From Eledone cirrhosa (lineage: Eukaryota), in assembly GCA_964016885.1 (NCBI GenBank), contig OZ024740.1, forward strand, positions 291,338,001 through 291,402,000: a stretch of DNA of 64,000 nt. Reading direction: 5' to 3'. Position numbers and translations under genes: made by a program. The stretch's first letter is position 1. Every line of letters begins with the position of its first letter. A model generated the notes under the pieces. It made no database searches and had not been told where the DNA came from. It saw only the letters and a list, made by a program, of their open reading frames with translations. This document shows, piece by piece, positions 1-64,000 of the stretch.

Positions 1-1247
1 GGAAATTGACTCTGAAGAAGGATACAAGTATTTGGGTGTTCTGGAGGCTGATGACATCAAGAACAAAAAAATGAAGATAAGAACTGAATACATTCGGAGA
101 GTAAGGAACGTATTAAAGTCACATCTGAACAGTAGGAATGCTATAAGTGCAGTAAATTCCTGAGCTGTGTCTATTATTAGGTACAGTGCGGGAATTCTGA
201 GATGGAATGTTGCTGAACAAAAAGAAATGGATAGGAAGACTAGGAAGCTATTGACTATCTACAACATGTTCCACAAGAGGAGTGATGTCGATAGACTCTA
301 CTTAAGGAGATCTGAAGGTGGAAGAGGTCTTATCAGCATAGAGGACTGTGTTCAGATGGAGAAAAACAACCTACACAAATACGTGACTGATAGTAAGGAG
401 CCAATGCTCAGAACTGTACTGAAGGAGAGGACAATAGACCAGGGGATGTCCAAGGAGGAAATAACATCAAGGAGAAAGAGCAGCCTTCATGAAAAATCCC
501 TTCATAGTACCTTCTTTGAGGAAACTGAATTCAGCGATCCACAGACATGGAACTGGTTGAAAAGAGGAGACCTTAAAAAGGCTACAGAAGGAATGTTAAT
601 GGCTGCGCAGGAGCAGGCCCTCAAAACAAAGGAGGAGGCTAGCCCACTGTGCAGGATCTGTGGAGACTGTGGCTCACATTGTATCCGAGTGTAAACACCT
701 AGCCCAGACTCACTATAAGGGCTGGAGACATGATGTGATGGGCAGGGTGATCCACTGGCACCTATGCAAAGTAAACAATTGACCACATTCTGAGAAGTGG
801 TATGAGCATAAGCCAGAGTCGGTGATAGAAAACGATCAGGTGAAAGTGCTATGGGATTTTAGGATACAGACGGACAAGAAACTGGAACACAATAGACCTG
901 ACCTGGTGGTTGTGGACAAAGAAAAAAGATCGTGCCTGATTGTGGATGTGGCCTGCCCATTCGACACGAGAGTGCAAGAGAAGGAGAGGGAGAAAATTAA
1001 CCGATACCAGGACTTAAAGTGGGAAGTCAAAGTGGTCTCGATTGTCATAGGCGCACTAGGTACTATCTCAAAAAGTTTCCAGGGATGGTTAAAGAAAATT
1101 GGCCCCTTCACGCTTTTTGGAACGCTTCAAAAGGCATGCTTGCAAGAACCCTCCGATACGTCCTGAATATCTGAGGCTGCAGGTAGTGGCTTGATATTCA
1201 TTTCAACAAACTTTCCAGTTAACTAACATCAATGACTGAGACTCAAA

Positions 1248-1248
<1 letters not shown>
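1..1248 (+). mobile_element. Dong/R4-type (RLE) non-LTR retrotransposon, decayed 3' part
   Basis: ORF fragments DRKTRKLL..RLYLRRSEGGRGL, a CRIC zinc motif and VLWDFRIQTDKKLEHNRPDLVVVD (restriction-like endonuclease). Stops and frameshifts present; ends in (TAA)n. Confidence 0.85.
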
Positions 1249-1286
<38 letters not shown>

Positions 1287-1287
<1 letters not shown>

Positions 1288-1647
1288 CGACACGAGAGTG
1301 CAAGAGAAGGAGAGGGAGAAAATTAACCGATACCAGGACCTAAAGTGGGAGGTGAAAAGGATTTGGAACTGCCATGAAGTCAAAGTGATCCCGATTGTCA
1401 TAGGCGCACTGGGGACTATCTCCAAAGGTTTCCAGGGATGGTTAAAGAAAATCGGCCCCTTCACGCTTTTTGGAACGCTTCAAAAGGCATGCTTGCTTGG
1501 AACGGCAAGAACCCTCCGATACGTCCTGAATATCTGAGGCTGCAGGTAGTGGCTTGATATTCAATCCAACGGACTTTCCAGTTAACCAACATCAATGACT
1601 GAGATTCAAGGAATAACAATAACAATAATAATAATAATAATAATAAT
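1287..1647 (+). mobile_element. Second, 5'-truncated Dong/R4 copy inserted in the (TAA)n tail of the first
   Basis: Near-identical to about 961-1248 but retains RIWNCHEVK and LLGTART, which are deleted in the first copy. Followed by (AAC/AAT)n. Confidence 0.8.
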
Positions 1648-2339
1648 GATTTCTTTATTAACCACAAGGGTTTACATAAAGTAGACATTAAGGACAGTAC
1701 AGGACAATACAGGGCAGTACAAATGGGCATTTCTGCGTGTAAAAAAAAGAAACAGAGGATAATAATAATAATAATCTAGTATCTAACGGAAATGGCCAGT
1801 ATAATTTGCATGATATGCATTTGTTTAGAAATGCAAGTAATTAATATATGCTGAGTTCTGCATATATATTTATTTAGCGAGGGCATTCATGACTTTGTTA
1901 TGCCACTAAACATACTTTGTCAGAGATGGCTTACATGTTGCCAGAACATATTTCAATGATGCTTAACATCTACACCAATTACACAGCATTGTGACACCAC
2001 CTAATATTGGCTGGAGACAGGTATACATCATGTACTGTTTAAAGGGAGAAATTGCAGCTTGATTAGCTCTGCTTTTCATAATCTCTTCTCTGACAGCCAT
2101 CTTTGTTCTGCTGTCTACCATGCTCACCAGCTGACCAAGCACACTGGCTTCCAAATCCTACTGAGAAACAAATTAAAATACGGAATACACACTCTTACCA
2201 TCACAACATGAGACCATCACCACCACCACCACCACTCTCTCTCTCTCTTTCCCACCCCTCTCTCTCCCTCTTACACTCTTTACCATTCACTTTCCAGTGG
2301 GATTAAATTCTTGCAAAATGTTTCTTTTTTTTGTTTCAG

Positions 2340-2414
2340 AATAATCTTACAGCAACAGTCAAATATGAACCAGATGTTTTCAGCTTTAATTTTACAGAAC
2401 AATATACAATTAAG
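2340..2414 (+). CDS. IL-17 receptor-like gene, ectodomain exon (NNLTATVKYEPDVFSFNFTEQYTIK); upstream exons are outside the window
   Basis: Acceptor ttttttgtttcag, donor AAG|gtaagg, 75 nt, phase 0/0; joins the next exon in frame. Confidence 0.75.
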
Positions 2415-2467
2415 GTAAGGCATTTTCTCCTCAGGGGAAAATACAGTAGACCTTTTGGTGGTAGTAA

Positions 2468-2469
<2 letters not shown>

Positions 2470-2565
<96 letters not shown>
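2470..2565. repeat. (CAG)n(TAG)n compound microsatellite
   Basis: Read directly from the sequence. Confidence 0.95.
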
Positions 2566-3112
2566 AGTGGGTGAGAGTTAATGTGATAATAAAAAGTGAG
2601 TTAAAATACAGACAGAGCAGATTCCTTCCCTATGGTGGAGAGTGAAACTCACATAACAGGAGTATAATGAGTAAGGGGTCTGATACATCCAGCTTTCATC
2701 TCCTCCATATTAATACCCATTTGATGATGCTTGCATCAATAAGTAGGTTTTATTCCACAGTAAATCACCAGCCATCATGGTGCTCTCTTATTTCCTTCAA
2801 TGATCACTGGGTGAAGAAATGCCAATGTTAAGGAAGACCAAGAAAGACCTGGGCAGGGGTTGTGAGAGCTGACCTAAAATCTCTGAGACTGTACGTGTGT
2901 ATGTGTTTGTGTGTGTATGTAAGTGTCTGTGTATGTATGTATGTAAGTGTCTGTGTATATGTGTATGTATGTGTATGTGCACATGTGTGTGTGTGTGTGT
3001 ATGTGTGTGTCTGTGAGTGCGTATGTGTCTATGCATATGTATGTGTATGGTTATTCTAGAAACCCCTTGTACCTCAGCAAAATACAATTATAGTCTATTA
3101 AATAGGCTTCTG

Positions 3113-3395
3113 TGAAAGTGCATGGCCTAGTGTTTGAATGTTTGACTTATGATCATAATGCCATGAGTTCGATTCCTGGACAGGGTTGTGCATTAAGTTT
3201 TTGAGCAAAACAGTTAATTTCAAATTGTTTCTATACACTCAGTTGAAAATGAATACTAACAGTTGCTGGGAGTTAACCCTGCGATGGACTTGTGTCTTGT
3301 CCAGGGGAGAGTCATATACTCTCAGTCATTTATCACCAAAGAAACCAGAAATAAATACTACTCTGATGAGCCTCTGGACTTGGGACAGACTTTAA
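3113..3395 (+). mobile_element. tRNA-derived SINE, diverged (relatives at about 11899-12220, 18338-18685, 23901-24220)
   Basis: A-box-like tggcctagtg and B-box-like gttcgattcc, then a shared ttgagcaa..ttt..tttca..ttgctc body. Confidence 0.65.
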
Positions 3396-3969
3396 CTTCT
3401 TTTTAAATGGGCTTCTACACAAATTTCTATCTATTCAGTTTCATGTCAGTCTGGGAGTTTGGTAGAATATGTTGTACAATAGGACTAAATCCTGGAACTT
3501 CAAAATTGTAAAACCATCTTCTTAACCGCTCTGCCATGCCTACCCTCATACAATGAGCTAGGTTTTATGTATGGACCCGTATCATCTTATGGAGTTATAG
3601 GGACACCATTGTGACATACAGCATGTCTAGGGCACTTTAAATTTGGCAGAGCTGATTTCCACTTCAGGTCTGAATACAGTAGATTTCCTCTAAAGAAAAA
3701 GAAAAAGAGAGTATAAAAGAGGAAGTAATAAAGCGATATAGAGAAAGTGTTAACTCCAATACTGGACTGGTACATTTTTATCAACCTTAAAGGGTGAAAA
3801 GCAAAGATGAACTTGGTGATGGGATTTGAACTCAGAGAGCAAAGAGAACTAACCTATGTTCTAATGACTCTGCCAATTTGCCACCACAGTGATATAGACC
3901 ACTGTCTTAATAGACAATAAAATCAATTGAATTGAATTATTTTAGAATTAAATATTGCTCTATTTTCAG

Positions 3970-4045
3970 ATTGTATCGATGGTGGAAGATAGAGAAGAAT
4001 TTTTTTGGAGTAAAATATTTGTAATTGAAAACATTTCATTTACCG
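3970..4045 (+). CDS. IL-17 receptor-like gene, ectodomain exon (IVSMVEDREEFFWSKIFVIENISFT)
   Basis: Acceptor tattttcag, donor CCG|gtaaat, 76 nt, phase 0/1; G+AA gives Glu with the next exon. Confidence 0.75.
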
Positions 4046-6249
4046 GTAAATTAAATTTTGTTTCAAATATTCCTATTAAATATTTAACTCATTCATAGCC
4101 ACATTTCTAGTGAAGCACACTGTTAATATGTTTTGATGAATATTTAAAATAATCAAAATTTTTCAATTTGTCCATTATTAATAGGATGTAAGGAATGCAA
4201 CTTAGTAAAATGTTCTTACATAAAATTATGTTAAAGGGTTAAACTATATATTTCCTGCTTTAAAACAGATAGATTTTGTATCATAGTACAAGGATGGTCT
4301 CGAGTGGGTTAGTATCAAAAGGTTGTAGGTTTTTAGTCCCAAATAAAATTTGAGCAAATGTATGTCCAAAAGAATTCCAGTCGTAACCATCTCCATTGTT
4401 TAGGAGTATCTAGGACTACATTATTTCAATGTGTCCTTCTTTGTTTAAGACAAAGGAACTTGATTTGAGAGAGATTTGGCTGCAATTTCAAGCAGGTAGA
4501 GTAACCACATAAAAGCTTCTTCAGTGATTTGATTTGTCTTTTCTTATTTAAGATGGTGAAGTTTATTTGAGGGAGATTTCACCATTATTTTAGCCGGTCA
4601 AGCAACCACATAGAGGCTCTCTTGTTGGCTCATAATGTTTTAAGTTTTATAACTTTAGTGTGTATGTCTTCTATATTTAAGGGTTTCTGATTTGGCACAA
4701 GGCCAAAAATTTGGGGGAGGGGAAAGTTGATTAAATCGACCCAGTGCATTACTGGTGCTTTATTTTGCTAACCTTGGTGTCCTCTACATTAATGCATATT
4801 GTTATTGACTGTTTCCATTCAAATGGTTGATTTAGTAGAGTTGTTGGTTATTTATTCCAGGTCTCTACATCCTGAGTTCAAATCCACATCCTGCTTATAA
4901 GCCAAGGCAGGTAATCAACACATTATGTTTAGATGGTGCAGTTTTGAAATCCTCAAGAGTGGAGAATATATTTATGAAGCTTTAATATTTTGATATTTAA
5001 AATGTTCTAAGTCATTTAGAGTATAGCTTTTATTTCACAACTTCATTACATAAGGATTTTTTACCAATTCCGACTGTTTTGAAGACCATATTCATTCAAA
5101 ACATCAAAAATAATAAGAAATACGAATTTCATGTCAAAATTGAAACTGGTGTAATATTCTCCTCCGAAGTGAAAGTGTTTAATACCTTGTTTACATAGAA
5201 TTTTGAGGTTGGTGAAAATCAATAAAATATTGACCTTGAGTATAAGCCAACCCCAATTTACAATTGATTTTTTGTCACATATTTCTCAGCTTACATACAA
5301 TGGTAATTAGAAAATAAATGTATATCCTGATAAGGTGTTACACCAATAACTCTTTCATGACCATATTTCTAATGAAATACTCTCCTTGTGAGTTTCAATT
5401 ATATTTGAAAATAGTCAAGAATTTGGAAGGTTTTAATAAAATTTCTCATTTTGTCATTATCATGACATAATGGAAGGTTCCTACATGAAATTATGATGGG
5501 ACTTTTAATATAAATGGGGACACTAATGGTGACAGTATGGTGGAGTATGTAGACAGACAAAATAGGAACACTAATGGTTACAGGATTGTGGAATTAGTAA
5601 ACTGTCAGTAAACCAGCCACATCCGGCCAGAATTCTCTCACCTCTTTCCGTTCAAAGTAGCTGTAACCTCTTTTTGTACAAATGGCTGTAACCAGCCACC
5701 CATACTGATGTTAAGGTGTGGTTCTCAAAATAAATGATATCAAAATCTCATAGATTTGATATTATGTGAGATAAAGCCTTTACCGTGAAAATATAATTGT
5801 GAATATAGAGTAATGTATACTTGAAATTGCAGCCAAATCTCTCTCAAAGGGTTAAAATGGCAACACTAAAAGTGATAGGATGATGGAATTGGTAGACAGA
5901 TAAAGTGGTGTGTAGCATTTCTTCTGGTTCTTGATATTTTGAATTTAAATCCTGCCAATATGAACTTTGCTTTTTATCTCTTTAGGGTTGATAAAATAAA
6001 GTACCAGTCAAGTACTGGAGTTGATTTAATCAATTTTGTCGTTCCTCCAAATTGGCTGGCCTTGCATCAAAATTTGAAATCAATATAAATGTGAACACTT
6101 TAAAATGGTTGGTTTGGTATCATAATACTAAAGATCAACTCTGCTGGATTGGTATAATACAGGTTAAAGATTGCCTGATATATTTCAATGTTTTATTCTA
6201 AATAATATAAACACAGCATCTAGTATGCTTTTGTCTCAATACATGTTGT

Positions 6250-9200
6250 TATGGTGAAGTTGGGGTGATTAGTGTTATAGTGGAGATGGTATGATTGGTG
6301 GTATGGTGGAGAAGATATAATTGGTGGTATGGTGGAGTTAGTGTGATTGGTGTAATGGTGGAGATGGTGTGATTGGTGGTATGGTGGATATGGTGTGATT
6401 GGTGTTATGGTGGAGTTAGTGTGATTGGTGTAATGGTGGAGATGATGTGATTAGTGTTATGGTGGGGATGGTATGATTGGTGTTATGGTGGAGATGGTGT
6501 GATTGGTGTTATGGTGGAGTTAGTGTGATTGGTGTAATGGTGGGGATGGTGTGATTGGTGTTATGGTGGAGTTAGTGTGATTGGTGTAATGGTGGAGATG
6601 GTGTGATTGGTGGTATGGTGGAGATGGTGTGATTAGTGTTATAGTGGAGTTAGTGTGATTGGTGTTATGGTGGGGATGGTGTGATTGGTGTTATGGTGGA
6701 GTTAGTGTGATTGGTGTAATGGTGGAGATGGTGTGATTGATGTTATGGTGGAGATGGTGTGATTGGTGTTGTGGTGGAGATAGTGTGATTGGTGGTATGG
6801 TGGAGATAGTGTGATTGGTGTTACGGTGGAGATGGTGTGATTGATGTTGTGGTGGAGATGGTGTGATTAGTGTTGTGGTGGAGATGGTGTGATTGGAGTT
6901 ATGGTGGAGTTAGTGTGATTGGTGGTATGGTGGAGTTAGTGTGATTGGTGTTACGGTGGAGATGGTGTGATTGGTGGTATGGTGGAGATGGTGTGATTAG
7001 TGTTATAGTGGAGATGGTGTGATTGGAGTTATGGTGGAGATGGTGTGATTGGTGGTATGGTGGAGTTAGTGTGATTGGAGTTATGGTGGAGATGGTGTGA
7101 TTGGTGTTATGGTGGAGATGGTGTGATTGGTGTTGTGGTGAAGATGGTGTGATTGGTGTTGTGGTGGAGATGGTGTGATTGGTGTTGTGGTGGAGATGGT
7201 GTGATTGATGTTATGGTGGAGATAGTGTGATTGGTGGTATGGTGGAGATGGTGTGATTGGTGTTATGGTGGAGATAGTGTGATTGGTGGTATGGTGGAGA
7301 TGGTGTGATTGGTGTTGTGGTGGAGATGGTGTGATTGGTGTTATGGTGGAGATGGTGTGATTGGTGTTATGGTGGAGATAGTGTGATTGGTGGTATGGTG
7401 GAGATGGTGTGATTGGTGTTGTGGTGGAGATAGTGTGATTGGTGGTATGGTGGAGATGGTGTGATTGGTGTTGTGGTGGAGATGGTGTGATTGGTGTTAT
7501 GGTGGAGATAGTGTGATTGGTGGTATGGTGGAGATGGTGTGATTGGTGTTGTGGTGGAGATGGTGTGATTGGTGTTATGGTGGAGATAGTGTGATTGGTG
7601 GTATGGTGGAGATGGTGTGATTGGTGTTGTGGTGGAGATGGTGTGATTGGTGTTATGGTGGAGATGGTGTGATTGGTGGTATGGTGGAGATGGTGTGATT
7701 GGTGTTGTGGTGGAGATGGTTTGATTGGTGTTGTGGTGGAGATGGTGTGATTGGTGTTATGGTGGAGATAGTGTGATTGGTGGTATGGTGGAGATGATGT
7801 GATTGGTGTTATAGTGGAGTTAGTGTGATTGGTGTTATGGTGGAGATGGTGTGATTGGTGTTGTGGTGGAGATGGTGTGATTGGTGTTGTGGTGGAGATG
7901 GTGTGATTGGTGGTATGGTGGAGATGGTGTGATTGGTGTTGTGGTAGAGATGGTGTGATTGGTGTTGTGGTAGAGATGGTGTGATTGGTGTTGTGGTAGA
8001 GATGGTGTGATTGGTGTTGTGGTGGAGTTAGTGTGATTGATGTTATGGTGGAGATGGTGTGATTGGTGTTGTGGTGGAGATAGTGTGATTGATGTTATGG
8101 TGGAGATGGTGTGATTGGTGTTGTGGTGGAGATGGTGTGATTGATGTTATGGTGGAGATGGTGTGATTGGTGTTGTGGTGGAGATGGTGTGATTGGTGTT
8201 GTGGTGGAGATGGTGTGATTGGTGTTATGGTGGAGATGGTGTGATTGGTGTTGTGGTGGAGATGGTGTGATTGGTGTTGTGGTGGAGATAGTGTGATTGG
8301 TGTTATGGTGGAGATGGTGTGATTGGTGTTGTGGTGGAGATGGTGTGATTGGAGTTATGGTGGAGATGGTGTGATTGATGTTATGGTGGAGATGGTGTGA
8401 TTGGTGTTGTGGTGGAGATAGTGTGATTGATGTTGTGGTGGAGATGGTGTGATTGGTGTTGTGGTGGAGATGGTGTGATTGGTGTTGTGGTGGAGATGGT
8501 GTGATTGATGTTATGGTGGAGATGGTTTGATTGGTGTTGTGGTGGAGATGGTGTGATTGGTGTTGTGGTGGAGTTAGTGTGATTGGTGTTATGGTGGAGA
8601 TGGTGTGATTGGTGTTGTGGTGGAGATAGTGTGATTGATGTTATGGTGGAGATGGTGTGATTGGTGGTATGGTGGAGATGGTGTGATTGGTGTTGTGGTG
8701 GAGATAGTGTGATTGGTGTTATGGTGGAGATGGTGTGATTGGTGGTATGGTGGAGATGGTGTGATTGGTGTTGTGGTGGAGATGGTGTGATTGGTGGTAT
8801 GGTGGAGATGGTGTGATTGGTGTTGTGGTGGAGATGGTGTGATTGGTGTTGTGGTAGAGATGGTGTGATTGGTGTTGTGGTAGAGATGGTGTGATTGGTG
8901 TTGTGGTGGAGATAGTGTGATTGGTGGTATGGTGGAGATGGTGTGATTGGTGTTGTGGTGGAGATAGTGTGATTGGTGTTGTGGTGGAGATGGTGTGATT
9001 GGTGTTGTGGTGGAGATAGTGTGATTGATGTTATGGTGGAGATGGTGTGATTGGTGTTGTGGTGGAGATGGTGTGATTGGTGTTGTGGTGGAGATAGTGT
9101 GATTGATGTTATGGTGGAGATGGTGTGATTGGTGTTGTGGTGGAGATAGTGTGATTGGTGTTATGGTGGGGATGGTGTGATTGGTGTTGTGGTGGAGATA

Positions 9201-9430
9201 GTGTGATTGATGTTATGGTGGAGATGGTGTGATTGGTGTTATGGTGGGGATAGTGTGATTGGTGTTATGGTGGGGATGGTGTGATTGGTGTTGTGGTGGA
9301 GATAGTGTGATTGGTGTTATGGTGGGGATGATGTGATTGGTGTTTTGGTGGAGATGACATCATCTCCACCAAAACACCAATCACATCATGGTGTGATTGG
9401 TGTAATGGTGGAGATAGTGTGATTGGTGTC
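6250..9430 (+). repeat. 26-bp G-rich minisatellite (GGTGGAGATGGTGTGATTGGTGTTRT), about 120 copies
   Basis: Period 26 read directly (units start at 7085 and 7111); + strand almost C-free. Confidence 0.95.
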
Positions 9431-10592
9431 ATGAAAATGTGAAGATGGGGTGAGTCTGATATTTGGCAGTTATGGTGAAGAAACATCCATTAAAATCTGC
9501 CAAGAATGACTTTTAAATATTAATGTGAAAATAGTTCACTGATTATCCAATGGCATTGGTACTGCATGAAAAACATATAGTTAAGTGAAACGAACCATAT
9601 TTAAGGGTGTGAGCTAAAAATATCATATTTCCCGACGTCGACTACATTATTTTTCTCTTAAAATAAGTCTTGAAAATCTACCATGCAACTTGGCGCCTGA
9701 AGGTTGTGTTTCTCATAGGTATATCCTAACCCCTGAGGACAATTGCCTATACTAGACAGTAATCTGACCTCCTGTATATGATCTCTCAATGAAGTGTATA
9801 AATTATACTTAGTTAAAATAGTAAATAAACAAAATATCATTAAAAATTAAAAAATATCTACACAATCACAAAAATGTATTCCAATATGGGGAGAGTATGG
9901 TAGATGAGACAACTGATAAGCTCTTGTATATCAATATTGCCTGTATTTTTCACTCTCTTCAAAGAACCTGATTTTAAGAGAACATTATTAAGTGACAAAA
10001 GAAGTAAAACTGCAGTATGTTAAAAGGGTTTATTAGCAAATATTAATAACAAGACTTATGTTTATGATTTTTTATTTTTTTTTATTTTTGGTTGTCAAAA
10101 TTGGAGAGTGTCCTTGAGGGCAAAGCATCTTTGATGGCAGGAAATACAGTGATTCTCAATGAATGCAACTCAGACATGTAATTGTAACAACCAAACACCA
10201 GTGAAAAACATTTATTTTATAATGAAGAAATTTATTGTTGATATAACTATAAATTGGTTAAACATACAGAACAAGAAAGCAGTATTAGAAAGGACTATAA
10301 ATGCCATAAATAAAAGGAAAAGAAGGGAAGAGCAAGGACTACTAGACAAAAGAAGAAAGGGGGAAGGGGACAGGGTGACAGACTCTGCTCCTAGCTTATA
10401 GCGGTGTTTCAGCTGTGTCCCATGGACAAAAAGGCAAAGGCATTTCCGTGGTCAATGGCCATCGACTCCTGCTGCCCCAGCTACCCCACCTTCCAAACAC
10501 TATAGTATAACTTTCACTTAAACATTTTGTTATTCAAGTAAGCTGTAATTTCCTGATAATTTACCAAAGTATTTTAATTGATGTCTCTGCAG

Positions 10593-10741
10593 AACCAGTG
10601 GCAATTGAGTGTAAGAAAAATGGAAATCTTTTAGAGATTATCTTAAGAAATTTGAATGAAGGAGCTACACGATATAAAGTATTTATTACTTTGAAAGATG
10701 ATCCACTACTGATACCATTATGTCAACAAACAATCCATGTG
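10593..10741 (+). CDS. IL-17R-like module exon A1 (EPVAIECKKNGNLLEIILRNLNEGATRYKVFITLKDDPLLIPLCQQTIHV)
   Basis: Acceptor tctctgcag, donor GTG|gtaaat, 149 nt, phase 1/0. Confidence 0.8.
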
Positions 10742-10859
10742 GTAAATATATATATATCATCTCATATTTATGTATGGGATAAATGTTTGATTGTGTTGAA
10801 TATAACCATTACTCTCATTATCATTACTGCCATCATTATGTCATTTTTCTTATCCTTCT

Positions 10860-11240
10860 TCTTCCATTTATTCCTTAGAGGGCCGAGGGGGCAGAGTCCT
10901 CAAACAATCCTTCTAACAAGTCCTGTCAGAAGCAACCATCTCCAATGGATCCAGCTGGATCCCCAAGTTAAACCAGCCAAGTTCATGAATGTTATCCAAT
11001 CATCTTGCTCAGGGTCTACCGCTGGGTCTCTTCCTGGTTGGTTTTTCCCTGTAACATCTGTCCAGTGATTCTTTCCTGAGGCATTCTAACCACATGCCCC
11101 TAGTATCGGAGCTGTGATCTCTCAATTCAGAGAAGCAGCCTCTCTACCTGGAGTGACTCTCTGATCTCCGAGCTATGCACTCTATCGAGCAACATTACCC
11201 CAAAGACTGTCGGAGGAACCCCATTTCGGCTGTTTAAATT
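10860..11240 (-). mobile_element. Decayed RTE (Rex3/Expander-like) 3' fragment; relatives at about 12810-13420, 21075-21455, 25015-25660, 54240-54475
   Basis: Shared sequence among copies; related copies read GVKAKLAIFDLVFMSTITYGHES on the - strand. Confidence 0.6.
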
Positions 11241-11603
11241 CTTTGACCTCTTTGTTCTCATTTTCAGTTTAATATTATTTTTCTATGAGAAAAATGGGGT
11301 TTGTAGAATCATTAGAGTATTGGACAAAATGCTTTGCATTATATATATATATATATATATATAAGGCCCGCTACATACTGAGTTGAAATAACGCTAAAGA
11401 CAACATTGGCTTTCATCTTTCCAGGTTCAACAACATCAAATAAAACACCAGTCATATACTGAGGTTCATTTAATTTACTATACTCTCCTATGACTAATAT
11501 CATTATTTTACTATGTTGAAATGGAACAGAGGAAACATCGGGACCTCATACTACCACAACTACTACTACTACTACTGCTACTACTGATACCACTACCACA
11601 ACC

Positions 11604-11635
<32 letters not shown>

Positions 11636-12280
11636 CACCACCACCACCACCACCACCACCACAATTATAACTAATACTGCTGCTGTGGTTGCTTCTGTTA
11701 CTACTACTACTACCACCACCACCACCACTACCTCAACCACTACTACTACTACTACTACTATTACTACTGTTACTACTACCACCACCACTCCCACAAGTTG
11801 TTAGAACGACTCCTCTGGGAGTTACAGGTCCATACATACATACATTCTGATTCTGCCAACTTGCCACTCTTAATAACTTACAAATATTATCACCATTGTG
11901 AAGGTGCATGGCTTAATGGTAAGAGCGTTGGGCTTGCAATCGTGAAGTTGTGAGATCAGTTCCCCAGCCAGGTGATGCATTGTGTCCTTCAGCAAGACAC
12001 TTTATTTCATGTTGCTCCAGTTCACTCAACTGCAGAAATGAGTTATGACATCACTGGTGCCAAGCTGTATCAGCCCTTGGACACCATCATTGGCATGGAG
12101 AGGGGAGACCTGTACACATAAGCGACTGCTGGTCTTCCACAAACAATCTTGCCTGGACTTGTACCTCTAGGTACATATCCCATGGTCATTCTTGACCGGA
12201 GTGGATCTTTACCCTTTACCCTATTATCACCAGTATGTCATATAAAACTGTAATCAAAATTATTACAGTTTTTAACTTAA

Positions 12281-12487
12281 CCCGTTAATGTTCAAACCGG
12301 CCAAAACTGGCCAGAATTCTCTACCTTTTTCTGTTAAAACTGGCTGTAACTGGTCACTCATACTGATGTTAAGGTATTGTTCTCAAAATAAATACTTTCA
12401 AAATCTCATAGATTCGATATTATGTGAGATAAAGCATTTATCATGAAAATATAATAGTAAATATGGAGTAATGTGAATGCTAAAGGG
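12281..12487. mobile_element. piggyBac-type MITE with TTAA target duplication (relatives at about 43261-43483 and 5612-5820)
   Basis: TTAA-CCCG...AAAGGG-TTAA; the paralogous site in copy 2 (24693-24696) has a single TTAA. Confidence 0.8.
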
Positions 12488-12564
12488 TTAATGTTATGTG
12501 ATTTTAAAAAGAAATAGGCACAAATTTTGAAATGTAAAATAAATAGATTTAATTTTGTTTTCAG

Positions 12565-12639
12565 AAAGATCTAACAAAGGTACCTAAGGGGATATTCAAC
12601 AATTCTTGCTTCCAATGTAATCGTGATTATCAAGTAATG
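12565..12639 (+). CDS. IL-17R-like module exon B1 (KDLTKVPKGIFNNSCFQCNRDYQVM)
   Basis: Acceptor ttttgttttcag, donor ATG|gttagt, 75 nt, phase 0/0. Confidence 0.75.
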
Positions 12640-13571
12640 GTTAGTAATTTAAAGACATCTTCAATAATAGTTTAAAATTAGAGGATTGTTTTAGATGATG
12701 ATATATATTATTTTGCTTGTTGTTAACCCTTTTGATACCAACCCACTCACCCAAATTATTCTCTGGTTCTATGAAACAAAGTCACCCATTTTAAAATGTT
12801 CTTTTTCTTCTTCACCCCCTTATTCCTGAAAGCGTTGTGGGACAGAGTGCTCAAACACTCCTTCCAGCAACTCCTGTCAGGAGCAACCATTTCCAACTGA
12901 TCTGGCTGGATCTCCATAGATGTTATCCAACCATCTTGCTTGGGGTCTACCCCTGGGTCTCCTGCTGGTTGGTTTTGCCTGTAAAATCTGTTCAGAGTGA
13001 CTCTCTGATCTCCGAGCTACACACTCTATCGAGTAACATTACTCCAAAGACCCTTTGGAGGAATCCCGTTTCAGCCACTTGTATTCATGATCATATTCTT
13101 TCAGTCATTACTAAGATTCATGATCATAGGTAACGGTTGACATGAATACCAAATCGAAGATAGCGAGTTTGGCTTTTACACCTACCTCTTTCCTGATTAT
13201 CGAATGCTGAACCTGGCACATTATTGAACCAGCTCCAGCAAGTGTTGCACTTAATTCAGTCTCCTGCCTTCCATCACTCATGAACATGGCCCCGATGTAT
13301 TTGAACTTCTTCACCTGCTTCAGTGGAACTCCATTCACATGTAGAGTGCACTGTGCAGGCTTCCTGAAGAGGGTTAGTATCACTGATTTTCATTCCAGCC
13401 ATGCAGCACTTGACATCAAACCTATCAAGTTTAAAATGTTCATTTTTAAATTAAAACCTGTTTACAATGTCAAAAATAAACAGAACCTGATGCTATACCT
13501 TACATTTGTCTTGAAGCTGTCTTGTAATAAACATCATGTTGACTGTATCTCATTCCTTGGATAAACTGCAC

Positions 13572-13730
13572 CATGACTTTAGTGTGATGCTTTCTGACAT
13601 AGATTGAGCTAGTCTTTTAAGCATGACTTTGGCATGACGTTTTCTGACATAGATTGAGCTAGTCTTTTAAGCATAACTTTGGTGTGATACTTTCTGACAT
13701 AGATTGAGCTAGTCTTTGAAACATGAGTTT
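13572..13730. repeat. 50-bp minisatellite, about 3 copies (paralog 25716-26090 has about 7.5)
   Basis: Unit catgactttrgyrtgatgytttctgacatagattgagctagtcttttaar. Confidence 0.9.
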
Positions 13731-14753
13731 TCCTAGCCAAAAAATGAGAGTATTACACCCACCTTGAAATATTTCATCAGTAAATATTTGTTGTTTATAA
13801 ATTTATATATTAACAACCCAAACATTAACATTAATTGTATACATACATAAATGCATTAAATACATACATAAACTGTATATAAAAGTAAGATGAAGCAATA
13901 TTCGTGACTAGATTGACTGTATATATATATGAATAAAGATATAGATAACACAATACAACAAATTCAAGCCAGAAATAGTTTTTAAATTGTGAAAATAAGA
14001 TATGGTCTACAAAACTGCACATATGACACAAATAACACGTGCAGTATTATGTATATTGTATTATATACATTCATAAATATATACATAGATGATGGCTGCA
14101 ACTCGATTTTGAGTAATGTCTTCGCTTGATACTTAAGCATGAGCATCATGGATGTGGCTTTGTAGTCCTGCTAGGGAGTTGCCCATGGCCAGCAATGCCA
14201 TGCATCACAATGTCACATATCAAGCAATGACTGTGATTGAAACTTTTTTAAGTGAGGGAAGGCTTTCCCACTCTTTGAACATCGAATGTATTTTCCCAAA
14301 GAGAACTGGTCTACATCATTAGATGCAAACAAATTTACAGGTTTTATATCAGAGAGACCTTCTCCTGGCTTAATGAAGCTTGCTTGCTGAGAAATGTGAA
14401 TTTGGACACCCTGCGGGATGAAAAACAAAACCCGTCAAAGGGTGGAGGAACTCAGCAGAATCAATGGCCATCCAATAAGGGTTTTTTTTTGTGGAGTGAG
14501 AGACTCTTAGTCTTCATTAAGACATACATACCTACCCACATACATACATGCATACATACATATATATATACATATATATATACATATATATATATATACA
14601 CTTACCTAGTTGATGTCTAAATTCCAATGAAAGAACCTTGTGTTTATTTTAGAAACCAGCTCTTTATAACATAATGAAACTGGAAGAACATACATACGTG
14701 CAAACATACATACATACATACATACATACATGCATACATACATACATACATAC

Positions 14754-15364
14754 ATGGTGGCTGCCAACTCGTTTTCGAGTACGACCACTACTTTATATCC
14801 ATGTAGGAGAACCCCTACCAATGCGTTGAACGAGTGTGACTTTTTAGTCCAGCCAGCGACTTGAAAACTCTGGTACAAACACTACACTTGTGACAATTAT
14901 TGACACATAGTGCTGGGCCCATGGTACCCTGTGACGACAAGTGCAGAGAGATCTCCAGATATAAAGCAATGCCTGTGCCGTGAAGCTTTTATAGTGAGCA
15001 AAGGCACTGCACAAAGCCAGTCCCACTCTCTTAACCAAGATGATATTTACCAAAAAGAAGAACAAGTCAACATCATTGGATACCATCAGGGTTGCAGGTG
15101 TGATATCAGAGTTTTCCTTCTCCTAGAATTCTGCCTTGACAAAGGCTAAGGAGTCATCTCTCCCGGTGATTTTGGATGGCCATTGACTCTTAAGAGCTCC
15201 TTTTCCCTTTGACAGGTTTTGTTTTTAGTCCTGCAGGATGTCCAATGTCACCCTCCTCACTAAGAAACCTTGGTGGGGTTGCCAGTTTAGTCGCCAACAA
15301 CCCGACCATGAGACAGGTTGTACTGGGATACATGTTACCAGTAGCACCAACTGGTGACCTGACA
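14754..15364 (-). mobile_element. ~610-bp bipartite non-autonomous RTE derivative (5' UTR fused to 3' end) with (ATGT)n tail
   Basis: - strand carries RTE-type 5' UTR motifs (ggcgactaaactggcaacccc, aggagaaggaaaactctga) fused to a C-terminal zinc finger [19 protein letters not shown] and a microsatellite tail. Confidence 0.7.
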
Positions 15365-15382
15365 TAAATGTATATATATACA

Positions 15383-15442
<60 letters not shown>

Positions 15443-15614
15443 GTGTGTATCTAGATGTAAATCTGTATATATATATACATATATGTGTGTGTGTGTGTAT
15501 CTACATATATATATATATGTAGATACACACACACACACACATATATATATGTAGATACACACACACACATATACATATATAGATACACACACACACATAT
15601 ATATATATGTAGAT

Positions 15615-15651
<37 letters not shown>

Positions 15652-15686
15652 ATATAAGATCAAAAGATGGTTAAAGGAGTTCCATA

Positions 15687-15757
15687 TATTTTATTATGCG
15701 CATTTCAAAAACAAACATCATCATGCAATAATATTTGTGTTTTCATCAGATAAAATA
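15687..15757 (-). ncRNA. Type I hammerhead ribozyme motif (antisense arm)
   Basis: Reverse complement of 17029-17099. Confidence 0.7.
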
Positions 15758-17028
15758 GGAGAACATGATATGAAGGCTAAAAAACACTTGTGCATAGTGC
15801 AGTTTTAAATCAACATATGAAAAGTGGTTTTAGATTGATGTGTGATATTGGGAAAAATATTTTATTTAGAGAGGGGGGGGAGGGGGAAGATGAAAAGGGA
15901 AGGAGATGAGAGGGAGAGATGGGTGATAGAGAGAAAGAGATAGTTTTTATAACTGAGAGGAGATATATTTTTTACATAGAGAGGTTGAAAACCGTTGGAA
16001 GATACTGTATAAATTAAAAATTTTGAAAATTAACGAAGGGAGGATATGTGCGAGGAAAAAATATTTTATTTAGGGAGGGGGGGGTGGAAAGGATGAAAAA
16101 AAGGGGGAGGAGATGAGAGTGAAGGTGGAGAGGGAGAGATGGGTGATAGAGAGAAAGAGATAGTTTTTATAACTGAGAAAAAGATATATTGTTTTAATAT
16201 AGAGAGGTTGGGAACCGTTGGAAGATAATGTATAAATTAAAGGAATTTGAAAATTAACGAAGGGAAATTATGTATGAAGATAGAGAGAAAAAAATAATTG
16301 TGGGTGAATATTCTAACGTCAAAAAAAGAAATGTATGTATTGTGGCAATTTCAAAATTAGCGAAGAGAAAAATTGTTAAGGTTTGTGTGTAGAAGGATTT
16401 GAGAAAAATAATGTGAAGTTAAAGTTTGTATATTGATTGAATTGATAATATGTGCGAATAAAGAGTTAATATGTATTAATAATGAGTTCGTTGATGGGGA
16501 GAAAAAAATAATAATAAATTAAGGATGAAATTGAGATTAAAAGATTTATGATAGAGAGAAAAAATAATAATGATTGCGGATGAATATTCTAATGTCAAAA
16601 CATGTTATGATTTTACAAGAAGATAGCTCTATCACCCATCTCTCCCTCTCCATCTTCACTCTCATCTCCTCCCCCTTTTTTTCATCCTTTCCACACACAC
16701 ACACCCCCCTCCCTAAATAAAATATTTTTTCCTCGCACATATCCTCCCTTCGTTAATTTTCAAAATTTTTAATTTATACAGTATCTTCCAACGGTTTTCA
16801 ACCTCTCTATGTAAAAAATATATCTCCTCTCAGTTATAAAAACTATCTCTTTCTCTCTATCACCCATCTCTCCCTCTCATCTCCTTCCCTTTTCATCTTT
16901 CCCCCCCCCCCCCTCTCTAAATAAAATATTTTTCCCAATATCACACATCAATCTAAAACCACTTTTCATATGTTGATTTAAAACTGCACTATCCACAAGT
17001 GTTTTTTAACCTTCATATCATGTTCTCC

Positions 17029-17099
17029 TATTTTATCTGATGAAAACACAAATATTATTGCATGATGATGTTTGTTTTTGAAATGCGCATAATAAAATA
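17029..17099 (+). ncRNA. Type I hammerhead ribozyme motif
   Basis: TATTTTAT-CTGATGA-[16-bp stem II with one C.U mismatch, GCAU loop]-GAAA-TGCGCA-T-A/ATAAAATA; perfect 8-bp stem I and palindromic loop III. Confidence 0.72.
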
Positions 17100-17695
17100 T
17101 ATGGAACTCTTTTAACCATCTTTTGATCTTATATATTATGTATACTCCAGTCCCACAAACTGTAGAGTACTTCTTATCCGATATCTGCATTGCTTTATTG
17201 TACTACAATAAAACTCACCTCCTACATCATATATATATGTAGATACACACACACACATATATATATATATATGCAGATACACAAACACACATATATATAT
17301 ATATATATATATATGTAGATACACACATACACACACATATATATGTATATGTTGATACCCACACACACACACACACATATATATATGTAGATACACAAAC
17401 ACATATATATATATATATGTAGATACACACACGCACATATATATATATATATGTAGATACACACCCACATATATGTACATACACACACATATATATATAT
17501 AGATACATACATACATACATACATACATACATACATACATACATACATACATACATGTGTGTGTGCATATATGGATTCAAAAAACTGACAGTCCATTTTA
17601 ATATTATAATTATTATTATAAATATTTTATACATAAATGTTTTAGTATTTTTTTCGAAGAATGTTTATTCTTTACTTTTTTATATAATTGCTAAG

Positions 17696-17750
17696 GTAAA
17701 GGAATTAGAGACTAATCAACCATACAGATCTACCTTTTTATACGTTCCAT
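17696..17750 (+). CDS. IL-17R-like module exon C1 (VKELETNQPYRSTFLYVP)
   Basis: Pyrimidine tract then ctaag acceptor, consensus donor T|gtaagt, 55 nt, phase 0/1. Confidence 0.7.
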
Positions 17751-17849
17751 GTAAGTACAAAAAGTCAAAATATGTAAATAACTTTTCCCATGTTGTTATA
17801 TGATTTTACTCCTACATAATTCTTCTTTTTGTTCTCAACACCCGAGAGT

Positions 17850-18111
17850 ATACACACCTCACACCCTTTCACCACTTGCTCATCTTATTGTTAATTCTTA
17901 TGTTTATTTTTACGTTTATTTTAATTTTTATTTGTTCTCCTTCCCCCTTTTTTCTAAATGTATTTCCACACACCCTCGGAACTCTCTTCCTAACCTATTT
18001 ATCCTGAAGAAGGGCTTATGCCCGAAACGCCCCCCCCCCCCCACTCTCAAGAGCGTGAACCTAATAAACCTTTATTTGCCTGCCTCTCTGCTTTGTTCAC
18101 ATCTAAACTTG

Positions 18112-18115
<4 letters not shown>
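17850..18115 (+). mobile_element. Penelope-like 3' end with degenerate hammerhead core; only in duplicate copy 1
   Basis: CTGAAGA-A-GGGC-TTAT-GCCC-GAAA at 18004-18027, then AATAAA and (TA)n. Homologous to about 52930-53270 and to 58843-58922 on the - strand. Confidence 0.6.
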
Positions 18116-18182
<67 letters not shown>

Positions 18183-18684
18183 CAGTCTGCTTACCTTTAT
18201 GTGGTCATAAATGTATGTGTATGTCAGTGCATGTGTCTGTGTGTCTGTGTGTCTGTCTGTGCCTGTGTGTCGGTGTCTGTGTGTGCATCTGTATGTGTAT
18301 CTGTGTCTGTGTGTGTAAGTATATATATATATATATATGGAGGCATATGGCTTAGTGGTTAGAGCATTGGCCTTGCAATCGAAAGGTTGTGAGTTCAACT
18401 CTCGGACCGGGTGATGTGTTGTTTCATTGAGCAAGAGACTTTATTTCACATTTTCCAGTATACTCAGCTGTAGAAATGAGATGATAGGGACTGGGGTCCC
18501 TATCATTCCACTGCAAAGTGGTCGTGGAGGTGCCACGGCAAAAAAGCACCCACCACTCACTGTAAATGAGGTTGGTGTTAGGAAGGGCATCCAGCTGTAG
18601 AAATCAAGCCAGTATCAGTTCCCGTCCCACCCTTGCAAGCAGGGAAAAGTGGACGTAAAATGATGATGATGATGATGATGATGA

Positions 18685-19220
18685 TAAAAAGTGCAGGGCA
18701 ATCAAAATTGATGGTAGTTACAGAGTAGACCCAGAAAAAGCTGGGATGATCTGATGAATTCCGACCTCACACACTTACATCTCTCTAAGACAATGTCTCT
18801 GGACCAAGATCTTTGGCGCTATGCAGTAATACAGAAGACCCGCCCTGCCTATGTACAAAGCGAAACCTACAGTCAGTAGGCACCTCTTAACCAAATATAC
18901 ACCCCAATCCACTACCCTATCCTCCCACTCCCACCAACAGCACGAGAAAATGAGATTGAGATCGTGTAGGTGTCACGACAAAAAAAAAACACACACAGTC
19001 CACGCTGTAATGTGGCCGTGTAGGTAACACGGTAAAAAGTTCCCAGTTCCACACTGTAAATGTGGTTGGTGTTAGGAAGGGCATCCAGCCATAGAAAACC
19101 TGCCAGATAGTCCTATATGAGCGAGACACGGTCACCCGACCAGCCTTGCCTCAAGTGGGACAACTCCCGTCTAACCCATGCTAGCGTGGAAAATGGACGT
19201 TAAACGAAGATGATGATGAT
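18685..19220 (+). mobile_element. RTE LINE 3' fragment; only in duplicate copy 1
   Basis: Matches the 3' end of the RTE at 47401-49577; ends ggacgttaaacgaagatgatgat. Confidence 0.8.
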
Positions 19221-19824
19221 ATATATATATAAGTATGTTTGTAAGTTTTTTATATTTATCCTAACAGTATTGCTGTGGACAAGACACATATATGTCCATA
19301 ACCTCAGTTGACTGTCACCACATCCATTTATTTCCTTGTAACATCTGTAAAATTTCATATTTCACAGATATGTTTTCTGAATGTCTTTAAAATATTCTCA
19401 TTTTCACTCACAAAAACTACAGCAAGTATCTGTTATATATCACTTCAGATATTTAATCCTTTTTTTATGTAAATGTTGAAGTTGGTGAAAATTGACCCTT
19501 TTTAAAAGAAGATATTGAAGTTGGTGAAAATTGGCCCTTTTTTGAAGTAGATGTTGAAGTTGGTGAAAATCAACAAAATATTGACCTCAAATATAAACAA
19601 CCCCACCCACCCCCACCTGGCCATTTTAGCATCAATTATTTTGTTATATATTTCTCGACTTACACACAAGTATGTACAGTAACTTTACAAACGCATGTAG
19701 TGTATTATGGCTGATGGCCAATTCAGCATTGTTTTACCATTTCTCCCAGTAATAGTATGAGAATTAAAATTTACAATACAATTCTACATTCAAGGCTAAT
19801 CATTATGTTGTCTTTTGTGACAAG

Positions 19825-19896
19825 GTGACCATAACATTTCTTTAGAAAACCAAAATCTATGTGAAGATATTAAAAAGAAAACTTCAGTTTTGCCAG
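19825..19896 (+). CDS. IL-17R-like module exon D1 (CDHNISLENQNLCEDIKKKTSVLP)
   Basis: Acceptor tcttttgtgacaag, donor CAG|gtgaga, 72 nt, phase 1/1; T+GT gives Cys. Confidence 0.65.
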
Positions 19897-19984
19897 GTGA
19901 GAAAACCTATCTAATTGTATATATTGAAAATTAGTATTTCTGTGTTGTCATTTACAAGGTTTTTTTTAAATTGTGTTGATCTAG

Positions 19985-20330
19985 TGGCAGGGGCTGTATC
20001 TATGGCAAGGGGCTGTGTCCTTGACATTCACTAGAGGAAGGGGTCTATGTCCTTGACATTCACTAGTGGCCGTGGTTATGTTCTTGACATTCTCTAGTGG
20101 AAGGGGGCTGTGTCTATGACATTCAGAAGTGGAGGATGCTGTGCCTATGACATTCATTAGTGGAAGGGGGGCTGTGTCTATGACATTCTCTAGTGGAAGG
20201 GAGCTGTGTCTCTAACATTCACAAGTGGAAGGGGCTGTGTCTATGACATTTACCAGAGGAAGGGGGCTGTGTCTTTAACACCCACTAGTAGAAGGGCTGT
20301 GTCATTGGCAAGGGGCTGCATCCGTAACAT
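19985..20330. repeat. Diverged 31-32-bp minisatellite (paralog 34830-35372 is a homogeneous 63-bp dimer)
   Basis: Units of the form ctagtggaaggggctgtgtctatgacatt. Confidence 0.85.
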
Positions 20331-20806
20331 TCACAAAGAACAGTGAGGTTATTGTGATTAAGATGCTTAAATAGTTGCAAGTTAATGGCTGCAGGCAAAA
20401 TATGAGCAAGGAAGGAATTTCATATAGTTGACGTTCTGGATAGGAAAGACTCAGTGCAATGATTAGTGGGAGGTGGGGCTGAGTACATGGGATACAATAT
20501 GGGTGATAAAGTGATAAAAGATGAGTGAAGTTTTAGTGTCTGAGAAAGTTAAGAAAAGAAAAGAAACAGAAGGAAAGAAAAAATACGCACATATACAAGA
20601 ATTTTGTGCATACTACACCTTCAATCAATTTTGCTGCCTTAATGCCCCCCCCCCCCCAAATAAAAATACGTATGATCAAGGATTACTAAAAGTATCTCTT
20701 TTCTTGTGGGGCTCCTTCCAAATAATGTAGTATAACATTTTTTTTATTCAAGTAAGCTGTAATTTCCTGATAATTTACCAAAGTATTTTAATTGATGTCT
20801 CTGCAG

Positions 20807-20955
20807 AACCAGTGTCAATTGAGTGTAAGAAAAATGGAAATCTTTTAGAGATTATCTTAAGAAATTTGAATGAAGGAGCTACACGATATAAAGTATTTAT
20901 TACTTTGAAAGATGATCCACTACTGATACCATTATGTCAACAAACAATCCATGTG
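20807..20955 (+). CDS. IL-17R-like module exon A2 (EPVSIECKKNG...QQTIHV)
   Basis: Same splice sites as A1; GCA>TCA (A>S). Confidence 0.8.
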
Positions 20956-21552
20956 GTAAATATATATATATCATCTCATATTTATGTATGGGATAAATAT
21001 TTGATTGTGTTGAATATAACCATTACTCTCATTATCATTACTGTCATCATTACGTCATTTTTCTTATTCTTCTTCTTCCATTTATTCCTTAGAGGGCCGA
21101 GGGGGCAGAGTCCTCAAACAATCCTTCTAACAAGTCCTGTCAGAAGCAACCATCTCCAATGGATCCAGCTGGATCCCCAAGTTAAACCAGCCAAGTTCAT
21201 GAATGTTATCCAATCATCTTGCTCAGGGTCTACCGCTGGGTCTCTTCCTGGTTGGTTTTTCCCTGTAACATCTGTCCAGTGATTCTTTCCTGAGGCATTC
21301 TAACCACATGCCCCTAGTATCGGAGCTGTGATCTCTTAATTCAGAGAAACAGCCTCTCTACCTGGAGTGACTCTCTGATCTCCGAGCTATGCACTCTATC
21401 GAGCAACATTACTCCAAAGACCCTTGGAGGAACCCCATTTTGGCTGTTTAAATTCTTTGACCTCTTTGTTCTCATTTTCAGTTTAATATTATTTTTCTAT
21501 GAGAAAAATGGGGTTTGCAGAATCATTAGAGTATTGGACAAAATGCCTTGCA

Positions 21553-22893
21553 CTAAAACTAGCTGTCCATGGGAACTTCTATATGCAGATAATCTATCTC
21601 CCATAGTTGAATCTATGGCTTTACTAGAGAAGAAATTCCAAACATGGAAGCATGGTTTAGAATCAAAAGGTCTTAAAGTTAACTTGTCTAAGACTAAAGT
21701 TCTAGTATATAGAAAGGAAAAAAGGGCACAGGTGCCCTTTGGGAAATGGCCATGCTCAGTGTGTAGGAAAGGAGTAGGTAGAAATTCCATTCTGTGCCCC
21801 AAATGCAAACTATGGGTACATAAAATATGTAGTGGGATCACAGGCAAGCTATCTAAGAATGTAGATTTTATATGTGGCCGATTCTCAGGTGCAGTAAGTA
21901 GCAAGTGCCCACAAGATACTAGCTCCTTCAACTGCCCAGATGGTAGTAGATACTTTCTGTTACCTGGGTGACAAAATCAGCAGTGGAGGAGGGTGCTCTG
22001 AAAGTACAGTAGCCAGAGTTAGAACAGGATGGAAAAAGTTCAGAGAGCTAATACCACTGTTGGCCACAAGGGGTTTTTCTCTAAAAATGAAAGGCAGATT
22101 GTATGATGCTTGTATATGAAGAGCAATGTTACATGGCATTGAGACATGGACATTGTACGCAGAGGACCTGCGCAGATTGGATAGGAACGAAGCATGCATG
22201 CTCCGTTGGATGTGTAATAGTAATATACATGAACAGCAAAACATAAATGAACTAAATGAGAAATTAGGAATAAGAGGGATCAGATGCTGTTTACTCAAGA
22301 GTAGATTACATTGGTATGGTCATGTGATGCGCATGAAAGACGACAGCTGTATAAAAAAGTGCAGGGCGATCAAAATTGATGGCAGCTACGGAGTAGGTAG
22401 ACCCAGAAAAACCTGGGATGACATGATAAAATCTGACCTTGCAACACTTACACCTCTTTAAGACAATGTCACTGGATTGAGACCTTTGGCGCTACGCAGT
22501 AATACAGAAGACTTTACATACAAAGTTAAACCTACAGTCAGTAGGCACTTCTTAACCAAATATACACACCAATGCACTACCCCTACTCCATCCTCCCACT
22601 TCCACCCACACCACCCTTTCTCTGTAAAGTTATGTTGGTACCACAGAATATCCAGTCTAGGTGTCACGACAAAAAGCACCCAGTCCACGCTGTAAAGTGG
22701 TCATGTAGGAAACACGGTAAAAAGGCTCCCAGTCCACACTGTAAATGTGGTTGGTGTTAGGAAGGGCATCCAGCCATAGAAAACCTGCTAGATACAGTCC
22801 TATACGAGCGAGACATGGTCACCCAATCAATTCCCGTCTAACCCATGCTAGCGTGGAAGATAGACGTTAAACGATGATGATGATGATGATGAT
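21553..22893 (+). mobile_element. 5'-truncated RTE LINE inserted into a SINE; only in duplicate copy 2
   Basis: CPWELLYADNL..GLKVNLSKTK and GRPRKTW motifs, (GAT)n tail; the site at about 11335-11365 in copy 1 is empty. Confidence 0.9.
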
Positions 22894-24237
22894 AAGGCCC
22901 GCTAAATACTGAGTTGAAATAACACGAAAGTCAACATTGGCTTTCATCTTTCCAGGTTCAACAACATCAAATAAAACACCAGTCATATACTGAGGTTCAT
23001 TTAATTTATTATACTCTCCTATGACTAATATCATTATTTTACTATGTTGAAATGGAACAGAAGAAACATCAGGACCTGATACTACCACAACTACTACTAC
23101 TACTACTGCTACTACTGATGCCACTACCACAACCACTACTACTACTACTACTACTACTCCCACTACCACAAACACTACTACTACTACTGCTGCTCCTGCT
23201 ACTGCTGCCGCTGTTGCTGCTACTACTATTGCTGCTGCTACTGCTACTACTGCTACCACCACCACCACTACTACTACTACTACTATACTACTGCTGTTAC
23301 TACTACCACCACTCCCACAACCACCACCACAGCAGTTATTTACTCTATAGTGATCACCCATTTTCATCATATGTCCATACAACAATTATAGTTGTGTCTC
23401 TGGCACATATTGGCTACTATCTTTAATGGCCATCCATGTCCAATACCTTTTACATGTACATTAATTTTCACATGGATTGACATTACACATCCCAACAAAT
23501 CCACTTTACCTTATTTCTTACCCTCCTCCACAAGTTTTCTCAATGAAGTTCTCATGTCTCTCACTATCTGCTAACATCTCACTTGTTAGAGAGAGTCAGA
23601 GTTAAAGTAAGAGCAGAAATGAATCTAACTAAATATCACAACATAGTAGCAGTAGTAGCAGTAGTAGTAGTAGTAGTAGTTGTGGTAGTATCAGGTCCTG
23701 ATGTTTCTTCTGTTCCATTTCAACATAGTAAAATAAGGATATTAGTCATAGGAGAGTTTGGTGCTCTACTGATTCTTAGCAGGGTGGCGAATTGATAGAG
23801 TAGTTAGAATGACTCCTCTGGGAGTTACAGGTCCATACATACATACATTCTGATTCTGCCAACTTGCCACTCTTAATAACTTACAAATATTATCACCATT
23901 GTGAAGGTGCATGGCTTAATGGTAAGAGCGTTGGGCTTGCAATCGTGAAGTTGTGAGTTTGGTTCCCCAGCCAGGTGATGCATTGTGTCCTTCAGCAAGA
24001 CACTTTATTTCATGTTGCTCCAGTTCACTCAACTGCAGAAATGAGTTATGACATCACTGGTGCCAAGCTGTATCAGCCTTTGCTTTTCCCTTGGACACCA
24101 TCATTGGCATGGAGAGGGGAGACCTGTACACATAAGCAACTGCTGGTCTTCCACAAACAACCTTGCCTGGACTTGTATCTCTCATGGTCATTTTTGACTG
24201 GAGTGGATCTTTACCCTTTACCCTATTATCACCATTA

Positions 24238-24653
24238 TCTATACTTACATATAAAACTGTAGTTGTCTGTGTGTGTGTCCTCATTTTTGCAAAGTCTATA
24301 CAAATCCACATTTCTACTCCGATTCACTTCAAACTTGCATTTATATATTCCTTGCGGTCTAAAGATATTAACTGCAGCTTTTATTTTTCAATTTTCTGTT
24401 GTTAAAGGGGTGTTAGGCGCCGGTTATCGATCTTCGTTGCACCCTCATAATATCTGTCTGTATGTCTAGCTGTCTGCATTACGACATTATGACAAACATT
24501 GATGACGTATTATGTTCGCTATTTTCCGTTCATTACCAGGGAATGTCTTCACGAACCACGTGAATTTTTAACAGGCACTCACAAATAAACGTTTCTCATT
24601 GGAGGTGCTATTACCAATGTTCTTACCCGTGCAACACCGGGATACACTGCTAG
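24238..24653 (+). mobile_element. Non-autonomous Helitron; only in duplicate copy 2
   Basis: A|TC...cccg-tgcaacac-cggg hairpin...CTAG|T; empty site at about 12236 in copy 1. Confidence 0.8.
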
Positions 24654-24769
24654 TATCATATAAAACTGTTATCAAAATTATTAGTTTTTAACTTAATGTT
24701 ATGTGATTTTAAAAATAAATAGGCACAAATTTTGAAATGTAAAATAAATAGATTTAATTTTGTTTTCAG

Positions 24770-24844
24770 AAAGATCTAACAAAGGTACCTAAGGGGATAT
24801 TCAACAATTCTTGCTTCCAATGTAATCGTGATTATCAAGTAATG
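24770..24844 (+). CDS. IL-17R-like module exon B2
   Basis: Identical to B1, same splice sites. Confidence 0.75.
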
Positions 24845-25473
24845 GTTAGTAATTTAAAGACATCTTCAATAATAGTTTAAAATTAGAGGATTGTTTTAGA
24901 TGATGATATATATTATTTTGCTTGTTGTTAACCCTTTTGATACCAACCCACTCACCCAAATCATTCTCTGGTTCTATGAAACAAAGTCACCCATTTTAAA
25001 ATGTTCTTTTTCTTCTTCACCCCCTTATTCCTGAGAGCGTTGTGGGACAGAGTGCTCAAACACTCCTTCCAGCAACTCCTGTCAGGAGCAACCATTTCCA
25101 ACTGATCTGGCTGGATCTCCATAGATGTTATCCAACCATCTTGCTTGGGGTCTACTCCTGGGTCTCCTGCTGGTTGGTTTTGCCTGTAAAATCTGTTCAG
25201 AGTGACTCTCTGATCTCCGAGCTACACACTCTATCGAGTAACATTACTCCAAAGACCCTTTGGAGGAATCCCGTTTCAGCCACTTGTATTCATGATCATA
25301 TTCTTTCAGTCATTACTAAGATTCATGACCATAGGTAATGGTTGACATGAATACCAAATCGAAGATAGCGAGTTTGGCTTTTACACCTACCTCTCTCCTT
25401 CTGATTATCGAATGCTGAACCTGGCACATTATTGAACCAGCTCCGAGGTTGTTGAACTGGCACATTATTGAAC

Positions 25474-25580
25474 TCCGCCGAGGTTGACTTTGCCTTTCAT
25501 CCTTACGGGGTCGATAAAATAAAGTACCAGTAATGTACTGGGTAATTGCTGGCCTTGTGCCTAAAGTAGAAACAATTATT
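25474..25580 (+). mobile_element. 5'-truncated MetaSINE-like element; only in duplicate copy 2
   Basis: Core gcctttcatccttacggggtcgataaaataaagtaccag; empty site at about 13220. Confidence 0.75.
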
Positions 25581-26136
25581 GAACCAGCTCCAGCAAGTGT
25601 TGCACTTAATTCAGTCTCCTGCGTTCCATCACTCATGAACACGGCCCCGATGTATTTGAACTGTCTTGTAATAAACATCATGTTGACTGTATCTCATTCC
25701 TTGGATAAGAAGCACCATGACTTTAGTGTGATGCTTTCTGACATAGATTGAGCTAGTCTTTTAAGCATGACTTTGGCATGAAGTTTTCCAACATAGATTG
25801 AGTTAGTCTTTTAAACATGACTTTGGCATGACGTTTTCTTACATAGATTGAGCTAGTCTTTTAAACATGAGTTTGGTATGATGTTTTCTGACATAGATTG
25901 AGCTAGTCTTTTAAGCATAACCGTGGTGTGATAGTTTCTGACATAGATTGAGCTGGTCTTTTAAACATGAGTTTGGTATGATGTTTTCTGACATAGATTG
26001 AGCTAGTCTTTTAAACATGACATTGGCATGACGTTTTCTGACATTGATTGAGCTAGTCTTTTAAACATGAGTTTGGTATGATGTTTTCCGAGCCAAAAAA
26101 TGAGAGTATTACACTCACCTTGAAATATTTCATCAG

Positions 26137-26194
<58 letters not shown>

Positions 26195-27030
26195 CCTAGT
26201 TGATGTCTAAATTCCAATGAAAGAACCTTGTGTTTATGTTAGAAACCAGCTCTTTATAACATAATAAAACTTGAAGGACATACAAACGTGCAAACATACA
26301 TACATACATGGTGGTGCCAACTCATTTTCGAGTACGGCCATTACTTTATATCCATGTAGGAGAACCCCTACTGATGCGCTGAACGAGTGTGACTTTTTAA
26401 TCCAGCCAGCAGAGAGATCTCCAGATAAAAAGCAATGCCTGTGCCATGAAGCTTTTATAGTGAGCAAAGGCACTGCACAAAGCCAGTCCCACTCTACCTA
26501 GGTAGCAGAAGCTGTCAATTGTTTCTACAGAGCCCTCCCAGAGATTGGTGGTACTTGTTTCCTGTGGCTGTTTGCTGCTTGCTGTCCCAGCACAGCTGCT
26601 GCATGTGAAGCCTATACCCACATATATATATACATATACATATATATATAAATATACATACATATATACATATACATATATATACATACATATATATATA
26701 CATATATATATACATGTATATATATATATATATATAGATATATATATATACATATATATAAATATACATATACATACATATATATATACATACATATATA
26801 TATACATATATATATATACATATATACATATACATATATACATATACATATATACACATATACATATACACATATACATATATATATACATATACATATA
26901 TATACATATACAAATATACATATATATATATACATATACATATATATATATACATATATATATATACACATATATACACATATACATATATATATATACA
27001 CACATATACATATACACACACACATATATA

Positions 27031-27062
<32 letters not shown>

Positions 27063-27810
27063 CATACACACATATACATACATATACACATATACATATA
27101 TATATATACATATATACATATATATACATATATACATATATACATATACACACATACATATACATATATATATATACATATACATATATACATATGCATA
27201 TATCTATATATATATACATATACATACATATACATATACATATACATATATACGCATACATATACATACACATACATACATATACATATACATACATATA
27301 GATATACATATATATATATATATATATACATACATATATATATATATATACACATATATATACATACATATATATATATATACATATATATATACATACA
27401 GACATACATATATATACATATACACACATATATATATACATATATATATATACATATACATATATATATACATATACATACATACATATATGTACATATA
27501 CATATACATATATATATACATACACATATATATATATATATATACATACATATACACATATATATACATATATATAACATATACATATATATATATACAT
27601 ATACATATATATACATATATACACATACACATACATATATATATACATATACACATATATACATATATATACACATATATACATATATATATAGATATAC
27701 ATATACATATATATACATATATATATATACATATACATACATATATATATACACATATATACATACATATACATATATATACATATATACACATACACAT
27801 ATATATACAT

Positions 27811-27859
<49 letters not shown>

Positions 27860-28666
27860 CACATATATACAGATACATACATATATACATACACATACAT
27901 ATACATACATATATATATATACATATGGTGGCTGCCAACTCGTTTTCAAGTACGGCCACTACTTTATATCCATGTAGGAGAACCCCTACCAATGCGCTGA
28001 ACGAGTGTGACTTTTTAGTCCAGCCAGCGACTTGAAAACTCTGGTACAAACACTACACCTGTAACAATTATTGACACATAGTGCTGGGCCCATGGTACCC
28101 TGTGACGACAAGTGCAGAGAGATCTCCAGATATAAAGCAATGCCTGTGCCATGAAGCTTTTATAGCGAGCAAAGGCACTGCACAAAGCCAGTCCCACTCT
28201 CTTAACCAAGATGATATTTACCTAAGGCTAAGGGGTCATCTCTCCCGGTGATTTTGGATGGCCATTGACTCTTAAGAGCTCCTTTGCCCTTTGACAGGTT
28301 TTGTTTTTAGTCCAGCAGGATGTCCAAAGTCACCCTCCTCACCAAGAAACCTTGGTGGGGTTGCCAGTTTAGTCGCCAACGACCCGACCATGAGACGGGT
28401 TGTACTGGGATACATGTTATCAGTAGCACCAATACATATACACATATATATACATACACATATATATATATACATACATATACACATATATATATACATA
28501 TATATACATATACATATATATACATATACATATATATATATACATATACATATACATATACATATGTCAGGTCATACACACATATGCACATATATATACA
28601 CACATATACATACACATATACACATATATACATACATATATACACATATATATATATATATCTATC

Positions 28667-28700
<34 letters not shown>

Positions 28701-28777
28701 TATACATATACATATATATATACATATACATACATATATACATATACATATATATACATACATATATATATATATAC

Positions 28778-28863
<86 letters not shown>

Positions 28864-28989
28864 ATATACATATACACATATACATATATACATATAGATA
28901 TATACACATATACATATACACATATACATATATATATATATATACATATACGTATATATATACATATACACATATACATATATATATAC

Positions 28990-29034
<45 letters not shown>

Positions 29035-29090
29035 TACACATATACACATATATATATACACACATATACATATACACACACATATATATA

Positions 29091-29122
<32 letters not shown>

Positions 29123-29227
29123 CATACACACATATACATACATATATACATATACATACATATATATATACATATATACATATATACAAGTACACACATA
29201 CATAAACATATATATATACATATATAC

Positions 29228-29264
<37 letters not shown>

Positions 29265-29389
29265 CATACATATACATATATACACATACATATACATACA
29301 CATACATATACATATACATACACACATCTATACATATACATACATATATACATACATATATATATATATATACACATATATATACATAC

Positions 29390-29424
<35 letters not shown>

Positions 29425-29961
29425 CATACATACACACATATATATATACATATATATATACATATATATATACATATACATATACATATACATATATATA
29501 TATATATATACATATACATACATACATATATATAAATATACATATACACATATATATATATACACATATATATATATATATACATACATATACACATATA
29601 TATACATATATATACATATACATATATATATATACATATACATATACATATATCTACATATATATATATACATATATATATATATACATATATATATCTC
29701 TATACATATACATATATATATATATATATAGACATACACATACATATATATACATATACACATATACACATATATATATACATATACATATAAATATATA
29801 TACGCATATATACATACATATACATATATATACATATATATGCATACACATATATATGCATATATATGCATACACATATATATACATATACATACATATA
29901 TATATATACACATATACATATACATATATATATACATACACACATACACATACATATACAT

Positions 29962-30009
<48 letters not shown>

Positions 30010-30041
30010 ATATACACATACATACACATACATATACATAC

Positions 30042-30087
<46 letters not shown>

Positions 30088-30174
30088 GGTTGGAGAACCC
30101 CTACTGATGTGCTGAACGAGTGTGACTTTTTAGTCCAGCAAGCGACTTGAAAACTCTGGTACAAACACTATGTA

Positions 30175-30230
<56 letters not shown>

Positions 30231-30325
30231 CATATATATATATATATATATATACATACATATACACATACATATACATACACACATATACATATGCATA
30301 CACATACATATATACATATACATAC

Positions 30326-30360
<35 letters not shown>

Positions 30361-31015
30361 CATACATATATATATATATGGTGGCTACCAACTCATTTCC
30401 GAGTACGGCCACTACTTTATATCCATGTAGAAGAACCCCTACCGATGCGCTGAACGAGTGTGACTTTTTAGTCCAGCCAGCGACATGAAAACTCTGGTAC
30501 AAACACTACACCTGTAACAATTATTGACACATAGTGCTGGGCCCATGGTACCCTGTGATGACAAGTGCAGAGAGATCTCCAGATATAAAGCAATGCCTGT
30601 GCCGTGAAGCTTTTATAGTGAGCAAAGGCACTGCACAAAGCCAGTCCCACTCTCTTAACCAAGATGATATTTACCAAAAAGAAGAACAAGTCAACATCAT
30701 TGGATACCATCAGAGTTGCAGGTGTTATATCAGAGTTTTCCTTCTCCTGGAATTCTGCCTTGACAAAGGCTAAGGGGTCATCTCTCCCGGTGATTTGGGA
30801 TGGCCATTGACTCTTAAGAGCTCCTTTGCCCTTTGACAGGTTTTGTTTTTAGTCCTGCAGGATGTCCAAAGTCACCCTCCTCACCAAGAAACCTTGGTGG
30901 GGTTGCCAGTTTAGTCGCCAACGACCCGACCATGAGACGGGTTGTACTGGGATACATGTTACCAGTAGCACCAACTGGTGACCTGACATAATATATATAT
31001 ACACATATATATACA

Positions 31016-31047
<32 letters not shown>

Positions 31048-31210
31048 CATACATACATATATATACATATACACACATATATATATACATATATATATAC
31101 ATATACATATACATATATATATATTATATACATATACATACATATATATACATATATACATATACATACATATATATACATATACACATATATATATACA
31201 TACACAGACA

Positions 31211-31255
<45 letters not shown>

Positions 31256-31293
31256 ATATACATATATATACATACATATATACATATATATAC

Positions 31294-31324
<31 letters not shown>

Positions 31325-31699
31325 CATATACATATATATACATATATATATACATATATATATATATACATATACATATCTATATACATATACATATATA
31401 TACATATATACACATACACATACATATATATATACATATACACATATATACATATATATACACATACACATATATACATATATATACACATATATACATA
31501 TATATATACATATACATATATATACATATATATATATACATATACATACATATATATATACACATATATACATACATATACATATATATACATATATATA
31601 CATACACATATATATATACATATACATACATATATATATATATATATACACATATACATATATATACATACACACATACACATACATATACATACACAC

Positions 31700-31730
<31 letters not shown>

Positions 31731-31917
31731 CATATACATATATATATACACATACATACACATACATACACATACATACACATACATACACATACATACA
31801 TATATACATACACATACATACACATACATACATATATACATACACATACATATACATACATATACATATATATATATATAATATATAAGATCAAAAGATG
31901 GTTAAAAGAGTTCCATG

Positions 31918-31988
31918 TATTTTATTATGCGCATTTCAAAAACAAATATCATCATGCAATAACATTTGTGTTTTCATCAGATAAAATA
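31918..31988 (-). ncRNA. Type I hammerhead ribozyme motif (antisense arm)
   Basis: Reverse complement of 32391-32461. Confidence 0.7.
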
Positions 31989-32390
31989 GGAAGACATGAT
32001 ATGAAGGTTAAAAAACACTTGTGAATAGTGCAGTTTTAAATCAACATATGAAAAGTAGTTTTAGATTGATGTGTGATATTGGGAAAAAAAATTGGGGGGG
32101 GGGGTGAAAAAGAGGAGGAGATGAGAGTAAAAAGTGGAGGGGGAGGAGTATAATGAGGAAGGATGAGATAGGAGGAGAGATGGGTGATAGAGAGAGAGAG
32201 ATAGCTTTTATAACTGAGAAAAATATATTGTTTTACATACTCTCATCTCCTCCTCTTTTTCATCCTTTCCACCCCCACCCCCCTCAAAAAATTTTCCCAA
32301 TATCACACATCAATCTAAAACTACTTTTCATATGTTGATTTAAAACTGCACTATTCACAAGTGTTTTTTAACCTTCATATCATGTCTTCC

Positions 32391-32461
32391 TATTTTATCT
32401 GATGAAAACACAAATGTTATTGCATGATGATATTTGTTTTTGAAATGCGCATAATAAAATA
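32391..32461 (+). ncRNA. Type I hammerhead ribozyme motif
   Basis: Same as 17029-17099 except two stem II changes that keep pairing (U.G to U-A, A-U to G.U). Confidence 0.72.
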
Positions 32462-33394
32462 CATGGAACTCTTTTAACCATCTTTTGATCTTATATATTA
32501 TGTATACTCCAGTCCTACAAACTGTAGAGTGCTTCTTATCCGATATCTGCATTGCTTTATTGTACTACAATAAAACTCACCTCCTACATATATATATATA
32601 TATATATACATATGGTGGCTGCCAACTCGTTTGCGAGTATGGCCACTACTTTATATCCATGTAGGAGAACCCCTACTGATGCGCTGAACGACTGTGACTT
32701 TTTAGTCCAGCCAGCGACTTGAAAACTCTGGTACAAACACTACACTTGTGACAATTACTGACACATAGTGCTGGGCCCATGGTACCCTGTGACGACAAGT
32801 GCAGAGAGATCTCCAGATATAAAGCAATGCCTGTGCCATGAAGCTTTTATAGCGAGCAAAGGCACTGCACAAAGCCAGTCCCACTCTCTTAACCAAGATG
32901 ATATTTACCAAAAAGAAGAACAAGTCAACATCATTGGATACCATCAGGGTTGCAGGTGTTATATCAGAGTTTTCCTTCTCCTAGAATTCTGCCTTGACAA
33001 AGGCTAAGAGGTCATCTCTCCCGGTGATTTTGGATGGCCATTGACTCTTAAGAGCTCCTTTTCCCTTTGACAGGTTTTGTTTTTAGTCAAGCAGGATGTC
33101 CAAAGTCACCCTCCCCACGAAGAAACCTTGGTGGGGTTGCCAGTTTAGTCGCCAACAACCCGACCATGAGACAGGTTGTACTGGGATACATGTTACCAGT
33201 AGCACCAACTGGTGACCTGACACCAACATACATACATACATACATACATACATACATGTGTGTGCATATATGGATTCAAAAAACTGACAGTCCATTTTAA
33301 TATTATAATTATTATTATAAATATTTTATACATAAATGTTTTAGTATTTTTATCGAAGAATGTTTATTCTTTACTTTTTTATATAATTGCTAAG

Positions 33395-33449
33395 GTAAAG
33401 GAATTGGAGACTAATCAACCATACAGATCTACCTCTTTATACGTTCCAT
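33395..33449 (+). CDS. IL-17R-like module exon C2 (VKELETNQPYRSTSLYVP)
   Basis: Same splice sites as C1; one silent change and one F>S change. Confidence 0.7.
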
Positions 33450-33690
33450 GTAAGTACAAAAAGTCAAAATATGTAAATAACTTTTCCCATGTTGTTATAT
33501 GATTTTACTCCTACATAATTCTTCTTTTTGTTCTCAAAACCCGAGAGTATATATATATATACATACACACACATATATATATATATACAGTCTGCTTACC
33601 TTTATGTGGTTATAAATGTATGTGTATGTCAGTGCATGTGTCTGTGTGGCTGTGCCTGTGTGTCGGTGTCTGTGTGTGCGTCTGTATGTG

Positions 33691-33770
<80 letters not shown>

Positions 33771-33994
33771 TAAGTATGTTTGTAAGTTTTATATTTATCC
33801 TAACAGTATTGCAGTGGACAAGACACATATATGTCCATAACCTCAGTTGACTGTCACCACATCCATTTATTTCCTTGTAACATCTGTAAAATTTCCTATT
33901 TCACAGATGTTTTCTGAATGTCTTTAAAATATTCTCATTTTCACTCACAAAACTACAGCAAGTATCTGTTATGTATCACTTCAGATATTTGATC

Positions 33995-34412
33995 CCTTTT
34001 TTATGTAGATGTTGAAGTTGGTGAAAATTGTCCCTTTTTTATGTAAATGTTGAAGTTGTTGAAAATTGACCCTTTTTTAAAGAAGATATTGAAGTTGGTG
34101 AAAATTGGCCCTTTTTTAAAGAAGATGTTAAAGTTGGTTAAAATTGTCCCTTTTTTATGTAGATTTTGAAGTTGGTGAAAATTGACCCTTTTTATGTAAA
34201 TGTTGAAGTTGGTGAAAATTGACCCTTTTTTTAAAGAAGATATTGAAGTTGATGAAAATTGGCCCTTTTTTAAAGAAGATGTTGAAGTTGGTGAAAATTG
34301 GCCCTTTTTTAAAGAAGATGTTAAAGTTGGTTAAAATTGTCCCTTTTTTATGTAAATGTTGAAGTTGGTGAAAATTGGCCCTTTTTTTAAGTAGATGTTG
34401 AAGTTGGTGAAA
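33995..34412. repeat. ~38-39-bp minisatellite, about 11 copies (paralog 19455-19570 has about 3)
   Basis: Units of the form gatgttgaagttggtgaaaattg.ccctttttt. Confidence 0.9.
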
Positions 34413-34668
34413 ATCAACAAAATATTGACCTCAAATATAAACAACCCCACCCACCCCCACCCGGCCATTTTAGCATCAATTATTTTGTTATATATTTCTC
34501 GACTTACACACAAGTATGTACAGTAACTTTACAAACGCATGTAGTGTATTATGGCTGATGGCCAATTCAGCATTGTTTTACCATTTCTCCCAGTAATAGT
34601 ACGAGAATTAAAATTTACAATACAATTCTACATTCAAGGCTAATCATTATGTTGTCTTTTGTGACAAG

Positions 34669-34740
34669 GTGACCATAACATTTCTTTAGAAAACCAAAAT
34701 CTGTGTGAAGATATTAAAAAGAAAACTTCAGTTTTGCCAG
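34669..34740 (+). CDS. IL-17R-like module exon D2
   Basis: Same splice sites as D1; silent CTA>CTG. Confidence 0.7.
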
Positions 34741-34829
34741 GTGAGAAAACCTATCTAATTGTATATATTGAAAATTAGTATTTCTGTGTTGTCATTTACA
34801 AGGTTTTTTTTTAATTGTGTTGATCTAGT

Positions 34830-35372
34830 GGCAGGGGCTGTATCTATGGCAAGGGGCTGTGTCCTTGACATTCACTAGAGGAAGGGGTCTTTGTCCTTGA
34901 CATTCACTAGTGGAAGGGGCTGTGTCTATGACATTTACCAGAGGAAGGGGGCTGTGTCTTTAACATCCACTAGTGGAAGGGGCTGTGTCTATGACATTTA
35001 CCAGAGGAAGGGGGCTGTGTCTTTAACATCAACTAGTGGAAGGGGCTGTGTCTATGACATTTACCAGAGGAAGGGGACTGTGTCTTTAACATCCACTAGT
35101 GGAAGGGGCTGTGTCTATGACATTTACCAGAGGAAGGGGGCTGTGTCTTTAACATCCACTAGTGGAAGGGGCTGTGTCTATGACATTTACCAGAGGAAGG
35201 GGGCTGTGTCTTTAACATCCACTAGTGGAAGGGGCTGTGTCTATGACATTTACCAGAGGAAGGGGACTGTGTCTTTAACATCCACTAGTGGAAGGGGCTG
35301 TGTCTATGACATTTACCAGAGGAAGGGGGCTGTGTCTTTAACATCCACTAGTGGAAGGGAGCTGTGTCCTTA
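34830..35372. repeat. 63-bp (31+32) higher-order minisatellite, about 7.5 copies
   Basis: Produces the 21-aa periodic ORF 34891-35373. Confidence 0.9.
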
Positions 35373-35716
35373 ATATTTACAAAGAACAGTGAGGTTATTG
35401 TGATTAAGATGCTTAAATAGTTGCAAATGGCTGCAGGAAAAATATGAGCAAGGAAGGAATTCCATGGAGTTGATGTTCTGGATAGGAAAGACTAAGTGCA
35501 ATGATTAGTGGGGGAAGGGCTCAGTATGTGGGATACAATATGAGTGACAAAGTGATGAAAGATGAGTGTAGTTTTAGTGTCTGAGAAAGTCAAAAATGAG
35601 ACCCACAAAAATACGTATGATCAAGGATGACTAAAAGTATCTCTTTTCTTGCATCAAAAACATTTCAAGACATCTGATATATGTTAAATTGATATTTTCC
35701 TTTCATTTACTTTCAG

Positions 35717-35848
35717 TGAGTTTTATTAAGACAACCAAACAACCTGATTTTTCCACAAGTATCCAATCATTGGAAAGTAATAGTCAGAACTCTGTTGTGT
35801 GGATTTTGATCCTGGTTTTGGTTTTACTGTTCATTGTCTCATTATTTT
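35717..35848 (+). CDS. IL-17R-like stalk and transmembrane exon (VSFIKTT...NSVVWILILVLVLLFIVSLF)
   Basis: Acceptor tttactttcag, donor T|gtaagt, 132 nt, phase 1/1; S/T-rich stalk then a hydrophobic run that continues LLLQRR in the next exon. Confidence 0.85.
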
Positions 35849-36654
35849 GTAAGTATTTCTGCAACATATAAAAGTTAACATTTAGGATTTTATAAAACCA
35901 AAAACTTGTTCAGTGTCTGTCTAAATCTATATGAGACTGGATTTTCTTGTAGTTATTTAGATGATGTACATATCTCCTGGTGAGAACCTAACTAAGTTTG
36001 AAAATCAGTTAAAGATACTTATGGGATGAGCTTCACATCTCACTTACATTCCAACAATTTACAAAATGTACTAGGTGCATGAGGTTGTTATGTCCTCAAC
36101 AGAGCTGAAGAGTCCTCTCAACCCTATGTTTGGCAAGTTTTCTCACTTTATCAGTTAATTTAATCTTGGGTCTAAAATAATCGTCCTCCTTCCCCACATA
36201 TTAATTTTTCAATTTTTTTCCACCCGCCACCTGCTCTTATCCCCGCTCCCCGCTTATTAAATTTTGCTAATCTATCTCCAGCAAAATTTTATTTTAAGTC
36301 GTAGCATTCCTGTGGCAAGTAATTTTCTATATTCATTAAAAAACATTATACATAACAAAAATAAGAACACTACTAGAAATCCGATATGTTATAAAATAAA
36401 TAGGATGGATTGAGGTCTCAATGTGTAAACTAAACAACTAATTTTTTTTTTTTTTAAATCAACGGAGACAACCTAGAAAAATTACCGATTCCCGCCCTCT
36501 CCCCTTATTCCAACCCCCTCCTATTATTTGGGACCCATGAATAGATAAATAGTCAACAACCATTAATTAGTCAATTCAACTTTATTTTATTTTTCAAATT
36601 TCCCTTTTGAGAATACTGAGGAATCAATTTTTGAGACCCAAATTTTCAGCAGTT

Positions 36655-36850
36655 ATTGAAGCTGTTGGATAGGCAGTATCAGTAGAGGGTCGGACGCCAT
36701 GCTTTCTAGCATAGTTACGTCCCTTTACAATCTGAATTCAAATCCCGCTGAGGTTGACTTTGCCTTTCATCCTTACGGGGTCGATAAAATAAAGTACCAG
36801 TAATGCACTGGTTAATTGCTGGCCTTGTGCCTATAGTAGAAACAATTATA
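36655..36850 (+). mobile_element. tRNA-derived MetaSINE-like element (other copies at about 40670-41060 x2, 41195-41410, 42735-42860, and 61155-61305 on -)
   Basis: A/B-box head (ggcagtatcagtag..gttcaaatcc) plus core gcctttcatccttacggggtcgataaaataaagtaccag. Confidence 0.75.
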
Positions 36851-37289
36851 TGTTAGTGTATATTGTGTGTGTATGTTTGTGTGGGTGTGTGCATCTATGT
36901 TAATTTTTACACTACTTAACAACTGGTACTGTTTGTCTATGTCATATAACTCAGCATTTAGACAAATAGGGATTGACAAAATAAGTGCTGAACTTGAATA
37001 ATCAGCATAACTCAAGATGGCACTGAACTTCCATGGCTGCAGACCAAAGACTGAAATTAGTAAAAGAATAATAGACAGAGGTATTTTATAGTATTTTGTG
37101 TGTTATATTTCAACAGCTGTTAGGCTGGATATTTAGTGTATAATCATACTTAATCTTTACAGCACAACTATGTACAAAGTATGTCATGATATGCTGTAAA
37201 TAATGTAATTAATAACTGTTGACTGTATTAGATTTCTATTTTATCTTCTTGTATCTGACTCTAAGTCTTTTTATCTATTTGATTTACAG

Positions 37290-38206
37290 TGCTACTTCAA
37301 AGGAGAATTTCTTCAAAATATTTATTGTGCACAGACATAAAGCAGGATATGGCTAAACAACAAGGCCTGATTATATCTTTCCCTCACCCTATGGAACATT
37401 GTGCTGCTACCAAAGAACTAACAATAATCTTAAACTGTTATACAAGCTTACATGTAAGAAACTCCCAGGAAATGAAATTAAAAGAAAACCAATCACTTCA
37501 AAAACAAATTCAGCAAGTTTATGACAATTTTAACACCTTCATTATCATCCATTCTGATGGTTTGTATAATCACAACCAGAATCAGGGAAAAAATAAGATT
37601 GGACAAGAAATGGCTGATTTTACAATTGATCTTGTTAAATTCTGCACTACAGATGGTTTATATCAGTTAAAAAATATCTATCATGTCACATTTGATGAAG
37701 ATCCAAGTATATTTGAATACTCTGAGCTATGTTCTGATTTCCAAGATAACATGTATTACTTATACAGACCAAATGTTTTTGGAAATAATGGTTTGGATTT
37801 GAATCAAATTGAAAATTTCCTCAATGATATAAATGACCAACAGGCAGATGTACAACCAAGTGGACACCATATTAAATTCCATTTGAACTGGAAAGAAAGT
37901 AGAGAAATACAAAATTTAAATGATGCTTTGATTTCTCGAGACTATAAACAAAAAGTGTTTCCTGATTGGTATGTTGACATGTTCCCCCAATCAAAACTTA
38001 ATAAAAATTTGTTTAGTCTCAATTTAGACACAATTTCAAAAAAGATACAGACTGAAAATGATAGTGTTATGGAAAGTAGCTTGAACTTAGATTTTCAGTC
38101 AAATAATATTTTGCTAGAACCACCCAGACTGCTAGATAACATTTCAGAAATTGATAGTGACCAAATATCTGTATTTCTTGAGAAAATTAATATGCATAAA
38201 TACTGA
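37290..38206 (+). CDS. IL-17R-like terminal exon: cytoplasmic SEFIR-like domain and acidic tail
   Basis: Acceptor gatttacag and a 305-codon open frame. Motifs GLIISFPHPMEHCAATKELTIIL, FNTFIIIHSDGLY, DFTIDL, KNIYHVTFD and MYYL follow the SEFIR order. Recognised by eye, not by HMM. Confidence 0.78.
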
Positions 38207-39817
38207 GTGCAAAGCAATCATATTTAATATTTTTCACTTAAATGTGATTATAATATAAATATTAATGGCAGTGAATCAGCAGAGTCATTAGAATGTCAGA
38301 TAAAATGCTTTGTGGTAGTCGTTTTGGCTCTCTACTCTCTGAGTTCAAATCCTGCCAAAGTCAACATTTCCTTTAATCCTTTCGAAATCGATAAAAAAAA
38401 TACCAGTCTATTATTGAGATCGATTCTTCCTCTATATCTCTTTCTCACTTCTTCTCGGTCACTTTCTATCCTTCTCTGAAGAAATCTGTTGTACTCAGGT
38501 GTGGAGAAGAATGGGCTTCGCCAGGTTTTAAAATGTCCAAGAAACACTGTATGTCACTACAGCGCCCCTACAACTCCATCAGGAGTTATGGGACCATACC
38601 ATACCAATGTAAATATGTTCAAAACATTGAGGGAATCAAGTAGGCATTCTATGGAACTAAATAACAACACTGATGATTCCCAAAACTTTGCAGAAGCATA
38701 CATTCCATTCAATAGTATAATATATTTCTGTCATGGATACAGAACTGGAAACCAGGCAATAGTAGTTGAAACAGAAATCTGAATAAAAGATGAAGGTTCA
38801 CAAAATGTTGAATAAGTTGAATTATTTAGAGGAGAAGAAAGTTTTACATTTTAGTCTCTTGCCTTTTGACAGGGAGTAGAAAATTACAAAGAAGTTGTTT
38901 ACTTGGGTGACGGCACACGTAACTAACTTTTATCTATTCTCTGTTAAAAAGTAAGATCCCAATGCATACAACTTCCTATTCCTTGTGACAACTGAAATTA
39001 TTTGACACTCTACAGACCCCCCTCAACAGTTTCATCAGATTTAAATAAAATGACTAACAGTTAGATGCTACTCAGAAAAAGAGATGTTAGTTTTATCTAA
39101 TTTGGTGAAAATAGCAACATTTTCTTTAGATCACACCCTAACATTAGTAAAAGAAAAAAAAAGAAAAATTCAAAGACTTTTTGAATAATCTAGTCCTGGA
39201 TATAGAAAACAATGAGATGATTATGACTGGAACATCTTTAGAGTTAATCCTGCTCTATTAAGAATCACCTGGATAAACAACAACAACAAAAAAAACAACT
39301 GTTTATTCAACTTGTAGACAACTGATAAAGAACTAACATTTTAATACAATATTTCAACTGAAATTTTAAAAAAGACATACAGTACAATTATCTTATCAGG
39401 AATTATACCAAATTTTCAACACAACCAGTTTTTCAATTATCCATCAGATAATTGACTCACAGAAATTCAAGAGACTTGAATCTAAGAACTGCTAAGAACT
39501 GGGGTGGGTGAGAGATGTCTCTTTTGTTAAAATGGGTGTAGCTTTCATTATGTAAAATCTCTCCATTTTGACTCATTTCTTCCTGTTTTGCGGCATTTCT
39601 TTTCATGATACTCCCCATTTGGGGTTTTAGAAGTAGGCAGGTCTGCAACTGCTATAGGCCTACACTTTTGAAAGGGCATTCTCACTTCAATTCAAGTTCT
39701 GTTACTTGTAAGTACATCATGTACTCTACATGTACATGTATTTGCTTGTAACTAATACATGTATTTTGCACTGATTACTACAATAATTAATTAGCAGTTT
39801 GAAAAAGAGCTTACATT

Positions 39818-40036
39818 TCACATCTGGCCTGGGCCTGTTACCAGCTGGGGAGCATCTTGCATCAGGCCTGGACCTGTTACCAGCTGGGGAGCATCTTGCA
39901 TCAGGCCTGGACCTGTTACCAGCTGGGGAGCATCTTGCATCTGGCCTGGGCCTGTTACCAGCTGAATGTATCTTGCATCTAGCCTGGGACAATTACCAGC
40001 TGGAGGAATCTTTCATCTGGTCCAGGCCTGTTACCA
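39818..40036. repeat. 38-39-bp GC-rich minisatellite, about 5-6 copies
   Basis: Units catc(t/a)ggcctgg(g/a)cctgttaccagctggggagcatcttg. Confidence 0.85.
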
Positions 40037-42284
40037 TTTTTGTGAGGTCCTGTTCATTGATTATATTAAATAACTTCACGATATTTAATAACATCAAGTT
40101 TTTTCAATTCACAAGAAATCTGGAAAGGATTCTTTCAGAATAAAGAATGACAGTTTTCTGTGACTCTGCTGACTGAGTTCCAGTCCCATTGAATTAGCAG
40201 AAATGGAATGTCTAACAGTATTTACTAATGTTCCTTTGTGTTGAGGGTTCAATTCTTACAAAGGTCAACATTGTTTTTCATTCTTCTGTGATACAATACC
40301 AGTCAAGTTGATTTAATAATCTCTAACCCTCCCCAAAATATGAGACATTGAGCCTATATTACAAATATATTTGAAGATGTTTGATTTAGCAGAAACTGTA
40401 CAATGCTAGATCAAGCATAGGCAACCTTTTCCAAGCAGTGGGCCACATAGGATGTGGCTCATCATAAGACAGGCTGCACTACTAAAAATTCAAGGCAGTT
40501 TTGAAATTAGGCATGCCATTCAGATAGCCAAATGGGCTGCATGCAGCTCATGGGCCACAGTTTGCTTGTGAGTGTGCTAGATAAATGTTTTATGATGATT
40601 TAGCTTTGTCACCTTTAAGTTCTGTATTTAAATGTTATTGGAATCCACTTTGTATTTCATTATTTACAGGGGTGGATTGGCAGTATCAGTAGAGGGTCGG
40701 ACACCATGCTTTGACACATAGAGTTACGGCCCTTGCCATTCTGAGTTCAAATCCCGCCGAGGTTAACTTTGCCTTTCATCCTTACGGGGTCGATAAAATA
40801 AAGTACCAGTCATGCACTGGGATAATTTCTGGCCTTGTGCCAAAAGTAGAAACAATTATTTACAGGGTAGTGAATTGGCAGTATCGGTAGAGGGTTGGAC
40901 GCCATGCTTTCTAGCATAGTTACGTCCCTTTACGGTCTGAGTTCAAATCCTGTCGAGGTTAACTTTGCCTTTCATCCTTACAGGGTCGATAAAATAAAGT
41001 ACCAGTATTGTACTTACTGGGTAATTGCTGGCCTTGTGCCAAAAGTAGAAACAATTATTTACAGGGCTATTGTGGGGGAAGGAAGGCATAAAATACCTAA
41101 AGGTATTCTTTCAACTATACTTTTCTATTTCAAAACAATTGGGTTTCTACATAAAACAAGATTATGATAATTATGAATGAATCATGTACAGCGATGGATT
41201 GGCTGTATCGGTAGAGCGTCGGACAGCCTGCTTCACAGCAGAGAGTTACGGCCCTTTACATTTCAAGTTCAAATCCTGCTAAGGTTAGCTTTGCCTTTCA
41301 TCCTTTCAGGGTCGATAAAATAAAGTACCAGTAATACACTGAGGTTGATTTAGTCGGCTTTCCCTCTTCCCTTCAAATTGCTGGCCTTGTGCTAAATGTA
41401 GAAACAATTATGAATGAATCATGTGCCATACTGTTCAGTGTAGGCAACTATGTCATGACATGTCATCTTGTACATCACCAACCATCTAGTTTGTGGCTGA
41501 TGCCTTCTCTGCCACTATCTAAGATGTTCTACTGATTATTTTTGAAATAAAATGTTATTGTACCGTGATTGTGTATTGTTTTCTTAGATAACACTTTTAT
41601 ATCATTTGTAATCACTCCCATTATAACACCACATTTATGGTAAATGAAGACACTAAAAATCATCTTCTTCTTGAAATTATCCTAATTCCAGCTTCATTTG
41701 ATTGCCAAGTGCCCAACAGTAATCACTTTACTTATCAAAGCAAACTGAAGATGTCTTTAATGGAAGTGGAATGTTTTCTTTACACTAATCATCATCATTT
41801 AATGTCAGTTTTTCCTTACCAGCAAGAGTTGGACAAGTCATTACAGACCAAGTTATTGTTTTTATCAGAGTCACTGATCTTTCATATTGGTAGAGGGACA
41901 CATCTTGCTTATATACATTCCTCCATACTACAGAGTACACTGTTCATTTTATTGTGACACTAGTACAAGGGAGATCATCATGTTTTTTTACACAACTAAA
42001 GAGTTCCCATTTCCCTTTGCTTAGCAAGTTTTCTATGGATGGATGCCATTCTTATCACCAACTGCTTTATCATGTCACCAATTATCGCAATTGAACAATG
42101 ATGATTATCATGGCACATTAGCATAAAGTTACCATTCTGTCTTCTTACTTAATCTAATTATAATCTTATATGCCCATTTTGTTCTAGTTAATTTACTTAC
42201 GTTCTTCTTCAATTCACAAATATTTACAGAAACTGAATTCGAAATAAAATAAAGATGGGAAATATTAAAAGTCATTGAATAACT

Positions 42285-42545
42285 TCCATCAAGCATTTAC
42301 CATACTCTGAATGCCTTGCTTCCCTGGGCATGGATACATTAAAGTTCCAACATCTGGCAATTGATTTGGTAGACATCCACAAGATTATTAACCATCTTTC
42401 CAACGACAACCCTGAGTACCTTTTTGAATTCCATGTGTCTAATACCCGTGGACATGCTTACAAAATCAGAAAACAGTACAGCTCCCATGACTTTTGGAAA
42501 CATTTTTTCATGCTCAGAGTTGCTAAAGCATGAAACAACCTGCAT
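42285..42545 (+). mobile_element. CR1-type LINE 3' fragment
   Basis: DLVDIHKIIN..NTRGHAYKIRKQ..FF..RV motif. Confidence 0.7.
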
Positions 42546-44067
42546 CTACACTACACCTGATATTCCTCCTCCATACACTCACACATGCGCGGGGGGGGGG
42601 GGGGTATCATGACTCATACACTGTTTACTTAACTTTTGTACATTATTCTATGTATTATACATGCACTTTTGACTACCTTTTCTGATGACTGCTCCTGACA
42701 ACGGTGCACAATAATTTTCCTTATTATCGGTAGCTCTCCTTTCATCCTTACGGGGTCGATAAAATAAAGCACCAGTAATGCACTAAGGTCGATTTAATCG
42801 ACTTTTCCCTCTCCCCCAAATTGCTGGCCTTGTGCCTATAGTAGAAATCATTATTATCGGTAGCTCTTAAATCAAGGGAAATAACTCCGTTTCTTTCTAT
42901 TCAAGGGAGATTATACCATCTCTTTAATGATAAATTGAATCCTCACAAAATGCTATTAACCAATCAATCGTTTTATAGCAGATATCAACATAGATCTGTG
43001 GTTCTTAACCTTTTTCTATCACAGCACCCCTTGAGATTTTGAAATTCCACCCTACACATAAGACAAAAGAACTTGAATTTTCAGGTCAAATTATCACCTA
43101 CTGAGCTGCTGCTATTTAATTAACTACTATTATAAATAAATACAAATAACAGAAAATTACCAATAAAAATATTTGATAAGAAGTAAAACAAAAAAAAAGT
43201 TGTTTTTCTGGGCCTCCTGTACACTTAAGAACTGAATCTGGCACCCACTGCCTTAGATGTTTAACCCTTTAGCATTTAAACTGGCCGTATCCAGCCAGAA
43301 TTCTCTCCCCTCTTTTGGTTTAAACTGTAACCAGCCACTCATACTGGTGTTATGGTATTGTTTTCAAAATAAATAATATCAAAATCTCAGATTCGATATT
43401 ATGTGAGGTAATTATGTGAGATATATCCTTTACTGTGAAAATACAATAGTAAATATAGAGTAATGTAAATGCTACAGGATTAAACTGAACATCAACTGCC
43501 TCTACCTCCCCAATCTAGAACAACCTGCAAAGATCATGGACATTGTTCTTTTGTTTTTGACTAGGAGATTAAAAATAAATTACAAGTTGAAATATTTATT
43601 CATATATTTAAGCAATTTAAACATATAGAGGTAGTAAACCATGGCAGACTGGGAGAGATATCTAATATATCTTACTTTTAAAAAACAACAAGAATTATAA
43701 ACAATTTGTAATGTTATTTATTAATGTAAGAATCATAAACAATTTATAATGTTGTTTATACAACTGTGAATAATAACAATTCCTGATAGAAAAAAAACAA
43801 GGAAAAGAAAGAGAACAACAGGAGGCAAAAGAAGCATTTAAAAAATAGTGAAAAAACAGACGACTATAAAACAACTAAAAGTTTCTTTTGTTGAATCTTT
43901 TCATAGTTTCCACCATGTACTGAAATATCTTGTTTATAGTTGGTAGATCTTTGACAATATATAAATTGTTAGAAAGCTTCAGCACCCCTTGTTGTAGTGT
44001 GTGGCTCTTCTCCCTTCCGCGCCTTTTTTATTAACCACTTCCCTTTTTTTCACTTTTTAGTATTGTA

Positions 44068-44446
44068 TGAGGGCAATCCCAAAAGTAAGGTCTCCTTCCG
44101 ATATTGCAACTTTTCCGTTCAAATCCTGTGGATGGTGCTTCGGGAAACCTCAGGAACAAAAATGCAGAGAGCATCCAGAGTGATCCGCCGATCATTACGC
44201 ATGTTTTCCTCGGAAGGAGACCTTACTTTTGGGATTGCCCTCGTATATAATAACTGCGCGATATTCGCACTTGGCGGCAGCATTCAACGGGAGCTCCATT
44301 CTCAACGGCTGCCAAGCCAAGATTGAGCATCCCAGCGAAGTACGTGCATGCTTGTTTGGGAGTGAAGGAAGCACCGATCACAACAGTGTTGCCAACAGCC
44401 GTACGAACAGTTTCTCTGCGTCCCCATTGCTTTGGGATTACCCTCG
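44068..44446. mobile_element. Tc1/mariner-type MITE with ~35-bp TIRs (44068-44243) and a second right-end copy ending at 44446
   Basis: TA-tgagggcaatcccaaaagtaaggtctccttccga ... tcggaaggagaccttacttttgggattgccctcg-TA. Confidence 0.75.
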
Positions 44447-44504
44447 TATATAGAAATACATTATCATTATCATCATTATCTAACCTCCACTTTCCCTGAT
44501 AGTA

Positions 44505-45250
44505 TCATCATCATCGTTTAACGTCTATCTTCCATGCTAGCATGGGTTTAGACAGGAATTGTCCCACTTGAGGCAAGATTGGTTGTCTTGCTGGTATAGG
44601 ACTGTCTGGCAGGTTTTCTACAGCTGGATGCCCTTCCTAACACCAACCACATTTACAGTGTGAACTGGGAGGTTTTTACCATGTTACCTACATGGCCACA
44701 TTACAGCATGGACTGTGTGTTTTTTATCGTGACACCTACACGATCTCGATCTCATTTATTTAGGACTGGATGTTGTGGTACCAACATAACTTTACAGAGA
44801 AAGGGGTGGTGTTGATGGGGGTGGGATGGGTAGTGTATTTTTTGGTTAAGAGGTGTCTACTGATTGTAGGTTTCGCTTTGTACATAGGCAAGGCGGGTCT
44901 TCTGCATTACTGCGTAGCGCCAAAGATCTCGGTCCAGTGACATTGTCTTGGAGAAGCGTAAGTGTGTAAGGTCGGAATTTATCAAATCGTCCCAGGTTTT
45001 TCTGGGTCTGCCTACTCTGTAGTTTCCATCAATTTTGATCACCCTGTACTTTTTTTATACAGCTGTCGTCTTTCATGCGCATCACGTGACCATACCAACG
45101 CGTTAGATCATCTGCATATAGAAGTTCTCATGGGCAGCCGGTCCCAAACTCCTCTGTTAAAGCCTGAAGGGCAATAATAAATAGGAGGGGGCTAAGGACA
45201 GAGCCCTGATGAACAACTTTTACGCTAAATTCTTCACTATATTCGTTGTT
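44505..45250 (-). mobile_element. RTE LINE 3' fragment with internal deletion
   Basis: Homologous to 47401-48880; CPxELLYADDL is joined directly to RWYGHV. Confidence 0.85.
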
Positions 45251-45369
45251 ATATATATATAGTAATAATAATAATAAATGTATATATATATATATATATA
45301 TATCTATATGAAAAACAACATTTTCTCATTCAGAATATATTTTATAACTCTTTAGAACATATTATGTAA

Positions 45370-46500
45370 TACGGGGGAGACTTTCTTCTGTTTTGGACAC
45401 CAGAAATCATTACAGAGAAGAATAAAACAAAAAGAACAGGAGCCATGACACAACCCTGCTTCGTAACGTTTGTGATACCAAAGGGTTCAGAGCATTCGTC
45501 ATTTGACATAATTGATACTCTCATGAAAAGACAAGATGACATTTGGCATATTGTCAGGTATGCCAAGCTTTTTGAGGATTCCAGAGAGCTTTGTGATTGA
45601 CAGTGTCAAAAGTTTTGATTAAATCAACAAAGACCATAAACAGATCCTGGTTCTTTTCGTAAACCTTTTCTGCAACCTGGCAAAGGGGGAAATCATGTAC
45701 CTCAATCTCTGCAGAAACCACATTGATTTTCAGGGTAGATATCATCATCAAGTCTGGGGGTAATTCTGTTGAGAATGACATGTACAAGCACCTTGCCAGC
45801 AATACAGAAAAGGGAGATGTTGCGCGAGTTGATGCAGATAGATGTTTTTACCTTTGTTCTTGAAAAGATGGATTATAGATGCATCCCTGAAGTCTTGAGA
45901 GACATGTTCAACCTTTCAGATTTCCAGAAATAGCCGATGGAGCTTACAAACCAGTTTTTACCACCATATTTGAAAATTTCAGGTTGGATATCATCTTTAC
46001 CAGGAGCTATATTTGATGACAGTTACTTGATAGCAGCTAGTATTTCATTTAAGCTTGGATTGAATGTTAATTCAAGTACTTCTGGCCCTTGTGGAATAGA
46101 TGATATTACATCTTCATCAATGTTTGACTCAGCATTTAGGACTTTTTCAAAGTGTTCCTTCCATCAAGAAAGTACAGCAACTTTGTCTGTCTATAGGGTT
46201 GTACTATCAGGGGATAGAACTGGATTTGACCTTCTTTCCCTTGGACCATATACTGCATTCAAACCATTATAAAATGCCCTTGAGTTCTTTTTATCAACAA
46301 CTTCTTGTAGTTCAGATACTTTAGCCGCCTACCAGGCATCCATCTTTCTAGATGAGGACTGTGCCTGCTGCTTACAATCTTTATAGGCTTTTTTAGTTGA
46401 GTTTTTATCTCCAATACAAAGCCTGTGTAGGCTATGCATCTAACTGATAAGGTTCTGGACATCTGAGTTGCTTTCATCAAACTAGCCCTGGTGTTTTCTT
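45370..46500 (-). mobile_element. Decayed RTE/BovB-like LINE reverse transcriptase
   Basis: VFVDLIKTFDTVNHKALW and KQGCVMAPVLF motifs with stops and frameshifts. Confidence 0.75.
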
Positions 46501-46559
46501 ATAGGAAATCTTAAGACTTCTATGGAGGCTGCATATGAGGCATCATTGAGCACTAAGGT

Positions 46560-47310
46560 ACATACCCTTTTGAGAAAACCCCTGCATGGATAGAAAATGT
46601 ATAGTCTGCAGATTAAGCCCACAAATTAACTGTAAAACTAGGAATGTAGCATATAGCATAAGATGTATGGAGTGACAGTGTAAGAATATGAACACGAGTT
46701 ACATAGGTGAGACGACTTGTAGCATAGAAGAAAGAATAAAAGAACACAGGCAAGAACTCCAAGAGGGGAAAAAACTCATCAGTGCACCACCAGCATGCCA
46801 GAATGGAACACGGGAGCACACTAAAGAACATTGAGATAAAAATTATATCCACACAGAACAGATGTTATGTTCTGACAGATCACAGAGGCCACAAACATAA
46901 ACGAATTTGAACCAAAACTAAACAGAAAACATGAATGGAATAGCAACAACCTCACAACGTAGTAACTCAGAACAAGATAAAGACGTACAGAGACACACAA
47001 GAACTAAATTAATAAAACAAACGAAACACAGATAGAACAACCAACCAGCTAGTGACAAGTAAATAAACAAATGCATATATATTTTTTTTAATTAATAAAA
47101 ATACACACACACAAACCCGGATATAACACATGCACAGCCCAAGTACACAGCTCACAAAGACTAGATGGTGTAAGACAGAACAAAGGAGAAACCCAAAATA
47201 ACAACAAAAGTAGTCACTGAGGAGGTTACAGAATGAGTGATGAAAGAGCTTTGATGACAATCAACAACTAAATAACTATCTGTTTAGTTTTACTAATAAT
47301 AAATTGAAGT
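46560..47310 (+). mobile_element. Penelope-like element remnant: GIY-YIG endonuclease and 3' end
   Basis: Manual translation NCKTRNVAYSIRCME*QCK..SYIGETTCSIEERIKEHR ... EPKLNRKHEW; degenerate CTGAGGA..GAAA core at 47217-47251, then AATAAA. Confidence 0.75.
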
Positions 47311-47400
47311 GAAACTCAACAAGTGTGTGTGTGTTTTTTTATTGGCAGCATGACATAAAAGTCTTGCAAAACAAATACAAAAATGATGTATGCATAAATC

Positions 47401-49577
47401 ATCATCATCATCATCAACGTTTAACGTCCGTGTTCCACGCTTGCATGGGTTTGGACGGGGGTTTTCCCACTTGAGGCAAGAGTGATTGTCTTGCTCGCAT
47501 AGGACTGTCTGGCAGGTTTTCTACAGTTGGATGCCCTTCCTAACACCAACCACATTTACAGTGTGGGTCTGGGAGGTTTTTTACCGTGTTGCCTACACGG
47601 CCACATTACAGCGTGGACTGTGTGTTTTTTTGTCGTGACACCTACACAATCTCATTTGTTTTGGCCTGAATGGTGTGGCACCAACATAACTTTACATAGA
47701 AGGGGGCGGTGTGGATGGGGTGGGGGTGGTGGGACGGGGGTGTATTCTGTTAGAGATGCCTACTGACTGTAGTAGGTTTTACTATGTATTTAGGTAAGGC
47801 GGGTCTTCTCTATTACTGAGTACCGCCAAAGGTCTCGGTCCAGTGACATTGTCTTGGAGAGGTGTAAGTGTGTGAGGTCGGAGTTTATCAGCTCGTCCCA
47901 GGTTTTTCTAGGTCTGCCTATTCCGTGGCTACCGTCTATCTTTATTGCCCTGCACTTTGTTATACAGCTATCGACTTTCATGCGCATCACGTGTCCATAC
48001 CAACGTAGCCTTCTCTCGAGTAAACAACATCTGATCCCTCTTATTTCTAATTTTTTCTTTAGTTCGTTTATGCTTTGCCGTTCACGTATATTACTATTAC
48101 ACATCCAGCAGAGCATGCAAGCTTCGTTCCTCTCTAGTCTGCGTATATCCTCTGCACACAATGCCCAGGTCTCACTGCCATGCAACATTGCTGTTCGTAT
48201 GCAGGCATCATACAACCTGCCTTTCGTTTTTAGGGAGAACCCTTTAGCAGCTAATAGTGGTATAAGCTCTCTGAACTTTTTCCATCCAGTTCTGACTCTA
48301 GCTACTGTACTTTCAGAGCACCCTCCCCCACTGCTGATTTTGTCACCCAGGTAACGGAAGCTGTCCACTATTTCTATAGAGCCCTCTGCGCAGTTGAAAG
48401 AGCTAGTATTTTGTGGGCACTTGCTGCTACTTATTGCACCAGAGCACCGCCCACATGTGAAATCTATGTTCTTAGTTAGCTTACCTGTGATCCCACTACA
48501 TCTTTTATGCACCCATACTTTGCATTTCTGACACAAAATGGAGTTTCTACCTACGCCTTTCCTACACACTGAGCATGGCCACTTCCCTGAAGGGACCGCC
48601 GCCTTATTTTCTTTCCTACAAACTAGAACTTTGGTCTTAGCCAGATTAATTTTAAGGCCTTTTGATTCTAGGCCGTGCTTCCATGTTTGGAATTTCTTCT
48701 CTAGCTCGGCCATTGATTCAGCTATGAGTGTTAGGTCGTCTGCGTATAGGAGTTCCCATGGGCAGCCGGTCTTGAACTCCTCTGTTATAGCCTGAAGGGC
48801 AATAATAAATAGTAGGGGCTGAGAACAGAGCCCTGATGGACGCCAACTTTTACGCTAAACTCTTCACTATATTCGTTGTTAATTCTAACCTTGCTGACTG
48901 TTTCTTTATACATGGCTTGTATAGCTCTCACAAGCCATTCGTCGACACCTAGTCGAAGGCTTTCTCCAAGTCGACAAAAGCTAAGTAGAGGGGTTTACTT
49001 TTAGCTAGGTACTTCTCCTGTAGTTGTCGTACAATGAAAAGAGCGTCTGTGGTACTTTTGCCTGACACAAACCCGAACTGCATTTCATTTAGGTCAATTC
49101 TCTCTCTGATTAGTTGCGCTATTACTTTTTCCGTGACCTTCATGACCTGGTCGATTAATTTAATGCCTCTATAGTTACTCCTATCTAGGGCATCTCCTTT
49201 ACTCTTATAACAGTTAACGATGATGCTGCTATGCCAGTCCTTCGGAACAACCCCATTCTGTACGACTTGGTTAACTATCCGGGTGACCATGGTGTGTCCC
49301 ACCGTGCCAGATGCCTTCAGCATCTCAGCAACTATTTCCGAAGGCCCAGCCGCCTTACCCGTCTTCATATCCTTGATTGCCTTACTTATTATACTACCCT
49401 CGACTAACACTGCTGGTCCCTCTATTGGGTCGGTGTGGGGGAGACTGTCTTTCTCCTCATTTAGTAGCCTTTCATAGTGACACTTCCAAGCTACCTTCTT
49501 ATCAGTGTCGGTGATGGCAAGTACGCCGTCATCATTAAGTACACACTTCTCCCCGACAATATCACGGTTTTCCTTGA
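47401..49577 (-). mobile_element. RTE LINE, 5'-truncated, largely open reverse transcriptase
   Basis: ORFs 48949-49410 (KAAGP..NYRGIKL..FVDLEKAFD) and 47790-48713, with YADDL at about 48745; (GAT)n tail. Confidence 0.92.
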
Positions 49578-50138
49578 CACATATATATATATTTATTTAT
49601 CTGCAAATGTGCAGGTCAAACACAAGAGAAATAGGACTCACTGCTTAGCCATAATATATGAATATTTAAATTGTACTTCAGTATTGAGTACTTTTTCTCA
49701 TGGCTGCCAATAACACATGGATATATATATATTTAGTCCAAACTAATAAGATCGTGTAGGTGTCACAACAAAAAACACACAGTCCACGCTGTAATGTGGT
49801 CATGTAGGTAACATGGTAAAAAGTTCCCGGTCCACACTGTAAATGTGGTTGGTATTACGAAGGGCATCCAGCCGTAGAAAACCTGCCAGTTAGTCCTATA
49901 CAAGCGAATAGTTATTATTGGATGGTTAGTACATTTTAATTTATTCTTTAATCGATCTGTATTCTCCTTTCCTTCGAAGACAATATATTCGTCACTCTGG
50001 CGGTTTTCTATCCCCTATAATTAAAAACATACTTCTTTGTGTACTTCTCTCTATATACTGATTTATAAAGAGCCCGGAATCTATTCCTTGAGCTCATTAA
50101 ATTATTGGAGATTAACGCAAGTCTTTAACTCTGTTTTT

Positions 50139-50172
<34 letters not shown>

Positions 50173-50182
<10 letters not shown>

Positions 50183-50671
50183 AGAAATTAAAAGATGGTT
50201 AAAAAAGTTCCATATATTTTATTATGCGCATTTCGAAAACAATATCATCCTGGGACAAAAATTGTGTTCTCATCAGATAAAAAATTATTTACAGCTGTTT
50301 TCATTTTGACAGCGTTCCTGATCAAAAGTCTCTCTCTCTCTCCTCCTTCTTTCTTTCTTTTTCCTTCTTTCCTTTTCTTCATTTTTCCTATTTTTCTCTT
50401 ACTCTTATATTTTTGTCATATGTAGACTGCACACTTTCTTGTTCACAAGTGTTTTTAGGCCTCATATCATGTTACCTTATTTTTATCTGATGAGAACACA
50501 ATTTTTGTCCCAGGATGATGTTTTCGAAATGCGCATAATAAAATATATGGAACTTCTTTAACCATCTTTTAATTTCTTCTTTAATATATACTCCAGTTCT
50601 ACCAACTGTTGAGTGCTACTTATCTGATATATTCATAGTTTTATTGTTCTACAATATTACTCACCTCCTAC
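50173..50671 (+). mobile_element. Fold-back Penelope-like element, third diverged instance, with hammerheads at 50215-50284 (-) and 50479-50545 (+)
   Basis: ~110-bp inverted arms; CTGATGA-GAACAC..GTTTTC-GAAA-TGCGCA-TA/ATAAAA; same tail ending ctcacctcctaca; flanked by (TA)n. Confidence 0.7.
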
Positions 50672-50717
50672 ATATATATATATATATTAGAATATAAATA
50701 TTAATAAAATAGATGTA

Positions 50718-50772
50718 CATTTTATTATACATATTTCGGATGTACAACAGTACGTCCTCATCAGACAAAATA
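50718..50772 (-). ncRNA. Type I hammerhead ribozyme motif (different subfamily)
   Basis: TATTTTGT-CTGATGA-GGACGTAC-TGTT-GTACATCC-GAAA-TATGTA-T-A/ATAAAATG. Confidence 0.75.
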
Positions 50773-52929
50773 TAATGATACATGACATACCCTGAGATGT
50801 TAAATGGTTAAGATTTAATCAAGGTAGTGATTAACCTAAGAGAAAATTTAACATTTATACCCTAATAATGAGAAAATGCGAAAACGTAATAAATTCATTA
50901 GAGAATGTGTGAGTAAGAAAAACGTTGCTTAATGTACCAGTTATCGAGATTTTAATATATATGATACTACAATTTATCTAGGAAAACATTTCATGAATTA
51001 TAACAGTCAGTGAGAGAGAGGGGGAAAGATGAGGGGGATAATGTATGCAGAAGGAGATTTTTTTCCGAAAGTTAAACGGTTAAGTTTGAAAATATTTAAT
51101 GTATGTTATCTTAGGATGAAGAATCAATATTTTAGGTGTTTTTTTTTTTAATTGGTGGTTATTTATATATTAGTTTTGTAAATTTTATAAGTGTGTTAAC
51201 ATTTCTAAGCTTCTGAATTTTTTGATGATAAGATTTAAAGGGTTTAGCTGGCTATTATTAAGGAAAGTTTACACTGTTGAATATTTTCCTAAATGTAATC
51301 TTTAATGAAGTTAGTCATTGTCAACGTATTAGGTATGTAAAGCTTTTGAAGTACTTATTGTTAGAACAATTTAAATAACGGTTATGTATATAGATATATA
51401 TTAATTAATGAGCCAGTATATTTTAGGTAAATGATAATGAAAATAAAATTAAAATAAAATAATAGTTTGAGGCATGTTAAAACTAAATATATACCCATAT
51501 ATAACCGTGTGTAAATGTATTAATTATTCCTAGCTCAAAGTAAAAACAATCAAAAATTTTAGAAGTTAACTGAAAATTATATATAGAAAGATACAAGGAG
51601 TTACATATTGATATATCTTATATTAGTGATACAGTATACTTTAGGTAAATGATAACGGTTATAATTTTATATAATAAAGTTCTACGTGTTGAAGTTAAAT
51701 ACATATATATATATAAGAAAAACAAGAATAAATGCATGGATAATTCATAGTTCAAAATAATGTTTATAATAATTTGTAATTTGTATATTTGCTCTATATT
51801 TGAATCATGGATATAAGAATGCGGTAGGTATATTTAAAAACATAGAAAATATAATTACATACATATTATAAATAAGAGATCAGAAACGCATGAAAAATTC
51901 ACAGTTATAAATAAGTTCAGTAAAGATGTTTAACTCTTACTACCACCACTAACCCTCACCCCCACAGCTCCATCCCACCACCCCGCAACTAACCTCACTA
52001 ACACCCCCTGACCCCAAGCACACGAACACACGCAACTAACATCACTAACACCCCCCAACCCCACACACACGTACCCACACACCCTCGTACACAACCAACT
52101 CTACACACCCTACCACCACTAACCCCCACTCACACCTGCATTCAACCCTTCCCCACCTCCCGTATACTAACACCCACTAACACCCCTTCATCAAACTACA
52201 CACACACTAGTACACCACACTCCCTCCATAGAACTACACACACCCTTCTCTCCTCGCTCCACACTCACTCATCCCACTAACACCTCTACTAATACACACA
52301 CACACCCTCCTCACTCCAACTTTCACACCTACCCATCCTCGCCCCTTTACCATTCCACCGACTGCTGCTATGCCCTCTGACCACCTCCCAGCACAAACAG
52401 ACACACAGCACTCCCACCGCTTGACCACTTCCTGTTGCGCGCGCACCCCACATCTCTCCTCTTCCGACCATCTCTTCATGGAATACTCGTATGTGGAACT
52501 TGACCACCACGGAATCTACTAAACATCATAGGAATTTACCAACTTTTCAACCATCCTCTTACGGAATCACCTATATAACTCACCCACACACACACCCAAA
52601 AAAATGTTTTCTCCCACACGCCACACGCCACCTACACCAACAACACGCTTAAACCCCACACACACGTGCTTTCCACCACATATTTACACCCTCAGCCTCC
52701 TGATTCCTCTCCCCCCCACCCCTATATCCACACACGCACAGACACTCCGACCTACAACCCCCCCCCCCCCCACACACACACACACATACACACCTCTTCC
52801 TGAACATGCAACCCCGTTCTTCCCCCAACCCTTACTTTCACATACACACACACACACGTACACCTACACACACACACACCACCTTCAGCCCTCCCCGCTC
52901 GGACACCCCGTCTCCCTCTCCCCACTTCA

Positions 52930-53269
52930 CCCCTACACACCCCACACCCTTCCACCACCTGTTTTACCCCTTTTTAATTTCAGTTTATTTTGATCATGCT
53001 TTTATATTTAATTTTATTTCATTCCTTGTATTTTGATCATGCTTTATTTTTATTTTTATTTTTAATTTCATTCGCACCGTTTCCTTTCGCTATATGTCTC
53101 TCCACCACTCCCCTACACACCCTTTGAACTCTGTTCCCACACACTTCTCACCTGAGGAAGGGCTTATGCCCGAAACGTCGTTCCCCACCACCACCCCACT
53201 CTCCAGAGCATGAAATTAATAAACATTCGTTGTACTGCCTCTCTGTTTTGTTCCTGTTCAAATTTTTAC

Positions 53270-53272
<3 letters not shown>
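52930..53272 (+). mobile_element. Penelope-like 3' end with partial hammerhead core
   Basis: CTGAGGA-A-GGGC-TTAT-GCCC-GAAA-CGTCG-TT at 53152-53182, then AATAAA and (TA)n; no stem I found. Confidence 0.55.
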
Positions 53273-53321
<49 letters not shown>

Positions 53322-55283
53322 CGTGCATGTATATATATATATATATATATACACACACATACATACATACATACATACATACATACATAGTTCAAGATAA
53401 ATAAGATACAATAACATACAGTCTTATTAGTTTGACGTTTGTTGGAAAAGGAAAATGAATGTTTCAGCGTATCAGACGTTAGTCGTTTATTAGGAAAGAG
53501 CAAAGTACGGTGAAAGTGGAGGCCGGGAAGCTAAAAAAAGTTTTCTCAGAATGAAGTAGGCAGGTAAGTAGTCTGCGGTGTGAGATGGGAGAAGTGTAGA
53601 GTCTATAGCTATCATTGGTACTGTTATCAGTGTGTAGATAGATTACAGTTCATGGGTGTGCGTGTCTATGTTATTTTATCTTTGTGTGTGTTTGAGTGAG
53701 TTTATTAGTGTGTTTATGTGTGTGTGTATAAACTTGTATGGATAACTCTGTGTGAGTGTGCGTGCGCGCCAAATGAGAAGAGATATATCTTGCGCCTGTA
53801 TTCCGAAGTCTCAATAATACTGTGTAAACTTTATATTATTAGTTAGAGTGACGTGTTGAAAAAATTCTGTTTCGGATAATAAATTGCATTAAATGTTATC
53901 AAATATTATTTCGCATTGTTCTCACGCTGGAAAATTTTAAACGGTTTGAACCTATATGCTATATTTGTGTTGAGTCATAGTTTTAGCGAATACCCAAATA
54001 AATAATTTCTGTCGTCAAGTATTTATTGTTTTGTTTCGTACCATGGAGTTGAAGATACTCCTTATATTCACAATTGTATAAATAACATTACAAATTGTTT
54101 ACATTTCTTTCAGAATAAAAATATAAACATATATGATGGTTTCTGTTTTAGGCACAATGCCAACAATTTGGGAGGAGGGGAAAGTCGATTAAATCGACCC
54201 CAGTGCGTTACATATAATAAATACAATTAACTTGATAGGAACCTTCTTCTGCTCCCACTTAATCCTGAGAGGGTCGTGGGCGGAGGTCGTTAAACACTCC
54301 TTCCAACGGGTCTTGCCAAAAGCAACCGTCTCCAACTGGATCCCCAAGTGAGACCAGCCAAGCTCATGGATGTTATCCAACCATCTTGCTCAGGGTCTCC
54401 CGCTGGTTGGTTTTGCCCGTAAAATATATCCAGCGATTCTTTGCTGAGAAATTCTCACCACATGCCCATAGAACCTCAGAAATAAAATATTTATTCGTAA
54501 TTCGGGAGTGGCATCGTAAATAATTTAAACCTCAAAACTAAAAAGTATATAACTTTCATGCCAATATTTGCATAATTCAAAAGAATTTGCATTTCACATA
54601 AGTAACAAATTAATATATACTCTGGCAGTAGAGCCATGACCTACATTTTATTTGTAACTGTCATACATCTATCAAAGACAAACAAAAGTTATGACAAGCC
54701 TTAACATTCTTAAATGTATTAACTTTTCTCTTAAATGTATTAATTTTTTATCTATTTTGTGTTATCATAAAAAAATATCATCATTATTACTTTTCTATGA
54801 ATATAATAATATAATTGTTTCTACTTTTGGCATTACCGTAAACTGGTTGTAGCACCTGGGGGATGTCATGTAGTGAGTGCCTTGATCTCTGCTCATCTAA
54901 GAATAAGGACCTCACACACTCTAGTCTAACTACCGTGAGCTGATTGTAGCACCTGGTGGATGTCATATGGTGAGTGCCTGGATCTCTGTTCACCCGAAAG
55001 TGTGTACCTCCCACACCCTAATCCTACTACTGCGAGCTGGTTGTAACACCTGGTGGATGTCACCTGATTACTATCTCATACGAAAAAAAAAAGTGAGCTG
55101 CTTAGGAGAAGAGTATTTTTGTTTAAATCTCACCACCTTGAATTTTCTCATCAAACTACCAAATGTTATGTTTCTTTTTCTCTCGCTTTGACCATATATT
55201 TTTATGCATTATATTTGTGAGGTTCTTAACAATAATTAATTGTATTTATTATAATCATTTATCAGCCTTAGTTTTATCAAAGA

Positions 55284-56178
55284 CTAGCATTAAAGCCCGG
55301 CGTTGCTCGGGGTCATTAAGTTACCAAAGTTAGGTTGCACCACCCATTTTATGGCAGCACTTTTTTGTCTGCCAGGCACTGGGTGAATGAATTGCAGACC
55401 TGGAAGCATGAGCTGCGCCAGCAGTGACAATTGTAGTTTCGCCTATGGATATTATCTCTGTGCAAAAAAGTGTTGAAATTTATTGTTTCACAGTACTTGC
55501 GCAACACGCGCGTAGACGATGCCAGCTAAACAACAGAGCTGCGATTGAGTTGTTCTGCATGGTTGTCTGTGTGTTTTCTAAATTTAAGACAGTAGGGAGG
55601 GTTGTGATATGAGGGAGAGTTAGCTGTTGTTTCTAGCAGGTTTAGTGACCTCAGAGGATATGTGTTTTCTAAATTTAGGACAGTAGGGAGTGGTGTGATA
55701 TGGGGGAGAGTTAGCTGCTGTTTCTAGCAGGTTTAGTGACCTCATAGAAGATATGTTTTCTAAATTTAAGACAGTAGGGAGGGGTGTGATATGGGGGAGA
55801 GTTAGCTGCTGTTTCTAGCAGGTTTAGTAACCTCATAGAGGATATGTGTTTTCTAAATTTAAGACAGTAGGGAGTGGTGTGAACAGACAGTATTACCATC
55901 AAGCTTGGAAAGAGAAAGTAGCAGAAAGTATGAAGTTGTATAGATTTTGAATGGTAGTAGAAAGAGTTCAGCAGTTTAAATGAGAGAAAAAAATCGTAAA
56001 ATATTGAGTTTTATCTATTTTTTGCGTAATTGTGGGTGAAATTGAAAAAATTATCTGCGTCAAGACGCAATCGAAACTATTTCGAATACTGAATTGTAAA
56101 TTTCAATTGAAGAAATTCTATATCGTAGATTTCTATAACGAAGGAGCATGACCACACATTGAGCTTTATAGATTATGA
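55284..56178 (-). mobile_element. Non-autonomous Helitron with an internal ~92-bp tandem repeat (about 55570-55880)
   Basis: - strand reads A|TCataatctataaag ... cccgagcaacgccggg hairpin ... CTAG|T. Confidence 0.7.
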
Positions 56179-56593
56179 TACTAGGTAAAGTTAAGATGAA
56201 TGACTACTTTGCTGTAATTGTTGACTCTACTATTGACATCAGCAGAATTGAAAACCCTGCGATATGTAAAAGTACACGGCTATGCAGTGGAACGATATAT
56301 ATGATTTGACAAATTAACGTCCAGTAATCAAAAGCTTATGTATGTTAATAATTATGTCATATGGTCAGTCATATGATAGAGTAAGCATCCTGTCGGCTGA
56401 AATATCTCATCTCCAAACAAAAATTAATGAAGTTGCTGCTGTGCACATAATTTAAATTTGATTCTAATTTATAAAGCTGCGAGTGTGTTGGCTTGCCTAA
56501 AGAAATTATTTTAGGGGAGCTCGTGGAATCTGTTTGCGAGTGTCTTCTCCCACTTTAAAAAAAATGTATAAATTGTGTTTATTTGTATGCATT

Positions 56594-56991
56594 TGTAGCG
56601 AGATCTGTCCACGTCTTGAACCTTGGGTGACACCTAAAGGTCAAATTGTAGGTCACCACCCTTTTGATGTGAACAGGTTCGAGTTGGGAGACAGGAAGTG
56701 ACAGCTATATAAAGCCTGTATCATCTCACTTTAGTAATAGAGACATCGGAGCACCCCACTACAGAACAAGCTATGTGAAAGATTCACCACAATCAACAGA
56801 CCCCAGTGGTCTACAGAAAGACAAGAAAGATCGGAGCATTACGCTAGCAACTATGTAAAGATTCACAGTTACTACAGACCCCAGAGGTCTACAGAAATAC
56901 AGAGTGATTGAACACAAATGTGGAAGATTCACCGCTGTCTGCAGGCCACGGTGGTTCACAGTTACTACAAACCATAACAGAGGTATACAAA

Positions 56992-57062
<71 letters not shown>

Positions 57063-57354
57063 TATGGTCTCAGAATTACTACCACGGACTCCAACTTCCA
57101 ACAACAACATTATCTGTTCGCTCGCTGTTTTCACATTAACAACTCTTGGTAACTGTTTTATTGTACTTTTTAATTGATTCACGTGAACTAAACAATTATA
57201 TAAACCAAATCATTTATTCTTATTATTCATGTTATTACATCTAACAACTTTGTTATTATCATATCTAAACAACCACATATAACTATAACAATTTCTTAAT
57301 TTACCCTTCGTTAAACATTCTATTGAAATAAATATCACATATACTTTCACTACA
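56594..57354 (+). mobile_element. Solo LTR, Gypsy-like (related 5' end at about 57915-58389)
   Basis: TGTAG...CTACA termini, 4-bp CATT duplication (56590-56593 and 57355-57358), internal TATATAA and AATAAA. Confidence 0.6.
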
Positions 57355-58791
57355 CATTGGTTTCAGTAAGTTCCAATATTCAAACCAAGATAGGATCTAT
57401 ACCTTTTCTCTTGGCAGTATATCTCGTATAATCAGATCAAATCTTCCGCACTGACTCACAAGAAAAACTTTGTGATACTTGATGGGTGTTTAGAAAATCG
57501 CAGTATAAGCAGTCTTGCAGAACTTATCAGTACTAGTAACTAATATACAAAGAATTGAGGGTAATGAGATTTAAACAAAAATACTGTACTCCTAAGCAGC
57601 TCACTTTTTTTTTGCGTATCAGGTGACATCCACCAAGTGTTACAACCAGCTCGCAGTAGTAGGATTAGGGTGTGGGAGGTACACACTTTCGGGTGAACAG
57701 AGACCCAGGCACTCACCATGTGACATCCACCAGGTGTTACAACCAGCTCACGGTAGACGGACTAGAATGTGTGCGGTCCACACTCTTAGGTGAGCAGAGA
57801 TCAAGGCACTCACTACATGACACCCCCCAGGTGCTACAACGAGTTCACGGTAGTGGGATTAGGGTGTGAGGTCCACAGTCTCAGGTGGGCGGATATCTGG
57901 GCATTCACTCTGTATGTAGCGAAATATGTCCACACCTTGACCCCTGGGTGATATTTAACGGTCATTTTCTGAGCAAAACAAGTCTGAGAGTGGACGACCA
58001 GGGGACAGAGGAAGCGACAGATATAAATAGCCTGTCTTAGATCAAACGGGAAGCATTTCTTGATAGAGTAAACATGTAAAACATTTGCTTTCTACAAACC
58101 CCTTTGGGGTCTTACAGACTCTAACTTTCTCTTACTCTCTCTCTTTTACTCAATTTCTCTCTCTCTCTCTTTGTCTCTATCCTAACCAAGACAGTGACGT
58201 TCGTGAAGTTTTCTTGGTAAATACAATTTAATTCTACTTTTACAAACAAACAAATAACGTACATAATCCCTGTATTTTCCATATAACTCCGGCGTGAGTT
58301 ATTTTCAATAAATTAATAATATAGCGGTTTGGTGTCATTCTGGTTCATTTATACATATTCATTTTCTGCGTGATCAAGGAACTACCACATTATCTTATTG
58401 AACATTTACTCACTTAACTGCACACAGGCAACCTCTGGTCACACTGCATCACACAACCGTGACCACACGACACAGCAAGCTACAAGTGAGCACACACACA
58501 ACAAACGAATCAATACCACAACACAATCAACTCACCAGATCGAAAAACAAATAATTGCTATATGTATGTTCTGCAGTCTGCTCTGGTGAGCCACACCGGA
58601 AAGCTGCTGGTGACTGCATTCCCCCAGTGGTGCATGGCTCCTTGAATCTGTTGACATCTGTGCATAGCCAATTCAGGGACACCCATTCCACCCAAGAGAG
58701 GTTAGAGCCCTTTCCTAAGGGGTTAATATATCTAACTTTGTTAATTATCGCATTTGTTAAGAAACTGGTATTATACCCAATTTATTCATCT

Positions 58792-58845
<54 letters not shown>

Positions 58846-59168
58846 GAAAAATTGAACAGGGACAGAACAGAGAGGCAGTACGATAAATGTTTATTAAATT
58901 CACGCTCAGGAGAGTGGGGGGTAGAACAATAGCATAAGGTCTTCGAAATGCTTTTAATTAAGCATACAGTGTATTGCAAAATACACTATATATACATTAG
59001 ACTCACTTACTTTAATTTTCAGCAAAATACACTATATATACATTCATATATATATATCGCTATTCAGAGCACCAATTCTAATTTTCAATTTCTGCTTGAC
59101 CGACAACCGCTCTGTATAATCAGTTCCTGATTATTTACTAGAATTCTATAAGAACCAAACATCCATGA

Positions 59169-59259
59169 TTTCAGCAAACAGGAGGAGTAGTTGGCTTTGA
59201 TAAGCATCAATAAATGCGAAACAGGGCCCTGTCAGTTTTATCTCCCCTGTTTGCTGAAA
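59169..59259 (+). ncRNA. Type I hammerhead ribozyme motif, U3-A8 core variant with extended stem I
   Basis: GGCT-TTGATAA-GCAT-CAATAA-ATGC-GAAA-CAG-GGCC-CTG-TC/AGTT, closed by tttcagcaaacagg / cctgtttgctgaaa. Confidence 0.7.
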
Positions 59260-59401
59260 ATTAAAGTGAGTCTGTTACTACTCTAAAATAATAGCATAAG
59301 GTCTTCGAAATGCTTTTAATTAAGCATACAGTGTATTGCAAAATACACTATATATACATTCATATATATATATATATAGCTATTTCAGAGCACCAATTCT
59401 A

Positions 59402-59515
<114 letters not shown>

Positions 59516-59902
59516 AATAAATGGAAACTATATTTATAAAACTGTAGTGCTCTCCAGACAGGGAAGTAGTTAGAGTTACTTCCCGTCGAAAGTCTAGAAC
59601 CCTCTTTTGCAACTTCCGGAAAGAGGTTATAAATAGCGGCTCTTTTTCTCTTTGGCGCCTTTCCTTCGAACCGACAACACTGAAGATGAACAACATGTTA
59701 ATCACGGGCTTTGGACTATACCTAAATATGTACGAGGATATTTGTGTACAAGAATTATAACGGAGTTACAATAAAATGAAGACTTGTATTCGATATGGTG
59801 TTTTGTAAATATATCTTATCCTTTTCTGTATAAAATTTAGTAGTTAGATTCCGGTGATATTTACTCAAGTAAATAATCCTGGGTCTGGCAATTCACTAAA
59901 TT

Positions 59903-59964
59903 TATTTTATTATATATATTTCAAGGGTACCAAAAACTTTGGTACGCCCTCATCAGATAAAATA
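59903..59964 (-). ncRNA. Type I hammerhead ribozyme motif (third subfamily)
   Basis: TATTTTAT-CTGATGA-GGGCGTACCAAA-GTT-TTTGGTACCCTT-GAAA-TATATA-T-A/ATAAAATA. Confidence 0.7.
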
Positions 59965-61369
59965 CAAAATTTGTTTTATAAATAGTGACATACCCGATAA
60001 ACCAGACCTTATGTATGTGTACAATCTTTAACAGAAAGAATGGTTGATGTATATATATATTTTAAAGGAGAATTTCATACTTATATACTCCTCCGTCTTA
60101 GCAGTATTATATAGATGTAGTAGTCCTATTATAATTACCAGTCTAGCAGAGTTATAGAAGTAGTGATGTAATAGTTATAGCGCCACGAGTAACCAGTTCG
60201 GTAGAAAGATATGATAGGAATATCGACAACGACTTTAGCTTGTTTTTATGTTATTTATTAACAAAGGTTGAGCTGAGTAGAGCAGGCATGACAAGAGAAA
60301 TAAAACAAACGAATTAAGATTTTTCAGAAGGCACGGTCTACTGGCTGAAGTGTTGCTAGGCCGTGGTTAAATTGTTGTGTTACATATTGGCCAGTGATTA
60401 CACAGCGAAAGAAAAGCAGTTGTTTACCTTAGCGTTGTCGGGCTGCAAGAGAGAGATCTTCCGAGCCGACGCGGGAATTTTTCCCTCAGGGCGCGTAGAG
60501 ATACATTCTCCTCCGCTGGTGGTCATTGGCTGGGCTGAGCCAAATAACGCACGAAGAATGTATATGAGCCCGCGGAATGTAGGTCACTACAAATCCAATC
60601 GAGGAGAGAGTAGAGATTAGTGTGTGAGAATTACAAGCCAATAGCAAAGAGGGCTCTATGCGTATATGATGCAAGACAAGCGTACAGCGGGAGCGTGCAA
60701 GAGAAATAGAAGCTCTTAATAACACATGGACCTGTCGATTCATATATTGATAGGGTTCCATCTTATAGATTAAATCGTGATTTTGTCCTCTGAAACAATT
60801 GTAAACAAATAAACACTTTTTCAAGAATTTGGTTGTATTTTCTCTTACTGTAATTTAGATATATATATGCATTCATTTAGTATGGCTATTGGTGAGTTTT
60901 CTTACTCTAAAGTTTCACCTGCGTACTTATAGGATTACCTATCTTGTCTGGAATATTTAAACTCTACTTCGGTATTGAATTTTCATTCTTACGTCCATCA
61001 ATAATTCTCATACTCTATGGGCTGAAATAATCGTCCCCACCCCCCGCTTATTAATTTGTCAGACCCCACACCCCACCCGCTTATTAAATTTTGCTAATCT
61101 ATCTCCGGTTAAATTTTATTGTAAATGATTCATATTGATACAGCAGCTGGAGAATCTAATAATTGTTTCTACTTTTGGCCTTTTGGCACAAGGCCAGCAA
61201 TTAACCAGTCCATTACTGGTACTTTTCATTTTATCGACCCCGTAAGGATGAAAGGCAAAGTTAACCGCGGCGGGATTTGAACTCAGAATGGCAAGGGCCG
61301 TAAAATGTAAACATTTGGTGGATACTATGTGGAATAATAAACTTTGACGAAGACAAGATAATTTCAATA

Positions 61370-64000
61370 GGAAAGTCCTCCGGGGGTGTATTTGGTGGGA
61401 CCAGCGTAGAAGTTCTGGTGCAAATGAGCCCAGAACGAATAGCGAATATCCCACAACGCGTGCCTCTGGACGGGCTAACTTATATAAACATTTCAGTGGA
61501 GGGAAGGCGGCCGTCATGTTACCACTGCTTAAGCAGGGGTCACCTGAGGGCTGCCTGTCCTCAATTAACGAGTCAAAAAAAAAAGGCTCTTCTGCCAACC
61601 CCGAACACAACAACACAACCACCACCACCACCACCACCACCACCACCACCACCATAACAACACAAAACACTGTTCCACCCAACCCCTCCCCACCTAAAAC
61701 AAATACAAAAGCAACGACAACAAAACCCCAAAATATACCCCTCCCCAACAACACGGAAGAGGACTCCGTATCAACGTCACCCAGTGACGACGAGGGAGAA
61801 CCCTTTCAACAGGTGAAAAGGAAAAAGAAAAGGCACCACATTAACAAAAATGCCACAAACACACAACCACCAGCACAAACAGAACAAACATCACAAATAA
61901 AAAAAACCCACCTCTCCCCAAAACATAACACGTACTACAAAACGCAAACACGCGCAAGAACAACAAACAACAACAAACACAACACAACAAAAACTCTATA
62001 CATACATTAACAAGAACAATAAAACGTTGATGAAAGCGATAGAAAATAACCCTTCGGTGGAAACCGAAGGGATCACTTTCACCTACGCAGCGAACAAACC
62101 GCACCTAATGATGATTAGGGTCCCAACGGAAACCTATGTAACTTTAAAAAAGAACCATCCAATGCATGTGGGGACCAACTGCACCAAACCACATAACAGG
62201 GTCCTATTGAGATGTTTCCCCACCCCCACACCAGACACCCACACCCCACCAAACACCCTAATCCCACCACACACTGATGTCCTCACCCCACCACAAACAA
62301 CCACCCCACCAAACAACCCTTCCAACACCCCCATGGAAATTGTGCAGCCTGGTCCCCAGGAGACGAAGAGGTAAGTAATTTCCTTTCCTCTTCCTTTTTA
62401 CCTCTTCAGCACCAACATGGCCAATATAAGAGTTGGATGTGTGAATGCACGCGGCTTGGGGATGTCCTGGAAACAGGGCAAACTCTTAAATGACCTCAGG
62501 TCGCACAGAGTGGATGTAATGGTTATTTGCGAGTCCAGGATCAGCAGCGAGCGCCAACTGGCCCCCATCTTCGACGACTTTGAGATCTACGCATCTCTCT
62601 GTCAGCCGAGGGGTGGGGGTTAGGTTGTCGTTCTGCTGCGAAAATACCTGGGTCTTGCCACACAGAAGGTACACCTGGACCCGGAGGGTCGACTGGTGAT
62701 TTTAGACGTCGGCAGTGGTGAAGGTGGAGCTTTCAGGATGGTGGCAGCGTATGCCCCATCTGGGACACCGCGACCGGACTTCTTCCGACGCCTGGAGAAT
62801 TTCCTGGGAACGTCTCGCTCCTTGCTTTTAGTGGGGGACTGGGATGGTATCCTGGATGCACGTTGGGACTATGTAGGGGCATGTCCCGATAGAGGGGGTG
62901 TAACAGCCTCAAACGATTAATCGGCCGATTTGATCTGGCCGATAGATATCGACTGGATTTTTCCGACTGTGCCACGGTGGACGTGGAGTAATCGCAGCGG
63001 AACATCCAGGTCGTACCTAGAGAGGTTCCTAGTTAGAAATAAGGATAGGGACATATTAAGCTGTCCACGAATGTTCATGGTTGACTATTCGGATCACAAG
63101 TTGTTGACTGGAGTGGTCAACCTTGATAGAACTCATAGACAGGGACCCGGTTACTGGAAGCTAAACTTGTCTTTACCGACAAACAAAGCTTACAGTAAGC
63201 GGATTAGCACACTAGTTAAGCAGCGTTTGACGGGGGAAATTGTCAACAACAGGTGGTGGGGCTCTCTCAAGAGAGAAATTAGAATAGAATCGATAGGTTT
63301 TAGTCGGGAATTAGCATCAGATAGGAATAGAACTGAAAGGGAATTAACAAATAGAGTAGAAGAGGCGATTAGGAGTGGCAACGTGGCCGGCGTGCTGGCG
63401 TCAAGAACGGCCCTAGACCAGTTCTTTGATGCGAAGCACGAAGCCTGCGTTGTCAGGAGTAAAATACGTGCTCTGGGTAACGAGGGAGCCAAAGCTGTTA
63501 GCTGGGCCCGAGTGACAGAGGCAAAAAGTGGAAACAAGTCCACGATTCGGTCTTTGAAGGACCAGGATGGACGCGTGATCCTTGAACCTGAGCGGATGAG
63601 CGCGGCCTTTCAACGGCGCTTTGCACGACTGTTCGGGAGGGGCGGCGGGCCGGGTGGGATTTCGGTCCATACCTCGACGGTCTGGCGCGGCTCTCGGAGG
63701 GGGAGGCGAAGTCCTGCGAGAGGCCGATTTCAGCCGCTGAAATAGGGGAAGCGCTGAGCCAATGCGGCAAACGCAAATCTCCGGGTCTCGATGGTCTACC
63801 ATACGAACTTTATGTAGCGATGCCGGGCTTGTTCTCCGGTCTCTTCGAGGCGGTCTACTGCAACTGGCAACAGAACGGGAGAATTCCCAGTTCTGTGACC
63901 AAGGGCGTAGTCACGCTGGTGAGGAAGGACGAGAACAAGGGGGATGACATAGATAACTTCAGGCCCATAACTCTGCTAAACACAGAGTTAAAGATTTTGG
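61370..64000 (+). mobile_element. L1/Tx1-clade LINE: ORF1 zinc knuckle and ORF2 APE endonuclease plus start of RT, with disabling mutations; runs off the window
   Basis: CYHCLSRGHLRAACP; IRVGCVNARGL, AYAP, GDWD, SDHK, GPGYWKLN, KSPGLDGLPYE, NFRPITLLN. Confidence 0.9.

Follow-up and report, generated by a model that had tools for sequence, protein, structure and literature searches.

What are the three palindromic inserts that interrupt (TA)n tracts in this stretch of the Eledone cirrhosa genome, and how did each come by two inverted arms with a hammerhead core in both? The window, meaning the whole stretch of DNA analysed, is 64,000 nucleotides long.

Three inserts with inverted arms and a one-sided tail

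The inserts, E1, E2 and E3, have the shared layout that the initial annotation had described: TA/CA tracts border each of them at both ends, the arms are inverted, and an 88-nt tail is found on the right arm only. The paired arms are 97.2% identical over 508 nt in E1 (15652-16151 vs 16627-17134), 93.9% over 262 in E2 (31880-32129 vs 32238-32499) and 95.5% over 111 in E3 (50173-50283 vs 50480-50587). The stretch previously set apart as a spacer exists, but it is no separate part: the longer arm simply runs on, unpaired, at its 5' end. The longer arm is the antisense one in E1 and E2 and the sense one in E3. The tail is the 5' end of the following element unit. The features are as follows.

15509..15650, no strand: TA/CA microsatellite left of E1 (right-hand tract 17229-17556)
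15651..16626, minus: E1 tail-less arm, including the former spacer; unit 2703-3689 (3' UTR and pLTR), 97.7% over 991 nt to L031
15687..15757, minus: E1 left-arm hammerhead; core 15695-15749, predicted cut after 15695
16627..17139, plus: E1 tail-bearing arm; unit 3190-3689, 96.5% over 509 nt
16966..16973, plus: E1 Inr-like site TC|ATATG, a hot spot in copies
17029..17099, plus: E1 minimal type I hammerhead; predicted cut 17091/17092 at AUA
17140..17227, plus: E1 tail; first 88 nt of the next unit (5' UTR)
30991..31880, no strand: TA/CA microsatellite left of E2
31878..32239, minus: E2 tail-less arm, subfamily B; 92.8% over 376 nt to the L143 unit; hammerhead core 31926-31980
32240..32501, plus: E2 tail-bearing arm; 95.1% over 267 nt; 3520-equivalent site 32330
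32391-32461, plus: E2 right-arm hammerhead; predicted cut 32453/32454
32502..32589, plus: E2 tail; 100% to the L143 tail
50146..50177, no strand: (TA)16 left of E3
50173..50283, minus: E3 tail-less arm, older subfamily C; hammerhead core 50223-50276
50284..50585, plus: E3 tail-bearing arm, including the former spacer; ~86% over 440 nt to C-type copies; 3520-equivalent site 50418
50479-50545, plus: E3 right-arm hammerhead; predicted cut 50537/50538
50586..50673, plus: E3 tail; 84.5% to the L031 tail

The first A of the Inr-like site, at 16968 (15818 in the left arm), is unit position 3520, and E1 continues through it. The E1 tail is located between two putative priming sites; in the full-length coding element L031 the same sequence runs on into the 5' UTR and ORF. 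A scan of the three inserts found no ORF in any of them, as had been noted before, and because E1 is so similar to the 3' UTR of L031, this lack of coding capacity reflects truncation. The L143 unit has an 808-aa frame, and the C-type copies matching the E3 tail-bearing arm carry ORF remnants. By homology, all three inserts belong to ORF-bearing subfamilies with variable break points.

The parent is a coding Penelope-like element

Sequence comparison identifies E1-E3 as the 5'-truncated, head-to-head 3' ends of an abundant protein-coding Penelope-like element (PLE), in agreement with the Penelope-like origin suggested initially. The parent unit of 3,689 bp (3.69 kb), which owes its length to a long 3' UTR and linker, holds an intact RT/GIY-YIG frame with a hammerhead at its 3' end. 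The single 821-aa open frame contains YRDD, and 9 of the 16 loci examined have a frame of at least 800 aa. Pfam and PDB sequence searches returned no match for the ORF, and its identity therefore rests on motifs, atlas and fold: the fold model (pLDDT 82) has telomerase TERT as its top PDB matches, and the C-terminus scores 0.94-0.95 to GIY-YIG clusters in the atlas, with the GIY-YIG motif columns also present.

Several features place the element among EN+ PLEs, namely the telomerase-like RT ORF, the GIY-YIG domain, partial tandems with a pLTR, the inverted 5'-truncated copy and the tail. Within these, the 3'-end hammerhead, insertion into (TA)n, DKT in place of DKG (SDKTN), the linker CxCX5C (CNCRIKNKC) and CxxC and CxH around the conserved E and N (CNLC..NEK, INRR..CLH), with CCHH absent, make Hydra the likely clade. 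At the RWK position the ORF has the variant RLRWT, whereas most homologues have RWK.

Conserved hammerheads, probably uncut in the copied RNA

Every arm of E1-E3 has one core, six in total against none in 100 shuffles. No Rfam hammerhead model was among the matches listed. As the initial annotation held, these are minimal type I ribozymes with a palindromic helix III, AUGCGCAU; stem I has 6-8 bp, and the closing pair of helix II is A-U in subfamilies A and B and G-C in C. The predicted 3' cleavage products start at 17092 (E1) and 32454 (E2), where that annotation had also placed them. The core is conserved among genomic copies, both core parts (CUGANGA, GAAA, UH; three helices) being kept in 240 of 268 located copies; covariation in the helices is weak, with 98% of cells paired and one two-sided change (a single event).

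The monomer hammerhead is not more stable than its shuffles (z -0.74 to +0.35), and the active fold lies ~5 kcal/mol above the predicted minimum. Published minimal hammerheads show scarcely any cleavage as monomers (PMC4209133). Folding of E2 and E3 predicts that a long hairpin buries the core in read-through RNA of either direction, consistent with the antisense pairing envisaged earlier. Arms that start at the predicted ribozyme cut are rare (~74), about 2.5-fold above three controls. We infer that the hammerhead was mostly uncut in the RNA that was copied.

Head-to-head arms are the genome-wide default

The family numbers ~10,000 copies; genome-wide counts are 10,019 for exact tail ends, 7,138 for tail-less ends and 185 for tail-to-5'UTR junctions. 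We counted arm geometry in a position-ordered sample of 85 tail ends, 61 of which adjoin a tail-less inverted arm; the head-to-head arrangement is the default. (TA)n was found at 80/81 tail ends and 60/61 opposite ends, in agreement with the targeting proposed initially. Target-site duplications are unreadable inside TA tracts. Two outer ends are fixed, the element end and the tail end, 88 nt apart.

Inner ends vary. The tail-less arm is longer in 40 of the 61 pairs, within 8 nt in 13 and shorter in 8; in 40 of the 48 unequal pairs, each arm carries sequence absent from the other. Twelve of the 61 tail-bearing arms are little more than tail and have no hammerhead core. Inner ends of long arms are uncorrelated (15 pairs, rho -0.05). 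Across 13 polymorphic sites the two arms match completely in 77% of 62 pairs, compared with 6% of random pairs, and haplotypes are common to short and long arms; in E1 itself the arms disagree at 2 of the polymorphic sites that they share. All tandems seen consist of 3.66-kb coding units. One array has four full junction-to-junction units within a single insertion, 0-4 substitutions apart, and the copy L124 is very nearly a single permuted unit (90-3689 plus tail). The 29 unit 5' ends show no sharp one-lap stop.

A hot spot at unit position 3520

About half of the arms (54/101) stop at unit position 3520, 124 nt upstream of the ribozyme cut. Such stops with a non-C preceding base number 4,746 genome-wide, and the site is also used in subfamily C. 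An extra G is often present at these ends, and the base before the stop was G in 44 of the first 100 matches; we rejected this share as stand-alone evidence of a cap, as 5/12 non-C "ATA" sites in the partner arm are likewise preceded by G. Of 8 junction inserts with at least 2 nt, 7 have C as their first base or G as their last (a small sample), and single-base inserts are G or C in 6/6, where a templated 3519 base is possible. Copies of ~425 bp with both arms at 3520 form a common class, to which E1-E3 do not belong, and arms ending at 3520 are also joined to other positions or to host DNA. Symmetric short junctions comprise 12 different sequences among 19, with 7 perfect ATAT palindromes. 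Contigs of public runs, perhaps from the assembly's own sample, repeat these joints and inserts. A strand-transfer linkage test across 3520 did not find haplotype mismatches enriched in tail-bearing arms.

Judged from these ends, position 3520 would be the capped 5' end of an RNA. Copies that span the ORF behave differently from the other arms: of the 16 that reach 3520, none stops there (Fisher p=2e-5), which hints at a second template.

Proposed mechanism and its alternatives

Our preferred reading, to which we give a probability of about 0.65, is that E1-E3 are truncated ends of an autonomous PLE and that both cut strands of the (TA)n target primed reverse transcription on one sense RNA. 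The GIY-YIG nuclease would cut both strands, with one strand priming at the element end and its partner at the tail end. The two cDNAs would copy a single capped, mostly uncut sense RNA toward its 5' end, often as far as its capped start (124 nt upstream of the ribozyme cut), and their 3' ends would be joined through microhomology or short inserts. The antisense arm would then be a by-product of insertion and no silencing device. A PLE protein described in PMC11167929 cuts and extends both strands in vitro, two start sites define the tail, and hammerhead cleavage is dispensable. Two unrelated RNA templates for the two arms were rejected, given the shared arm haplotypes. The same haplotypes count against two primers to the extent that they are also compatible with fold-back or later gene conversion, and the model is weakened further because a single capped template does not predict the ORF-spanning copies that ignore 3520.

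Those copies favour a possible but clearly less probable scheme with two template pools, in which stubs come from one capped, uncut linear RNA copied on both strands, and the source of full-length, promoter-bearing partial tandems would be capless: most plausibly a hammerhead-made ligated circle, otherwise a multimer or template jump. The near-identical four-unit array, the permuted unit of L124, the excess of arms starting at the cut site and the circles already proposed in PMC4209133 fit this scheme; unequal recombination can also yield tandem arrays, however, and a one-lap stop is not seen. In this scheme the short capped RNA may arise in the 3' pLTR of truncated copies, with mobilisation in trans, although the haplotypes shared by short and long arms reveal no separate short lineage. 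It is unlikely that one cDNA snapped back, or that antisense RNA primed itself as proposed for PLEs (PMC3846280), to give the palindrome. Shared haplotypes, the 13/61 pairs within 8 nt of symmetry and the ATAT palindromes would suit such an origin. Against it, and against the fold-back of one strand assumed in the initial annotation, neither arm contains the other in the 40/48 unequal pairs with a longer tail-less arm, 12 tail-bearing arms scarcely exceed the tail, and 3520-ending arms find other partners. Fold-back plus a second primed cDNA may also have operated.

We consider very improbable the original proposal of a non-autonomous, retrozyme-like family whose antisense arm silences the ribozyme and so makes it tolerable in introns. 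The absence of an ORF from three inserts, the ~425-bp class and the hairpin predicted to bury the core speak for it. E1-E3 nevertheless fall outside that class with three different break points, the symmetric junctions are diverse, homology continues into ORF-bearing units, and the head-to-tail short repeats typical of retrozymes (PMC7229834) are lacking; a separate ribozyme-only family is largely refuted by this continuity and by the haplotypes common to short and long arms. The idea that introns tolerate the inserts through antisense silencing finds no support: the layout is the default at 61/85 tail ends, it is present in E3, which is located outside the mapped gene, and many copies have no paired hammerhead, including the 12/61 whose tail-bearing arm has no core and whose hammerhead is thus left without a full antisense partner.

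Palindromes are a known long-read artefact, and none of the contig pieces listed from public runs spans E1's own junction. The chance that the inserts are chimeras of this kind is nonetheless negligible, as the arms are asymmetric (tail on one side) and 3-6% divergent, the fixed outer ends recur in thousands of loci, and contigs of public runs, perhaps from the same sample, repeat the joints. A MITE or foldback DNA transposon was rejected on the one-sided tail, the variable interiors and the homology to a retroelement 3' end.

Significance

The object itself is ordinary: truncated PLE copies with a published layout, in a clade of which octopus members have been described before. PMC3846280, PMC8557442 and PMC11167929 treat as open questions the origin of PLE inverted repeats, the identity of the RNA that is copied and the role of the hammerhead. 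A young family of ~10,000 copies with intact frames, a candidate RNA start and two priming sites is a natural experiment in which these questions become testable. If the two-template reading is true, thousands of insertion junctions record the Penelope transposition cycle, the circle hypothesis is squared with cleavage that is dispensable in vitro, and the antisense self-priming model of PLE palindromes is supplanted. Several thousand long inverted repeats may also be a source of double-stranded RNA in the octopus genome.

Comparison with known systems

The layout, (TA)n targeting and opposite-strand hammerheads are already published. Among the members of the Hydra clade of EN+ PLEs (Craig et al. 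2021, PMC8557442) are Hydra-1_Obim from Octopus bimaculoides and Penelope-13_HM; for the latter, an inverted copy truncated at its 5' end is recorded, as are hammerheads on the two strands. Our element shares with the clade the C-terminal GIY-YIG, DKT, the CxCX5C linker, CxxC/CxH, the absence of CCHH, a sense hammerhead near the 3' end and (TA)n targets. It differs in having RWT instead of RWK, a ~75-aa low-confidence linker insert, a tail of 88 nt where 30-40 is usual, and a unit of 3.69 kb against generally <3 kb (a tendency, not a strict criterion). Its hammerhead is unlike that of Hydra-1_oBim (2,507 bp), which makes it a different family.

With canonical PLEs (Drosophila virilis Penelope, Adineta Pen2a, Anolis Poseidon PAc), whose insertion structure is described in PMC3846280, PMC2377424 and PMC11167929, it has in common partial tandems with pLTRs, an inverted 5'-truncated copy, a tail at one end, an Inr-like element in the pLTR and two RT start sites. 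The fixed inner end with an extra G and the same-haplotype, non-nested arms set it apart; in the PLE literature we found no report of this combination. The minimal type I hammerheads described from metazoan PLEs (Cervera and De la Pena 2014, PMC4209133) have the same conserved core, long helix II and short palindromic helix III, and their opposite-strand pairs 100-700 bp apart were ascribed to truncated PLEs; subfamilies A and B close helix II by A-U rather than the usual G-C, which C keeps. Non-LTR retrozymes (PMC7229834; bioRxiv 10.64898/2026.07.22.740005) also have a type I hammerhead, no ORF and a proposed PLE origin. They are head-to-tail repeats of a fixed 150-450-bp monomer, whereas the inserts described here are head-to-head, variable in length and part of a coding element.

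Inserts and their parent element

Three inserts in (TA)n tracts were located where the initial annotation had placed them, and its observation of a shared layout is confirmed, while its interpretation is supported in part.

Features of the three inserts
15651-17227: E1, inverted arms 97.2% identical over 508 nt
31880-32588: E2 (subfamily B), inverted arms 93.9% identical over 262 nt
50173-50671: E3 (subfamily C), inverted arms 95.5% identical over 111 nt

Extension of E1 right-end copies, 2 of the best 30 of which continue beyond the tail, led to a locus, L031, with the order short inverted arm, pseudo-LTR (pLTR), tail, 821-aa open frame, 3′ UTR, hammerhead and then (TA)n without a tail. Therefore, the tail belongs to the next unit of a 3,689-bp Penelope-like element (PLE), of which it forms the first 88 nt. 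The E1 left arm and "spacer" match the L031 unit at 97.7% identity over 991 nt, E2 matches a sister unit carrying an 808-aa frame, and E3 corresponds to an older subfamily, with ORF remnants at about 45-80% identity in its copies. The proposal of a non-autonomous, retrozyme-like family was thus not borne out. The PLE family is young, because frames of at least 800 aa were present in 9 of 16 loci examined and the 201-nt 5′ end was 100% identical in 40/40 matches scored, all best-scoring ones. Exact-pattern counts in the 3.0-Gb genome gave 10,019 ends bearing the tail and 7,138 lacking it (in TA), together with 185 tail-to-5′ UTR junctions.

Arm architecture and probable twin priming

We sampled the first 80 loci on one contig (C1), picked by position. 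Their 85 tail ends lie next to an inverted arm without a tail in 61 cases, a tailed inverted arm in 3, and an inverted internal piece in 2, and run into a unit in 4; an inverted arm was undetected at 15, some of which are long-gap misses. A microsatellite follows 80 of 81 tails and lies beside 60 of 61 opposite ends, in agreement with the suggested (TA)n targeting. In the 61 pairs, the tail-less arm exceeded its partner in length in 40 and fell short of it in 8, with the two lengths agreeing to within 8 nt in 13, and the tail-bearing arm was shorter than the hammerhead core requires in 12. In those 40 pairs, both arms hold sequence absent from the partner; therefore, the simple fold-back of one strand initially proposed does not account for them, and priming must have occurred twice.

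Of 62 pairs of arms from the same insertion, 77% were identical at 13 polymorphic sites, compared with 6% of random pairs; one duplicated locus, pairs repeated at L201, and about 3 pairs that cross insertions are among the 62. Both arms thus derive from one RNA or one donor, unless later conversion occurred. E1 is an exception, as two shared polymorphisms differ between its arms. At L133 and L155, the inverted part is an internal piece in which the 3′ end was not detected; we take these pieces to resemble L1 twin-priming inversions.

A fixed inner end at unit position 3520

The inner end falls at unit position 3520 (window 16968), between TC and ATATG and 124 nt upstream of the predicted cut, in 54 of 101 arms, and 4,746 arms genome-wide start there with a non-C preceding base. 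Subfamily C arms end at the equivalent position, which is also where their similarity to E1 starts, and public-run contigs carry matching joints and inserts. A palindrome alone is insufficient to explain this position, because arms ending at 3520 are also joined to other positions or to host DNA, and arm ends are much scarcer at 3648-3657, where the palindrome is longer.

Copying of a cap is expected to leave an extra G. Where both arms end at 3520, 7 of 8 inserts of at least 2 nt begin with C or finish with G, compared with none beginning with G and two finishing with C in the reverse control; single-base inserts were G/C in 6/6, although these may be templated. By hand count, 44 of the first 100 non-C matches at 3520 were preceded by G, but partner "ATA" sites were similar (5/12). 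Based on the extra G at arm ends, we consider that position 3520 is probably a capped RNA start (probability roughly 0.7).

A single capped mRNA template also predicts stops at 3520 among unit 5′ ends, and these are absent: of 29 on C1, 16 pass through 3520, 13 end earlier (L337 ambiguously), and none stop there, compared with 54/101 arms (Fisher P = 2e-5). The absence could reflect circles, multimers, template jumps, or short RNAs from 3′ pLTRs; a circle fits an array of near-identical units with six junctions and a single permuted copy of unit length, though neither is proof. At L048-L050 (G000 C6, 38.07-38.09 Mb), one insertion runs from an inverted arm through 3.66-kb units in tandem, 0-4 substitutions apart and with every frame broken, to a tail. 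Copies of nearly one unit include L124 (90-3689 plus tail) and L056 and L017, which begin at unit positions 17-18.

A search mainly of open-access literature, PMC2377424, PMC7229834, PMC13282606, and bioRxiv 10.64898/2026.07.22.740005 included, gave no paper reporting either a fixed G-marked inner end or same-template twin priming for PLEs; this point may be new. The interest of the inserts lies in this junction evidence rather than in the object itself.

Hammerhead conservation and possible cleavage

Each arm carries a hammerhead, as annotated: six cores were found, against none in 100 shuffles, and both core parts are kept in 240 of 268 located copies. Helix cells were paired in 98% of cases, with one two-sided change. 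Stem I has 6-8 bp, and helix III consists of the palindrome AUGCGCAU, with a predicted pairing between two copies of -10.5 kcal/mol; the computed monomer fold is weak, and no hammerhead was among the Rfam matches listed.

Arms starting at the predicted cut gave 106 pattern matches. Of the first 100, 25 (GC class, probable slippage) were left uninspected, and inspection of 41 confirmed 38 as true junctions, giving about 74 arms compared with about 13, 45, and 31 at control positions. This is a 2.5-fold excess (matched flanks 56 vs. 16, hand-tallied with microhomology partly controlled), equal to about 1.6% of the 3520 class. Cleavage may therefore occur in vivo, yet nearly all copied RNA would be uncut. 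The RNA copied in an in vitro PLE system was uncut too (PMC11167929).

Host gene and antisense arms

E1 and E2 are intronic, as annotated: they lie in a duplicated intron of a + strand gene whose product is a single-pass membrane protein. Homologues of this gene are named from Octopus, which makes the host an octopus.

Exons of the membrane protein gene and the duplication
10.5-20.3 kb and 20.7-35.1 kb: the two copies of a segmental duplication, each with three exons
10592/20806, 12574/24779, 17696/33395 (+): exon pairs of the duplication
35707 and 37289-38191 (+): later exons

The cytoplasmic exon (37283-38206, +) is 62% identical to uncharacterized Octopus proteins; it had no Pfam match and is SEFIR/TIR-like by an atlas score of 0.79, a lead only. 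E1 and E2 occupy the paralogous intron but differ in subfamily and junctions, and are therefore independent insertions into TA-rich tracts.

Silencing by the antisense arm had been offered as the reason these introns tolerate the inserts. The geometry is right, as whole-insert folds of E2 and E3 are predicted to bury the core in either transcript direction. The proposed cause is unsupported: the layout is the default everywhere, and many copies have unpaired hammerheads. A minimal hammerhead showed no monomer cleavage in PMC4209133, and a protective role would not be needed.

Other repeats in the window
47790-49596 (-), 164-1537 (+), 21318-22461 (+), 61.3-63.7 kb (+): remnants of further non-LTR retrotransposons, among them RT plus PHD finger (Pfam) and further LINE-like frames
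6247-9356: 26-bp satellite, about 120 copies
26622-30379: multi-kilobase TA/CA tracts alternating with a repeated ~1-kb unit

Relation to known Penelope-like elements

In its predicted fold (pLDDT 82), the element protein most resembles telomerase RT, and its C-terminus is similar to GIY-YIG clusters. A low-confidence N/P/S-rich linker insert of ~75 aa (L031:3030-3260) between RT and nuclease, which most homologues lack, recalls the N-rich inserts described in PMC3846280. Alignment with 14 of 28 homologues showed DKT, RW(K/T), CxCX5C, CxxC, and CxH, with CCHH absent, and these are the Hydra-clade features in section 11 of PMC8557442. Its supplement includes an octopus Hydra-clade member with a different hammerhead and one Hydra element that has an inverted copy together with hammerheads on each of the two strands. 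Judged by these features, the element is probably a new family within the Hydra clade, and its layout is already known.
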